DNA of 63,329 nt, the filler included, from Stramenopiles sp. TOSAG23-6 (lineage: Eukaryota): NCBI GenBank assembly GCA_900128565.1. It is 28 parts of 28 records of this genome, joined end to end, with 100 filler letters (N's around TTAATTAATTAA, not from the genome) between each part and the next. Parts side by side here need not be neighbours in the genome. Positions count along the whole stretch, not along the records: positions 15,912 to 18,084 come from LT638248.1; positions 18,185 to 20,356 come from LT638249.1; positions 20,457 to 22,627 come from LT638250.1; positions 22,728 to 24,897 come from LT638251.1; positions 24,998 to 27,166 come from LT638252.1; positions 27,267 to 29,434 come from LT638253.1; positions 29,535 to 31,702 come from LT638254.1; positions 31,803 to 33,966 come from LT638255.1; 20 more parts are not named here. One strand, given 5' to 3'. A program made the translations under genes and the position numbers. The notes under the pieces are model-generated. The model was not told the origin of the DNA. It worked only from the letters and a program-made list of their open reading frames with translations, and did not search any database. Shown piece by piece: positions 1 through 63,329 of this stretch. The first letter of the stretch is position 1. Each line of letters starts with the position of its first letter.

Positions 1-820
1 TGGTGAAATAAACCGACCGATAATATATTGTGAAAAATATTTTTGTTTTGTAAAAACTCGTTAGGTACAAAATTTACCATTAAAAAAGAATCAAAATTTA
101 TGATGAAAACGTACATACACTGCATTAATTTTGATGGGATAAGCATCTTGATAGATTTTTGAAATTCTCTTTTCATGGATGTTGCAAAAATATTTCAAAA
201 AAAATCTAAAAAAATTGTTAGGTACAAAATTTCCTATAAAAAAAAAAATTCGAAATTGAAAAAAAAATAAAACATACATCCAATATTTCCCAAGCCTCTT
301 TAAAATCTTCATACGCCAAATGATACTCACCTAGACTACAGTATGCGCGTCCCCGACTATAAAAAAGAAGATGAACGGGGCAATCAAAATGCTCAAAGCT
401 ACCTTTTTGTACCCAATGTAAAGCATTTGTGAACTCTGCAACGGCAGATCGAGGCCGATTCATATGTTTTTTGGCAGCATTATAACAATTCCAAAATTCC
501 ATTATCATTTTATTTTGATGGCAAGTGTTACTATTTCCCAAAAATAGCTCAGACTCTGAAGAGACTGCCTGTATATCTAAGTGCTTATCAATAGAGTTGG
601 AACATTCCCTTTCCAGAGAAACAAATTCATCATGTATTGAAGCTTCATCTTTTTCAGTTATCGTGATATTATCTTGATATACGTTTTGCTGGGAAGCAAC
701 TACAGCTTTTGCGCTTTGTACAGCAAATTCTGTCATTGCTTGCAAAACTAAACGCTCTTGTAGTAACGCAAGACGCCGAAGGTGGTCAACCATATCGGCA
801 TCAGCTTCCAATAGTGTCAT
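1..820 (-). CDS. TPR-containing protein, 3' partial; exons 820-278, 174-115, 22-1
   Basis: TPR-like LFYSRGRAYCSLGEYHLAYEDFKEAWEILD; frame continues EKRISK...NAVY|YRSVYF after removing two repeat introns. Confidence 0.7.
23..114 (-). mobile_element. Introner-like intron, GTACGT...AATATAT
   Basis: tat|GTACGT...GTACCTAAC...TAT|tat cgg; follows a 60-nt phase-0 exon. Confidence 0.65.
175..277 (-). mobile_element. Introner-like intron, GTATGT...ATCCAT
   Basis: gat|GTATGT...GTACCTAAC...ATCCAT|gaa; removal keeps the frame open. Confidence 0.75.
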
Positions 821-1063
821 TTATAATATACTATAATAACTCTCTATACAACAACTATAGTAGACTTATTGATGATGATCAGAATGACAGTCTCTGACGC
901 TGACTGACTCTAGCGGCTGGCTGCGTAGGCTAGGGTTAGGGTTCAGTGTAAATAATTGTGTTTGTGTTCGCTTCGATAAGTTGGTTGGTTTTATACTTGC
1001 CTGCGCAATAACTAAATATTGGATCTTATATTACCCATTTTCTTGAAAATTACGTTCGAAAAC

Positions 1064-1801
1064 ATGGAAGGTGGACAACGCAGGCGATTGCAGCTTGCAC
1101 CTCGCTCTAAGAAGGCAGGCGCTGTCGGCGGTTACGCAGCTCCTTCGACAAAATCTTCAATATTTGGAGCAGCTCGCCCACGGGAGGAAATTCTCAAGTC
1201 CAAGGGAATTGACTTCAAAAAGGTTGAGGAGGATTTAGAAAAGCGCACTTCATCTTACCCACGCATGGATGAGAAAGCCCTTGAAAATGTGAAGGCTATT
1301 GAAAGTGAAATATCTCATGCAAAGTCTGAGCTAGAAGAAATTAGTGTTGACGCATCTGCTGAAGAAAAGCAAAAGTTGGAGAATGTTCTGAAAACCAAGG
1401 AAGCAGAACTCACTACCTTTCTCGAAAGCGTTGTAGCACAGAATGCCGCAAATCGTAAATTCGAGCGCCCATCCGAGCGAAGGCGCAGACAAGAAGACAA
1501 TAGGCGTGAAAATGGTGATTATGGAAGTCGTAGTGGTAATCATGACGACACTACTTTCAGTAATTTTGGAAACTCCCGCAATCGTCGTAATAGCGGCGGA
1601 AGACGCAATCGACAGCGAGGTAACGACAATAGAGGCTATGACAATAGAAGTTATGATAATGGAGGCTATGGTAATGGAGGTTACAACTCCCGAAGAAAAG
1701 ACAGCTTCGACAGAGATGAAGGTGGTCGAAATCACAGGCAAAAATACGACCACATTGACCGTGCACTTGAAGGAGACGATAACCTTGGAGAAGCGTGGTA
1801 A
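1064..1801 (+). CDS. Plant-type eIF4B-like RNA-binding/translation factor
   Basis: RRRLQLAPRS and SIFGAARPREEILKSKG motifs, coiled coil, FERPSER, R/G/N/Y-rich tail; first ATG at 1064. Confidence 0.7.
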   Translation: MEGGQRRRLQLAPRSKKAGAVGGYAAPSTKSSIFGAARPREEILKSKGIDFKKVEEDLEKRTSSYPRMDEKALENVKAIESEISHAKSELEEISVDASAEEKQKLENVLKTKEAELTTFLESVVAQNAANRKFERPSERRRRQEDNRRENGDYGSRSGNHDDTTFSNFGNSRNRRNSGGRRNRQRGNDNRGYDNRSYDNGGYGNGGYNSRRKDSFDRDEGGRNHRQKYDHIDRALEGDDNLGEAW

Positions 1802-2173
1802 TTTTTTTAATATTCTAGTAGTGAAGCCATATTTTGGATTATACCCCATTACTTGTGGTTGTATTATTTCATCCACATGTATTTTTATTAATGTTTTGTT
1901 GGCGGATTAACCATAATATGTTGTTATTTTCTAAGAAGGCGCAATGACAAATGGTTTGTTGATGGATGAACCATAATATATTCGTTTTTAGAACTTTGAT
2001 AAATTTTTTATACAATGTAAACATTATTGTCTTTAATTTTTATTATTTTTCAGACATTTTTATGTCAATAAAATAGCCGATAGCCCTTTCTTTTTAAAAA
2101 ATAAAACTTCCTTGTTTGTTCATTTTTTTTTCTACGTCTTGTTGAGTTCAATATCGCCATTCCTAGAATATTT

Positions 2174-2273
2174 NNNNNNNNNNNNNNNNNNNNNNNNNNN
2201 NNNNNNNNNNNNNNNNNTTAATTAATTAANNNNNNNNNNNNNNNNNNNNNNNNNNNNNNNNNNNNNNNNNNNN
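2174..2273. other. Artificial contig linker (N44-TTAATTAATTAA-N44, stops in six frames), recurring every ~2.26 kb
   Basis: Same 12-mer inside N runs at every contig join; contig lengths decrease along the window. Confidence 0.97.
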
Positions 2274-3093
2274 TGGTGAAATAAACCGACCGATAATATA
2301 TTGTGAAAAATATTTTTGTTTTGTAAAAACTCGTTAGGTACAAAATTTACCATTAAAAAAGAATCAAAATTTATGATGAAAACGTACATACACTGCATTA
2401 ATTTTGATGGGATAAGCATCTTGATAGATTTTTGAAATTCTCTTTTCATGGATGTTGCAAAAATATTTCAAAAAAAATCTAAAAAAATTGTTAGGTACAA
2501 AATTTCCTATAAAAAAAAAAATTCGAAATTGAAAAAAAAATAAAACATACATCCAATATTTCCCAAGCCTCTTTAAAATCTTCATACGCCAAATGATACT
2601 CACCTAGACTACAGTATGCGCGTCCCCGACTATAAAAAAGAAGATGAACGGGGCAATCAAAATGCTCAAAGCTACCTTTTTGTACCCAATGTAAAGCATT
2701 TGTGAACTCTGCAACGGCAGATCGAGGCCGATTCATATGTTTTTTGGCAGCATTATAACAATTCCAAAATTCCATTATCATTTTATTTTGATGGCAAGTG
2801 TTACTATTTCCCAAAAATAGCTCAGACTCTGAAGAGACTGCCTGTATATCTAAGTGCTTATCAATAGAGTTGGAACATTCCCTTTCCAGAGAAACAAATT
2901 CATCATGTATTGAAGCTTCATCTTTTTCAGTTATCGTGATATTATCTTGATATACGTTTTGCTGGGAAGCAACTACAGCTTTTGCGCTTTGTACAGCAAA
3001 TTCTGTCATTGCTTGCAAAACTAAACGCTCTTGTAGTAACGCAAGACGCCGAAGGTGGTCAACCATATCGGCATCAGCTTCCAATAGTGTCAT
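2274..3093 (-). CDS. TPR protein, redundant copy 2
   Basis: Identical to 1-820. Confidence 0.65.
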
Positions 3094-3336
3094 TTATAAT
3101 ATACTATAATAACTCTCTATACAACAACTATAGTAGACTTATTGATGATGATCAGAATGACAGTCTCTGACGCTGACTGACTCTAGCGGCTGGCTGCGTA
3201 GGCTAGGGTTAGGGTTCAGTGTAAATAATTGTGTTTGTGTTCGCTTCGATAAGTTGGTTGGTTTTATACTTGCCTGCGCAATAACTAAATATTGGATCTT
3301 ATATTACCCATTTTCTTGAAAATTACGTTCGAAAAC

Positions 3337-4074
3337 ATGGAAGGTGGACAACGCAGGCGATTGCAGCTTGCACCTCGCTCTAAGAAGGCAGGCGCTGTCG
3401 GCGGTTACGCAGCTCCTTCGACAAAATCTTCAATATTTGGAGCAGCTCGCCCACGGGAGGAAATTCTCAAGTCCAAGGGAATTGACTTCAAAAAGGTTGA
3501 GGAGGATTTAGAAAAGCGCACTTCATCTTACCCACGCATGGATGAGAAAGCCCTTGAAAATGTGAAGGCTATTGAAAGTGAAATATCTCATGCAAAGTCT
3601 GAGCTAGAAGAAATTAGTGTTGACGCATCTGCTGAAGAAAAGCAAAAGTTGGAGAATGTTCTGAAAACCAAGGAAGCAGAACTCACTACCTTTCTCGAAA
3701 GCGTTGTAGCACAGAATGCCGCAAATCGTAAATTCGAGCGCCCATCCGAGCGAAGGCGCAGACAAGAAGACAATAGGCGTGAAAATGGTGATTATGGAAG
3801 TCGTAGTGGTAATCATGACGACACTACTTTCAGTAATTTTGGAAACTCCCGCAATCGTCGTAATAGCGGCGGAAGACGCAATCGACAGCGAGGTAACGAC
3901 AATAGAGGCTATGACAATAGAAGTTATGATAATGGAGGCTATGGTAATGGAGGTTACAACTCCCGAAGAAAAGACAGCTTCGACAGAGATGAAGGTGGTC
4001 GAAATCACAGGCAAAAATACGACCACATTGACCGTGCACTTGAAGGAGACGATAACCTTGGAGAAGCGTGGTAA
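3337..4074 (+). CDS. eIF4B-like, redundant copy 2
   Basis: Identical to 1064-1801. Confidence 0.7.
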   Translation: MEGGQRRRLQLAPRSKKAGAVGGYAAPSTKSSIFGAARPREEILKSKGIDFKKVEEDLEKRTSSYPRMDEKALENVKAIESEISHAKSELEEISVDASAEEKQKLENVLKTKEAELTTFLESVVAQNAANRKFERPSERRRRQEDNRRENGDYGSRSGNHDDTTFSNFGNSRNRRNSGGRRNRQRGNDNRGYDNRSYDNGGYGNGGYNSRRKDSFDRDEGGRNHRQKYDHIDRALEGDDNLGEAW

Positions 4075-4546
4075 TTTTTTTAATATTCTAGTAGTGAAGC
4101 CATATTTTGGATTATACCCCATTACTTGTGGTTGTATTATTTCATCCACATGTATTTTTATTAATGTTTTGTTGGCGGATTAACCATAATATGTTGTTAT
4201 TTTCTAAGAAGGCGCAATGACAAATGGTTTGTTGATGGATGAACCATAATATATTCGTTTTTAGAACTTTGATAAATTTTTTATACAATGTAAACATTAT
4301 TGTCTTTAATTTTTATTATTTTTCAGACATTTTTATGTCAATAAAATAGCCGATAGCCCTTTCTTTTTAAAAAATAAAACTTCCTTGTTTGTTCATTTTT
4401 TTTTCTACGTCTTGTTGAGTTCAATATCGCCATTCCTAGAATATTTNNNNNNNNNNNNNNNNNNNNNNNNNNNNNNNNNNNNNNNNNNNNTTAATTAATT
4501 AANNNNNNNNNNNNNNNNNNNNNNNNNNNNNNNNNNNNNNNNNNNN

Positions 4547-5366
4547 TGGTGAAATAAACCGACCGATAATATATTGTGAAAAATATTTTTGTTTTGTAAA
4601 AACTCGTTAGGTACAAAATTTACCATTAAAAAAGAATCAAAATTTATGATGAAAACGTACATACACTGCATTAATTTTGATGGGATAAGCATCTTGATAG
4701 ATTTTTGAAATTCTCTTTTCATGGATGTTGCAAAAATATTTCAAAAAAAATCTAAAAAAATTGTTAGGTACAAAATTTCCTATAAAAAAAAAAATTCGAA
4801 ATTGAAAAAAAAATAAAACATACATCCAATATTTCCCAAGCCTCTTTAAAATCTTCATACGCCAAATGATACTCACCTAGACTACAGTATGCGCGTCCCC
4901 GACTATAAAAAAGAAGATGAACGGGGCAATCAAAATGCTCAAAGCTACCTTTTTGTACCCAATGTAAAGCATTTGTGAACTCTGCAACGGCAGATCGAGG
5001 CCGATTCATATGTTTTTTGGCAGCATTATAACAATTCCAAAATTCCATTATCATTTTATTTTGATGGCAAGTGTTACTATTTCCCAAAAATAGCTCAGAC
5101 TCTGAAGAGACTGCCTGTATATCTAAGTGCTTATCAATAGAGTTGGAACATTCCCTTTCCAGAGAAACAAATTCATCATGTATTGAAGCTTCATCTTTTT
5201 CAGTTATCGTGATATTATCTTGATATACGTTTTGCTGGGAAGCAACTACAGCTTTTGCGCTTTGTACAGCAAATTCTGTCATTGCTTGCAAAACTAAACG
5301 CTCTTGTAGTAACGCAAGACGCCGAAGGTGGTCAACCATATCGGCATCAGCTTCCAATAGTGTCAT
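4547..5366 (-). CDS. TPR protein, redundant copy 3
   Basis: Identical to 1-820. Confidence 0.65.
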
Positions 5367-5609
5367 TTATAATATACTATAATAACTCTCTATACAACAA
5401 CTATAGTAGACTTATTGATGATGATCAGAATGACAGTCTCTGACGCTGACTGACTCTAGCGGCTGGCTGCGTAGGCTAGGGTTAGGGTTCAGTGTAAATA
5501 ATTGTGTTTGTGTTCGCTTCGATAAGTTGGTTGGTTTTATACTTGCCTGCGCAATAACTAAATATTGGATCTTATATTACCCATTTTCTTGAAAATTACG
5601 TTCGAAAAC

Positions 5610-6347
5610 ATGGAAGGTGGACAACGCAGGCGATTGCAGCTTGCACCTCGCTCTAAGAAGGCAGGCGCTGTCGGCGGTTACGCAGCTCCTTCGACAAAAT
5701 CTTCAATATTTGGAGCAGCTCGCCCACGGGAGGAAATTCTCAAGTCCAAGGGAATTGACTTCAAAAAGGTTGAGGAGGATTTAGAAAAGCGCACTTCATC
5801 TTACCCACGCATGGATGAGAAAGCCCTTGAAAATGTGAAGGCTATTGAAAGTGAAATATCTCATGCAAAGTCTGAGCTAGAAGAAATTAGTGTTGACGCA
5901 TCTGCTGAAGAAAAGCAAAAGTTGGAGAATGTTCTGAAAACCAAGGAAGCAGAACTCACTACCTTTCTCGAAAGCGTTGTAGCACAGAATGCCGCAAATC
6001 GTAAATTCGAGCGCCCATCCGAGCGAAGGCGCAGACAAGAAGACAATAGGCGTGAAAATGGTGATTATGGAAGTCGTAGTGGTAATCATGACGACACTAC
6101 TTTCAGTAATTTTGGAAACTCCCGCAATCGTCGTAATAGCGGCGGAAGACGCAATCGACAGCGAGGTAACGACAATAGAGGCTATGACAATAGAAGTTAT
6201 GATAATGGAGGCTATGGTAATGGAGGTTACAACTCCCGAAGAAAAGACAGCTTCGACAGAGATGAAGGTGGTCGAAATCACAGGCAAAAATACGACCACA
6301 TTGACCGTGCACTTGAAGGAGACGATAACCTTGGAGAAGCGTGGTAA
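5610..6347 (+). CDS. eIF4B-like, redundant copy 3
   Basis: Identical to 1064-1801. Confidence 0.7.
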   Translation: MEGGQRRRLQLAPRSKKAGAVGGYAAPSTKSSIFGAARPREEILKSKGIDFKKVEEDLEKRTSSYPRMDEKALENVKAIESEISHAKSELEEISVDASAEEKQKLENVLKTKEAELTTFLESVVAQNAANRKFERPSERRRRQEDNRRENGDYGSRSGNHDDTTFSNFGNSRNRRNSGGRRNRQRGNDNRGYDNRSYDNGGYGNGGYNSRRKDSFDRDEGGRNHRQKYDHIDRALEGDDNLGEAW

Positions 6348-6819
6348 TTTTTTTAATATTCTAGTAGTGAAGCCATATTTTGGATTATACCCCATTACTT
6401 GTGGTTGTATTATTTCATCCACATGTATTTTTATTAATGTTTTGTTGGCGGATTAACCATAATATGTTGTTATTTTCTAAGAAGGCGCAATGACAAATGG
6501 TTTGTTGATGGATGAACCATAATATATTCGTTTTTAGAACTTTGATAAATTTTTTATACAATGTAAACATTATTGTCTTTAATTTTTATTATTTTTCAGA
6601 CATTTTTATGTCAATAAAATAGCCGATAGCCCTTTCTTTTTAAAAAATAAAACTTCCTTGTTTGTTCATTTTTTTTTCTACGTCTTGTTGAGTTCAATAT
6701 CGCCATTCCTAGAATATTTNNNNNNNNNNNNNNNNNNNNNNNNNNNNNNNNNNNNNNNNNNNNTTAATTAATTAANNNNNNNNNNNNNNNNNNNNNNNNN
6801 NNNNNNNNNNNNNNNNNNN

Positions 6820-7639
6820 TGGTGAAATAAACCGACCGATAATATATTGTGAAAAATATTTTTGTTTTGTAAAAACTCGTTAGGTACAAAATTTACCATT
6901 AAAAAAGAATCAAAATTTATGATGAAAACGTACATACACTGCATTAATTTTGATGGGATAAGCATCTTGATAGATTTTTGAAATTCTCTTTTCATGGATG
7001 TTGCAAAAATATTTCAAAAAAAATCTAAAAAAATTGTTAGGTACAAAATTTCCTATAAAAAAAAAAATTCGAAATTGAAAAAAAAATAAAACATACATCC
7101 AATATTTCCCAAGCCTCTTTAAAATCTTCATACGCCAAATGATACTCACCTAGACTACAGTATGCGCGTCCCCGACTATAAAAAAGAAGATGAACGGGGC
7201 AATCAAAATGCTCAAAGCTACCTTTTTGTACCCAATGTAAAGCATTTGTGAACTCTGCAACGGCAGATCGAGGCCGATTCATATGTTTTTTGGCAGCATT
7301 ATAACAATTCCAAAATTCCATTATCATTTTATTTTGATGGCAAGTGTTACTATTTCCCAAAAATAGCTCAGACTCTGAAGAGACTGCCTGTATATCTAAG
7401 TGCTTATCAATAGAGTTGGAACATTCCCTTTCCAGAGAAACAAATTCATCATGTATTGAAGCTTCATCTTTTTCAGTTATCGTGATATTATCTTGATATA
7501 CGTTTTGCTGGGAAGCAACTACAGCTTTTGCGCTTTGTACAGCAAATTCTGTCATTGCTTGCAAAACTAAACGCTCTTGTAGTAACGCAAGACGCCGAAG
7601 GTGGTCAACCATATCGGCATCAGCTTCCAATAGTGTCAT
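6820..7639 (-). CDS. TPR protein, redundant copy 4
   Basis: Identical to 1-820. Confidence 0.65.
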
Positions 7640-7882
7640 TTATAATATACTATAATAACTCTCTATACAACAACTATAGTAGACTTATTGATGATGATCA
7701 GAATGACAGTCTCTGACGCTGACTGACTCTAGCGGCTGGCTGCGTAGGCTAGGGTTAGGGTTCAGTGTAAATAATTGTGTTTGTGTTCGCTTCGATAAGT
7801 TGGTTGGTTTTATACTTGCCTGCGCAATAACTAAATATTGGATCTTATATTACCCATTTTCTTGAAAATTACGTTCGAAAAC

Positions 7883-8620
7883 ATGGAAGGTGGACAACGC
7901 AGGCGATTGCAGCTTGCACCTCGCTCTAAGAAGGCAGGCGCTGTCGGCGGTTACGCAGCTCCTTCGACAAAATCTTCAATATTTGGAGCAGCTCGCCCAC
8001 GGGAGGAAATTCTCAAGTCCAAGGGAATTGACTTCAAAAAGGTTGAGGAGGATTTAGAAAAGCGCACTTCATCTTACCCACGCATGGATGAGAAAGCCCT
8101 TGAAAATGTGAAGGCTATTGAAAGTGAAATATCTCATGCAAAGTCTGAGCTAGAAGAAATTAGTGTTGACGCATCTGCTGAAGAAAAGCAAAAGTTGGAG
8201 AATGTTCTGAAAACCAAGGAAGCAGAACTCACTACCTTTCTCGAAAGCGTTGTAGCACAGAATGCCGCAAATCGTAAATTCGAGCGCCCATCCGAGCGAA
8301 GGCGCAGACAAGAAGACAATAGGCGTGAAAATGGTGATTATGGAAGTCGTAGTGGTAATCATGACGACACTACTTTCAGTAATTTTGGAAACTCCCGCAA
8401 TCGTCGTAATAGCGGCGGAAGACGCAATCGACAGCGAGGTAACGACAATAGAGGCTATGACAATAGAAGTTATGATAATGGAGGCTATGGTAATGGAGGT
8501 TACAACTCCCGAAGAAAAGACAGCTTCGACAGAGATGAAGGTGGTCGAAATCACAGGCAAAAATACGACCACATTGACCGTGCACTTGAAGGAGACGATA
8601 ACCTTGGAGAAGCGTGGTAA
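7883..8620 (+). CDS. eIF4B-like, redundant copy 4
   Basis: Identical to 1064-1801. Confidence 0.7.
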   Translation: MEGGQRRRLQLAPRSKKAGAVGGYAAPSTKSSIFGAARPREEILKSKGIDFKKVEEDLEKRTSSYPRMDEKALENVKAIESEISHAKSELEEISVDASAEEKQKLENVLKTKEAELTTFLESVVAQNAANRKFERPSERRRRQEDNRRENGDYGSRSGNHDDTTFSNFGNSRNRRNSGGRRNRQRGNDNRGYDNRSYDNGGYGNGGYNSRRKDSFDRDEGGRNHRQKYDHIDRALEGDDNLGEAW

Positions 8621-9092
8621 TTTTTTTAATATTCTAGTAGTGAAGCCATATTTTGGATTATACCCCATTACTTGTGGTTGTATTATTTCATCCACATGTA
8701 TTTTTATTAATGTTTTGTTGGCGGATTAACCATAATATGTTGTTATTTTCTAAGAAGGCGCAATGACAAATGGTTTGTTGATGGATGAACCATAATATAT
8801 TCGTTTTTAGAACTTTGATAAATTTTTTATACAATGTAAACATTATTGTCTTTAATTTTTATTATTTTTCAGACATTTTTATGTCAATAAAATAGCCGAT
8901 AGCCCTTTCTTTTTAAAAAATAAAACTTCCTTGTTTGTTCATTTTTTTTTCTACGTCTTGTTGAGTTCAATATCGCCATTCCTAGAATATTTNNNNNNNN
9001 NNNNNNNNNNNNNNNNNNNNNNNNNNNNNNNNNNNNTTAATTAATTAANNNNNNNNNNNNNNNNNNNNNNNNNNNNNNNNNNNNNNNNNNNN

Positions 9093-9912
9093 TGGTGAAA
9101 TAAACCGACCGATAATATATTGTGAAAAATATTTTTGTTTTGTAAAAACTCGTTAGGTACAAAATTTACCATTAAAAAAGAATCAAAATTTATGATGAAA
9201 ACGTACATACACTGCATTAATTTTGATGGGATAAGCATCTTGATAGATTTTTGAAATTCTCTTTTCATGGATGTTGCAAAAATATTTCAAAAAAAATCTA
9301 AAAAAATTGTTAGGTACAAAATTTCCTATAAAAAAAAAAATTCGAAATTGAAAAAAAAATAAAACATACATCCAATATTTCCCAAGCCTCTTTAAAATCT
9401 TCATACGCCAAATGATACTCACCTAGACTACAGTATGCGCGTCCCCGACTATAAAAAAGAAGATGAACGGGGCAATCAAAATGCTCAAAGCTACCTTTTT
9501 GTACCCAATGTAAAGCATTTGTGAACTCTGCAACGGCAGATCGAGGCCGATTCATATGTTTTTTGGCAGCATTATAACAATTCCAAAATTCCATTATCAT
9601 TTTATTTTGATGGCAAGTGTTACTATTTCCCAAAAATAGCTCAGACTCTGAAGAGACTGCCTGTATATCTAAGTGCTTATCAATAGAGTTGGAACATTCC
9701 CTTTCCAGAGAAACAAATTCATCATGTATTGAAGCTTCATCTTTTTCAGTTATCGTGATATTATCTTGATATACGTTTTGCTGGGAAGCAACTACAGCTT
9801 TTGCGCTTTGTACAGCAAATTCTGTCATTGCTTGCAAAACTAAACGCTCTTGTAGTAACGCAAGACGCCGAAGGTGGTCAACCATATCGGCATCAGCTTC
9901 CAATAGTGTCAT
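9093..9912 (-). CDS. TPR protein, redundant copy 5
   Basis: Identical to 1-820. Confidence 0.65.
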
Positions 9913-10155
9913 TTATAATATACTATAATAACTCTCTATACAACAACTATAGTAGACTTATTGATGATGATCAGAATGACAGTCTCTGACGCTGACTGAC
10001 TCTAGCGGCTGGCTGCGTAGGCTAGGGTTAGGGTTCAGTGTAAATAATTGTGTTTGTGTTCGCTTCGATAAGTTGGTTGGTTTTATACTTGCCTGCGCAA
10101 TAACTAAATATTGGATCTTATATTACCCATTTTCTTGAAAATTACGTTCGAAAAC

Positions 10156-10893
10156 ATGGAAGGTGGACAACGCAGGCGATTGCAGCTTGCACCTCGCTCT
10201 AAGAAGGCAGGCGCTGTCGGCGGTTACGCAGCTCCTTCGACAAAATCTTCAATATTTGGAGCAGCTCGCCCACGGGAGGAAATTCTCAAGTCCAAGGGAA
10301 TTGACTTCAAAAAGGTTGAGGAGGATTTAGAAAAGCGCACTTCATCTTACCCACGCATGGATGAGAAAGCCCTTGAAAATGTGAAGGCTATTGAAAGTGA
10401 AATATCTCATGCAAAGTCTGAGCTAGAAGAAATTAGTGTTGACGCATCTGCTGAAGAAAAGCAAAAGTTGGAGAATGTTCTGAAAACCAAGGAAGCAGAA
10501 CTCACTACCTTTCTCGAAAGCGTTGTAGCACAGAATGCCGCAAATCGTAAATTCGAGCGCCCATCCGAGCGAAGGCGCAGACAAGAAGACAATAGGCGTG
10601 AAAATGGTGATTATGGAAGTCGTAGTGGTAATCATGACGACACTACTTTCAGTAATTTTGGAAACTCCCGCAATCGTCGTAATAGCGGCGGAAGACGCAA
10701 TCGACAGCGAGGTAACGACAATAGAGGCTATGACAATAGAAGTTATGATAATGGAGGCTATGGTAATGGAGGTTACAACTCCCGAAGAAAAGACAGCTTC
10801 GACAGAGATGAAGGTGGTCGAAATCACAGGCAAAAATACGACCACATTGACCGTGCACTTGAAGGAGACGATAACCTTGGAGAAGCGTGGTAA
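10156..10893 (+). CDS. eIF4B-like, redundant copy 5
   Basis: Identical to 1064-1801. Confidence 0.7.
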   Translation: MEGGQRRRLQLAPRSKKAGAVGGYAAPSTKSSIFGAARPREEILKSKGIDFKKVEEDLEKRTSSYPRMDEKALENVKAIESEISHAKSELEEISVDASAEEKQKLENVLKTKEAELTTFLESVVAQNAANRKFERPSERRRRQEDNRRENGDYGSRSGNHDDTTFSNFGNSRNRRNSGGRRNRQRGNDNRGYDNRSYDNGGYGNGGYNSRRKDSFDRDEGGRNHRQKYDHIDRALEGDDNLGEAW

Positions 10894-11365
10894 TTTTTTT
10901 AATATTCTAGTAGTGAAGCCATATTTTGGATTATACCCCATTACTTGTGGTTGTATTATTTCATCCACATGTATTTTTATTAATGTTTTGTTGGCGGATT
11001 AACCATAATATGTTGTTATTTTCTAAGAAGGCGCAATGACAAATGGTTTGTTGATGGATGAACCATAATATATTCGTTTTTAGAACTTTGATAAATTTTT
11101 TATACAATGTAAACATTATTGTCTTTAATTTTTATTATTTTTCAGACATTTTTATGTCAATAAAATAGCCGATAGCCCTTTCTTTTTAAAAAATAAAACT
11201 TCCTTGTTTGTTCATTTTTTTTTCTACGTCTTGTTGAGTTCAATATCGCCATTCCTAGAATATTTNNNNNNNNNNNNNNNNNNNNNNNNNNNNNNNNNNN
11301 NNNNNNNNNTTAATTAATTAANNNNNNNNNNNNNNNNNNNNNNNNNNNNNNNNNNNNNNNNNNNN

Positions 11366-12185
11366 TGGTGAAATAAACCGACCGATAATATATTGTGAAA
11401 AATATTTTTGTTTTGTAAAAACTCGTTAGGTACAAAATTTACCATTAAAAAAGAATCAAAATTTATGATGAAAACGTACATACACTGCATTAATTTTGAT
11501 GGGATAAGCATCTTGATAGATTTTTGAAATTCTCTTTTCATGGATGTTGCAAAAATATTTCAAAAAAAATCTAAAAAAATTGTTAGGTACAAAATTTCCT
11601 ATAAAAAAAAAAATTCGAAATTGAAAAAAAAATAAAACATACATCCAATATTTCCCAAGCCTCTTTAAAATCTTCATACGCCAAATGATACTCACCTAGA
11701 CTACAGTATGCGCGTCCCCGACTATAAAAAAGAAGATGAACGGGGCAATCAAAATGCTCAAAGCTACCTTTTTGTACCCAATGTAAAGCATTTGTGAACT
11801 CTGCAACGGCAGATCGAGGCCGATTCATATGTTTTTTGGCAGCATTATAACAATTCCAAAATTCCATTATCATTTTATTTTGATGGCAAGTGTTACTATT
11901 TCCCAAAAATAGCTCAGACTCTGAAGAGACTGCCTGTATATCTAAGTGCTTATCAATAGAGTTGGAACATTCCCTTTCCAGAGAAACAAATTCATCATGT
12001 ATTGAAGCTTCATCTTTTTCAGTTATCGTGATATTATCTTGATATACGTTTTGCTGGGAAGCAACTACAGCTTTTGCGCTTTGTACAGCAAATTCTGTCA
12101 TTGCTTGCAAAACTAAACGCTCTTGTAGTAACGCAAGACGCCGAAGGTGGTCAACCATATCGGCATCAGCTTCCAATAGTGTCAT
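11366..12185 (-). CDS. TPR protein, redundant copy 6
   Basis: Identical to 1-820. Confidence 0.65.
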
Positions 12186-12428
12186 TTATAATATACTATA
12201 ATAACTCTCTATACAACAACTATAGTAGACTTATTGATGATGATCAGAATGACAGTCTCTGACGCTGACTGACTCTAGCGGCTGGCTGCGTAGGCTAGGG
12301 TTAGGGTTCAGTGTAAATAATTGTGTTTGTGTTCGCTTCGATAAGTTGGTTGGTTTTATACTTGCCTGCGCAATAACTAAATATTGGATCTTATATTACC
12401 CATTTTCTTGAAAATTACGTTCGAAAAC

Positions 12429-13166
12429 ATGGAAGGTGGACAACGCAGGCGATTGCAGCTTGCACCTCGCTCTAAGAAGGCAGGCGCTGTCGGCGGTTAC
12501 GCAGCTCCTTCGACAAAATCTTCAATATTTGGAGCAGCTCGCCCACGGGAGGAAATTCTCAAGTCCAAGGGAATTGACTTCAAAAAGGTTGAGGAGGATT
12601 TAGAAAAGCGCACTTCATCTTACCCACGCATGGATGAGAAAGCCCTTGAAAATGTGAAGGCTATTGAAAGTGAAATATCTCATGCAAAGTCTGAGCTAGA
12701 AGAAATTAGTGTTGACGCATCTGCTGAAGAAAAGCAAAAGTTGGAGAATGTTCTGAAAACCAAGGAAGCAGAACTCACTACCTTTCTCGAAAGCGTTGTA
12801 GCACAGAATGCCGCAAATCGTAAATTCGAGCGCCCATCCGAGCGAAGGCGCAGACAAGAAGACAATAGGCGTGAAAATGGTGATTATGGAAGTCGTAGTG
12901 GTAATCATGACGACACTACTTTCAGTAATTTTGGAAACTCCCGCAATCGTCGTAATAGCGGCGGAAGACGCAATCGACAGCGAGGTAACGACAATAGAGG
13001 CTATGACAATAGAAGTTATGATAATGGAGGCTATGGTAATGGAGGTTACAACTCCCGAAGAAAAGACAGCTTCGACAGAGATGAAGGTGGTCGAAATCAC
13101 AGGCAAAAATACGACCACATTGACCGTGCACTTGAAGGAGACGATAACCTTGGAGAAGCGTGGTAA
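12429..13166 (+). CDS. eIF4B-like, redundant copy 6
   Basis: Identical to 1064-1801. Confidence 0.7.
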   Translation: MEGGQRRRLQLAPRSKKAGAVGGYAAPSTKSSIFGAARPREEILKSKGIDFKKVEEDLEKRTSSYPRMDEKALENVKAIESEISHAKSELEEISVDASAEEKQKLENVLKTKEAELTTFLESVVAQNAANRKFERPSERRRRQEDNRRENGDYGSRSGNHDDTTFSNFGNSRNRRNSGGRRNRQRGNDNRGYDNRSYDNGGYGNGGYNSRRKDSFDRDEGGRNHRQKYDHIDRALEGDDNLGEAW

Positions 13167-13638
13167 TTTTTTTAATATTCTAGTAGTGAAGCCATATTTT
13201 GGATTATACCCCATTACTTGTGGTTGTATTATTTCATCCACATGTATTTTTATTAATGTTTTGTTGGCGGATTAACCATAATATGTTGTTATTTTCTAAG
13301 AAGGCGCAATGACAAATGGTTTGTTGATGGATGAACCATAATATATTCGTTTTTAGAACTTTGATAAATTTTTTATACAATGTAAACATTATTGTCTTTA
13401 ATTTTTATTATTTTTCAGACATTTTTATGTCAATAAAATAGCCGATAGCCCTTTCTTTTTAAAAAATAAAACTTCCTTGTTTGTTCATTTTTTTTTCTAC
13501 GTCTTGTTGAGTTCAATATCGCCATTCCTAGAATATTTNNNNNNNNNNNNNNNNNNNNNNNNNNNNNNNNNNNNNNNNNNNNTTAATTAATTAANNNNNN
13601 NNNNNNNNNNNNNNNNNNNNNNNNNNNNNNNNNNNNNN

Positions 13639-14458
13639 TGGTGAAATAAACCGACCGATAATATATTGTGAAAAATATTTTTGTTTTGTAAAAACTCGTT
13701 AGGTACAAAATTTACCATTAAAAAAGAATCAAAATTTATGATGAAAACGTACATACACTGCATTAATTTTGATGGGATAAGCATCTTGATAGATTTTTGA
13801 AATTCTCTTTTCATGGATGTTGCAAAAATATTTCAAAAAAAATCTAAAAAAATTGTTAGGTACAAAATTTCCTATAAAAAAAAAAATTCGAAATTGAAAA
13901 AAAAATAAAACATACATCCAATATTTCCCAAGCCTCTTTAAAATCTTCATACGCCAAATGATACTCACCTAGACTACAGTATGCGCGTCCCCGACTATAA
14001 AAAAGAAGATGAACGGGGCAATCAAAATGCTCAAAGCTACCTTTTTGTACCCAATGTAAAGCATTTGTGAACTCTGCAACGGCAGATCGAGGCCGATTCA
14101 TATGTTTTTTGGCAGCATTATAACAATTCCAAAATTCCATTATCATTTTATTTTGATGGCAAGTGTTACTATTTCCCAAAAATAGCTCAGACTCTGAAGA
14201 GACTGCCTGTATATCTAAGTGCTTATCAATAGAGTTGGAACATTCCCTTTCCAGAGAAACAAATTCATCATGTATTGAAGCTTCATCTTTTTCAGTTATC
14301 GTGATATTATCTTGATATACGTTTTGCTGGGAAGCAACTACAGCTTTTGCGCTTTGTACAGCAAATTCTGTCATTGCTTGCAAAACTAAACGCTCTTGTA
14401 GTAACGCAAGACGCCGAAGGTGGTCAACCATATCGGCATCAGCTTCCAATAGTGTCAT
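13639..14458 (-). CDS. TPR protein, redundant copy 7
   Basis: Identical to 1-820. Confidence 0.65.
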
Positions 14459-14701
14459 TTATAATATACTATAATAACTCTCTATACAACAACTATAGTA
14501 GACTTATTGATGATGATCAGAATGACAGTCTCTGACGCTGACTGACTCTAGCGGCTGGCTGCGTAGGCTAGGGTTAGGGTTCAGTGTAAATAATTGTGTT
14601 TGTGTTCGCTTCGATAAGTTGGTTGGTTTTATACTTGCCTGCGCAATAACTAAATATTGGATCTTATATTACCCATTTTCTTGAAAATTACGTTCGAAAA
14701 C

Positions 14702-15439
14702 ATGGAAGGTGGACAACGCAGGCGATTGCAGCTTGCACCTCGCTCTAAGAAGGCAGGCGCTGTCGGCGGTTACGCAGCTCCTTCGACAAAATCTTCAATA
14801 TTTGGAGCAGCTCGCCCACGGGAGGAAATTCTCAAGTCCAAGGGAATTGACTTCAAAAAGGTTGAGGAGGATTTAGAAAAGCGCACTTCATCTTACCCAC
14901 GCATGGATGAGAAAGCCCTTGAAAATGTGAAGGCTATTGAAAGTGAAATATCTCATGCAAAGTCTGAGCTAGAAGAAATTAGTGTTGACGCATCTGCTGA
15001 AGAAAAGCAAAAGTTGGAGAATGTTCTGAAAACCAAGGAAGCAGAACTCACTACCTTTCTCGAAAGCGTTGTAGCACAGAATGCCGCAAATCGTAAATTC
15101 GAGCGCCCATCCGAGCGAAGGCGCAGACAAGAAGACAATAGGCGTGAAAATGGTGATTATGGAAGTCGTAGTGGTAATCATGACGACACTACTTTCAGTA
15201 ATTTTGGAAACTCCCGCAATCGTCGTAATAGCGGCGGAAGACGCAATCGACAGCGAGGTAACGACAATAGAGGCTATGACAATAGAAGTTATGATAATGG
15301 AGGCTATGGTAATGGAGGTTACAACTCCCGAAGAAAAGACAGCTTCGACAGAGATGAAGGTGGTCGAAATCACAGGCAAAAATACGACCACATTGACCGT
15401 GCACTTGAAGGAGACGATAACCTTGGAGAAGCGTGGTAA
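14702..15439 (+). CDS. eIF4B-like, redundant copy 7
   Basis: Identical to 1064-1801. Confidence 0.7.
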   Translation: MEGGQRRRLQLAPRSKKAGAVGGYAAPSTKSSIFGAARPREEILKSKGIDFKKVEEDLEKRTSSYPRMDEKALENVKAIESEISHAKSELEEISVDASAEEKQKLENVLKTKEAELTTFLESVVAQNAANRKFERPSERRRRQEDNRRENGDYGSRSGNHDDTTFSNFGNSRNRRNSGGRRNRQRGNDNRGYDNRSYDNGGYGNGGYNSRRKDSFDRDEGGRNHRQKYDHIDRALEGDDNLGEAW

Positions 15440-15911
15440 TTTTTTTAATATTCTAGTAGTGAAGCCATATTTTGGATTATACCCCATTACTTGTGGTTGT
15501 ATTATTTCATCCACATGTATTTTTATTAATGTTTTGTTGGCGGATTAACCATAATATGTTGTTATTTTCTAAGAAGGCGCAATGACAAATGGTTTGTTGA
15601 TGGATGAACCATAATATATTCGTTTTTAGAACTTTGATAAATTTTTTATACAATGTAAACATTATTGTCTTTAATTTTTATTATTTTTCAGACATTTTTA
15701 TGTCAATAAAATAGCCGATAGCCCTTTCTTTTTAAAAAATAAAACTTCCTTGTTTGTTCATTTTTTTTTCTACGTCTTGTTGAGTTCAATATCGCCATTC
15801 CTAGAATATTTNNNNNNNNNNNNNNNNNNNNNNNNNNNNNNNNNNNNNNNNNNNNTTAATTAATTAANNNNNNNNNNNNNNNNNNNNNNNNNNNNNNNNN
15901 NNNNNNNNNNN

Positions 15912-16731
15912 TGGTGAAATAAACCGACCGATAATATATTGTGAAAAATATTTTTGTTTTGTAAAAACTCGTTAGGTACAAAATTTACCATTAAAAAAGA
16001 ATCAAAATTTATGATGAAAACGTACATACACTGCATTAATTTTGATGGGATAAGCATCTTGATAGATTTTTGAAATTCTCTTTTCATGGATGTTGCAAAA
16101 ATATTTCAAAAAAAATCTAAAAAAATTGTTAGGTACAAAATTTCCTATAAAAAAAAAAATTCGAAATTGAAAAAAAAATAAAACATACATCCAATATTTC
16201 CCAAGCCTCTTTAAAATCTTCATACGCCAAATGATACTCACCTAGACTACAGTATGCGCGTCCCCGACTATAAAAAAGAAGATGAACGGGGCAATCAAAA
16301 TGCTCAAAGCTACCTTTTTGTACCCAATGTAAAGCATTTGTGAACTCTGCAACGGCAGATCGAGGCCGATTCATATGTTTTTTGGCAGCATTATAACAAT
16401 TCCAAAATTCCATTATCATTTTATTTTGATGGCAAGTGTTACTATTTCCCAAAAATAGCTCAGACTCTGAAGAGACTGCCTGTATATCTAAGTGCTTATC
16501 AATAGAGTTGGAACATTCCCTTTCCAGAGAAACAAATTCATCATGTATTGAAGCTTCATCTTTTTCAGTTATCGTGATATTATCTTGATATACGTTTTGC
16601 TGGGAAGCAACTACAGCTTTTGCGCTTTGTACAGCAAATTCTGTCATTGCTTGCAAAACTAAACGCTCTTGTAGTAACGCAAGACGCCGAAGGTGGTCAA
16701 CCATATCGGCATCAGCTTCCAATAGTGTCAT
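15912..16731 (-). CDS. TPR protein, redundant copy 8
   Basis: Identical to 1-820. Confidence 0.65.
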
Positions 16732-16974
16732 TTATAATATACTATAATAACTCTCTATACAACAACTATAGTAGACTTATTGATGATGATCAGAATGACA
16801 GTCTCTGACGCTGACTGACTCTAGCGGCTGGCTGCGTAGGCTAGGGTTAGGGTTCAGTGTAAATAATTGTGTTTGTGTTCGCTTCGATAAGTTGGTTGGT
16901 TTTATACTTGCCTGCGCAATAACTAAATATTGGATCTTATATTACCCATTTTCTTGAAAATTACGTTCGAAAAC

Positions 16975-17712
16975 ATGGAAGGTGGACAACGCAGGCGATT
17001 GCAGCTTGCACCTCGCTCTAAGAAGGCAGGCGCTGTCGGCGGTTACGCAGCTCCTTCGACAAAATCTTCAATATTTGGAGCAGCTCGCCCACGGGAGGAA
17101 ATTCTCAAGTCCAAGGGAATTGACTTCAAAAAGGTTGAGGAGGATTTAGAAAAGCGCACTTCATCTTACCCACGCATGGATGAGAAAGCCCTTGAAAATG
17201 TGAAGGCTATTGAAAGTGAAATATCTCATGCAAAGTCTGAGCTAGAAGAAATTAGTGTTGACGCATCTGCTGAAGAAAAGCAAAAGTTGGAGAATGTTCT
17301 GAAAACCAAGGAAGCAGAACTCACTACCTTTCTCGAAAGCGTTGTAGCACAGAATGCCGCAAATCGTAAATTCGAGCGCCCATCCGAGCGAAGGCGCAGA
17401 CAAGAAGACAATAGGCGTGAAAATGGTGATTATGGAAGTCGTAGTGGTAATCATGACGACACTACTTTCAGTAATTTTGGAAACTCCCGCAATCGTCGTA
17501 ATAGCGGCGGAAGACGCAATCGACAGCGAGGTAACGACAATAGAGGCTATGACAATAGAAGTTATGATAATGGAGGCTATGGTAATGGAGGTTACAACTC
17601 CCGAAGAAAAGACAGCTTCGACAGAGATGAAGGTGGTCGAAATCACAGGCAAAAATACGACCACATTGACCGTGCACTTGAAGGAGACGATAACCTTGGA
17701 GAAGCGTGGTAA
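16975..17712 (+). CDS. eIF4B-like, redundant copy 8
   Basis: Identical to 1064-1801. Confidence 0.7.
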   Translation: MEGGQRRRLQLAPRSKKAGAVGGYAAPSTKSSIFGAARPREEILKSKGIDFKKVEEDLEKRTSSYPRMDEKALENVKAIESEISHAKSELEEISVDASAEEKQKLENVLKTKEAELTTFLESVVAQNAANRKFERPSERRRRQEDNRRENGDYGSRSGNHDDTTFSNFGNSRNRRNSGGRRNRQRGNDNRGYDNRSYDNGGYGNGGYNSRRKDSFDRDEGGRNHRQKYDHIDRALEGDDNLGEAW

Positions 17713-18238
17713 TTTTTTTAATATTCTAGTAGTGAAGCCATATTTTGGATTATACCCCATTACTTGTGGTTGTATTATTTCATCCACATGTATTTTTATT
17801 AATGTTTTGTTGGCGGATTAACCATAATATGTTGTTATTTTCTAAGAAGGCGCAATGACAAATGGTTTGTTGATGGATGAACCATAATATATTCGTTTTT
17901 AGAACTTTGATAAATTTTTTATACAATGTAAACATTATTGTCTTTAATTTTTATTATTTTTCAGACATTTTTATGTCAATAAAATAGCCGATAGCCCTTT
18001 CTTTTTAAAAAATAAAACTTCCTTGTTTGTTCATTTTTTTTTCTACGTCTTGTTGAGTTCAATATCGCCATTCCTAGAATATTTNNNNNNNNNNNNNNNN
18101 NNNNNNNNNNNNNNNNNNNNNNNNNNNNTTAATTAATTAANNNNNNNNNNNNNNNNNNNNNNNNNNNNNNNNNNNNNNNNNNNNGTACGAAATTTTGTAC
18201 CTAACGATTTTTTTTTGAAATATTTTTCCAAAATACAT

Positions 18239-18403
18239 GAAAGAGACAATTCTGAATGGGCTCATAAGACTAACACTTGGAGTGGTGATCGAAAAAATGA
18301 AGTTATATCGGTTAAAAAGAAGAAAATGTCAAAAGCTCTAGAAAATAGATTAAAAAGAGAAGAAGAGGCTAAAATGATGCGACAAAAGAGTTCAAAAGAG
18401 TAA
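18239..18403 (+). CDS. Last exon of an unknown protein, after the 3' half of a repeat intron
   Basis: ...CCAAAATACAT|gaa aga gac...; open to TAA. Confidence 0.45.
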   Translation, partial: ERDNSEWAHKTNTWSGDRKNEVISVKKKKMSKALENRLKREEEAKMMRQKSSKE

Positions 18404-18657
18404 TACGAAAGAAAGGATTTCGAGATTATATTATATTGTTGGTTCTATTGTTTATAAAAGAATGTTAGACTTTTTTACTACAAAAATACAGATAAATTAA
18501 CAAATTCGAATTTTCAAGAAAAAGAAACGTCTGTCAAAGGGGGAACACATCAACACCGAAAATTGTGTTTACAAGTATTACATTCTATAAATCACAAACA
18601 TTCTTCCTAATTAGATCTGAAATCTCTGATAAAAAGGGGGTTGACAAGTGATAAATA

Positions 18658-19917
18658 ATGATGTTAAGATCTCTTTCATCAGTGTACAGTTCCGTTGCAA
18701 CGCGTACATTCCATCGTGGTGTTACAACGCTCGTTCCTTTTGACTGGGAAGATCCATTTAACCTCACTTCTCAGTTAACAGAAGAAGAAATAATGACCCG
18801 AGATATGGCCCGTGCATATTGTCAACAAGAACTTTTACCACGTGTCCTTGATGCCAACCGAAATGAAACACATGACCCAAAAATGTTAAAAGAAATGGGT
18901 GAATTGGGTCTACTTGGACCAACAATTAATGGTTACGGCTGTTCGGGAGTGGGGTATGTTTCATATGGGTTAGTTGCTCGTGAAGTTGAACGTGTCGATA
19001 GTGCATATCGTTCCGCCATGAGTGTACAGTCATCACTTGTTATGCATCCTATTAATGCATTTGGATCAGAGGAACAAAAAAAAAAGTATATTCCGGAATT
19101 AGCTAAAGGAAAGATGGTCGGTTGTTTTGGACTAACTGAACCTAACCACGGTTCAGATCCTGGTGGCATGGAAACCAAAGCTAGAAAAGACGGGAACGGA
19201 AACGTTGTTCTCAATGGTTCAAAAAATTGGATTACTAACTCACCTGTAGCTGATGTTATGGTTATTTGGGCTAAAGATGATGAAGGGGATATTAGGGGAT
19301 AGTACATTTTCATTCTGTATATTTTTTTAAAAATCAATGAAATTCTGTACCTAACAAATTTTTTTTGTGTGACATATTTTTTCACCAACAGTATTGTTGA
19401 AAAAGGAACACCAGGTTTGTCTGCGCCAAAAATTGAGGGGAAATTTTCCCTCCGCGCCGGTGTAACCGGGATGATTTTTATGGAAGATGTCGTGATTCCT
19501 GAATCGAATATGCTTCCAAATGTGAAAGGCTTAAAAGGGCCGTTTTCGTGCTTAAATTCAGCACGGTATGGTATTTCGTGGGGTTCAATGGGAGCTGCTG
19601 AGTTTTGTTTTCATGCCGCAAGGGATTATGTATTAGACCGAAAGCAGTTTGGTAGACCTCTTGCTGCAAATCAACTCATGCAAAAAAAAATGGCAGATAT
19701 GTTGACTGATATTTCATTAGGTCTTCAAGGTAGTTTGCAGGTGGGTAGACTTATCGATGAAGGTAATGTAGCTCCTGAAATGATTTCCATTATGAAACGA
19801 AATAATTGCGGAAAGTCTTTAGAAATTGCCCGTCAAGCTCGCGACATGCTAGGTGGAAATGGGATATCTGATGAATATCATATAATTCGACATGTTATGA
19901 ATTTGGAAGCTGTCAAT
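18658..19917 (+). CDS. GCDH: Glutaryl-CoA dehydrogenase, mitochondrial; exons 18658-19301, 19392-19917; final exon missing
   Basis: [68 protein letters not shown]; transit-peptide-like N-terminus. Confidence 0.95.
19302..19391 (+). mobile_element. Diverged family intron with canonical GT-AG ends
   Basis: gga ta|GTACAT...GTACCTAAC...AACAG|t att restores IRGYIVEKG. Confidence 0.85.
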
Positions 19918-20017
19918 GTATGTTTTATTTTTTTTTTGTATGATTTTTTTTTCGTACGAAATTTTGTACCTAACAATTTTTTTATGATTTTTTTTGAAAT
20001 ATTTTTCCAAAATACAT
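19918..20017 (+). mobile_element. Near-consensus introner-like element, GTATGT...AATACAT
   Basis: Full consensus including TTCGTACGAAATTTTGTACCTAAC; the downstream exon does not belong to GCDH. Confidence 0.8.
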
Positions 20018-20502
20018 TGGTTGGAAGTGGATGTTAGATAAAGGAAAGAAAAATGATATATCGGAGACTTGTTTCTTTCAAGGATTTTTAGGAAATTTAT
20101 TCGGGAAAAGTATTGAAGCGCATTTACAACAAGAAGGTCAATATATACTAGAAGGATTTAATCAATAAAAAAACATTGAAACATATTTTATTCCGTGAAA
20201 TGAATAATAAAATTCGAATAAAACTTTAGCTGTATGTAATCTCTCATATATTTTTCCCACTTACACTCTAGAATTATTTTTTTTTTAAATTTGTTAGGTA
20301 CAAAATTTCGTACAAAAAAAAATTGTTTACTCTATACACAATAAAAAATTCTCCCANNNNNNNNNNNNNNNNNNNNNNNNNNNNNNNNNNNNNNNNNNNN
20401 TTAATTAATTAANNNNNNNNNNNNNNNNNNNNNNNNNNNNNNNNNNNNNNNNNNNNTATCCAAATAACTATTCTTTTCAAAACTTATAAAAGTGCTACAA
20501 TA

Positions 20503-22566
20503 ATGAAGAATATGTGTCGTATCGTTATTGCAGGTGTATCCGTGCAAAAAGTTCTTGGTATGGATGCAGTTGAGCATAATCCCAATACTGGGACACTACA
20601 AAGTAATGATGAAGCTACGTTTCCAATAAGTCCCGCCGCTGCGAAACTTTCTAATACGATAAGAGGATCAGTTGAAGATGTGGATTATCCGAGTAAAGAT
20701 CCAATTCCATTCCCCAATTTATCAAAAGATGAGCTTGCTCGGATGATTGAAATTCTAGAAGTAGGCGCAAGAAATAATAATTGGAATCACATTGAGAATT
20801 TTCGTGCTCAGGATATTGCAGAGCTCATCGAAGTTGCTAACTATATGGGGGCACCAGAGCTTATCGAAGCTCTGGATAAAGCATATAAAGCAAGTTTAAA
20901 TGGACTGACTGCTGAAGAACTTAAAGCAAAATACCTTGCTGACAAGGAACTCTTCGAATATCGCAACGGTGATCGCAGTTTATCTAATATAATCCAGGAA
21001 CAGCTGCAACAACAATTACATGAAGAGAAACTGAATGCTCGCTCAAATCCTAGTGACTTAGCTAGTCATAAGACACTTTTCGACTGGTACACTAGCGAGT
21101 TAGGCAGAGATGGTATATCGCTGGGAGAAGATGTTTTACATGTTTCATTCGAAGCATTCATGACTGAAAAGTATAAAGATGACGCAACCTTCCAAGTAAT
21201 GCTTCACAAAAAAGAAGAAAACGACACATATGGCAAAAACTTACTGTACGTAAAGTCTCATAAAGATAAATAACGATATCCCCATACATGTATAGATAAT
21301 AGTATATTTGTATTGATTTGTTCCAACTATAATACTATTATTTTCTTACAATATAGTTATAAATATATTTTCACAATATAGATCTCTTCGAGGACTTGAT
21401 TTAAGTGGGGAGAAAGCAAAGATGTTACAATTCCTTGAATTCATGCCAAACGTAACAATGCTAGACTTGAGCAGTTGCAAATTGGACACAATTGAGGATA
21501 TTCCACGTGCTACTCTTGAACGACTTAAAGAATTGTACTATACATTTACTGAATTATGAATATACATTTTATCACATATGTATTGAAATCTTTACAGTTG
21601 TAACTCATATATATATACATCTGCTATTGATATTCAATTCTATGTAGGGGGCTTCACAAAAATCAACTTAAAGAAGTGACCTTGCAAAATTTACCTAAAC
21701 TTGAGACATTGTATGTAACATGTAAACAATTATTTCACATTCACTTTATATAATGAATATACATTTATCACATATGTATTGAAATCTTTATAGTTGTAAC
21801 TCATATATATACATCTGTTGTTGATATTCAATTGTATGTAGGTATCTTGGAGATAATCAACTTCAAAAAGTGACATTGCAAAATTTACCTAACCTTAAGG
21901 ATTTGTATGTAACATGTAAACAACTATTTCACATTCACTATATATAATGAATATACATTTATCACATATTTCTTGAAATCGTTATAGTTGTAACTCATAT
22001 ATATACATCTGTTGTTGATATTCAATTATATGTAGGCGGCTTCAGAATAATCAACTTCAAGAAGTGACCTTGCAAAATTTACCTGGACTTATGTTTTTGT
22101 ATGTAACATGTACACAACTATTTCACATTCACTATATTTAATGAATATACATTTGTCACATACGTATTGAAATCTTTACAGTTGTAACTCATATATATAC
22201 ATCTGTTGTTGATATTCAATTTTTATGTAGGTTTCTTGAACATAATCAACTTGAAAAACTGACCTTCCGAGATTTACCTAAACTTGAGACTTTGTATGTA
22301 ACATGTAAACAACTATTTCACATTCACTATATAATGAATATACAATAAAAACACAAACAAAAAACTAATTATTAAATCTATGAATGTATCTCACAATTTT
22401 TATGGCGACAGATTTGGGATATGCGGATTCTGCAGATAGAGTTCAACGTCTAGTTGATGAAATCAACAGGAATGGTGCTGCTGTAACGATTCAAAGAATG
22501 ATTCGAAAAAAAATACAAGCTCAAAAAGCTCTTCGAGCAGCAGTTGCTCCTGCTGCTGGTGCTTAA
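20503..22566 (+). CDS. Skp1/BTB-like + LRR (+ possible IQ motif) protein; exons 20503-21245, 21382-21534, 21648-21710, 21842-21904, 22036-22098, 22231-22293; last exon uncertain
   Basis: Skp1-like AAKLSNTI...PIPFPNL...ELIEVANYM; four 63-nt exons each LxLxxNQLxxVTLQNLPxLxxL; phase-2 GT-AG introns; AAVTIQRMIRK in the terminal ORF. Confidence 0.7.
21545..22343 (+). repeat. Tandem ~194-bp exon+intron units (about 4 copies)
   Basis: Near-identical introns GTATGTAACATG...TATGTAG alternating with 63-nt LRR exons. Confidence 0.9.
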
Positions 22567-22780
22567 CATTAAGTAACACACCAGTTACAAGTGTTTATAT
22601 AAAAACACAAACAGGAATAGTACAAGTNNNNNNNNNNNNNNNNNNNNNNNNNNNNNNNNNNNNNNNNNNNNTTAATTAATTAANNNNNNNNNNNNNNNNN
22701 NNNNNNNNNNNNNNNNNNNNNNNNNNNGTACAAAATTTCGTACGAAAAAAAAATCGAATTTGAAAAAAAATAAAACGTAC

Positions 22781-23528
22781 ATGGTCGACCGTAATAATCC
22801 ACATAACTTCCATATTGATTTAGATGAATAGGGTTAGGGTGATTAGATTGATTTTGACTACATTTCACTTTTTCAAGGTACAATTGATGCTGCCATTGTG
22901 CAATTGTTTTAGATGCCTCTACTTTTATAATAGGTGACCTTGAGCCTTTTCGAATATCATTATTTATAAAATTAGCAATTCCTGATTGTAATAATATTTC
23001 TGTCGAGAGAGACATCTGACGTAAATCTTGAAGTATTTGTAGAACTTTTGTAGTATTTACATTATCCAATGCACTTGCAAGTTGAAGTTTTATTGTAATT
23101 ATGTTTTGAAGAGGTGAAGAGATTGAAGACATGGACATTTTGTTTTTATGTTGATTGTTATGTTTTGTTTTGATTTCTGTTTTTTCTGTTTTTTCTGTTT
23201 TTTCTGTTTTTTCTGTTTCAGTTTGGCATGGTGAATGCTTTTTCTCTTCTTTTGTTTCAATCATTAACGTTGAATTCAATGTGCTGAGATCTTTCGCACG
23301 TGGAGAACGATTACGTACTGCCGAGCGAAATGAAGCGTTTTGTACCGCAGCAGATGATGTCTTTATTGATGAACCATATATATTCAAATGAACTTTAGAC
23401 TTTTCTTGCCATGCAAAAGCAGGTGGTGCTGACGTTGGTGGTTTTGGTGCGTAGAAACTATCCTCACTTGAAGACCAATCTTCATCTGAAGAGTTTGTTG
23501 AAGAGCTATCGAATGATCGAATATTCAT
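22781..23528 (-). CDS. TFIIS N-terminal (LW/Med26)-like domain protein, 3' partial
   Basis: VLQILQDLRQMSLSTEILLQSGIANFIN...ASKTIAQW; ends at a repeat-intron donor cat|GTACGT. Confidence 0.6.
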
Positions 23529-23890
23529 ATAGTATTCATATAATATAATTTATATATATATATATATATAACTATGTAAGAGTATAAATCTTTTGTTGTT
23601 CTTTGCTTTTTTTTGAGAAAGCAATTTTTTATGAAACTGTCAAAAAATAACATCTTTCTAGTTTTTTTGTTTTTTTGTTTACGATAAAAAACACACACGA
23701 CACTCACTACAGTAGATAGTAAAGAGTAGAGAATAAAAAGCATTCAATCACTCACACGTTTAACTGGCTTGTATCACAATCAATATCGTATAAATATACC
23801 TAAAACAGTATAATTGAACGTTTCATCAATTATAGGATGTATCTTATTAAGTAAACGTAACCATCAAAGACGAGGCTGGTCATCAACATT

Positions 23891-24880
23891 ATGGACGAAA
23901 ATGAAAACTTTGAAAATGACGACTCAACATCTGTTTCAATAGGGAAATCAGGGTTCATTGACACACGAAATATTGGAAAGGATACAGTCAATGCAGATCA
24001 TTTGAGAACGTATGTGAATGATGAGATAGACATTTTCACAGAGAAGACACAAAAAAATATAGAAAACATATCGAAAATGCAAATTTCAAAGGATAGAAAA
24101 AAAAAGACTANAAAAAAAAAATTATTGGGTAGAAAATTTCATAGTAAAAAAAAGGATTTGAAGAAAATTAGACAAACTTTACCCATTGAGGAGTTTCCAA
24201 AACTAATAGCTGATTTAAGACTATGTAGATATAAGGTTGTACGGTGGGCGTGCAGGAGGTTAAGATGGCCATATTTAAAGAAAAATATTTCTGATATCTC
24301 AGCAGAGAAAAAATTATCGTATTGCAAAGGTTGTATGTTTTTTTTTTTTTAATTTCGAATTTATTTTTTTTTTTATAGTAAATTTTGTACCTAACAAAAA
24401 AATATTCAAAAAAAAAAAAGAAATATATTTTTATACTACATGTACTCCTGCTAATAGTGAAATTGGAAAGCATATAGAATATACAAAATACAATCAAAAT
24501 ATGATTGATCACTCAAATCATAATTCTACTATTAATACTTTTAATAAGCAAAATTATGTTACAGATAAACAATATATAAAAAATACAAAAAATACAAAAA
24601 ATACTACATTTCTAGACAATTCTATACATAAAGAAAAAAAACAAATGTCTGAAAAATTCGTACCAAATTTTGTACCTAAAGAAACAACACAAAAAAGCCA
24701 AAAAAGCCAAAAAAGCGTTGCTGGTTTAGTGTTTCATTACCCCCCGAGAACAATGCAATGGAAGCAAGATAATAAAACTGGATTTCGTTTACGGTTAGGA
24801 ATGACGGGAAATCATGTTTGTTTTCATCAAAAAGAAAATTTCGTACCAAATTTCGTACCAAGAAAAAAAAAACGATTTTT
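23891..24880 (+). CDS. Unknown protein, 3' partial; intron 24333-24441
   Basis: ggt t|GTATGT...CTACAT|gt act joins ORFs 23891 and 24501 in frame (CKGCTP). Confidence 0.5.
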
Positions 24881-25049
24881 TTTTTTTTTTTTTTTTTNNN
24901 NNNNNNNNNNNNNNNNNNNNNNNNNNNNNNNNNNNNNNNNNTTAATTAATTAANNNNNNNNNNNNNNNNNNNNNNNNNNNNNNNNNNNNNNNNNNNNACG
25001 AAATTTTGTACCTAACGATATTTTTTTGAAATATTTTTCCAAAATACAT

Positions 25050-27093
25050 GTTAGATCATGCTCACTTTTTATTAGCATTTTTAATGTTACAGCGAAAAAA
25101 AGGAGATATTGATCAAAAAATACCTCCGAAAATTGAGACACGAATTATGTAGGTTTTTTTTTTTTTTTTTTCAACATGAATATCAGAATATTTTTTGTAT
25201 ACAAAATTTTTTTTTTTTTTTTTCAAATATTTTTTTTAAATCAACTTTTTGATTGTAAAATATTTTTTTTTCAAATATTTTTTTTAAATCAACTTTTTGA
25301 TTGTACAATATTTTTCCATGTACATGTGTCCCTTAGCAGATGAGCAAAGATTTTGGTATAAAAGATTACTACTTAAAGAATCTAAACAATTAGAACAGTT
25401 GGAAAAAATTGCTCAACATCGCGACAATACGAAAAATATATCACAAACAATTTTAGGTAATGATTGGAAACGGTTACGCTCTCTTTTAATGCAGTTACGA
25501 AAATGTTGTAATCACCCTTTTTTATTTCCAAAAGCTGAAGCATCGATGATTTCAGATATCAAACAACGTTANAAACGAATTCGAAATGAAAGAAAAAAAA
25601 ATACAAATAATACTACAAATGATAATATTACAAATAATACAAATAATAATACTACTACAAATAATACAAATAATAATAATACTACAAATAATAATACAAA
25701 TAATAATAATACTACAAATAATAATACTACAAATAATAATACTACAAATAATAATACAAATAATACTAATAATACTACAAATAATAATACTATAAATAAT
25801 ACTAATAATACTACTACAAAACAACAAACAATATTAAGAGATAAAGAAATTGCAGAATGTATAATCAATGCTAGTGGTAAAATGATAATTCTTGATAAAA
25901 TGTTACATCATTTATTTGCAAATGGACATAGAATTGTTATATTTTCGCAATTTACAAAATTTCTAAATATTATTCATGACTATTTGAATTATCGAAAAAT
26001 TCAATTTGTACGATTAGATGGCAGTGTCAGTCGAGTAAGACGGATGATTGACATTTCAGAATTTAATAAACCGAATTCTCCCTATAAGGTATTTTTAATG
26101 AGTACTCGTGCTGGTGGGTTAGGTGTAAATCTACAGTCTGCGGATACAGTCATATTAATGGATTCAGATTGGAATCCACAAGTGGATCAGCAGGCTATGG
26201 CTCGAGTTCACCGAATTGGACAAAAAAAAATTACTCATATTTATAGATTTGTATCTGCTGGTACAATGGAGGAAAGAATGGTACAGAGAGCTGAAAAAAA
26301 ACTATTTTTAGACACTATGGTAAATAAAGGTGGTTCTATCAAATCTTCCATGGCAATGCAATCAAAAAATAACAACGATTTTACCCGTACTAACCCTAAC
26401 CCTAGTAAACATAGTAATCATTGTAATAGTATAAAAAATAGCAACAATAGTAGCAATGAAACATTAAGCGATATGGATTTGTTTAAAGCTTTAAGTTTTG
26501 GTGTTGATCGAATTTTTGATTCTCGACAATCATCACAAAAACACGAAAAAACGACATTTTTGTCAGATGAAGATATTTTAGAAATTATTCAACGAAAACA
26601 TCCAAATGATATAAATACCCCTAACCCTAGTGGTGATACAAATGTGGATTATACCACTACTACTGATATCAATAACAAAAATAACAAAAATAACAAAAAT
26701 TTTGAAACAACAAACCCTAACCCTAGTCTAAACCCTAACCCTACAGGACACGAGACAAAAACAAATAAAAAATGTGTCGCTTTGTCATATCATCAAAAAA
26801 ATACTACAAAAGATTTTGATGAGAATTTAGGATTTGTCGCTTTACGCGAATTTGAAGGTAAACATTATTCTAGGTTTGGTACGAAATGTAGTACAGATTC
26901 AAGAAAAAGTATTGATTATATCGAAAATGATAAAAATGATAAAAACCCTAACCCTCCTGTAAAAAAAAGAAAAAACGATTGTTTAGATTATAACCCTAAC
27001 CCTACTTCCTCCATGAGTGATGACCCAGTACTGTATAAACCGTTTCAAAAACGAAAACGAAACAAAAGATTTCTGTATTTTTTATTATTATGA
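25050..27093 (+). CDS. SNF2-family chromatin-remodelling ATPase, helicase C-terminal part; intron 25149-25325; Asn/Thr-rich insert
   Basis: IPPKIETRIM|CPL, LMQLRKCCNHPFLF, SGKM, FSQF, RLDG, STRAGGLGVNLQSADTV, DWNPQVDQQAMARVHRIGQ. Confidence 0.92.
25600..25820 (+). repeat. AAT/ACT/ACA low-complexity coding microsatellite (poly-N/T)
   Basis: Direct reading. Confidence 0.9.
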
Positions 27094-27318
27094 AAAAACA
27101 AAAATAAAAAAATGAATAATCATAATTCAAACACAATATTCTTTGGTTGTAGTCATATTTGAAATANNNNNNNNNNNNNNNNNNNNNNNNNNNNNNNNNN
27201 NNNNNNNNNNTTAATTAATTAANNNNNNNNNNNNNNNNNNNNNNNNNNNNNNNNNNNNNNNNNNNNACGAAATTTTGTACCTAACGATTTTTTTTTGAAA
27301 TATTTTTCCAAAATACAT

Positions 27319-28416
27319 TTACTTTCTCATTTTTCATGTAAAGATTTAAATGAAAATTTTCTCGTCACTGCAACGAATGCTTGTATGTTCATTCTGAAGC
27401 AAAAAATAGGAAAATATAAAACACAATATTCGGCAAATACGATACAACTAATTGAGGAAATTGTGAATTTTCTCCTCCAAACAAATATTAAATTGGTAAA
27501 TTTTGTAAAATCTGCATCATCTGCGCTTCAATCACTTACAATACTTGCTCCAGTTTTGCGTATTTGGCTTAAATTCTTTCGATGTACAAATGGGGGTTTG
27601 TATATGAAAAGTGTCGCCTCCCCGAAGGGTACAAAAACAATCAGTGGTGAACTCGGCTTACTGTGTGAATGTTTACAACTTGTCCATAAATCCTTAATTA
27701 AATATGGAATCCGTTCAAATCCCGAAGTTAGAGAAAAAATAAAACTTTTATTGATTATTACTGAAGGCTGTACATGCCTTGAAAATATATCAAATTGCCT
27801 TCGAGAAATATTAAATTTCCCAGTGTCTGGATGTCGACGTAAATTCCAAATTCATGTAAAAGATGAAAATAATAAAAGTAAAAAACGTAAAATGAACTGC
27901 GATATTACTAATAGCAATTTGATACATCATACTAGTAATAAAACTGATCACTACGTAACCATCGCGCCCAAAAAAATATGCGGAATTCCCCATAAAATGC
28001 TGACAAAAAAACAAAAAGAAAATTTAAACAAAGTATCAGAGTTAAACTTTATAAATGTAACTCAACATCAACTCACACCGCCTGTTGTATACAGTGATGA
28101 TGAAGATGTCTCTAAGTCAAATATAATTCATCATGATGATATGAAAAAAGAAAATTGCCTAAAGGTAAAATCTGATATTCCAAGAAAAAGTCAAGATAAA
28201 AATAGTATTTGCAATGATAATAAACAAATAGAAAACACCCTTTGTAAAAAAAGTCAAGATAAAAATAGTATTTGCAATGATAATAAACAAATAAAAAACA
28301 CCCTTTGTAAAATTGATAAACTTGAGATTTTATGCAATAAATTACTTCAAGAAAATACCGAACTGAGGCGAGAAATGCTCGAACTAAAACGGAGAATGAT
28401 AGACTTAGAAAAATAG
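27319..28416 (+). CDS. Unknown protein, terminal exon, with a 63-bp tandem duplication and C-terminal coiled coil
   Basis: Begins after CCAAAATACAT; long ORF; KSQDKNSICNDNKQI(E/K)NTLCK twice. Confidence 0.6.
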   Translation, partial: LLSHFSCKDLNENFLVTATNACMFILKQKIGKYKTQYSANTIQLIEEIVNFLLQTNIKLVNFVKSASSALQSLTILAPVLRIWLKFFRCTNGGLYMKSVASPKGTKTISGELGLLCECLQLVHKSLIKYGIRSNPEVREKIKLLLIITEGCTCLENISNCLREILNFPVSGCRRKFQIHVKDENNKSKKRKMNCDITNSNLIHHTSNKTDHYVTIAPKKICGIPHKMLTKKQKENLNKVSELNFINVTQHQLTPPVVYSDDEDVSKSNIIHHDDMKKENCLKVKSDIPRKSQDKNSICNDNKQIENTLCKKSQDKNSICNDNKQIKNTLCKIDKLEILCNKLLQENTELRREMLELKRRMIDLEK

Positions 28417-28693
28417 ATTTCATAAAGAATGGTAATACATGTATTACATAGTAGTGAGTAGTGTAGTAAAGTGTTGTATTTCGTGAAAAATAAAAATATT
28501 CAATATTATGATAATATTGTATTATTATTGAAATTCATCAGGACCTGGATTTCGTGTATTATAAAATTCCGTCGTGCACGTGAAAAACAAATTTGAAAAG
28601 TCACTGACTATAGATAAATATTATCCAACTTGAAACAATTGGATTTCCTCTTGACCTGTTAGTGTTCTGGGGATAGACTTGCCATTTGAATAT

Positions 28694-29351
28694 ATGGCTT
28701 GGTCAGAGAGTGATGATGGTGTTCGGCTTCTCGCGGATCACTTGGCAAAGTCAAAGCTTGCTTCGGAGGAAGCAATTTATAAGTTAAAGCGGCAGAATAC
28801 AAAAATAGCTGAAGAGTCGAGTGAATTAAAGGAGGCACTTGATGTAGCATACCGCCGCATACAAGAGCTTGAAGTTGAAAGTTTGATGCTAAAGCGGCAA
28901 GGGACAAAAAAATATAAAATTGAGGAAAGAAATGACTGGCAAGCTTTGGTAAACGCTCTGAACAAAGATCGAAGTAGAGTACAGAAAGAAAATGACGAAC
29001 TTTTGAAAGAAAGCCAAAAACTACAGAAACGAATAGAAAAGCTTACTAAAGAAAAAACAAATAGTAATGAAAATATCGAATCAACTTCAGAGCCTCACCT
29101 ACAAGATGATGCATCTTCGCCTTCTTCGCCTAAACCCAGTATAGGGAAAACACAACAACTTCAGATAGACCCCGAAGCTAAATGCCTGCAGTTTGCAGTG
29201 GAAAATACATCCCTCAAAGCAAACTTGGCTAAATTAGAAATAGAAAATCAGCAACTTAAAGGTTGTTGTGTTTTACACGGCATTAATTATGAAGACTATT
29301 TTGAGAAGGGTGCTCAAAATAACAGCAGTGATATAGTTGTGAGGAGCTCAC
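28694..29351 (+). CDS. Coiled-coil protein, 3' partial
   Basis: ORF from ATG (MAWSESDDG); heptad-rich; ends at donor GTAGGT followed by the family core. Confidence 0.55.
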
Positions 29352-29797
29352 GTAGGTTTTCAACATTAAATTTCGAATTTTTTGTACCAAATTTTGTACC
29401 TAACGAATTTCGAATGTAAAATAAATTTCACAATNNNNNNNNNNNNNNNNNNNNNNNNNNNNNNNNNNNNNNNNNNNNTTAATTAATTAANNNNNNNNNN
29501 NNNNNNNNNNNNNNNNNNNNNNNNNNNNNNNNNNGTTTGACCAACATCATCATATTCTTGTTTTGTATTTTTCATATTTTTATTCGTCGTAGACTCATTG
29601 GACAGTTGATGAATCTCTGATGTATCAATGATATCACTCTTATCATCTAGTTCAAGTAATAATGATTCCATGCGCTTTTTGTTTCGTTCATATTGCTTTT
29701 GAGCATTAATCATCTGTAACTGTGCTTCATCTCTAGCTTTGTAGTCCTCAATTTCAAGGTTTTCAAATACTTGACGATAAATTTGTTTCTCTCTACG

Positions 29798-30592
29798 CAT
29801 GAAGAGAAAATAGCCAAACGTCAACAACTTGTGAATAATTTAGAAAATGAAACTGAAAAAATCAAAGATCAAATAAATGATTTTCAATTGAGAACAAAAG
29901 AATACGAGAATTCTATTCGTTCAATGTTGCCACAATTGCGTAAACTATATGATATCGTAGGTGGGAGAGAATTGTCTGAGAAGTTATCGGAATTTTTAGC
30001 ACAGCCTGTAGATATATCACAGGGCGATGAAGCAAATAATAATGGATTTGAGGCTGCAATTGCTGCAACTGATGGAATTAGCGAAGATACAGATGTTTTG
30101 TCTGATATTCACTTAATTAAAAAAGACTCGAAGGAAACAATGTCAGCTGTATCACCAAAAGAAATTGTGAAACTTTTAGCATTTGTGGAAAACCGAGTTC
30201 ACACTATATGCCATGTAATGGCTGCATTTAGTCATCATAAACGTGATATGCGAAAACAAAAAGGTAAACATGACATTTCTTCTCCAAAAACAAAAAGAAT
30301 GTCTCGAAAACGAGTAAATATTGATGGTACTCAGGAAGCTATAGCAGAAGATGAAATATCAGGTAGAACATTATTAGAAAGCGGATCCCTCATTCCTGGG
30401 CCTACAACCGAATCTGGAGATATTCGAAATCAAATTGAGAAATTGCAAATGGTCATTCCAAATAGTGCTGCGCCTGGCAAGGGTGATAATTCTACAACAT
30501 TTCGCCAGTCTCGTAGAGAAAATCAGGAGCGTGTTGTAGTTGAGCACAGTGATAAATTAGTCGGAGCTCCAAACAAAAAAAAAACTTCATAG
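29798..30592 (+). CDS. Coiled-coil protein fragment, 5' end unclear
   Basis: Long ORF without a good start; abuts an opposite-strand coiled-coil ORF (29535-29800). Confidence 0.45.
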   Translation, partial: HEEKIAKRQQLVNNLENETEKIKDQINDFQLRTKEYENSIRSMLPQLRKLYDIVGGRELSEKLSEFLAQPVDISQGDEANNNGFEAAIAATDGISEDTDVLSDIHLIKKDSKETMSAVSPKEIVKLLAFVENRVHTICHVMAAFSHHKRDMRKQKGKHDISSPKTKRMSRKRVNIDGTQEAIAEDEISGRTLLESGSLIPGPTTESGDIRNQIEKLQMVIPNSAAPGKGDNSTTFRQSRRENQERVVVEHSDKLVGAPNKKKTS

Positions 30593-30712
30593 CAATAAAA
30601 AAATTTTTTTAAAATTGTATTCATTTGTGTCAATTCCCGATTAAAATAATTGAAATAACAGAGATACCCAAAATATATGTATCAAAATTAATACAAGTTT
30701 CTTTCTCAAATG

Positions 30713-31702
30713 TTACAAATAGAGACCTTCGGGTACGTCCCCTTTCTTCCTGTAAAGTGCTTTTTCCTTTGCTTTAGTAAAATCAGCCATAGTTACTTTC
30801 ATGCGACGTTCTCTCAGTGCCAAAAGTCCAGCTTCAGTACAAATAGCTTTCACATCAGCACCAGAAAGTTCATCTTTGGACATTACAAATACTTCAAGGT
30901 CAACGTCATCTGCAAGAGTCATTTTCGACGTATGAATATCAAAAATATGTTTTTTTGTCTTGGCATCAGGCATTGGAAACTCTATTTTACGATCAATTCG
31001 ACCTGGTCGAAGAAGTGCTGGATCAAGCGATTCAATTCTGTTTGTAGCCATAATAACTTTAACATCTCCACGTTCATCAAAACCGTCAAGCTGATTTAAA
31101 AGTTCAAGCATTGTTCTTTGAATTTCTTTTTCACCACCTGACGTTGAGTCATAACGTTTCGATCCTACAGCATCAATTTCATCCATAAAAACTATTGAAG
31201 GGGCATGCTCTTCTGCAACACGAAATAACTCTCTAACCATTTTTGGACCATCACCTAGGTATTTCTGAATTAACTCTGAACNNNNNNNNNNNNNNNNNNN
31301 NNNNNNNNNNNNNNNNNNNNNNNNNNNNNNNNNNNCCAACAGTGTTTTTCCTGTACCGGGAGGACCGTATAGAATGACACCCTTTGGAGGTCTAATCCCT
31401 ATATCCTCATATAATTCAGGATGTGTAAGAGGAAGTTCAACAGCTTCTTTAATTTCTTGAATCTGTTTATCCAAACCTCCAATATCAACATACGTTGCGT
31501 CACGAGCTTTATCTACCTTCATTACACTTACCATTGGGTCAACGTTGTCAGCCAAAATTCCAACGATTGCATTCACTTTATTATGAAGCAATACAGAGCA
31601 ACCAGGTTCAAGGTTGTCTTTATCGACAAATGACATTATACCTACATAATATTCAGGTCCCGTTGAGGAGGAGACAATAGCGTGGTTATCGTCAATGATC
31701 TC
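30713..31702 (-). CDS. PSMC1: 26S proteasome AAA-ATPase subunit RPT2 (regulatory subunit 4), 5' partial
   Basis: [51 protein letters not shown]-terminal PEGLYL. Confidence 0.96.
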
Positions 31703-31802
31703 NNNNNNNNNNNNNNNNNNNNNNNNNNNNNNNNNNNNNNNNNNNNTTAATTAATTAANNNNNNNNNNNNNNNNNNNNNNNNNNNNNNNNNNNNNNNNNN
31801 NN

Positions 31803-32183
31803 CAGGTGGGTTTGGTGCTATAAGTGGCGGAGCGTCTGCTTTCGGTGGTTCTTCATAGGCTGGAGGAGCAACATTATGCTTTTCAGAGCCTGGCATTCTT
31901 ACAAGTACTTTAGAACAGAACCGACATTCATTTCCACCACGCTCCATTTCGAATTGTTTACAAGTCATTCCAGTATGATACGGCATCGCAAAACAAGAAC
32001 TACAAAATATTGTATCACATTTAGGACAACGCAAGCGATTCTGATTAAAATGTTTCAATGCCATACCAGATAATTTCGACCCATCAGGCATACGTTCAGA
32101 GTCTGGGGCAGGTAATAGTAAAGCACTATCGTTATTCGCTAATACAGACTTTTCAAGGGGCAACCTACATGAAGGTTCGGGGC
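31803..32183 (-). CDS. IBR/RBR-type zinc-finger protein fragment
   Basis: CPEPSC...RLRCPKCDTIFCSSCFAMPYHTGMTC. Confidence 0.65.
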
Positions 32184-32284
32184 ATGGATTATGAAAAAAT
32201 ATTTCGAAAAAAAAATCGTTAGGTACAAAATTTCGTACGAAAAAAAATTTCGATTTTTTTGTAAAAAAAAAAAATAAAACATAC
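32184..32284 (-). mobile_element. Introner-like intron, GTATGT...ATCCAT
   Basis: gca t|GTATGT...CAT|gc ccc; family consensus. Confidence 0.75.
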
Positions 32285-33106
32285 ATGCTTTTTTGCCTAT
32301 TGTTTTTACACTTTTTGGAATTTTGATTGTAGCTAGAGGGGTGCCAGCAAATGCATATGCGTCGATCGTTTCCGTCGTCGCTGGTAGTGTAAATTCACTA
32401 ATTTTTGTATTTGAAAAACAGCCACTTTTAAAATGTTTCACAGCTTCTTTGTTTGTAACAGTAGTAAGTTTTGAACAACCACCAACCAATCCAGATTGAA
32501 CTGTATGTATTTTGGAAAAATATTCAAAAAAAAATCTAAAAAAATCGTTAGGTACGAAATTCCGTACGAAAAAAAAATCGAATTTGAAAAAAAAATAAAA
32601 CATACATCAGTGCCTTTCTGCAGCTGAATTGTTGTCAACTCTGAGCTACCAAAAAACAAACTGTTACCAACACTAGTGACATGGGTTGGAATTGAAACAG
32701 TGGTTATTGCCCTGCTGGTTGAAAAGGCATGATCTCCCAGTGTTTTAAGACTTCCTGGAAAGGAAAGAATTTTAATTTTGTTCCCATTAAACGCATTTTG
32801 TTCAATGGTGACTAAGTTTTGGGCTTCAGAAATATCAAGATCTTCCAAGTGGTTACAATTCTGAAACATTTTTGCATTAATCTTTGTCACATTCTTTGTG
32901 ATTTTAACCTTTACGATATTCGGACAATGCATTGGTGCGCAGACGCCGTTATTCGAGGTGTAGGTTTTGGTGGAATTTTCTTTAAGCGTCAAAGTTGTAT
33001 CGAGAATGGTATAACTGTTTTGATCGATATTGCAATCGACAACAGCCGCTGCAAAATGGACATTTGCTGCGAAAATTGCAATTAAGAGTAAAGCGTAATT
33101 GGACAT
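32285..33106 (-). CDS. Secreted/surface BspA-type (LRR_5) leucine-rich-repeat protein; intron 32505-32605
   Basis: Signal peptide; xxIPxSVxTIGxxAF-type repeats; KGTD|TVQSG joined in frame. Confidence 0.8.
32505..32605 (-). mobile_element. Introner-like intron, GTATGT...AATACAT
   Basis: AT acceptor keeps the LRR frame; the next AG (4 nt downstream) shifts frame to a stop. Confidence 0.8.
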
Positions 33107-33455
33107 ATTTAACTTTTTACACTTATGAAAAAAGTTACAAGTTCCAAGGATTTAAATTAGCTTTTCAATTAACAACAAATATAGTTTATGAGCTTTTACG
33201 GTTTTTTGAGTAATTTTTTTTGATGTCCCATCAAACTTTTTGATGTCAAATCAAAAATTTCAAAATTTCCCGCAAATTGACAATTTAAATTGTAGTATTG
33301 TATACGGTTACATAATGACCAGCTGCTGTTTACCACTTATACATTTGCAAGTGAGTACATAGGATTGATTACTACAAGTATTCGCTAATACCTACTATAA
33401 CATCAACGGAATAATTATTCACATTACATTATAATAAAGATTCATTTACGAAAGA

Positions 33456-33912
33456 ATGGCTGCAGTATTATGCACTGCTCCGTGTAAATGTGTCGCAGAA
33501 TGTTGTAAAGGTTGTTGCAAAGGAATTGAAGATTGTTGCAACAGCTGTGGTAAGTGTTGTGATAGTGTTTGCGGTGTTTGCGGACCCTGTTCTCAGTTTT
33601 TTTCTAAATTTCTTGAAAAGCCTTTCGCAGGGTATTGTCTCTTTACGCTTGGTGTTTGTGCTCTTCCTGGATTAGCAAGTTTCTATGCTTTTAGCGGATT
33701 TGCCAGTAGTGAAGACGATGAAGATTGTTCTTTAAGAATGTGGCACGTAGTTCAATGTTTGATCATGTTGAGTCATTTTTTCTTTGGGATGTATGTAGTA
33801 CAACGATTTTCTAGACCATATGATGAAAACAATCCTTCCGATAATACCCCTCAAAATCGATTTCAATACTTATTGTATCACGACCCAGTTATGGCATTGT
33901 ACATATTAGTTT
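33456..33912 (+). CDS. Membrane protein with Cys-rich N-terminus, 3' partial
   Basis: CC-rich start, hydrophobic segments, ends at donor GTATGT. Confidence 0.6.
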
Positions 33913-34066
33913 GTATGTTTTATTTTTTTTTTNANAAAAAAANCGAANTTTATTTTTCATACGAAANNNNNNNNNNNNNNNNNNNNNNNNNNNNNNNNNN
34001 NNNNNNNNNNTTAATTAATTAANNNNNNNNNNNNNNNNNNNNNNNNNNNNNNNNNNNNNNNNNNNN

Positions 34067-36230
34067 CAGGTGGGTTTGGTGCTATAAGTGGCGGAGCGTC
34101 TGCTTTCGGTGGTTCTTCATAGGCTGGAGGAGCAACATTATGCTTTTCAGAGCCTGGCATTCTTACAAGTACTTTAGAACAGAACCGACATTCATTTCCA
34201 CCACGCTCCATTTCGAATTGTTTACAAGTCATTCCAGTATGATACGGCATCGCAAAACAAGAACTACAAAATATTGTATCACATTTAGGACAACGCAAGC
34301 GATTCTGATTAAAATGTTTCAATGCCATACCAGATAATTTCGACCCATCAGGCATACGTTCAGAGTCTGGGGCAGGTAATAGTAAAGCACTATCGTTATT
34401 CGCTAATACAGACTTTTCAAGGGGCAACCTACATGAAGGTTCGGGGCATGGATTATGAAAAAATATTTCGAAAAAAAAATCGTTAGGTACAAAATTTCGT
34501 ACGAAAAAAAATTTCGATTTTTTTGTAAAAAAAAAAAATAAAACATACATGCTTTTTTGCCTATTGTTTTTACACTTTTTGGAATTTTGATTGTAGCTAG
34601 AGGGGTGCCAGCAAATGCATATGCGTCGATCGTTTCCGTCGTCGCTGGTAGTGTAAATTCACTAATTTTTGTATTTGAAAAACAGCCACTTTTAAAATGT
34701 TTCACAGCTTCTTTGTTTGTAACAGTAGTAAGTTTTGAACAACCACCAACCAATCCAGATTGAACTGTATGTATTTTGGAAAAATATTCAAAAAAAAATC
34801 TAAAAAAATCGTTAGGTACGAAATTCCGTACGAAAAAAAAATCGAATTTGAAAAAAAAATAAAACATACATCAGTGCCTTTCTGCAGCTGAATTGTTGTC
34901 AACTCTGAGCTACCAAAAAACAAACTGTTACCAACACTAGTGACATGGGTTGGAATTGAAACAGTGGTTATTGCCCTGCTGGTTGAAAAGGCATGATCTC
35001 CCAGTGTTTTAAGACTTCCTGGAAAGGAAAGAATTTTAATTTTGTTCCCATTAAACGCATTTTGTTCAATGGTGACTAAGTTTTGGGCTTCAGAAATATC
35101 AAGATCTTCCAAGTGGTTACAATTCTGAAACATTTTTGCATTAATCTTTGTCACATTCTTTGTGATTTTAACCTTTACGATATTCGGACAATGCATTGGT
35201 GCGCAGACGCCGTTATTCGAGGTGTAGGTTTTGGTGGAATTTTCTTTAAGCGTCAAAGTTGTATCGAGAATGGTATAACTGTTTTGATCGATATTGCAAT
35301 CGACAACAGCCGCTGCAAAATGGACATTTGCTGCGAAAATTGCAATTAAGAGTAAAGCGTAATTGGACATATTTAACTTTTTACACTTATGAAAAAAGTT
35401 ACAAGTTCCAAGGATTTAAATTAGCTTTTCAATTAACAACAAATATAGTTTATGAGCTTTTACGGTTTTTTGAGTAATTTTTTTTGATGTCCCATCAAAC
35501 TTTTTGATGTCAAATCAAAAATTTCAAAATTTCCCGCAAATTGACAATTTAAATTGTAGTATTGTATACGGTTACATAATGACCAGCTGCTGTTTACCAC
35601 TTATACATTTGCAAGTGAGTACATAGGATTGATTACTACAAGTATTCGCTAATACCTACTATAACATCAACGGAATAATTATTCACATTACATTATAATA
35701 AAGATTCATTTACGAAAGAATGGCTGCAGTATTATGCACTGCTCCGTGTAAATGTGTCGCAGAATGTTGTAAAGGTTGTTGCAAAGGAATTGAAGATTGT
35801 TGCAACAGCTGTGGTAAGTGTTGTGATAGTGTTTGCGGTGTTTGCGGACCCTGTTCTCAGTTTTTTTCTAAATTTCTTGAAAAGCCTTTCGCAGGGTATT
35901 GTCTCTTTACGCTTGGTGTTTGTGCTCTTCCTGGATTAGCAAGTTTCTATGCTTTTAGCGGATTTGCCAGTAGTGAAGACGATGAAGATTGTTCTTTAAG
36001 AATGTGGCACGTAGTTCAATGTTTGATCATGTTGAGTCATTTTTTCTTTGGGATGTATGTAGTACAACGATTTTCTAGACCATATGATGAAAACAATCCT
36101 TCCGATAATACCCCTCAAAATCGATTTCAATACTTATTGTATCACGACCCAGTTATGGCATTGTACATATTAGTTTGTATGTTTTATTTTTTTTTTNANA
36201 AAAAAANCGAANTTTATTTTTCATACGAAA
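34067..36230. repeat. Exact second copy of contig 31803-33966
   Basis: Identical ORFs offset by 2264, including identical single-N positions. Confidence 0.95.
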
Positions 36231-36918
36231 NNNNNNNNNNNNNNNNNNNNNNNNNNNNNNNNNNNNNNNNNNNNTTAATTAATTAANNNNNNNNNNNNNN
36301 NNNNNNNNNNNNNNNNNNNNNNNNNNNNNNTTTTTTTTTTTTTCGGAAAAAAAAAATCTTTAGGTAAAAAATTTCAAAAAAAAAAAAAAAAAAAAAAAAA
36401 TTTTTAAAATTTAAAAAATTTAAAAAAATAAATTCAAAAAAAAAATTTGAAAAATTAAAAAATACGTGATATTTACGAAGATTTCTTCGATAATGAATGT
36501 CGTCATCTTTTGACATCATACCTGACTTCACAGCTACTGCATTAGCCATTGTTTTCATTCTATCTTCTAGTCGATATTTTTTTCGAATTTTTTCAAATAT
36601 TTTTTTTTGATTTTTTTGATTTGATTTTTCCGTAGTTAAATCTGTACCTAACTGTTTCATAACACTAACCCTAGACATTGGATGTTTATCTTTTGTTTCT
36701 GTAATATCGGAGGAAATGTGAGAACAGTTTTGTTCCATTGAACAGTCATCTATTGGAAAATGAAGCCCAAGTGAAAACAATGCTTTTAATTGATTTTCAA
36801 CTAAACTACCAAAAATACGATGTTCATATAAAGGATCAATTGATGATGATATAATGGTAGGAACATATTTAAAAACATATATATTTATTTTGTTAGGTAT
36901 GAAATTTTTTTTTGGTTG

Positions 36919-36950
<32 letters not shown>

Positions 36951-36967
36951 AAAAAATTTTAAAAAAA

Positions 36968-37010
<43 letters not shown>

Positions 37011-37071
37011 CGTTCGAAATTTTTTTCCTAACGATTTTTTTTTTTTTTTGAAATATTTTTCCAAAATACAT

Positions 37072-38319
37072 TCGGCCTTTAATTTTATGTCAACCTATAA
37101 TGATTGAAATTACCCGAGGTGTATTAGTAAGAGCTCTAGCATCACATGGAGGTGGTGCTAATGGAACAAAACGGGTCAATTCTCGTATATTAGATTTAGT
37201 GTTATATATATTAGTTATGTATGTTTTATTTATTTATTTATTTATTTTTTTTTGATTAATTGTTTTTCATACGAAATTTTGTACCTAACATTTTTTTTAA
37301 GATTTTTTTTTGAAATATTTTTCTAAAATACATTTCAATACAAATTGTAAAGGAACATTGTTTTACATCATGTAAAGATGCAAAAGAAGCTGCTCAAACG
37401 TATGCAAATGCAAAACAAGATGCTTTGGAAAAAACAAAATTGTGTTATCAGATAGAAAAATTATACAAACAACAAAATCAACAACAAAATCAACAAAAAA
37501 ATCAACAAAAAAATCAACAACAAAATCAACAACAAAATCAACAACAAAATCAACCACAAAACTCTACAATAACTAGTACAACTACCCCGCCCCCACCACC
37601 ACCACCTACAGATTCAAATGATGATGATTTTGATGATATTGATGATGTTCATGATTATGATATTGATTATGATGAATTATTAGCAGAAGAAGATAACCTG
37701 ATATCAAGGATGATGAACCCTAACCCTAACACTACAACAACTAACCCTAACCCTAACCCTAACCTTACAACTACAATAAATGATGTATTAGTAGCAGAAC
37801 AAAATGCCACGAAATCAATGGAAAAATGTGAAAAGTGTTATTTAGACTTTTTAGTTTCAGATTATGTATATTTTATTTATTTTTTTTTCAAAAAAATCGA
37901 ATTATTTTTTCGTACGAAATTTTGTACCTAACAAAATTTTTTAGATTTTTTTTGAAATATTTTTTCAAAATACATTTACCAGCTTTATCGCGTGAAGATT
38001 CTCAATCCAATTTGAGTATTTTAACTTTATTATTAGAAATAGAAGAACAATCAAATAATGAAAATTTTGATGAACCAGACATAAATATGACGTCACCATT
38101 AGGGTTAGGGTTAGATGATTCACAAAAGGGAAATATTGAATGGATTTTGGATAGAGTTAGTCAAGATAATATTGATTGTAAAAAAAAAATACAAATATTT
38201 CGTGATTTAAAAAAAAAAAAAAGACAAGAAACATCAAAACATAATTCTCTACGCTCGGCTGTTGGTGATAAAAAGAAGCAAATGGCTTTAAATGTTCAAA
38301 AACGAATGATGGAAAATAT
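37072..38319 (+). CDS. Internal exons (37072-37218, 37334-37865, 37976-38319) of a large protein, possibly a UBR-type E3 ligase
   Basis: Frame maintained across GT-AT introns 37219-37333 and 37866-37975; SILTLLL...IEWIL...QKRMMENM loosely resembles the pre-RING region of UBR1 (weak). Confidence 0.5.
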
Positions 38320-38377
38320 GTATGTTGTATTATTTTGTTATCATTATTATTATTATTTTTTTTTTTTTAAATTTTTT

Positions 38378-38409
<32 letters not shown>

Positions 38410-38594
38410 TTAAATTTTTTTTTTTTTTTTTTTAATTTAAAATTTTTTTTTTTCTTAGGAAATTTTTTACCAAAAAAATTTTAAATTTTTTTTTNNNNNN
38501 NNNNNNNNNNNNNNNNNNNNNNNNNNNNNNNNNNNNNNTTAATTAATTAANNNNNNNNNNNNNNNNNNNNNNNNNNNNNNNNNNNNNNNNNNNN

Positions 38595-39830
38595 CTTATT
38601 GTTGGCCCTTATGACACGTCACTACCTGCAGAACAGAGTAATTTACAATTTTTTTACACCCGAGAGGAAGGGCCATCCGGTGGTGCTGCTGGTATGCCAG
38701 TTCATTGTGTTGTATCTTTTGTAGAACATTATATAAAATCTGATGCACTTGATACAAATACAATCTGGGAAGTGTTGGGAAATCAGAATTGCACAGACGA
38801 TATTTCACGAAATAATTTATTTGTTGTTGAATCTAGTGATACAATTCCTACCAAACAAAAACAGACTAGCGATTCTTCAAATATGGTTACAGATGCAGAT
38901 GCTTGCGAAACCTCTAATGATATAAAAGACTCAACTACAACTACTGAATCGACGGTAATGAAAACTAAAAATAGTGATGAAATGAAAAATATTGTACCTT
39001 TAAATAATTCAACAATTTCAAATCCGAATCAGGTTTTTGATATTAATGCAAATATTTCAGTGTTCCAGAAGCGTTTGCAGAGTATGAGTGACGCTTTTGC
39101 GAAGAATTTGAGCTCTAATACCCCTGAAGCAAAGCAGATAAAAGATATGCAAGAACAATTAGCTATATGTCAACAGCGAGAAGTAGAAATGCAGAAATTA
39201 CGAATGCTTCAGCAAAAGTGGATAAAAAATGCATCTAAAGAATCTAAAGTGAATGATATTTCTACATTTTCAGATTTGTTGATTACATCCACAGATGGAT
39301 CATTTTCGACGAATATAACGGAAAAGAAGAATACTATAAAACTTTTGAAATCTTCCTGTAAAAAAAATAAGGTCAAAAGAGCAGTTGCGATATCCAATGA
39401 AGCAGCAGTCAAAAGAGCAGTTGTGGTATCAAAGCAAGCAGAAGAATTTGTGTTGCGTCTTACTGAACAAAACTTAACTTCTATTGCGGAAGAAGCTTCT
39501 CGAAGGTTTATTGCTAATTATGGTAGAGCGAGTAAAAATATGGAAAATCTGTGTGCACAATTAGTCGACGTATTGCGGCATTTTTCCGTGCATTCACATC
39601 GGGTTGATTTTGAGTCCTCTTGGCGTGGTCAGTTGACTAAATCAAAAAAGCTTGTCGCTTCTTTGAGACCATGGATTTCGTTATTCCCTATGCATATTTC
39701 AAATGCAGATAGTTTTCTGGTTGATTTGCTTGAAGTAGTTCGATGTTTTTGGAAACTTTCGAAACCTTGTCGCAAGAAGGAGGGAAGACGGAGAAAGAAA
39801 CATAAAGCATCCAATCGTAAACGGAAATGA
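38595..39830 (+). CDS. Unknown protein, probably 5' partial
   Basis: ORF of at least 378 aa with a basic C-terminus. Confidence 0.55.
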   Translation, partial: LIVGPYDTSLPAEQSNLQFFYTREEGPSGGAAGMPVHCVVSFVEHYIKSDALDTNTIWEVLGNQNCTDDISRNNLFVVESSDTIPTKQKQTSDSSNMVTDADACETSNDIKDSTTTTESTVMKTKNSDEMKNIVPLNNSTISNPNQVFDINANISVFQKRLQSMSDAFAKNLSSNTPEAKQIKDMQEQLAICQQREVEMQKLRMLQQKWIKNASKESKVNDISTFSDLLITSTDGSFSTNITEKKNTIKLLKSSCKKNKVKRAVAISNEAAVKRAVVVSKQAEEFVLRLTEQNLTSIAEEASRRFIANYGRASKNMENLCAQLVDVLRHFSVHSHRVDFESSWRGQLTKSKKLVASLRPWISLFPMHISNADSFLVDLLEVVRCFWKLSKPCRKKEGRRRKKHKASNRKRK

Positions 39831-40042
39831 AATTGCACTTTAAATGAGTCCTGATGAGTGTAGACTATTTAAAAAAGGTGAAACAACATCTGAATATATT
39901 ATTTTATATGATAGATTTTACATAGAGTAGATACCCCCTTAACAGTTTTAAGTACAGATTGTAGTACAAAAGCTGATTTCGATATTTAAAATAGAACTTC
40001 TAAAATATACCTTCACATTCCCAATATTTTTTCTTTTTATTA

Positions 40043-40758
40043 TTATCCACGTGTTTTGTTTTCTCCATATTGCTTCGGAGTTTGATTCACAATGCGCTTA
40101 TCTTTACTCTTGATCATACTGTTACGAATGTTGACGTCACTCTCTACGATGTGACTCCAACTACACACTAATCTTCCATCTAATGGTGTGAACCAATCGC
40201 AATGTGTAAATTCTTCTATAATGTATCGAATTATATCTAATGGTATTGAAATTCCTACGTCACAGAATCGACGTACACATGAAAGAAATGCTATCATAGA
40301 TTTCTTGAATATTGTCGGGAAAAGATGATGTGTGGATGGATTCCAAGGCCGAAGAACTTCGGAACGAACCTGTAGTATTGCATAGCAACCTGCCCACTGA
40401 CGTCTCCTAGCAATGGCGAGAATTCTCGGATTCTTTGTCGCTCCGTGTCGAATTAAAGCGTGTGTGACATTTACATGCCCTTCGCTGGCAGCAAGATATA
40501 AAGGTGTAACACCAGAGTCATTCTTTTGGTCAATGATGGCACCAGCATCAATTAGTGCTTTGACTGCATTTATATTCCCTCTAAATGCGGCGATATGTAA
40601 TGGCGTGTAACCACCAACTTTTGCTATATTGACATCAGCATTTGCTTTCGATAATAATTTAATGCAAAATCCATTGTCTCTCTGAGATGCTTTCCATATC
40701 GGAGTCGCCCCTCTATTACTTGCCTTATTTACATCAGCTCCCTCAGATATAAGATATT
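40043..40758 (-). CDS. Ankyrin-repeat protein, 5' partial
   Basis: Minus-strand translation GADVNKAS.RGATPIW, GYTPLHIAAFRGN, GVTPLYLAASEGH continuing into ORF 40043-40297. Confidence 0.85.
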
Positions 40759-40883
40759 NNNNNNNNNNNNNNNNNNNNNNNNNNNNNNNNNNNNNNNNNN
40801 NNTTAATTAATTAANNNNNNNNNNNNNNNNNNNNNNNNNNNNNNNNNNNNNNNNNNNNAAAAAAAATATTTTTCAAAATATAT

Positions 40884-42423
40884 TTACTTGGTATTCGAAA
40901 GTTAATGTTGTCATCAACGAGTATAAAGACTCGAGGGTTTCGTCGTACACTTTTATTGTCCTTTGTGCCAGATGAAGAAATTGGAGGAAAAGATGGCATG
41001 GGTGCATTTCTAGCTTCAAGTGAATTCTCTGAGTTACCACCTATTGGTCTCGCATTAGATGAGGGATTAGCTAAACATGTTTGTTTTCATCATTTTTTTT
41101 TTTTCAATTTCATTTTTTTTTCGTAGGTAATTTTGTACCTAACAAAAATTAAATTTTTTTTTTTTGAAATATTTTCACGAAATACATGGAAAACCTGGTG
41201 AGTGTACTGTTTTTTATGGAGAACGATCTCCTTGGTGGATTATTGTAAAAGCAAAAGGACCAACTGGGCATGGATCACGTTTCATTGAAAATCCTGCCAC
41301 GCATCGTCTCCTTCGAGTTGCAGAAAAAGCATTGAAGTATCGTAAAGAACAAGAAGCTTCATTAGGATATTGTGAACATCATATACGTTAGCCCTAACCC
41401 TAATCATGAATTTCAAATTTATTTTTTTTTCTACAATTTTTTGTACCTAACCTAACAAAAATTGTACTTTAAAAAAAATATATTTTCAAACAAATTATGG
41501 AGGTTGTAAACATGCATTGGCTAAGAAACTAGGTGATGTCACTACAGTCAATCTAACAATGTTAAAAAGCGGTGTATCTGGTGATGGAGTACGTGTTCAT
41601 CATTAATTTAAATTTTTGTTTTTGAATTTTTTTTTTTTGTACTACATTTTGTACCTAATGAATTNNNNNNNNNNNNNNNNNNNNNNNNNNNNNNNNNNNN
41701 NNNNNNNNNNNNNNNNNNNNNNNNNNNNNNNNNNNNNNNNNNNNNNNNNNNNNNNNNNNNNNNNNNNNNNNNNNNNNNNNNNNNNNNNNNNNNNNNNNNN
41801 NNNNNNNNNNNNNNNNNNGGAAGATGTACGTTTTCAAAATTGAATTTCGAATTTTTTTTTTGTACGAAAATTTTGTACCTAACAAAAAATGTTACATTTT
41901 TGAAATATTTGTTTATAATACGGTATCATGGGAGTTTGCCCCGTGGACTCAGCCCTTACAGCAGCACTATATCACGCCGGTCAGTTCATCAGTAGACTCT
42001 TCAGGGAATCAAAGTAAAGCATCTGCGTGTATGTCATCTCTCTCCATGAAATCAAGGTCAAAACCCTAACCCTAACGAAAACTTGAATTAATTTTTTTTT
42101 TAACTATGAAATTTTGTACCTAACAAATTTAATTTTTTTTTTTTGAAATATTTTCATCATATACATGGTGGACAGTATTTGAAGAAGCAACCAAAGCTGC
42201 TGGAATCACAGTATGTCCTGAGGTTTTTCCAGCTGCTACTGATAGTCGATTTTTACGTCAAAAAAAAATTGCTGCATTTGGATTTTCACCAATGTCGGCG
42301 ACTCCAATTTTGTTGCATGAGCATGATGAATGGATCGGTGAAAAAACGTTTTTATCGGGTATAGATATATACAGTAAAATGCTACCAATTATTGTCAATG
42401 CTCCTATACTTATCGATGAGTAA
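40884..42423 (+). CDS. ACY1: Aminoacylase-1 (M20A peptidase), 5' partial; introns 41079-41187, ~41383-41498, 41589-gap, ~41826-41919, 42029-42166
   Basis: SFVPDEEIGG, ALDEGLA, VFYGERSPWW, GHGSRF, LGDVTTVNLT, EVFPAATDSRFLR, TPILLHEHDE. Confidence 0.92.
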
Positions 42424-42548
42424 TATACATGTCCAAAATGTGACTGGAATAAAGAAACATCTTACTTAACGAATTTTTATAAATTAAAAAAAAATAAAAA
42501 ATTTAAAAAAAACCCTAACCCTAATATAAATTAATGGTACAGATGACA

Positions 42549-42966
42549 TTATACGTTTTCATGATGAGTATCTACATGAATAAATAAATCACTTAAACAA
42601 CAAAACCAATCTCTCGATGATGGATTCTTAGTGGAAATGCTTCCTCGAAGAGTGACTATTTCAGAAGTGTCATTATAAAATGGAATTCTGAAATTTTTTC
42701 TTTGCACTGTCATGTTACTATATTGGTCCCACTGACCAATTTGTTTTTTCCCTAAATAAAATGTAACTATCCCATGAAATGGGTTTGTTCCACCTGCAAG
42801 ATTTAGAATATATTTCCCACGCCGAAGGGGGAACTTCTTCTCCCACATGTCACCTTTTGCAGGTGGAAGTTGTGAAAAAGTCCTGTACCTACTTCGAATG
42901 CCACCTACATTTGTTATTATAATTTTACTGCCATTCAGTACTTTTGAATCCTTTCTGATCAACAGA
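42549..42966 (-). CDS. Last exon of an unknown protein with a beta-rich domain
   Basis: ORF follows the family 3' end CCAAAATGCAT. Confidence 0.45.
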
Positions 42967-43416
42967 ATGCATTTTGGAAAAATATTTCAAAAAAAAATCG
43001 TTAGGTACAAAATTTCGTACGNNNNNNNNNNNNNNNNNNNNNNNNNNNNNNNNNNNNNNNNNNNNTTAATTAATTAANNNNNNNNNNNNNNNNNNNNNNN
43101 NNNNNNNNNNNNNNNNNNNNNGTTGTTGTTGTTCAACGTTGTTGATTGAATTATCCATGAGCAAGCAGGTTTGCGCGTGAATTTTTCTTTTTTTTCGTGA
43201 TTCTGATTGGCCGGTTGATCGATCATCGATCAAGGATTAGTGGCTGGTAACACTTCTTCAATGTTATGCATCTAACATCCGGGAAGTGTCTGCGCACTAC
43301 ACGATATTTGAGACGCAATTGTTCACTTTGAGATATCGATATCATCAGTTGTGTTGACTTCACTTTGTTTTGTTCGTCGGGTAGTCTTCAGTGAACGATA
43401 TTGAGTGAAGCTTTAC

Positions 43417-45245
43417 ATGTCACGGCATATTCCAGAACCAACAAAATCTACCAAAGAATGGCTGAAGTCTACTAGTGAAAAGCTCTTAGGTGATATTGAT
43501 GAAATAGAATTATGCAAGGGCACGTCAAGTTCATATGATACAAATCAATGGGGCGAGTGGACCCCAGAGCCAACTTCGTTGCCTTCGGCTGATAAGTACG
43601 CAGATCTTGACGCGTATGAACGTACTTTAAAAAGAAGTACTGGGACAATTGAAGAAAAGTGTAATGCTACAAACGCTGACATCGAAATGAAACCTATACG
43701 TACAGGTTCTAATTTCTCCCAAGTGGCTCATTCATGGGACCTTGGTGCTCAAGTGAGTCGCTTACATCCAGAAGATTGTTTAGAATCTTCGACAACTGTG
43801 AAACCACAATCTTGTACAACTGAGCCAATTTATAGATTATTTGGTTTATGTAAACAATATTCCAATATTGCTTCTCTTTATCAAGAAAATGCTGATGAAT
43901 TGAGTATAGATAAGGAAAAATGTTTCTGTCCAATATCAACTTTTCTCATGGAAGATCCAGTTACTCTATTTACCGATAAAACGAGCTACGATCGGTGGTA
44001 TGTATGTTTTATTTTTNNNNNNNNNNNNNNNNNNNNNNNNNNNNNNNNNNNNNNNNNNNNNNNNNNNNNNNNNNNNNNNNNNNNNTATTTTTCCAAAATA
44101 CATCTCCTTCATTTTTTTCAGTCTAATGGTGATATTCATCCTGTAACACTAACGCCTTTATCTGACAAATCATATTTTGCAAATGATGAATTAAAAAAAA
44201 AATGTGAAAAATATTTCAGACAAACAGATAAACAACGTCAGTTGCATAAAAAATTAAGTATACTTTTACGTAGAGTGTATCAAATATGTGCTGAAGAAAA
44301 GGTATTTCGTAGACAACGACTTGTAATTGAAGAATCTTATCATATAAAGGATAAAATATTTGAAGATGTAAATAGAGGAATGAAATTTATAGAAAACATT
44401 TGTCCACATAACGAAATTGATGCAGGATTTGTTGAACCTATACAACAAAAACAACAAAAACGATGGCATACTTTATCAGATAATAGTGATGATATAGAGT
44501 CAACACATTCACAAGTGGAACCATTAGGAAAATGTCCAAAGTTTACACGAAATATTGAAAACGTAAAGAAACTAGAGCGGCCTAATGTTTGGGAAAATAT
44601 CCATTTACTCACGGAGAAAACATTATCATTAGCATCGAATACATTAAAATCACCATTAGCATCGAATACATTAAAATCACCATTAGCATCGAATACATTA
44701 AAAACAACCACAACAATGAAAAATTCTCCGAGTCCATGGTTACGTCATCAAGCTCAATCTCGAACTCGGTTTACTATACCCCTTCCATGTACATTTTCAT
44801 TATTTTTTTTGCCTATTTTTTTTTCATACGAAATTTTGTACCTAATAACAAAACTNNNNNNNNNNNNNNNNNNNNNNNNNNNNNNNNNNNNNNNNNNNNN
44901 NNNNNNNNNNNNNNNNNNNNNNNNNNNNNNNNNNNNNNNNNNNNNNNNATATTTTGGAAAAACAAATAGATCGACGACGTCAACGGCAACGAAATAGAAG
45001 TGCTGTAAAATTGGTACGGCGTCAGTTGTTAGACAGAATGGAAAATCAGGCGGAAATGTTTCATTCTCTTGTAGCAGGTTCTTTCCAACGTGAATCTGAA
45101 ATGAAAAAGCTTATACCTTGGAAATGTTGTGTCGATACGGCTACAAAAAAAAGACGAAAACGACAAAAGAAAAAGAGAAAAAATCGTGATTTGACTTTAA
45201 ATAATCAATTGAATGTAACGTTTGAAAAAATTGAGTCTGAAGCAT
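43417..45245 (+). CDS. U-box domain protein, 3' partial; introns 44002-44103 and ~44789-44969
   Basis: CFCPISTFLMEDPV...SYDRWY|LLHFF...HPVTLTPL...N.ELKK. Confidence 0.75.
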
Positions 45246-45385
45246 GTATGTTTTTTTTTTCAATTTCGAATTTATTTTCGTANNNNNNNNNNNNNNNNNN
45301 NNNNNNNNNNNNNNNNNNNNNNNNNNTTAATTAATTAANNNNNNNNNNNNNNNNNNNNNNNNNNNNNNNNNNNNNNNNNNNNCCA

Positions 45386-46045
45386 ATGGCGACAGCTCCA
45401 ACGACTAAAACAACAACAAAATCTTTAACTAAACCAACGGCGACAGCTCCAACGACTAAAATGGATATTGCTGATTCATCCAAAACGACAATGACTAATC
45501 AGAAAAAAACATCAGATATTGCAACCTCAAATACAAATGAGAATGTTACTGCAGATCCTGTAGTTATACCTTCTGCTGCTTCATTTAATGTTGAAGCTGT
45601 ACCATTTACCCCATCCTCTGAAAGTAAAACAGAGGCGGAGAAAAAGCTTGATACGACGAAAACATCTACAGCATTTGGAAGTTCAGGTTTTGGTACTGGA
45701 AATGTATTTGGTAATAATAACACTGGCTTTGTAAGTAGCTTCGGTACCTCATTTTCTGGAGGTTTTAGTGGTGCTAAAAGTGCTTTTGGTAATTCCACTA
45801 CACCTGCATTAACAGCTACTGAAACCACAACTACAGCAAGTTTTGCATCATCACCATTTGGTACATTCGGTGCTTTTGGTTCTGGTGGGTCGAGTGGCTT
45901 AACATTTGGTGCTCCCTCAACGATACCTGTACCAAAAATTCCAGAACCTCCATTGGAAAAGGCAAACCAACCTCCTCCACCTCCACCTGTTGATGCAAAG
46001 AAGAACAAGAAAAAGATTGATAAGGAATTAACTGAGTCTAAGTGA
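45386..46045 (+). CDS. C-terminal low-complexity region with FG repeats and a PAM2-like motif
   Basis: Repeated AFG/SFG/PFG; SFNVEAVPFTP. Confidence 0.5.
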   Translation: MATAPTTKTTTKSLTKPTATAPTTKMDIADSSKTTMTNQKKTSDIATSNTNENVTADPVVIPSAASFNVEAVPFTPSSESKTEAEKKLDTTKTSTAFGSSGFGTGNVFGNNNTGFVSSFGTSFSGGFSGAKSAFGNSTTPALTATETTTTASFASSPFGTFGAFGSGGSSGLTFGAPSTIPVPKIPEPPLEKANQPPPPPPVDAKKNKKKIDKELTESK

Positions 46046-46108
46046 TGGATGTGTTTTTCATAATAAAAATTTCTATGTAATGAAAAATATGAAATATTTC
46101 AAAATTAT

Positions 46109-47540
46109 TTATTTAAATGAAAGATACCATTGATTAAAAGTAACATCATCAGTGTGGAAACTATTACGAAAATATTCTAATTGTATAGGTAAAGATGGAC
46201 TCACTTGTGATAATTCTTTTACTTGTTGTTCATAAGTATCTCGATGACCAGGCTCCAACCAACAGTGTAAGCTTCTTGCAGCACGAGAGCCTTCATATAA
46301 ACATTTTATATGTGGATATGGAAATCGCCTTTTATTATTTGAATGCAATTGCTGAAGTATTTTTGGTACAAGAATGTTTCGAATACCCGGAGTTTTCATT
46401 GCATTATTACCTACCCATACAATAATTGTAGAGTATGTATCAAGTATTAATATGGAATTACTGTATATACTGATGGTACTCAATGGTACAGTAATAAAAT
46501 CATCAATATCTTTTTCACATATTGCATGTGGAGGAGCAGGTCCATAAGATTTTCCTTGGTCTGTATCATCACTAAATGTTCCAATATCATATAATGCACG
46601 CATTATTGGTTGCATTATTAATAAGCTTGAAGATTTCTTCCTATTTAAAAATATCGCTTTGATAACATCACAATCGCATTGATTTGAAACAAGTTTCCCT
46701 AAGAGTTGCCCTCTTTGAACAATAAACAAAATTTTCATAATATTAATTAATTTCTTGTTGATAACATTTGTTAATTTTTCAATTTTAGGAAGCGTTTTCA
46801 TGTATTGAATAATTTTATAAATTTCACTTTCCATTTCGATATTTTCTCTTTCCTTTTGTGTTTTCATTACTACTAATTTAGTATAGAGAATAGTAACATT
46901 ATTTTCCACTACTGATGCAATCCATTCTGTTTCAGTCTTGGCTTGACTCCATTTTGTCGTTTTTACAGTCATATTGTTATTTTTGCTATTTGTTATTATT
47001 AATTGTAGATAAACATTTTTCTGATTATTGATACATTTGTTAATATTCATTTCTAATGCAAGCCCTATATTTTCATCATATTTCCCCATCTTTAACCGAA
47101 AAACAGAATCAGTATTACTATGTTTATTACCCTTTGTATTTGATTGAGATATTTTATTACATTGTCCAATAATATTATTAATGGTGATAGATTTAGATAC
47201 TATAACATCAATGTAGCAATCACCTTGAGATTTTTGTTTTAGTATTGAACGCATATTTGCTATAAAAGCATCATCACAAGCCTTATGTAAAATAATAACA
47301 CCAGACGTTTTTTGTATAATATTGAGCAATGATTTTACTCCAAAATCTTTTAAACCAACGCATAAAACATCAACTGTAGTATTTTGAGATAATGCATTTT
47401 TACATTGTTCTTCATAAAATAAAATAGACTGTTGTAGAACTGTATTTGTATCATCTTCATACGTATAACTACTTGTTGAAAATCCTGTACTATATCCAGA
47501 ACTAGATCGATTAGATCTCATTATATTTGTACTAATATCA
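46109..47540 (-). CDS. Sec23-like COPII coat protein, 5' partial
   Basis: Trunk, beta-sandwich and gelsolin-like motifs: ILILDTYSTIIVWVG, RFPYPHI, EGSRAAR, TDDVTFNQW. Confidence 0.75.
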
Positions 47541-47640
47541 NNNNNNNNNNNNNNNNNNNNNNNNNNNNNNNNNNNNNNNNNNNNTTAATTAATTAANNNN
47601 NNNNNNNNNNNNNNNNNNNNNNNNNNNNNNNNNNNNNNNN

Positions 47641-48764
47641 AATCAAAGTTACTTCAACAAGTAGTGCTAGACATATCTAAAGCGTCGTTCGCCACTCGAA
47701 AAAGAAAATTAAAATCGTCCTCAGTGACTCGGAAGAAAAAAGTTCAACGAAAGAATCGGGTTATATCATGCCAAATTGTTCAGGCTCAAGAAAAAGATAG
47801 GAATGAAAAAGATTCAAAGTTATTGAAAGTTGAACGTAAGAGAAGGGCACTTACTCTCAATCACAGAATTTTACACTCCCTTGGATTTGATATCTTTACA
47901 ATGGATTTACGCCAGCTACCTCCAGTATATAAAGTTGAACGTAAGAGAAGGGCACTTACTAGCACTCACAGAATTTTACACTCCCTTGGATTTGATATCT
48001 CTACAATGGATTTACGACAACTACCTCCAGCACCATTACGTACGAATTGGATGGGTTGTAATGGATGTGTAACTACAAAGTGGTTTATCTTACCTTGTTT
48101 TGGTTTTACTGTGGCTCCAAAGAAAGATTGGTACTGCCCGATGTGTCCGAAGGAAAAAAAACAAGGATGTGCGAATATGACGTTTAAACGCAAAGCTAAT
48201 ACTACTAGCGAAAAAAAGAAGTCCGCGAAAAGAAAAAAGAAATTAAAGAAAGTAAAGACTGAATGTCTGTATACTGCCACATTTAGTAAACCTTCTGGTA
48301 TCGCTAGAAAAGAAACTCGAAATACTAGCAAAAACATGAATTATGTGAGAAAAGCAAAAGAGTTAAACGTCAAAACAGAGAGTTCCATTACTGCGACGTT
48401 CAGTTATTCAAAATCTCTTGGCAGAAAGAAAAAATCTAAAACAATTGTAAAAGTAAAGACTGGAAAAACAAAGGTCAATCCCTCATTTAGCAAACCTCTT
48501 AAAAAAGAAAAAAAAGTTAATCTTAAATTTGTCAAAGTTACTGATCACTGTCGTCAGGGGTGGAAGTTAGGACTTTGTTACAAGGTAAAGTGGGGGAAAA
48601 GGAAAAAAGTATATGAAGGTTATGTTATAGAAATAGCAGATAAAACTGGCTATGCAATGCTTGAGTCAAGAACTCCCGGTAAAAAATACAAACCATGGAT
48701 GTCTTCTTGGCCGCCTTTGGAAATGGAATGTCGTTTGAAAAATCGATGGATTAGAGTGAAATAA
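47641..48764 (+). CDS. Basic nuclear protein with a partial PHD-like finger and a 105-bp internal duplication, 5' partial
   Basis: WMGCNGC...WF...C.G....PKKDWYCPMC; KVERKRRALT...LRQLPP twice (47826-48030). Confidence 0.55.
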
Positions 48765-48991
48765 AAAAATGGCAAGCTAGGGTTAGGGTTAGTAAAAAAT
48801 AAGCGTTATTTTTAGGACGGTTACAGTGTGTGTATGAAAAAAAAGAGAGATACTGGACAAATAAGATTTTATTTGATCTAGTGATATCTTTTTTTAAAGT
48901 TCTTTTGTCGATATCATTCTTTGTTGTATCTTATAAATAGCGTATATCTTCTGAATTAGAGTAAGTACATTTTTTTCTATATTATATACAA

Positions 48992-49405
48992 ATGGATTCT
49001 CGGATAAAACAAGTGTTTCAAGTGTTTGACCAAGAGCAGGGGGATCAAATGTGTTGCAAGAAAACTTTTCCGACATTAGTGAGAGCTTTAGGTCAAAATC
49101 CTAATGAAAATCAGTTGAGAGAGGTAATGAAACAACTTCCCCAGTCGCAGTTTATATCTGTTCAAGATTTTACAGCTGTATTTAGAAAAATGAAATATGA
49201 GGATAAGATAAGTGCAACCGATATGACTTCAATGTTTAAGGTATTCAGTAAAGATGGGAAGACTTGTTCAAAAGCTGAGTTTAAGGATGGTCTTCAGCTT
49301 ATGGGTGACATATTAACTGATGCAGAGTTTAATATTTTGTGTAAGGAGGCTAAATTAACTGATGTTATAACTTTTGATCAATTTCAATCTATAATGTCTC
49401 GATAA
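48992..49405 (+). CDS. Calmodulin/myosin light chain-like EF-hand protein
   Basis: IKQVFQVFD, VRALGQNP.E, MFKVF, MGD.LTD.E. Confidence 0.8.
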   Translation: MDSRIKQVFQVFDQEQGDQMCCKKTFPTLVRALGQNPNENQLREVMKQLPQSQFISVQDFTAVFRKMKYEDKISATDMTSMFKVFSKDGKTCSKAEFKDGLQLMGDILTDAEFNILCKEAKLTDVITFDQFQSIMSR

Positions 49406-49465
49406 TAAATGTATATTGTAGATAGAACTCCAACTATTTTTTTATTGATTAGGGTACGTGTTACA

Positions 49466-49785
49466 TATTTACTCAAAAGCTATTTCGTTTGCAGTTTCTA
49501 TCAATGCGTTGTATAAAGGTAATTCGCTCGCAATATGAATACAATTGCTCCTATTGATTTTTTTTTAATGAACAAAGCATTAGTCATTGCTAGCACTGAA
49601 AAAAACTACTGCATTTTGAAGATCGATGCAATAGTTTTGGCAACTCATACATATTACCTATTTACTCAAAAGCTATATCGTTTGCAGTTTCTATCAATAC
49701 GTTGTATAAAGGTAATTCGCTCGCAATATGAATACAATTGCTGCTATTGATTTTTTTTTAATGAACAAAGCATTAGTCATTATAA
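49466..49785. repeat. Intergenic direct repeat (~125 bp, two copies ~193 bp apart)
   Basis: TATTTACTCAAAAGCTAT...GCATTAGTCATT occurs twice. Confidence 0.8.
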
Positions 49786-49950
49786 CACTAACAATTTNNN
49801 NNNNNNNNNNNNNNNNNNNNNNNNNNNNNNNNNNNNNNNNNTTAATTAATTAANNNNNNNNNNNNNNNNNNNNNNNNNNNNNNNNNNNNNNNNNNNNGTA
49901 CAAAATTTCGTACGAAAAAAAAATCGAAATTGAAAAAAAATAAAACATAC

Positions 49951-50349
49951 ATGACAACGCACAACGTGTACAAGTGCAGTGCAGTTACGAATATCAGCCA
50001 AGAATTTATTTCCCATACCTTCACCTTCACTTGCACCGGCAACTAAACCCGCAATATCAACAAATTTAAGTGTAGTTGGTTGCACTTTTTCACTATTATT
50101 TATTTCAGCTAATTTTTCCAGTCGTTCATCTGGAACCATTACTGTACCTACATTTGCATCAATTGTACAAAATGGGTAGTTGGCAGCCTGCGCGTTTACC
50201 GAAGAAGTCAGAGCGTTAAACAGAGTTGACTTACCCACGTTTGGAAGTCCAACTAGACCCGCTTGAAGTGATGAACCCGAACAATGACGTACCAGTGGAG
50301 GCATAACTTTCAGCAATGCAGAAAATTTGTGCTGACTGTGAAAGAGCAT
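49951..50349 (-). CDS. ychF: YchF/OLA1 Obg-family ATPase, organelle-targeted, first exon
   Basis: [47 protein letters not shown]; ends at cat|GTATGT. Confidence 0.92.
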
Positions 50350-51033
50350 TATTCTCTTACCTCGAAGCCTCGTTCAGTGTATTGATACTAGTTGCCAAGT
50401 TGGTGTTAATACAGACTGTGTGTATACACCAGGTATTAGCTAAAGTAGCAAGCTAGCTAGGAATATTCAGTAGTAGTACTCTACTGCGTACCGCTCTACT
50501 GCAATCAGTGAGCTTTATTAGAAGCAAGCACGTGCCGGCGATTTTCCCAAGTCGGTCAAATTCGAACGTTTGTTAACCGTTTGTCTGTTGACAGCTCATT
50601 ATTACGTGTTCTTATGCCTTGTCAGGTATTCTTAATCATACGCTTTGAACATTCTTTTTGTTTCAATTCTATTGGAGTTGGCCCGCCAGGAAATAGTGGC
50701 ATTGCCGGTTTAATTTGAACTTCAGTAGTCCCTATTTGAACTGCATGCTTTTCTGCTTGAACTATTTCATCTTTTGGTTCACCTTCAACTTCCATTTTTG
50801 CTATTGTTGTGTTTCTGTCATTCACTATCCAGTGCGTGTCTTGAGCACTAGCTACGTATGTAATATATAGTGTAAGTACCGGTACGACTAGCTACTTTCG
50901 TAGGACTACGACTATTAGTAGCTACTACTAGTGTCTTGTAACGTACTCCTAACAGTTACAAACAAACCAACGGATTTTCTTCTGAAAGGTCCTACACAGT
51001 AGCTATTTCATTCTATAACCCAAGGCATTCCAA

Positions 51034-51456
51034 ATGTATTTGTTTAGGCACAATTCCATATTTTTTTTCTGTTTGGTCGTTTTAGTAAATACTAACAACT
51101 ATTTAGTCCACGTTAATGCTCAATATGGTAACCCCGTGCCTACAGAATCTGAAATGTTGTGTCGAAAATCACAGATGTTACCCATTCCAGTTGATGCTCA
51201 AACATGTACGCAATGGTGTAATGATAATAGACCAGATCTACCCGTCGTGTCTTGGAAGCGTCAAAATGAAGAATTATATTGTTGTGCGTGTAGTTCGGTA
51301 GGTTTCACTGGGGAATATTGTAGTGATGAGATGCGGTGCGTGGCTGGGTATGGCCTCTGCTGTGCAAATAATGCTAGTAAAGGTTCCACTGTTGTTGTTA
51401 GTGTTGTCGTTTTATTTGCATCTCTTGTTTTTTTAGAATTCATGCTTATACAATAA
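51034..51456 (+). CDS. Small secreted Cys-rich protein with C-terminal hydrophobic (TM/GPI-like) tail
   Basis: Signal peptide, multiple Cys, hydrophobic C-terminus. Confidence 0.6.
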   Translation: MYLFRHNSIFFFCLVVLVNTNNYLVHVNAQYGNPVPTESEMLCRKSQMLPIPVDAQTCTQWCNDNRPDLPVVSWKRQNEELYCCACSSVGFTGEYCSDEMRCVAGYGLCCANNASKGSTVVVSVVVLFASLVFLEFMLIQ

Positions 51457-51602
51457 TATTGTGTTTGATCACGATAAAACATAAATAAATTTTTAGTTAG
51501 TTAAAGTGTAAAATCATGCGTTGTTGTGATTGTTTTCGTTTTGGTTTAAAAAAATCCTACGTAGAAAAAGTACAAAATTTGTACAAAATAAAATTAAAAG
51601 AT

Positions 51603-52000
51603 TTATTCATACTTTTGAGAAACAAAAAATGAGCATCGTTTTTCACCTCGATTGCATAAAAGGGAGTGCACTGTTCGAAATATCTGTAAACTACATACAA
51701 CGTTTTCATCTGTCAATGCATTCTCATTATACATGTATTTTGGAAAAATATTTGAAAAAAAAAACCTTAAATTTGTTAGGTACAAAATTTCGTATGAAAA
51801 AAAATTCGATTTTTTTGTTAAAAAAAAAAATAAAACATACATATGATTACCACTATTTGTAGTTGAATTCTCCTTCAATACTGTTTGCAGCTTTGACATT
51901 AATATTTTCCCGACAAGTAATTCTTCAATAATTTCAGAAATAATGGTTTCTCTACACTGCTGACGATACGTCAAATGAACTTTTTCGTCACCATGAATAC
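51603..52000 (-). CDS. 3' exons of an unknown protein; intron 51733-51840
   Basis: cat at|GTATGT...AATACAT|g tat keeps frame; a second family copy lies at the contig end. Confidence 0.5.
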
Positions 52001-52154
52001 ATGTATTTTGGAAAAATATTTCAAAAAAAAATCGTTAGGTACAAAATTTCGTACNNNNNNNNNNNNNNNNNNNNNNNNNNNNNNNNNNNNNNNNNNNNTT
52101 AATTAATTAANNNNNNNNNNNNNNNNNNNNNNNNNNNNNNNNNNNNNNNNNNNN

Positions 52155-52518
52155 ACGGGTACAACGAATTAAAGTCAAGCAACAGAACGAATTTGTCGTA
52201 AAGACCCTTTTTTGGCTCTTTGTTATGCTGAATGGCTTCGTGCACACTTTCATGTACGCGTACTACACGGCCACGCTTATGGGAGTTAAGCTACCGGGAA
52301 AACGCTTTCTTACGATGGGGCAGCTCATCCAATTCTTTGTAGGCTTCGGCATGTATTGGCAGTACAGGGGCATTAAGCAATGCCACCGGGGCCCACGCCT
52401 TGTGACATTTTGGTACACGTACGGTTACGTAGGATTGCTTGTCTGCCTCTTCGCAAATTTCTATGCCAAGTCCTATTTGAAAAAACGGAGTGGAGCGAAG
52501 ACTGTCAAGGCCAACTAA
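52155..52518 (+). CDS. ELO/GNS1/SUR4 fatty-acid elongase, C-terminal part
   Basis: LNGFVHTFMYAYY, T..QLIQF, LFANFY..SY. Confidence 0.85.
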
Positions 52519-52881
52519 TTAATTTATTATTATTAGAATATGGAATTATATACTTATATATTTTGTTATTGCCAGTCACTAGTACAGTCGTCTACGAGTA
52601 GTACGAGGCGTAATCATCAATCTCAAATCTCAGAAACAAAATAATTATTTGCTGCTCTAATAAAACAGTAATTTTAAAAAAAGAAGAAGTCTTGCGGTGC
52701 AATGCGTATCTTAAAAGGTGCATACCAAGTCAAGAAGTACAGGCAGGAGGAATAGTACTATATATCATTATTCTATATCTATTCAAATGGCATCCCAAAG
52801 TAGACACAACACAACAGCCAATTTTTTGTTTTTACATTATACATTTTAAGAATATCTTAAATAACAGCCAATTTTCTTGTT

Positions 52882-54311
52882 TTAAGAATATCTTAAAACA
52901 CGCTCGGTCCACGCAGTGGTAATGTCATTGTCCAGACGGATGCGCTCAAATTCCTCTTTTTTCGCAAAAATAGTCATCAACTTCCATCCACATTGTTCAC
53001 AGTTACAAACATCTTCAATGGTTAGGCCGTGCAAGTCCTTCGGGGTACCTTTAGGCGCACCAATGCACACACCCAGACGCCCGCGTTGTTTGTTCCCCAA
53101 TAGTGCTAATTCGTACTTATTTGTGGTTCCGTCCTCATCTTCATCTGGATTATACGATTTCCAACCATCCCCGGTTCCTTTTTTCCCACAACCGAAATTT
53201 GAATTATCCCGGACTTTTCTGCTCAGCGTTTTGATTTCTTCATCCATTTTTTTAATAGCTTCCTTGCCGCACTTTATTTGTACAGGATTTCCATCTTCAT
53301 CTCGCATTTTATAGAAGCTGAGCTTCTTTAATTGACTCTTTGCTCTCGCCATTTGTACAGCATTAACCAGTTTTGACTTTTTTGAATTTGCTACTAACAT
53401 GGCCATCCCTCGCCATTTTTTCTCCAAAAACTGGTAGCACCGCGTCTTTTTATACTTCGCTGCTTCAAATTCGTTGCGGTATTCCTCTCTCGTCTTCAGA
53501 CATTTGCCGCCACTTCGTGGTTTAACATTTTCATGCTCGGTACAAAATTCACCGTCGCAATAATTAGAACAACAGGTTTTGTCTTTACCGGCACCTGGTT
53601 TCCGTACAACTTCGAAGAAATGTTCATCTTTAAGATTGGGAGCCCGTTCGTCTAAATTAAGAATTAACGCCTTCCGCAAAGAAGACGAATCCCACTTGTT
53701 GGTTAATTTCACCTCTTCTCCGACTTGTACATATTTGGCTAGTTTTCCAAACGTGCATGCACGCGAAACTTTTTTTGTAAATTTGACTTTGAAGTGGCCA
53801 TTTGTATAGCCGTTGCAATTTGTGAAACAAAGCATATAATTCTCCGCTTTGCCACATGCATCTTTTCTCACGCCACCATGCCAACCATTTCCGAGCTTGC
53901 GTTCGATCCAGTACTCTCTTTCCTTGCGATNNNNNNNNNNNNNNNNNNNNNNNNNNNNNNNNNNNNNNNNNNNNNNNNNNNNNNNGCGTACCCATGTAAA
54001 ATCCAGCTTCCCATAATGATCATCAGCAGAGGGGCTCTCGTCTTCGATCATATCATTTACGTATTTCGCTCGTACCTTGCAAATAATATCATTGTCTGGT
54101 TTCAAATGTATATAAATATCGTGAAATGCTGGCATTCGTGTTTGGATGCACATGCTGTGGGTCCGTTTACCTTCTATATCAATTACTGTAAACGGTTTAG
54201 TCCACTCGTTCCAAGGATGGCTGATTTCCCCCGACCAGGGCCTGGACCCGTACCAAGTGCCGACATCCTCGACATCCTCTGGTTGTTCGCCCTGAATCCT
54301 CCATCGATAGA
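52882..54311 (-). CDS. Unknown Cys/Lys-rich protein, 5' partial
   Basis: ORF over 420 aa across an N gap; no family recognised. Confidence 0.5.
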
Positions 54312-54411
54312 NNNNNNNNNNNNNNNNNNNNNNNNNNNNNNNNNNNNNNNNNNNNTTAATTAATTAANNNNNNNNNNNNNNNNNNNNNNNNNNNNNNNNN
54401 NNNNNNNNNNN

Positions 54412-55388
54412 TATCAAAAACCAATACAGAAAAATCAGTATCAAAAACCAATACAGAAAAATCAGTCTCAAATATTGCGAAAGAATTACGTATTGTGAAA
54501 CAAAATCTTGAATCAGCAATTGTAAAGAGAGATTTCATTTTATGTGCCAAACTTGATAAAGAAATAAAATCTTTGGAAGAATCCCAAAAAGAATTTGAAA
54601 GATTAGAAAAATTGAAGTATGAAAAAGTTCAGTTGAGAAGAGAGAGAGAAAAGAAACTTCAGATGGAAAAGGAAGCTAATGCAGCAAAGGCAAGAGCTTT
54701 AGAAAAAGAAAAAGATTTACAAATTGCAAAAGATGAGATCAAATCTTTAGAAGATAAGATTAAATTAGCTATTGTGAATAGAAATTTTACCCAATGTGCT
54801 GAATATGATGCCCAAATTAAAGAATTAAAATCTTTTATAGATTCACAAATGGTACTTGATGATGTGCTAAAAGATAATCACAAGAGAAAATTAAATGTTT
54901 GCGAAAATACAGATAGAAAACGTGCTAAAACAAATAGTGATGAAAATGATGAAAGTAGTGATGAAAATGATGAAAGTAGTGATGAAAATGATGAAAGTNA
55001 TGATGAAAATGATGAAAGTTNTGATGAAAATGATGAAAGTAGTGATGAAAATGATGAAAATGAAGCTACTGTGTATTCATCCCCTATCATAAAAAAATCT
55101 AGTCATGACGTCACACATAAAAAGGAAAACAAATCTTTGACATCGAAATGTTTTATGAAATGTGGATTTTATGGACAAAAACTTATTCTTCTCCCAAAAA
55201 ATCCTTCAGGATATTTTGGCATTCATTTCCATGAAAAATCAAAAAAATGGAATGTTCGACTGGAACATCAAGGTCGTTATTATAATGGTGGTAGATTTCC
55301 AACTGAAGAACAAGCAGCAAGAGCTCATGATGCTTTAGCCCTTCGATTAGGGTTTAAAGTTCCTTTGAATTCAGAAAAAAAAATCTGA
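54412..55388 (+). CDS. AP2-domain protein with two UVR-like helical repeats and an acidic (DENDESS)n tract, 5' partial
   Basis: SGYFGIHF...KW...G.F.TEEQAARAHD.LAL...PLN; AIV.R.F..CA twice; 21-bp tandem repeat ~54935-55063. Confidence 0.75.
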
Positions 55389-55843
55389 AATACCTTCGAT
55401 TAGGGTTTAAACTTTAAAGTTCCTTTGAATTCAGAAAAAAAAANCTGAAATAAATTTGTAAAATAAAATTTGCAAAGTGAAATAATTCTATATTTTGATG
55501 CACAAAATTCTATACTATTCTATTATCTATTATCTATTATCTCTAAATTAATGAGTGCAAACCTCTTTTTAATGACATTGTTAGAGGCTTTTATTTATTG
55601 ACTAATTTCGAAATTTGTAATTTTGAGGATAAATTAGAAATTCAAACTCATCTGATTGATTTGAGATTTCAAATGAAAATTTAAAATTATTTTTTTTGAT
55701 TGATGATTTAGATTTGATATGAGATTCTCTCGAGATAAAAAAAAACCTTGAAGTTGAACTTCTTTCTGATCTGGAACCACTTATTACTTTACTTGATTGA
55801 TCCATTCAATTCGCTGTACCTATTGATCTCACATTTAAAAACA

Positions 55844-56513
55844 ATGGATACTTTCGAAGTGGGAACAAAAGTAATTGTTCGCGGAAAACAGACAGGTACT
55901 ATTCGATTTTATGGTCAAGTGCATTACGCAAAGGGTGATTGGGTTGGTGTAGAGCTTGATACTCCAGACGGTAAAAATAATGGTTCCATAAAAGGCCAGG
56001 AATATTTTTCTTGTCCTAATCGACATGGCTTAATGGTTCGAACGTATGATGTAAAGCCAGCCCTTCCAGAAGGGCAGACTTCAGCTGACGAACGCAAGCT
56101 AGGTAACGTATGCTTTAAAGCAAAGGATTATGACGGTGCGTTAGATCACTATTCAAACAGTATACTGCTAGCGACTACTGACGAAGACCTCCTCCCCGCA
56201 TTGAGTAACAGAGCTGCTGTACATTTGTATGATGAATCATACAAATCTGCATTGAAGGATTGTGACGCAGCTCTACAAATTGATAGTCAACATGTACGTT
56301 GTCATCATTTTTAGTACATCATTTTTAAATATTGTACCCTGCATATGAAATTTCAATTTGTTTTCCTACACATATGAAATTTCAATTTTTTTTCTAACCA
56401 ATTTTGAATGTAACATTTATTTCTTTAGAATACAGGTCAAGGCTACTTTTCGACGAGCAAAGGCCTTAAAAAATTTAGGTCGTCATCACCAAGCAAAAGA
56501 CGCTTTCAAGCAT
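55844..56513 (+). CDS. CAP-Gly + TPR protein, 3' partial; GT-AG intron 56294-56435
   Basis: WVGVELDTPDGKNNGS..G..YF.C...HGL; LGN..FK...Y, SNRAA, H|VKATFRRAKA. Confidence 0.85.
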
Positions 56514-56899
56514 GTTTTATATGAATTTCTAATTTAATTTTTTTTTTCATACGAAATTTCGTACCTNNNNNNNNNNNNNNNNNNNNNNNNNNNNNNNNNN
56601 NNNNNNNNNNTTAATTAATTAANNNNNNNNNNNNNNNNNNNNNNNNNNNNNNNNNNNNNNNNNNNNTAATTTTTTTGTTAGGTACAAAATTTTTATAAAA
56701 AACCAAAAAAAAAAAAAAATTAAAATTTAAAAAAAAAAAAAAAAAATTAAAATTTAAAAAAAAAAAAAAAAATTTAAAATTTAAAAAAAAAAAAAAAAAT
56801 TTGAAAAAAAATTTTAAAATTTTTTAGGTAAAAAATTTTGTTTGAAAACCAAAAAAAAAAAAAAAAAAAATTTATGGAAAAAAAAATAAAAAAACATAC

Positions 56900-58713
56900 G
56901 AGGTCGTTTCTTCTTTTTTTGCGTGTGTTTTACGTGTGTTTTTGATTCTACACTATTTTTTTCAGATGTTTCGGATTTCGTGTCATTTCCAGTTTTTTTT
57001 TTGATTGTTTTGGTTGTATCAATTATACGTAATAATTTTGTAACAACTATACCTATATTGAAAAAAAATATTTCAAAAAATTTTGTTAGGTACAAAATTT
57101 TTATAAAAAACCAAAAAAAAACAAATTTCGAAATTGAGAAAAAAAAAAGTTGTTAGGTACGAAATTTCGTACGAAAAAAAAACTAGATTTAAAAAAAAAA
57201 AAAAAAAAAAACATACTTTCATCAAGAGATTGCATGTGTAAAGAAAATTCTTGACCAGCAATGAGAGGCACAGATAATAAGGGTAAGGTCCTTAATTTTG
57301 CTCTAAATTTTGTCACAGCCAACACAGGATCATGTTTTGTGTAGTAGGGTTAGGGTTAGGTTTTTTTTCTTTGTTAGGTTTGAAATTTTTATAAAAAACG
57401 TTTAAAAAAAAACTTTATAAAAAATTTAAAATTTTTTTTTTTTTTTTTTTTTTAAATTTTTAAAAATTAAAAAAAAAAAATGAAAACAGTAAACATACAT
57501 GGATACTACATAAAATTGAACCAATGGATAACATTGACGCATCAACATCAGTTAAAGTGACTTCTACATTATCTCCAGCTCCAGCTATTTCACCACGTGA
57601 GCCATAAATTGTATAAATATATTTAAAAAAAAAAATGTTTAGGTACAAAATTTCGTATGAAAACCAAAAAAAAAAAAAAAAATTGAAATCTGAAATATAT
57701 TTAAAAAAAAAATTTGTTTTTTGGTTAGGTACAAAATTTCGTATGAAAAAAAAAAAAAAAAAAAAAAATTGAAATCTGAAACATACATCATCATACACAA
57801 TATGTTTCACAGTTGCTTGTTGCCCCAATGGCATAATAAGAACATCATCTCCGGGGGCTATAGAGCCCGATTCAATTTTACCTGCAGCACAGACATATTT
57901 ACCACTTGAAAACATATTGGCAACACACATTCTAAGTGGTGCATGTATTTTGGAAAAATATTCAAAAAAAAAAAAAAAAAAATTAGTTTTTTTAGTTTTT
58001 TTAGTTTTTTTAGTTTTTTTAGGTTTTTAGGTACAAAATTTTTATAAAAAAAAAAAAAAAAAAATCGAATTTGAAAAAAAAATTTGAAAAAAAAAAAAAC
58101 ATACATCATCTAATCGTGTAGTCGCTTCAAATGCGTCAATAGATTCAAGCAGCGTTGGTCCTTTGTACCAATTCCCCGGGTGTTGAAGTTCATCAGCATC
58201 ATCGTTTAATACATATTCATCTAACTGAACAGTATTACCGGGTAATGTACCATTAAAATGTTCTGGGATTTCGGAGGATAATGTTTTTTGGAAAAATATT
58301 TGAAAAAAAAATCTAAAAAAATTTGTTAGGTACAAAATTTCGTACGAAAAAAAAATTCAAAAAAAATTGAGAAAAAAAAAAATTACATGCACTCATACCA
58401 TCGCCAGTAGTAGAATTATTTTTTGTATTTTTTGAATTTTTTGTATTTTTTGAATTTTTTGTATTTTTTAGTGTTTGTGCAGTATCAAAAGTATTGACTA
58501 AATTTGTACCTAACAACCCAGATACTGGAACAAAGCTGTATTTTGTAAAACCTTGTTTTTGTAAATATTTTTTTAATTGTTTTGAAATATTTGTAAATCT
58601 TTTTTTATCCCAATTTACACAATCCATTTTATTAATTACAACAACCAACTGAGTAACTCCTAATGCTCGAATAAGAATAATATGTTCTTGGGTTTGACCT
58701 TCTAAACAAAATC
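56900..58713 (-). CDS. HBS1/eRF3-like translational GTPase, internal part; introns 58281-58386, 57943-58104, 57604-57786, 57332-57498, 57053-57216
   Basis: GQTQEH.ILIRALGV.QLVVVINKMD, VPVSGL.G.N, WYKGPTLLE.ID, D|APLRM, GKIESG, AGAGDNV. Confidence 0.85.
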
Positions 58714-58921
58714 ATTTTTTTTGTGAAAATATTTCAAAAAAAAAAAAATTTAATATTTTTTTTTTAAATATGTTTGATATTCAAAAAAAAAAAAAAAAAA
58801 AAAAAAAAGTTTTTTTCAAAANNNNNNNNNNNNNNNNNNNNNNNNNNNNNNNNNNNNNNNNNNNNTTAATTAATTAANNNNNNNNNNNNNNNNNNNNNNN
58901 NNNNNNNNNNNNNNNNNNNNN

Positions 58922-59911
58922 ATGAGTATGGTCGTGCATTGGATTCTCTAATTAAATCATGTTCTGACATTCTCTGTGTGCGAAATGTTGAAGCTGATGA
59001 CTTTGAAGTATTTCTTGGTTGTCGAAATGTAGAACCTCAACCTGACTTTTGGTTCATTGGAGGAAGAAATCGACCAGGTGACACGACTGTCGAAGGTGCA
59101 GTGAAAAACATAAAACGTGAGTTGAATATAGATATAGAACCACATCGTTTCAGTGTTCTTTGTAATTTTTCATTGTTATGGTCAAGACGATCACAAGAAC
59201 CAAAAGAAAATGGAACAGCAGACATTTCTACAATTCATGTTGTACAGTTAAACGAAAAAGAAGTTAAAAGTATTTCTCTTGATCAAAAGGAGTATTCAAA
59301 AGCACAGTGGTTTTTATGGAAAGATGTGTTATATGGTGACTTTCATCCTGCTTTACAGTGTGCAATTCTTTATTTTAAATGTAGACAAGTGTATGGTTTA
59401 TTTTTTCCACATCTACATAATTTTTTTTCGTACGGAATTTTGTACCTAACAAAAAAATGTACAAAAAAAAATATTTTTTCAAAAAACATGTATTTAAAAA
59501 TGAAAAATTTGATTCAATCCAAAAAAAGTAAGTTTTCTTTTTTTGTTTCCTTCCTACTTTGTAGTAAAATATTTTGATTTTGTTTTCCCCTATCATTTGA
59601 ATATCCATTTGAATATCCATTTGAATGTCCATTTGAATATCCATTTGAATGTCTCATTTCATACCAAACCAACCATAAACGATGTAGTGTTCTACGCATC
59701 TTTGGATTCCGTACCAATTTTTCATACCTAAAAAAATAATATATGTTTTTACAATAAATGTCCAGAAGAAATTTCACTTTGTGCTAGTGATTTTGTTACG
59801 TATCAAAATTTATCTGAACAATACAAAATTACAAAAGTATTTTTTGAAGATGGAAAATATAAATATATCAAAGGTAAAAAGTTTTCTGACTTTCATACAT
59901 CTGTGGGTTAG
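58922..59911 (+). CDS. Nudix hydrolase, 5' partial; introns 59391-59489 and ~59528-59759
   Basis: R.VEPQPDFWFIGGR.RPG....A...I.REL Nudix-like box. Confidence 0.75.
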
Positions 59912-60125
59912 GGTTAGGGTCTCAAAAAAAATACTCTTTTTATAATCTAATCAAGTTACTAGTCTATTATATAAAATATTTCAAAATTTATTTTATCCAA
60001 CAACAAAAACACAATATATTCGTATATATTCTATATACGATCGATGTTTTTGTAACTTTTTTTTTTATATTCGTCTATATTCTATATACAATCGATGTTT
60101 TTGTAACTTTTTTTTTTATGTTCGT

Positions 60126-61076
60126 CTATATTCTATACGAACGATGTTTTTGTAACTTTGACAATGTATATTTTCCTTTAGACATTGAATAATTATGAGT
60201 AGTGTCATCATNNNNNNNNNNNNNNNNNNNNNNAATTGTAGATGGAGAATTTGTCCTTGCTATTAAATTTCTATTTCCCGTTCCTCCGTCTCGTGGATTT
60301 TCTCTATCTTTATTGCGATGTTTTTCCTTTCTACGTTTTGTTTTATGCCGCCGTGTGAAGTTAAATTGACTAGAATTCATAGAAGATAAATGCCCATTTG
60401 AATTTCCACCATTTCGATTCGTAAAATTTGTCCTGTTAATCGATGATGACATATTTCCATAACTATTAGAATGAACCATCTTTGGTAAAATACTTTTTTG
60501 CTTTTCTCGTGTCGTATACGTGGAATATTTTCCAGAGTTATAGGATGAATTATGATAATGACTTCTACGTGTTGTTAATTTAAGGCTATCTGCCTGGATA
60601 TCACTTGATATATTNNNNNNNNNNNNNNNNNNNNNNNNNNNNNNNNNNNNNNNNNNNNNNNNNNNNNNNNNNNNNNNNNNNNNNNNNNNNNNNNNNNNNN
60701 NNNNNNNNNNNNNNNNNNNNNNNNNNNNNNNNNNNNNNNNNNNNNNNNNNNNNNNNNNNNNNNNNNNNNNNNNNNNNNNNNNNNNNNNNNCCTTTTTTTT
60801 CTCTGTAGAATAATTTGTACTATCGTTACCATCATCTGTACGACTATTATCAACGGCTGAATGTGATGATGGCACAACTTTACGATGTTTTGACTTTTCG
60901 TGTATTGTTTTATCACGATGTCTATGTCTATGTCGTCTTTCTTTCTTTGAACGATGACTACTTTGACCTTCTGTTCCTGTGGTAGGCATTCCCCTATGAA
61001 CTAATCGTACAGCCTCTCGTAATTCACGAAACCAAGGGTGACGCAACGCTTGCCGTGCGGATAATCGATTGTCTGG
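60126..61076 (-). CDS. Protein kinase C-terminal end plus disordered tail (CMGC/MOK-like), 5' partial
   Basis: PDNRLSARQALRHPWFRELRE matches kinase subdomain XI. Confidence 0.65.
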   Translation of the reverse strand, partial: PDNRLSARQALRHPWFRELREAVRLVHRGMPTTGTEGQSSHRSKKERRHRHRHRDKTIHEKSKHRKVVPSSHSAVDNSRTDDGNDSTNYSTEKKKXXXXXXXXXXXXXXXXXXXXXXXXXXXXXXXXXXXXXXXXXXXXXXXXXXXXXXXXXXXNISSDIQADSLKLTTRRSHYHNSSYNSGKYSTYTTREKQKSILPKMVHSNSYGNMSSSINRTNFTNRNGGNSNGHLSSMNSSQFNFTRRHKTKRRKEKHRNKDRENPRDGGTGNRNLIARTNSPSTIXXXXXXXXDDTTHNYSMSKGKYTLSKLQKHRSYRI

Positions 61077-61198
61077 NNNNNNNNNNNNNNNNNNNNNNNN
61101 NNNNNNNNNNNNNNNNNNNNTTAATTAATTAANNNNNNNNNNNNNNNNNNNNNNNNNNNNNNNNNNNNNNNNNNNNAATTTTGTATGTAATAAAATAT

Positions 61199-61242
<44 letters not shown>

Positions 61243-61302
61243 GTAGATAATTTCGTACCTAACAAACAAATTGTAGCAAAAAAATTTCTTTTTGAAATAC
61301 AT

Positions 61303-61618
61303 GGTCAAAGAAATGGTCTTGATGGGATTGTAACAATACCAAAATCTGTCACAGCGTCAAGAATCCTTCAAAATGCAAGTTGTGTGGATGTGTGTTTTTC
61401 ATCATGAATTTCAAATTTTGAAATTTTTTTTTTTGAAATTTTTTTTTTCGTACGAAATTTTGTACCTAACAATTTTTTTTTGGAATTTTTTTTCAGAATT
61501 ACAGGAGGGTTGGTCGATCCCACAAGAAATGATGGATACATTATCTAAAGCTGATGTTGGTTTTAAAGCCTCAGGTTCTGTGAATGACATGAAAATTCCA
61601 TGGACAACAATAAAATAA
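61303..61618 (+). CDS. Aldo-keto reductase, C-terminal exons; GT-AG intron 61390-61504
   Basis: VTIPKSVT.SRI.QN motif. Confidence 0.75.
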
Positions 61619-61697
61619 ATTTTTAAATAAAAAAATTTATTTTTAATTTTTTTTTTTATAAATTTTTTTGACCGAATTTCGTACCTAGAGAATATAA

Positions 61698-63329
61698 TCA
61701 CAATGGTGGACTGCTGGCTCTTCCACTTTTACTTGATCGAGGTGATCTTGGTGGTGATGTTTTTTGAAAAAATATATTTCATTCAAAATTGGTGAGTTGA
61801 AAAATGTAAAGGTACAAAATTTTCCATAAAAAAAACAAAAAAACATTTTAAAAGTAAAAAAAAATAGTAAAAAATAGTGTAAAAAATAGTAAAAAAATAG
61901 TAAAACAAACCTACATCTTGGTGATCTTGGCGGTGAATGAAGAGGTGATGGTGATCGTGGAGTTAATTCTCCCCACGGAGATCGTGGATCTGTTGTTGGA
62001 TTTGCTCTTGGTGATATTGAAATCGAGTCTATATGAAATTTGGTACTTGATGAATTTCGAATTTGTTGAGTTCCAAATGAAGAAGACAATGTCATTTTTG
62101 AGGCGATTGTATTTGCCGTACTGGGAGAAATATTTGTTGAAGGGTTTACTGGAACGGTGGTATTTTTATGAATTGGACTGAATGCAGATTTAGTTTTATG
62201 TAGAGTTGATTGTATTGTTGATTTTGGTGATTGGAGTGGATTAGGGTTAGGGTTATGTGGATCAATAGTAGTAGTAGTATCTACTGTTGATTTTAATTTG
62301 ATTTGTTTGTTTTGATCTAATTCTGTAGATGCATTAATTTGTTTTATTTGATCTGCTTTTAATATAGTATCACCAATTGTGCTGTGATTTGTATCTGTAT
62401 TTCGTGGTGTATCTACTTCCTCTATTGTATATAAATCGTATTTAATATGTACAAATGTTGAAGGGAAGAAACCAACCATATGACGAATTTCACCTTTCCA
62501 CCAGCCACTCGCAGCTTGTTGTAATATTCTTATTAAATCGCCTTTTCTAAATGTTAATTCATTATTATCAGTTGCTACGTAATGTATTTTTGAGAAAATA
62601 TTTCAAAAAAAAAATCAAATTTTGTTAGGTACAAAATTGCCTACGAAAAAAAAAACATTAGGTTAAAAAATTAGGTGAAAAAAATGATTCTAAAAAAAAT
62701 GATGAGTAAAGACGTACATCCGCCAAAGCTATAGCCAATATAGAATTTTTGCCTCCTGGTGTTACGGGGGGCGAGTTGTATATAAAGTCTATATCATGGA
62801 TACCCGGTTCATTACGTGGATCATACGTATCCTGTATCATTTTGTTATTAGAATTTGAAATATCTGAAGATTTTTCTTCTATAGATTGCATGGCAAACGG
62901 TATTTTTGGTATTTTTGGTATTTTTGGTATTTTTGGTTGATTTTTCATACTAAATTTATTAAAACCTCTATATTTTCGACTGTCTCTTCGTAACTTGGCT
63001 ACAACGGGTGACAATCGTGATATTCTAGATGACATTGTTGTTGTTGTTGTTGTTGTTTTTGTTGAGGAATTATTTGAAACCTGAATGTTTTTATTTATGT
63101 TGTTTTCTTCAGAATCAGAATTTTCATTTGAAACTGATGGAAATGAAATAGATAGTGGTTTTATTACTATACTTAATTTTGGTTGTGGTTGTGGTATAGT
63201 GACGACAGATTGTTCTATTTGGTTTTGTGTTTTTTGTGTTTTTTGTGTTTTTTGTGGCGGAGGACCAAATGGTTTTGGTGGTTTTGGTGGTTTTGGTGGT
63301 TTTGGAGGTGGAGGACCAAATGGTTTTGG
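61698..63329 (-). CDS. SH3-domain protein with Pro-rich regions, 5' partial; introns 62582-62717 and 61757-61914
   Basis: AIALAD|YVATDNNELTFRKGDLIRIL...GWWKGE....GFFPSTFV. Confidence 0.88.
62582..62717 (-). mobile_element. Introner-like intron, GTACGT...AATACAT, inside the SH3 ALxDY motif
   Basis: gat|GTACGT...GTACCTAAC...CAT|tac; no AG between the branch motif and CAT. Confidence 0.85.

What the first reader, a model, noticed from the sequence alone, without database searches (positions are those of the whole stretch)
18184..62717. Widespread repeated intron family with non-canonical GT...AT boundaries (candidate novel introner system)
Seen: one ~90-180 nt AT-rich element interrupts many unrelated genes, always in sense orientation. 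Consensus is GTAYGTTT-polyT-TTCGTACGAAATTTTGTACCTAAC-polyT-GAAATATTTTTCCAAAATACAT. About 20 complete copies keep an open frame when removed as GT...(C/T/A)AT: 23-114, 175-277, 24333-24441, 25149-25325, 32184-32284, 32505-32605, 37219-37333, 37866-37975, 41079-41187, 41826-41919, 42029-42166, 44002-44103, 51733-51840, 57332-57498, 57604-57786, 57943-58104, 58281-58386, 59391-59489, 61757-61914, 62582-62717. Known: GTATGT is a U2-type donor, CTAAC a U2-type branch site, and U2 introns almost always end in YAG. Transposon-derived introners are known (Micromonas, Aureococcus), as are mass non-canonical introns (Fritillaria, Amoebophrya). Inference: this organism routinely uses YAT as a 3' splice site and the family spread recently. 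I do not know of a described lineage dominated by GT-AT introns. The flanking AT repeat lets boundaries slide 1-2 nt in many copies; GT-AT is the one register consistent across them.
Basis: partly seen in the sequence, partly recalled or inferred. Interest (0 to 1): 0.95.

Follow-up and report, generated by a model that had tools for sequence, protein, structure and literature searches.

The report
Repeated intron family ending in AT
A marine single-celled eukaryote carries dozens of copies of one short, transposon-like intron that starts with a normal GT signal but appears to end in AT instead of the near-universal AG; RNA proof is still missing.

Summary
The window is not one locus: it chains 28 short contigs (20 unique) of an AT-rich marine eukaryote. 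One 90-180 nt element interrupts unrelated genes, always in sense. Its blocks are GTATGT + T-run, an extended CCTAAC branch motif, a T-run, and an end in ..ACAT.

- Cutting GT...AT joins the longest flanking frames in 17 of 20 claimed copies; 3 are indeterminate.
- Five junctions (three in an HBS1-like GTPase, one each in aminoacylase-1 and an SH3 domain) are gap-free against homologues.
- Of 34 family 3' ends in unique sequence, 31 end in AT and 3 in AG. One AG copy aligns ACAG to ACAT, and a canonical GT-AG intron in glutaryl-CoA dehydrogenase is homology-confirmed. Both end types therefore coexist.
- The upstream exon ends in T (20/20) and AT (17/20), mirroring the intron's last AT. With the GTAT/ATAC inverted termini this looks like a 2-bp target duplication plus short inverted repeats.

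Best reading: a MITE-like introner spliced by a U2-type spliceosome at a non-AG (CAU) site about 43 nt past the branch point. No RNA evidence could be obtained. TG-CA fits all copies too, so the register rests on the 5' consensus. It is a new variant of known introner and non-canonical intron systems.

The parts
23..114 (-). AT-type family intron (GTACGT...TATAT) in a TPR-protein gene. Repeated identically in blocks 2-8 at +2273 nt steps.
   Evidence: the downstream frame is short because the contig ends
175..277 (-). AT-type family intron, phase 0. An unused TAG lies 12 nt after the branch A.
18185..18238 (+). 3' half of an element at a contig start, ending ACAT
19302..19391 (+). Canonical GT(ACAT)...CAG intron with a family-like core (1 mismatch) in glutaryl-CoA dehydrogenase
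   Evidence: the flanking exons abut on the same PDB GCDH chain with one split codon
19918..20017 (+). AT-type element after GCDH ...NLEAVN. The downstream exon is not GCDH and is out of frame, so the contig is probably chimeric through the repeat.
24333..24441 (+). AT-type intron, phase 1; the exon ends TT (not AT)
24816..24897 (+). 5' half of an element running into a contig end
24998..25049 (+). 3' half at a contig start, ending ACAT
25149..25325 (+). Diverged AT-type intron (GTAGGT...GTACAT) before the SNF2-like exon. It has no CTAAC and carries an internal duplication.
27267..27318 (+). 3' half at a contig start, ending ACAT
29352..29434 (+). 5' half (GTAGGT...) running into a contig end
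32184..32284 (-). AT-type intron, phase 1, in a BspA-type LRR gene (duplicate at 34448-34548)
32505..32605 (-). AT-type intron, phase 0, same gene (duplicate at 34769-34869). The TAG 12 nt after the branch A is out of frame with the donor.
33913..33966 (+). 5' half at a contig end (duplicate in block 16)
37017..37071 (+). Core and 3' end (ACAT) of a copy whose 5' end lies in a long A/T tract
37219..37333 (+). AT-type intron, phase 2
37866..37975 (+). AT-type intron, phase 0 (GTATAT donor)
40859..40883 (+). Last 25 nt of an element at a contig start (..ATATAT)
41079..41187 (+). AT-type intron, phase 0, in the aminoacylase-1 (M20) gene
41383..41498 (+). Family copy whose homologous first base is A (ATACGT...TTAT). 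It has a telomere-like insert. The boundaries are uncertain.
   Evidence: frames fit AT..AT (phase 0) or GT..TT (phase 1)
41589..41664 (+). 5' half (GTACGT...), followed by N
41826..41919 (+). AT-type intron (ends TATAAT); N lies upstream
42029..42166 (+). AT-type intron, phase 1. It splits the first Trp codon (T|GG) of a conserved WW in aminoacylase-1. The exon ends GT.
   Evidence: PDB 1q7l_B: PWWAAF aligned to TWWTVF
42967..43021 (-). 3' half at a contig end, ending TGCAT
44002..44103 (+). AT-type intron, phase 0 (middle masked by N)
44789..44855 (+). 5' half (GTACAT...), followed by N
45246..45282 (+). 5' half at a contig end
49898..49950 (-). 5' half after the YchF/OLA1-like exon, at a contig start
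51733..51840 (-). AT-type intron, phase 2. An AAG 10 nt after the branch A would be in frame, adding 11 codons.
52001..52054 (-). 3' half at a contig end, ending ACAT
56667..56899 (-). Last intron of the HBS1-like gene in this contig (GTATGT donor, phase 1). It runs off the contig.
57053..57216 (-). AG-type family intron with two cores (GTATGT...ATATAG), phase 1. It can also be slid +4 to a GT..AT form.
57332..57498 (-). AT-type intron in the HBS1-like gene. The junction ..CSIH|DPV.. is gap-free against homologues. It carries a telomere-like repeat near the 3' end.
57604..57786 (-). AT-type intron (ends TTTAT) with an internal tandem duplication (two cores). Junction ..VYDD|GSRGE..
57943..58104 (-). 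AT-type intron. The junction ..RLDD|APLRM.. is gap-free. No GT/GC-AG pair within +/-45 nt keeps the frame.
58281..58386 (-). AT-type intron, phase 1 (GTAATT donor), in a lineage-specific insert of the GTPase
58714..58821 (-). 3' part of an upstream intron of the same gene, ending AAAAT before GA + FCLEGQ
59391..59489 (+). AT-type intron, phase 2, after a NUDIX-domain exon; the exon ends GT
61183..61302 (+). AT-type intron; only 6 nt of the upstream exon lie in the contig
61390..61504 (+). AG-type family intron (GTGTGT...TTACAG), phase 0. Its ACAG aligns with ACAT of the other copies.
61757..61914 (-). AT-type intron, phase 1, with a degenerate branch motif
62582..62717 (-). AT-type intron, phase 0, splitting an SH3 domain. 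..AIALAD|YVAT.. is collinear with GRB2 N-SH3.

Best explanation
The element is a high-copy, MITE-like 'introner'. It is a short mobile sequence that, once inserted in sense orientation into a transcribed gene, is removed from the pre-mRNA as a U2-type spliceosomal intron.

Each copy brings three blocks of its own:
- a 5' splice site (GTATGT followed by a T-run);
- an extended branch motif (..TTTTGTACCTAAC);
- a T-rich tract with a conserved 3' block ending ..ACAT.

The architecture reads AT | GTAT(G)TTTT ... AAAATAC AT |. That is a 2-nt repeat of the exon's last AT flanking short inverted termini. It is what a 2-bp target-site duplication plus terminal inverted repeats would leave.

Restoring the host reading frame requires removing the element together with one AT copy. 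With the 5' cut before GTATGT, the 3' cut must fall after ..CAT. That point lies about 43 nt downstream of the branch adenosine, and the cut passes over AGs that sit only 10-13 nt from the branch.

A few copies end in CAG or TAG at the homologous place. This suggests the same machinery accepts G or U as the last intron base.

Shown: the family, its orientation, the removed length, the junction positions at protein level, and the coexistence of AT and AG ends.

Inferred: that removal happens at RNA level by the spliceosome, the exact register, and the transposon origin.
For: The family is far above chance: 46 core matches against 0.03 expected.

Every copy lies on the strand of the gene it interrupts.

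Frames. 17 of 20 claimed copies join the best upstream and downstream frames when cut GT..AT; the other 3 are indeterminate.

Homology.
- The HBS1-like gene model built with these boundaries aligns to representatives such as P0010 without gaps at RLDD|APLRM, VYDD|GSRGE and CSIH|DPV. For one search, 60 of the 90 representatives of 420-900 aa were aligned, out of 150 returned, and the first 15 rows were inspected. Searches agree.
- In aminoacylase-1 the first W codon of a conserved WW is split T|GG by intron 42029-42166.
- In the SH3 domain ALAD|YVAT is collinear with GRB2 AKYD FKAT.

Canonical alternatives. For 57943-58104 no GT/GC-AG pair within +/-45 nt keeps the frame. With the strong donor fixed, 9 of 20 copies have no in-frame AG at all.

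3' ends. 31 of 34 end in AT and 3 in AG. The AG copy 61390-61504 aligns ACAG to ACAT.

A canonical GT-AG intron is verified in GCDH.

Branch geometry. The distance from the branch A to the 3' end has a median of 43 nt (n=16). 9 of those 16 carry an unused AG after the branch, mostly at 10-13 nt.

TSD/TIR-like features.
- Exon -1 is T in 20 of 20 and exon -2 is A in 17 of 20.
- Exon -1 T is 20/20 for AT-type copies against 1/3 for AG-type copies (Fisher p=0.012).
- The terminal helix AUGUAU/AUACAU appears in the MFE and centroid folds of 4 of 4 copies folded.
- Terminal duplex energy averages -5.5 against -3.5 kcal/mol for shuffled 3' ends.

Copy number. 10 of 40 unique contig ends fall in the core, as expected for a very high-copy repeat.

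Precedent. A U2 spliceosome uses 3' AU/AC ends derived from MITE insertions in Fritillaria (PMC11282704 section 6; PMC13326754 passages).
Against: There is no RNA evidence.
- Three protein-database searches found no transcript-derived protein.

The register cannot be fixed from DNA. TG..CA fits 20 of 20 copies and AT..AC fits 17 of 20.

The inverted termini are only 6-9 nt, AT-rich and interrupted. The '2-bp duplication' is not matched in 3 of 20 copies. No empty site, autonomous partner or intergenic copy was seen.

Whole-intron folding is not better than shuffles (z -0.3 to -0.8).

The conserved GTATGT and CTAAC could partly reflect recent common descent rather than function.

From recalled structural work on the yeast spliceosome (no call), the last intron G is read by pairing with the first G. 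A U there is expected to impair the second step in a standard spliceosome.

The element was not found in any other collection searched. All evidence therefore comes from 20 short contigs of one assembly, at least one of which looks chimeric.
Confidence: 0.68

Rival explanations
1. The same introns are removed by a non-spliceosomal or 'nonconventional' pathway, like that of euglenid nonconventional or intermediate introns. Pairing of the two ends (exon AU + GUAU with AUAC + AU) would bring the junctions together. The intron would then be excised with a 2-nt stagger, possibly as a circle.
For: A terminal 6-8 bp helix closes the intron in 4 of 4 folded copies. Terminal duplexes are stronger than shuffled controls. 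There are TSD-like repeats at both junctions. Euglenid nonconventional introns show TIR pairing, TSD-like repeats and non-canonical borders (PMC11282704 section 6). Hemistasiid diplonemid introns pair their ends (PMC12621601 abstract and passages).
Against: The euglenid and hemistasiid introns lack conserved boundaries, a branch motif and a polypyrimidine tract. Here GT[AG]NGT, CCTAAC and a T-run are kept even in diverged copies. The helix is short and AU-rich, and the whole-intron z-scores are insignificant. Three copies with exon TT or GT show no compensating change at the 3' end. Family members that end in AG exist.
Confidence: 0.1
2. The introns are processed by a minor (U12-like) spliceosome, which is known to tolerate non-AG 3' ends including GT-AT.
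For: The U12-type machinery can splice AT-AN and GT-AT pairs, and 7 natural U12-type GT-AT introns are listed for human and mouse (PMC1557818 passages). The family has long, highly conserved 5' and branch motifs. CCTAAC resembles the U12 branch consensus (recalled, no call).
Against: The 5' motif is GTATGT + T-run, not the RTATCCTT type (recalled consensus). The branch lies about 43 nt from the 3' end, not the 10-20 nt typical of U12 introns (recalled). No snRNA of any kind was found in the window, so nothing can be said about U11, U12 or U6atac.
Confidence: 0.07
3. The true boundaries are slid by two bases. The introns would then be AT...AC (U2-type AT-AC-like), with the GTATGT lying at +3..+8.
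For: 17 of 20 copies can be written AT..AC with the same mRNA. In 2 of the other 3 (24333, 42029) the slid register still gives the same protein. I read this from the sequences printed. AT-AC has a known first-base/last-base compatibility (recalled).
Against: The 5' end would then be TT or GT in 3 copies. The 3' end would be TA, TT or AT in the 3 copies that end AAT or TAT. GT..AT is invariant in all 20. GTATGT matches the +1..+6 consensus of U2-type donors, including (G)/GTATG reported for Diplonemidae (PMC12621601 section 5).
Confidence: 0.05
4. The elements are not removed from RNA at all. Either they are germline-type DNA insertions excised from the DNA, or the interrupted genes are dead copies, or the T at the last base is an assembly or amplification artefact.
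For: The assembly is fragmentary and comes from very small DNA data sets. At least one contig looks chimeric across the repeat. No expression data could be laid.
Against: At least 12 different genes keep long open frames on both sides, with conserved residues at the junctions. The T is present in 31 independent 3' ends while 3 copies have G. Splice-signal motifs are in the right order and orientation. The standard genetic code is in use and the borders are not TA-bounded, unlike ciliate eliminated sequences (recalled).
Confidence: 0.05

Closest known systems
Introner elements of Micromonas, Aureococcus and many aquatic eukaryotes (transposon-derived spliceosomal introns)
   Same: There are many near-identical short introns in unrelated genes, all in sense orientation, and they carry their own splice signals. 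Short terminal inverted repeats and a target-site-duplication-like repeat sit at the junctions. The repeat breaks short-read assemblies. Sources: PMC11282704 passages and section 6; PMC12130899 passages; PMC9860276 from the search listing only.
   Different: Described introner families were screened for GT/GC/GA/AT 5' ends and AG/AC 3' ends. Families with unfamiliar sites were discarded unless RNA supported them (PMC12130899, section 13 passage). Here the 3' end is AT in 31 of 34 copies. The TIR (6-9 nt) and the TSD (2 nt, 17/20) are weak. No autonomous element or empty site was seen.
Non-canonical MITE-derived introns of the tunicate Fritillaria borealis (AG-AC, AG-AT)
   Same: They are removed by a U2-type spliceosome despite 3' AC or AU ends. 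The 3' end is formed with a repeat of the preceding exon bases (exonic TAC). They are of recent, species-specific origin. Diverged U2AF paralogues bind non-AG 3' ends (PMC11282704 section 6; PMC13326754 abstract and passages).
   Different: Fritillaria introns also lack GT at the 5' end and have many border combinations. Here the 5' site (GTATGT) and the branch motif are strongly canonical and only the last base differs. There is one family rather than many. This organism looks like an AT-rich protist, not an animal. That is my own inference from low-complexity N/T/K-rich inserts and BspA-type LRR genes. Its taxon was not resolved.
Nonconventional or intermediate introns of euglenids, and non-canonical introns of hemistasiid diplonemids and Amoebophrya
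   Same: The features are transposon-like: terminal pairing that brings the ends together and TSD-like repeats at the borders. Such introns are present massively in marine protists (PMC11282704 section 6; PMC12621601 abstract, section 5 and passages; PMC7789003 from the search listing only).
   Different: Those introns have variable borders, GC-rich inverted ends (hemistasiids), few branch motifs and no polypyrimidine tract (euglenids). In this family GT, CCTAAC, the T-run and the terminal AT are nearly invariant, and the ends are AT-rich.
Isolated GT-AT introns of mammals (U2-type DGCR2; U12-type GT-AT)
   Same: They have the same terminal dinucleotides. This shows that spliceosomes can complete both steps on GT-AT (PMC1557818 passages).
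   Different: In mammals these are single, rare exceptions: 7 U12-type in human plus mouse, and one conserved U2-type. Here GT-AT is the majority class in the sample and belongs to one repeat family.

Membership tests
U2-type spliceosomal intron | 5' splice site GT with an extended consensus at +1..+6 | tested here: met
   All 20 of 20 start with GT. The hexamers are GTATGT x11, GTACGT x3, GTAGGT x2 and four singletons.
U2-type spliceosomal intron | Branch-point motif (yUnAy / CTAAC) upstream of the 3' end, followed by a pyrimidine tract | tested here: met
   CTAAC is present in 16 of 19 copies examined, a median of 43 nt from the 3' end, with T-runs after it. 3 copies have degenerate motifs.
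U2-type spliceosomal intron | 3' terminal AG | tested here: not met
   31 of 34 family 3' ends are AT and 3 are AG.
U2-type spliceosomal intron | Precise removal from the transcript (exon-exon junction reads, lariat) | not testable with these tools
   Read laying gave an error. No transcript-derived proteins were found.
U2-type spliceosomal intron | Removal restores the reading frame and collinearity with homologues | tested here: met
   17 of 20 are frame-consistent and 3 are indeterminate. 5 junctions are gap-free against homologues.
Introner (transposon-derived intron family) | Many similar copies in unrelated genes, far above chance, in sense orientation | tested here: met
   The genes include HBS1-like, aminoacylase-1, an SH3 protein, a BspA-LRR protein, NUDIX, a TPR protein and an SNF2-like protein.
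Introner (transposon-derived intron family) | Terminal inverted repeats | tested here: inconclusive
   GTAT(G)TTTT pairs with AAAATAC, or 6-9 nt with one indel when the flanking AT is included. The terminal helix is seen in 4 of 4 folds. Duplex energy is -5.5 against -3.5 kcal/mol for the control. The repeat is short and AT-rich.
Introner (transposon-derived intron family) | Target-site duplication at the junctions | tested here: inconclusive
   The exon's last two bases are AT in 17 of 20 and the intron's last two are AT in 20 of 20. The 3 mismatching copies have exon TT, GT and GT. No empty sites are available.
Introner (transposon-derived intron family) | Evidence of recent mobility (presence/absence alleles, lineage-specific positions, autonomous partner) | not tested
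   No whole genome is held. No related loci were found in other collections.
U12-type (minor) intron | 5' RTATCCTT motif and a TCCTTAAC branch 10-20 nt from the 3' end (consensus recalled) | tested here: not met
   The 5' end is GTATGT + T-run. The branch motif lies a median of 43 nt from the 3' end.
Euglenid-type nonconventional intron | No conserved borders, no polypyrimidine tract, stable end-to-end pairing (PMC11282704 section 6) | tested here: not met
   The borders and the T-tract are conserved. Only a weak 6-8 bp AU-rich terminal helix is seen.

The most novel reading that the evidence does not exclude
In this uncultured marine protist the major spliceosome has relaxed or switched its reading of the last intron base. 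About nine in ten introns would then be GT-AT, all of them descendants of one mobile element whose 2-bp AT target duplication supplies the 3' splice site. The 3' site would be chosen by distance (about 43 nt) from a strong branch point rather than by AG. This would be the first lineage in which GT-AT is the dominant intron class. It would also be a clean natural system for asking how the second catalytic step recognises the 3' splice site, because 5' site, branch and tract stay canonical and only one base changes.
Probability: 0.45. Interest if true: 0.85.

Novelty: new variant of a known kind. Interest (0 to 1): 0.7.

Why it matters
Almost all spliceosomal introns end in AG. How the spliceosome reads that last G in the second step, and how freely this can evolve, is known mainly from yeast mutants and from a few odd lineages such as Fritillaria, Amoebophrya, hemistasiid diplonemids and euglenids. 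In those lineages both intron ends have drifted.

Here the 5' site, the branch point and the pyrimidine tract stay textbook-like, and only the last base is U instead of G. The change recurs in dozens of copies of one family, next to a few AG-ending siblings.

If confirmed on RNA, it would isolate 3' splice-site recognition as the evolving variable. It would also show another way in which a transposon's target duplication can supply a splice site. That would extend the rule set used to find introners, since current screens discard families with unfamiliar ends unless RNA supports them.

There is a practical consequence too. Gene callers that insist on AG will mis-annotate most genes of such organisms in marine single-cell and metagenome assemblies.

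Tried and rejected
RNA evidence.
- The look-up of sequencing runs listed three seawater metatranscriptome runs holding 7-11% of the sampled words of blocks 26-28.
- Read laying then failed. One search rejected a 20-kb stretch because the linker pieces between N runs are too short.
- The small word shares were therefore never laid and say nothing about splicing or habitat.

Transcript-derived proteins. Three homologous-protein searches found nothing at the set thresholds: near lengths; longer; near.

More copies elsewhere.
- The metagenome-contig scan with a 19-nt core gave 3 loci of 38-44% GC that are chance matches without the element.
- The genome contigs and viral-contig scans with a gapped pattern gave 0.
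- The window's own genome is not held.

Rfam at gathering thresholds found nothing in 15912-63329, so there are no snRNAs to inspect.

Taxon. The protein atlas query with the GCDH exon gave only generic acyl-CoA dehydrogenase clusters. The organism stays unplaced beyond 'AT-rich marine eukaryote with the standard code and TTAGGG-like repeats'.

Earlier findings of this scan: three look-ups returned nothing.

Hairpin idea. The near-palindrome CGTACGAAATTTTGTACC just before the branch looked like a hairpin. Its left arm varies without compensation among copies, so I dropped it as a conserved structure.

Canonical rescue. A scan of all GT/GC-AG pairs within +/-45 nt finds frame-keeping pairs for most introns by chance. 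Each would delete or add 2-21 codons, and homology contradicts them where it is available.

PDB searches with two short exons gave no hit.

Literature.
- Searches for GT-AT or GU-AU with intron, protist or introner terms, and for introners or non-canonical introns in single-cell genomes, found no lineage dominated by GT-AT introns.
- The 2016 single-cell study of marine diplonemids predicted non-GT-AG introns without transcripts. It is not held, and I know it only through what PMC12621601 and PMC10161547 say about it. An overlap with that or similar work cannot be excluded.
- Supplements were not consulted.

Full report
**What the window is.**
- The 63,329 bases are not one locus. N-runs recur every ~2.26 kb, and 27 identical linkers (44 N, TTAATTAATTAA, 44 N) separate 28 blocks of 2153-2173 nt sorted by length.
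- Blocks 1-8 are identical to each other, and block 15 equals block 16. That leaves 20 unique contigs, about 42.9 kb without N.
- GC is 22-38%. Long open frames under the standard code encode ordinary eukaryotic proteins: glutaryl-CoA dehydrogenase, a proteasome ATPase, Sec24-like, SNF2-like, YchF-like, an HBS1-like GTPase, aminoacylase-1, and SH3, NUDIX and BspA-LRR proteins.
- No whole genome is held.
- Sequencing runs that hold the stretch are small DNA sets of one coded organism, plus seawater metagenomes and metatranscriptomes.
- The source is therefore a fragmentary assembly of a marine, AT-rich unicellular eukaryote. I could not place it further.

**The element is real.**
- The 16-nt core AAATTTTGTACCTAAC occurs 46 times with at most one mismatch, against 0.03 expected. 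31 of these lie in non-duplicate sequence.
It has three blocks separated by variable A/T-rich spacers:
  - GTATGTTTTATTTTT...;
  - ...TTTCGTACGAAATTTTGTACCTAAC;
  - a T-run followed by GAAATATTTTT(C/T)CAAAATACAT.
- Copies are 92-183 nt long and 12-24% GC.
- 10 of the 40 unique contig ends fall inside or next to the core. This is what a very high-copy repeat does to a short-read assembly.
- One contig seems to be chimeric through the repeat. The GCDH exon ends at ...NLEAVN, the element follows, and the next exon is out of frame and is not GCDH, although about 26 residues of GCDH are still missing.

**The elements behave as introns with non-AG 3' ends.**
- In 17 of 20, cutting exactly there joins the longest open frame upstream to the longest downstream. 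The other three cannot be judged, because of a contig end, N, or a short repetitive exon. The chance of 17 of 17 at 1/3 each is 8e-9.

*Homology fixes five junctions.*
- I assembled the HBS1-like gene of block 26 (minus strand) from six exons and aligned it with 60 of the 90 representatives of 420-900 aa, out of 150 returned. I inspected the first 15 rows.
- In that alignment the junctions ..RLDD|APLRM....VYDD|GSRGE.. and ..CSIH|DPV.. are collinear without gaps with, for example, P0010. PDB HBS1L and tblastn with P0001 agree to within one residue.
- In aminoacylase-1, intron 42029-42166 splits the first Trp codon (T|GG) of a WW pair that aligns with the WW of PDB 1q7l_B.
- In the SH3 protein..AIALAD|YVATDNNELTF.. 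is collinear with GRB2 ..AKYDFKATADDELSF...
- A fourth junction in HBS1 lies in a lineage-specific insert and cannot be tested.

*Canonical alternatives.*
- With the strong donor kept, 9 of 20 introns have no in-frame AG between -63 and +45 nt.
- For 57943-58104 no GT/GC-AG pair at all keeps the frame within +/-45 nt.
- The in-frame AGs of the other 11 would delete or add 2-21 codons.

**AT and AG ends coexist.**
- I counted complete and partial copies in unique sequence by their homologous 3' end. 31 of 34 end in AT and 3 in AG.
- The three AG copies:
  - 19302-19391 in GCDH. The two exons abut on the same PDB chain with one split codon, so this one is an unambiguous GT-AG intron.
  - 61390-61504. 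Its ..TTACAG aligns base for base with ..ATACAT of its siblings.
  - 57053-57216, which ends in TAG and can also be slid +4 to a GT..AT form.
- No intron outside the family was seen. The gaps between other open frames look intergenic.
- In this small sample, then, nearly all introns belong to one family, and about nine in ten end in AT.

**Anatomy relevant to mechanism.**
- 5' hexamers: GTATGT x11, GTACGT x3, GTAGGT x2, and GTATAT, GTTTGT, GTAATT and GTATGG once each.
- The last CTAAC lies a median of 43 nt from the 3' end (n=16; typical range 35-47).
- 9 of those 16 carry an AG between the branch and the 3' end, mostly TAG or AAG 10-13 nt after the branch A. In all but one of those copies it is out of frame with the donor. 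From recalled knowledge, such AGs are close enough to a branch point to be sterically skipped.
- The last three bases are CAT x17, TAT x2 and AAT x1.
- The upstream exon ends in T in 20 of 20 and in AT in 17 of 20. Among the three AG-type copies, exon -1 is A, A and T (Fisher p=0.012).
- Each junction region therefore reads AT|GTAT(G)TTTT...AAAATAC-AT|. This is a 2-nt direct repeat outside a short imperfect inverted repeat, the layout left by a DNA transposon with a 2-bp target duplication.
- As RNA, the exon AU plus GUAU pairs with AUAC plus AU. This 6-8 bp helix closes the intron in the MFE and centroid folds of 4 of 4 copies folded. Terminal duplexes average -5.5 against -3.5 kcal/mol for shuffled 3' ends.
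- Whole-intron folding is no better than shuffles (z -0.3 to -0.8). The three copies with exon TT or GT show no compensating change.

**The register.**
- Because exon -1 equals intron -1 (T) in every copy, TG..CA fits all 20 just as GT..AT does.
- AT..AC fits 17 of 20 and gives the same protein in two of the other three.
- DNA alone cannot decide. I prefer GT..AT for two reasons. Both termini are then invariant. GTATGT is also a textbook U2-type +1..+6 donor, and (G)/GTATG is the reported consensus in Diplonemidae (PMC12621601, section 5).

**Best explanation (about 0.68).**
- The element is a MITE-like introner. Each copy is spliced by a U2-type spliceosome using its own donor and branch site.
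- The 3' cut falls after the duplicated AT (..CAU|), about 43 nt past the branch.
- This implies a spliceosome that accepts U as well as G at the last intron position.
- A possible rationale is that a G(+1)-U(-1) pair replaces the G-G (or, in AT-AC introns, A-C) interaction of the terminal bases. This is recalled and inferred, not tested.
- The rivals are a euglenid-like nonconventional excision guided by end pairing, a minor-spliceosome route, an AT-AC register, and no RNA removal at all. They are listed with their evidence in the rival section.

**What could not be done.**
- No transcript-derived proteins were found.
- No further copies were found in the metagenome, genome or viral collections, and no snRNAs were found.

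**Comparison with what is known.**
- Introners with TIRs and TSDs that create introns on insertion are well described (PMC11282704 section 6 and passages; PMC12130899 passages). That pipeline accepts AG and AC as 3' sites and drops families with unfamiliar sites unless RNA supports them.
- 3' AU or AC ends made with a repeat of exon bases, and removed by a U2 spliceosome with diverged U2AF paralogues, are known from Fritillaria borealis. There the 5' GT is lost too (PMC11282704 section 6; PMC13326754 abstract and passages).
- End-pairing non-canonical introns occur in euglenids, hemistasiid diplonemids and Amoebophrya, but without conserved borders or branch motifs (PMC11282704; PMC12621601).
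- GT-AT itself is known only as rare single introns in mammals, of both U2 and U12 type (PMC1557818 passages).
- My searches found no lineage in which GT-AT dominates.
- Predicted non-GT-AG introns in single-cell genomes of uncultured marine diplonemids are mentioned in PMC12621601 and PMC10161547. The original paper is not held and supplements were closed, so overlap with earlier descriptions cannot be excluded.

**Verdict.**
- It is a new variant of a known kind. Interest is 0.7.

Noticed in passing
whole window; linkers at 2174-2273, 4447-4546 ... 61077-61176: The window is a chain of 28 short contigs (2153-2173 nt, sorted by length) joined by N44-TTAATTAATTAA-N44 linkers. Blocks 1-8 are byte-identical copies of one contig, and block 16 duplicates block 15. 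Apparent tandem repeats of 2273 and 2264 nt are therefore artefacts of the record, not biology.
   Followed up: yes
17 sites, e.g. 26390-26404, 26713-26743, 37716-37764, 38099-38114, 42062-42076, 48778-48792, 57345-57360, 62241-62255: Short telomere-like arrays, (TTAGGG)2-4 on either strand, occur 17 times in 42.9 kb of unique sequence against 0.005 expected. They lie in introns, between genes, and in frame inside exons, where they read NPNPNP or LGLG. Several sit next to or inside the intron's CCTAAC branch motif, which is itself a permuted telomere unit. The cause is unknown.
   Followed up: partly
19918-20356: After the GCDH exon ending ..NLEAVN and a family element, the next exon is out of frame and unrelated, and the last ~26 residues of GCDH are missing. 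The contig was probably mis-joined through the repeat. Other contigs of this assembly may be chimeric at elements too.
   Followed up: partly
41383-41498: One family copy in the aminoacylase-1 gene has A at the homologous first base (ATACGT..) and carries a telomere-like insert 8 nt in. The frames fit either an AT..AT intron or a GT..TT intron that starts 4 nt later. It could be a decaying copy or a further border variant.
   Followed up: partly
57604-57786, 57053-57216, 57943-58104, 25149-25325: Some copies have grown by internal tandem duplication, giving two cores or two 3' blocks. Others have grown by a minisatellite, (CTAAAAAAA)n right after the branch motif. Intron length thus changes quickly while the ends stay fixed.
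   Followed up: no
24650-24690 and 24836-24870 (+): Core-like sequence (..TTCGTACCAAATTTTGTACCTAAA.. and a tandem TTCGTACCAAAT pair) lies inside an open exon frame, where it reads FVPNFVP. It may be an exonised fragment of the element or a chance resemblance.
   Followed up: no
contig ends at 18185, 22728, 24998, 27267, 33966, 43021, 45282, 49898, 52054, 56566: 10 of 40 unique contig ends fall in or next to the CGTACGAAATTTTGTACC core. This suggests that it is the most repeated k-mer of the genome, with a copy number far above what the window shows.
   Followed up: partly
54360-55388 (+): By eye, and not tested with a tool, the C-terminal part of this frame (..GIHFHEKSKKWNVRLEHQGRYYNGGRFPTEEQAARAHD..) looks like an AP2/ERF-type DNA-binding domain. 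If confirmed, it could help place the organism.
   Followed up: no

What the first reader, a model, noticed from the sequence alone, without database searches (positions are those of the whole stretch)
19918..20017. Element anatomy is MITE-like: AT target duplication, short inverted ends, internal palindromes
Seen: most copies read exon-AT|GTAT...ATAC-AT|exon. That is a 2-bp AT direct repeat (often extending to ATG or CATG) around GTAT/ATAC inverted ends, with ATGTAT...ATACAT a perfect 6-bp inverted pair. Inside, TTTCGTACGAAA is a perfect palindrome and GTACGAAATTTTGTAC a near-palindrome directly before CTAAC. Known: described DNA-transposon introners take one splice site from the target-site duplication, so splicing restores the exon exactly. 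Inference: here the duplicated AT supplies the acceptor, which would explain both the GT-AT ends and why upstream exons end in GAT/CAT/TAT/AAT. No transposase is present in the window.
Basis: partly seen in the sequence, partly recalled or inferred. Interest (0 to 1): 0.8.

Follow-up and report, generated by a model that had tools for sequence, protein, structure and literature searches.

The report
Mobile AT-ending introns, rewired U1
Thousands of copies of a short mobile-looking intron in a marine protist end in AT instead of the near-universal AG, using two bases duplicated at the insertion site, and the cell's U1 splicing RNA carries three changes that pair exactly with the start of these introns.

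Summary
The anatomy is real but only partly MITE-like. The 100-nt element has at least 4,054 exact core copies in the assembly. In 182 scored copies, cutting GT..NN restores the frame in 145 of 165 testable cases (31-41 for 1-2-nt shifts), and one poly(A) RNA contig shows an exact AT-ending junction. The 2-bp duplication is genuine: 16 copies match in non-AT letters against 1.8 expected. The inverted ends are only 3-4 bp, and neither they nor the palindrome show compensatory change. No transposase with matching ends was found. The focal copy is a chimeric join. The genome's U1 candidate begins AAACGUACAUGG, not AUACUUACCUGG, and so pairs with CAT|GTACGTTT. Exon -1 T is kept even at synonymous positions. 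The upstream AT therefore has two sources: duplication at insertion and U1 pairing. The scan noted this family before on other pieces of this genome; no summary I was shown mentions U1. Verdict: a new introner variant with GT-AT splicing and a co-adapted U1; the mobiliser is unknown.

The parts
19918..20017 (+). Focal copy of the ~100-nt repeated GT..AT intron; its two flanks belong to different genes (chimeric join)
19916..19917 (+). Exonic AT, left copy of the 2-bp duplication; pairs with U1 positions 9-10
19918..19926 (+). Donor GTATGTTTT (family GTAYGTTTT), complementary to the U1 5' end and to the U6 ACAGAGA box
19950..19969 (+). Conserved core with overlapping palindrome and near-palindrome; no compensatory covariation
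19970..19974 (+). Branch-point-like CTAAC (putative branch A at 19973; median 40 nt from the 3' end in the family)
   Evidence: U2 GUAGUA unchanged
19996..20015 (+). Conserved 3' motif ending ATAC, the end of the element proper; forms a small hairpin in folds
20016..20017 (+). AT acceptor, right copy of the duplication
18655..19301 (+). GCDH exon 1 (stop-to-stop frame)
19302..19391 (+). Diverged family copy with GT..AG ends after exon TA; gives G-Y-I-V-E-K where relatives read G-Y-L-V-E-K
19392..19917 (+). GCDH exon 2, ending ..EAVN
20018..20168 (+). Exon of another gene, in frame with the exon before the copy on G000:C1182
32184..32284 (-). Family copy, AT/AT (duplicated at 34448-34548)
37219..37333 (+). 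Family copy, AT/AT
41826..41923 (+). Family copy called AT/GG; the 3' end call is uncertain
51733..51840 (-). Family copy, AT/AT
59391..59489 (+). Family copy, GT/AT
61390..61504 (+). Family copy with an AG end after exon AT

Best explanation
A non-autonomous introner (GTAY..ATAC, about 97 nt) spread to thousands of exonic sites with a 2-nt staggered cut, mostly at AT, and duplicated those two bases. The major (U2-type) spliceosome removes it. The donor and the CTAAC branch site come with the element; the acceptor is the downstream duplicate, usually AT, sometimes GT, TT, AA or AG; the mRNA is restored exactly. The 5' end of U1 has changed at positions 2, 5 and 9 to pair with CAT|GTAYGTTT, so the upstream copy of the duplication is now part of the donor signal and -1 T is held by selection. 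Shown: copy number, frame restoration, 2-bp covariation, one RNA junction, the U1 gene sequence. Inferred: DNA transposition, choice of the acceptor by position after the 3' motif rather than by AG, U1 pairing in vivo. Unknown: the mobiliser, and whether U1 changed before or after the invasion.
For: 4,054 exact 18-mer cores, reversed control 0. Frame restored in 145 of 165, against 40, 33, 41 and 31 for shifts of -2, -1, +1 and +2, and 23 unspliced. Frame open in sense only for 131 of 177, antisense only for 1. Non-AT identical pairs 16 against 1.8; they occur in several sequence subfamilies, and their nearest neighbours are often AT/AT copies. RNA contig X4 record 30 joins L002:8758 to 8863, a GA..AT intron after exon AA. 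The left copy drifts at wobble positions (12 of 40 against 13 of 100, p=0.027), so it is the exonic one; -1 T changed at only 1 of 62 wobble positions (p=4e-5 against -2). U1 candidate in a U5-U2-U1-U4 cluster, with mean 10.3 of 11 pairs against 7.4 for canonical U1. An uninterrupted kinase paralogue spans one site. Two GCDH relatives at 87% identity are called as single ORFs across both sites.
Against: No transposase with matching ends: three located elements have unrelated inverted repeats and a fourth ORF shows none like the family's; six other mobiliser families gave no match in an incomplete assembly. 46 of 182 copies... more exactly 48 of 182 have unequal left and right letters, which needs later drift, miscalls or chimeras. 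Matched GT, TT and AA pairs are absent from phase 1 (0 of 46 against 14 of 125), which I cannot explain. Target symmetry stops at -3 C/+1 G, which splicing also predicts. Only one RNA junction, at depth 2.2, on a GA-donor copy; many RNA contigs carry unspliced element sequence. U1 scores 54.1 bits, under the 69.5 gathering cut-off. No two of 167 copies are identical, so activity is not very recent.
Confidence: 0.66

Rival explanations
1. No duplication: the whole intron, AT acceptor included, is copied by an RNA route (reverse splicing). The upstream AT only reflects U1 pairing, as AG|GT..AG does in ordinary introns.
For: U1 pairs with CAT|GT. -1 T is under selection. Sense orientation dominates. 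Inverted ends are negligible. 31 of 182 copies have a non-AT left side and an AT end. For constant letters a duplication cannot be told from a preferred site (10.1101/2022.06.06.494994).
Against: It does not explain per-copy GT/GT, TT/TT, AA/AA and AG/AG matches, 16 against 1.8. Left-side mismatches concentrate at wobble positions, as later drift predicts. No RVT_1 match in G000 (incomplete assembly).
Confidence: 0.14
2. A classical MITE: a DDE transposase reads GTAT/ATAC inverted ends and the internal palindromes. PHIS-group elements such as ISL2EU and Pangu are recalled to make AT duplications (from memory, not checked).
For: 2-bp duplication with AT bias and a CATG tendency. Positions +1..+3 pair with -3..-5 in 151-158 of 180. 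DDE_Tnp_4 genes exist in G000.
Against: 0 of 180 pair at +5/-7, and +4 C is uncompensated in 63 of 66. The palindrome is uncompensated. Mean fold z is -0.88, with 9 of 60 below -2. The Harbinger element has GGCC.. ends and a TTA flank. The other DDE_Tnp_4 ORF shows no family-like ends.
Confidence: 0.1
3. A tyrosine or serine recombinase moves the element with a 2-bp crossover core that daughter copies inherit and that must match the target.
For: Short direct repeat without real inverted ends. GT/GT copies are slightly more alike than random (p=0.07; 3 of 7 have a GT nearest neighbour).
Against: TT/TT and AA/AA copies do not cluster. No PF00589 match. Serine recombinases were not searched.
Confidence: 0.05
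4. Not mobile: an intron-poor genome whose strict, extended splice signals make old introns look alike.
For: Donor and branch site match snRNAs. No identical copies. Age of the positions was not tested against distant species.
Against: About half of the 100 nt is conserved, and spacer subfamilies are shared. The duplication covaries per copy. Empty sites exist in a paralogue and apparently in relatives.
Confidence: 0.04
5. The register is two bases to the left (AT..AC), as in U12-type introns.
For: The duplication makes AT/AT copies ambiguous; ATAC is nearly constant.
Against: The RNA junction keeps the left letters. GCDH intron 1 gives Tyr as in relatives only in the GT register. Wobble drift marks the left copy as exonic. 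No U12 match. U1 fits the GT register.
Confidence: 0.01

Closest known systems
Introners with a duplication but no inverted repeats, e.g. Chrysochromulina sp. (10.1101/2022.06.06.494994, passages); Micromonas IE1 (PMC11282704, parts 1-2 of 5)
   Same: High-copy short introns that carry the 5' splice site, take the 3' site from the duplication and leave the mRNA unchanged.
   Different: There the duplication is 3-4 bp, and in the Micromonas example the recruited acceptor is AG. Here it is 2 bp and the acceptor is AT or whatever was duplicated. For Micromonas no compensatory U1 change was found (10.1101/2022.06.08.495308).
Non-canonical introns of Fritillaria borealis and F. pellucida (PMC13326754: abstract, section 21, first part of section 26)
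   Same: Transposon-derived introns that often end in AT (34% and 44% of introns), with a YAY triplet both before the donor and at the 3' end.
   Different: F. borealis donors are mostly non-GT (AG/AC, AG/AT). Its U1 5' end lacks strong complementarity to those donors, and the reported adaptations are U2AF paralogues and m6A. Here the donor is a strict GTAYGTTTT, one family dominates, and the U1 sequence itself matches.
Co-evolved U1 in Entamoeba (AACAAAC) and Mastigamoeba balamuthi (ACGUAC) (10.1101/2022.06.08.495308, passages)
   Same: U1 5' end changed to fit an atypical donor; ACGUAC, and an A facing +7, recur here.
   Different: The changes reported in the passages read face intronic positions. 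Here position 9 is also changed and faces exonic -1 T, the base of the duplication. No link to a mobile element or to non-AG acceptors appears in those passages.
Amoebophrya invasive intronic elements (as reviewed in PMC11282704)
   Same: Repeated non-canonical introns with duplications.
   Different: There 3-5-nt duplications, real inverted repeats and no U1 found. Here a 2-nt duplication, and U1 present but altered.

Membership tests
Introner | Many sequence-similar introns at unrelated sites | tested here: met
   4,054 exact cores; 182 full copies in 796 kb plus window
Introner | Removed exactly from mRNA | tested here: met
   145 of 165 frames; one RNA junction
Introner | One splice site recruited from a target duplication with locus-specific match | tested here: met
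   16 non-AT matches against 1.8
Introner | Lineage-specific (new) positions or presence/absence alleles | tested here: inconclusive
   One empty paralogue site; two intron-free GCDH relatives whose contigs may be DNA or RNA; metagenome scans gave 0
MITE | Short, non-coding, high copy | tested here: met
   Median 99 nt
MITE | Target-site duplication | tested here: met
   2 bp
MITE | Terminal inverted repeats (6 nt or more by the rule in 10.1101/2022.06.06.494994) | tested here: not met
   3-4 bp inside the duplication; 0 of 180 at the fifth pair; no compensation
MITE | Autonomous partner with the same ends | tested here: inconclusive
   Five transposase loci looked at, none with matching ends; six families without match; assembly incomplete
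U2-type spliceosomal intron | GT donor pairing with U1/U6, branch site pairing with U2 | tested here: met
   (sequence complementarity only)
U2-type spliceosomal intron | AG acceptor | tested here: not met
   AG in 10 of 182, AT in 149
U2-type spliceosomal intron | Lariat formation at the branch A | not testable with these tools
   Needs lariat sequencing
U12-type AT-AC intron | AT..AC register with U12 snRNA (donor consensus recalled from memory) | tested here: not met
Fritillaria-type non-canonical intron | Divergent U2AF paralogues reading non-AG ends | tested here: inconclusive
   TIGR01642 gave 18 weak matches, none over the cut-off; no U2AF orthologue was established; U2AF35 not searched

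The most novel reading that the evidence does not exclude
One mobile element rewrote this organism's splicing code. Its AT insertion footprint replaced AG on both sides of nearly every intron (CAT|GT..CAT|G in place of CAG|GT..CAG|G), U1 then evolved base changes that read the footprint itself, including exonic -1 T, and the spliceosome picks the acceptor without AG while Prp8's 3'-site region stays human-like.
Probability: 0.4. Interest if true: 0.88.

Novelty: new variant of a known kind. Interest (0 to 1): 0.72.

Why it matters
The AG acceptor and the U1 5' end are among the most conserved features of eukaryotic splicing. A genome in which one repeat family supplies thousands of GT-AT introns, and in which U1 matches that family's donor and insertion footprint, is a natural test of how a spliceosome co-evolves with an invading element and of what selects the 3' splice site when AG is absent. 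The order of events can be tested by reading U1 and orthologous sites in sister lineages. In practice, GT-AG gene finders will break such genes, and the repeat swaps flanks in assembly.

Tried and rejected
Inverted-end and palindrome covariation: none of note. The 8 T-A pairs at one palindrome position look like T-run variants; the compensated CATATG is not among the 14 commonest hexamers. A 3' hairpin covariation idea failed: 0 of 10 CACAA-ended copies had the matching GTGA arm. Mobiliser hunt: a Harbinger element, two DDE_3 loci, one DDE_1 locus and one further DDE_Tnp_4 ORF; none shares the ends. An end-like motif beside one DDE_3 gene reads better as a short degenerate intron. No match for PF00589, PF10551, PF00078, PF02992 (its control rang nowhere), PF07282 or PF01797. 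hAT, piggyBac, Helitron and serine recombinases were not searched. Prp8 human 1342-1741 is near-identical through the region recalled to dock the 3' site, so no explanation was found there. The canonical U1 12-mer occurs 3 times (control 2) and none of the three is an RNA gene. Two metagenome pattern scans gave 0 (near genomes may be left out). Most RNA joints listed link repeat copies and were ignored; partial contigs stopping at other junctions were not counted. The rule-based window lists miscall several 3' ends and were not used for counts. A genome-wide covariation count and the cluster look-up of P0003/P0004 could not be made. Literature: searches gave 0 papers; others listed nothing on this system by title or abstract start; PMC12614181 has no intron text; 10.64898/2026.04.17.719054 has only general intron fractions; PMC12130899 lists AG and AC as accepted 3' sites. 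Supplements were not read and most subscription papers are not in the library. The lineage was not tested: 'stramenopile' rests on my recall of the rDNA and on earlier AI notes.

Full report
Setting. The window is a string of about 2.2-kb contigs joined by N spacers, from a 21.1-Mb, 6,236-contig eukaryotic assembly, G000. Twenty were chosen for holding exact core matches; sixty are the first 10 kb of contigs C41-C100. All counts below rest on these stretches plus the window. I did not test the lineage.

Observation. The 18-mer core occurs 4,054 times in G000 (reversed control 0; the assembly has duplicate contigs). I called 5' and 3' ends with profiles that exclude the flanking dinucleotides and obtained 182 distinct full copies, median 99 nt; copies with degenerate or truncated ends were dropped by score. 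Exon -2/-1 is AT in 127 of 182 (exonic AT frequency 0.097). The last two bases are AT in 149, AG 10, GT 9, TT 6, AA 3, other 5. AT/AT accounts for 118. The perfect 6-bp inverted pair is present in 54 of 181 and the perfect palindrome in 51 of 180.

The focal copy is chimeric. Its left flank is GCDH ending EAVN; relatives continue TYEGTHD. That tail follows another copy on G000:C1182. Exchanging the flanks restores GCDH and gives a second continuous frame. The true GCDH intron is still AT/AT and restores N-T-Y-E exactly. Such swaps should dilute covariation, not create it.

They are introns, cut GT..NN. Removal leaves an open frame over 180 nt in 145 of 165 testable copies, against 40, 33, 41 and 31 for shifts of -2, -1, +1 and +2, and 23 unspliced; a 3-nt shift gives 137, so this test cannot see in-frame shifts. 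Over 240 nt the frame is open in sense only for 131 of 177, in both for 8, in antisense only for 1, in neither for 37. One poly(A) metatranscriptome contig joins L002:8758 to 8863 with no changed letter at the joint. That copy follows exon AA and ends AT, so it excludes the left-shifted registers; a one-base right shift fits equally. It is a single contig at depth 2.2, and the four runs also hold much unspliced element sequence. GCDH intron 1 (TA/AG) gives Tyr, as in relatives, only in the GT register.

The duplication is real and two bases long. Sixteen copies match in non-AT letters (7 GT, 5 TT, 2 AG, 2 AA) against a permutation mean of 1.8 and a maximum of 8 in 20,000; all 16 are among the 145 frame-validated copies; positions -3 and -4 match at chance. 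The 60 unselected stretches alone give 7 of 97. Forty-eight of 182 copies have unequal letters. Among AT-ending copies, exon -2 departs from A in 12 of 40 cases where it is a wobble base and in 13 of 100 where it is not (p=0.027; 171 of 182 copies could be phased), as expected if the left copy is exonic and drifts later. Unexplained: matched GT, TT and AA pairs are 0 of 46 in phase 1 against 14 of 125 elsewhere.

The MITE features are weak. Pairing holds at +1..+3 (151-158 of 180) and +4 (111), then fails (+5/-7: 0 of 180). Of 66 copies with C at +4 opposite A or G, 63 keep A. In the palindrome the G-C pair becomes A-C in 38 copies, and A-T is not among the eight commonest types. Sixty copies fold at mean z -0.88; the focal copy gives -1.3 as DNA and -2.1 as RNA. 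GTAY is what U1 and U6 read. No transposase lies in 45 window ORFs. Five transposase loci elsewhere have other ends or none like these, and six mobiliser families gave no match.

U1 is changed. One cluster holds U5, U2, U1 and U4 within 650 bp. U2's branch-pairing sequence, U5 loop I and U6's ACAGAGA are standard. The U1 candidate (E 6.6e-12; 54.1 bits, below the 69.5 cut-off; the only locus found, on two duplicate contigs; 41 of 253 candidates scored) begins AAACGUACAUGG where the Rfam consensus has AUACUUACCUGG. In the established register the three changes face +7 (T in 97%), +4 (C or T, both able to pair with G) and -1 (T in 93%). Mean pairing over 180 copies is 10.3 of 11 against 7.4 for canonical U1. 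Exon -1 T changed in only 1 of 62 cases where it is a wobble base, against 12 of 40 for -2 (p=4e-5), which points to selection on that base. The three chance matches to the canonical 5' 12-mer are not RNA genes. Expression of this U1 is not shown. Among 11 copies that start with AT, two fit an AC end by frame, and a third lies at L100:2346-2439; this recalls the known first-base/last-base compensation in spliceosomal introns (from memory). Prp8 is near-identical to human over 1342-1741, apart from a short stretch near 1440-1451 and scattered changes after 1600.

Mechanism. Best reading (0.66): a non-autonomous introner inserted with a 2-nt staggered cut, mostly at AT; the element supplies donor and branch site; the duplicate supplies the acceptor; U1 has come to read the left duplicate as part of the donor. 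Rivals are an RNA route without duplication (0.14), a classical MITE (0.10), a recombinase with an inherited core (0.05; one search gives p=0.07 for GT copies and nothing for TT), strict signals without mobility (0.04), and an AT-AC register (0.01).

Comparison. It works like introners that have a duplication but no inverted repeats and recruit the 3' site (10.1101/2022.06.06.494994, passages; PMC11282704, parts 1-2 of 5). AT acceptors with a repeated YAY are known from Fritillaria, where the donors are mostly non-GT and the reported adaptations are U2AF paralogues and m6A (PMC13326754, abstract and two sections). U1 co-evolution is known from Entamoeba and Mastigamoeba (10.1101/2022.06.08.495308, passages). 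I file it as an introner, not as a MITE, because the inverted-repeat criterion was tested and not met. I found no paper on this combination (searches; one search failed; supplements unread). The scan's own notes record the family and the duplication many times on other pieces of this genome; the summaries shown do not mention U1, and look-ups by the snRNA sequence and by words returned nothing.

Verdict. Observation partly confirmed; interpretation partly supported; new variant of a known kind; interest 0.72.

Noticed in passing
window 1-18084 and 31803-36230: Eight identical copies of one 2,173-bp contig and two of a 2,164-bp contig: assembly redundancy, which inflates copy counts.
   Followed up: yes
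L092:9-645 (G000:C6122, also C1146): U5, U2, U1 and U4 genes packed head to tail in 650 bp, 2-23 nt apart; possibly one transcript.
   Followed up: partly
L087/L097 (G000:C2432): Intact-looking PIF/Harbinger element (about 28-bp inverted repeats, TTA flanks, transposase and a second ORF) with a truncated copy of the intron core between the ends of its two ORFs.
   Followed up: partly
L100/L103 (G000:C304) and L102 (G000:C439): DDE_3 transposase within 113-bp inverted repeats about 4.1 kb apart that also enclose another, intron-bearing gene; DDE_1 ORF of 1,080 aa within 14-bp inverted repeats.
   Followed up: partly
L007:5409-5504; L100:2346-2439: Family copies that start AT and end AC; others start AT, GC, GA or GG and end AT.
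   Followed up: partly
window 16845-16856, 26393-26402, 41372-41383, 42046-42056 and many more: Telomere-like CCCTAA/TTAGGG units scattered inside exons, introns and upstream regions.
   Followed up: no
L095 (G000:C84): Prp8 has a 2,021-aa open frame without introns and a substituted stretch at human 1440-1451; not compared with related protists.
   Followed up: partly
window 24650-24690, 24830-24865, 29380-29405; L007:5782: Core motif without a donor or 3' end, some in apparently coding or intergenic DNA.
   Followed up: no
window 56667-58821: Introns with internally duplicated cores (two or three branch motifs in one intron) in an elongation-factor-type GTPase gene.
   Followed up: no
window 21380-22340: Five or so tandem units of about 180 bp, each with a short AT-rich interruption unlike the main family; possibly a leucine-rich-repeat gene with its own small introns.
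   Followed up: no
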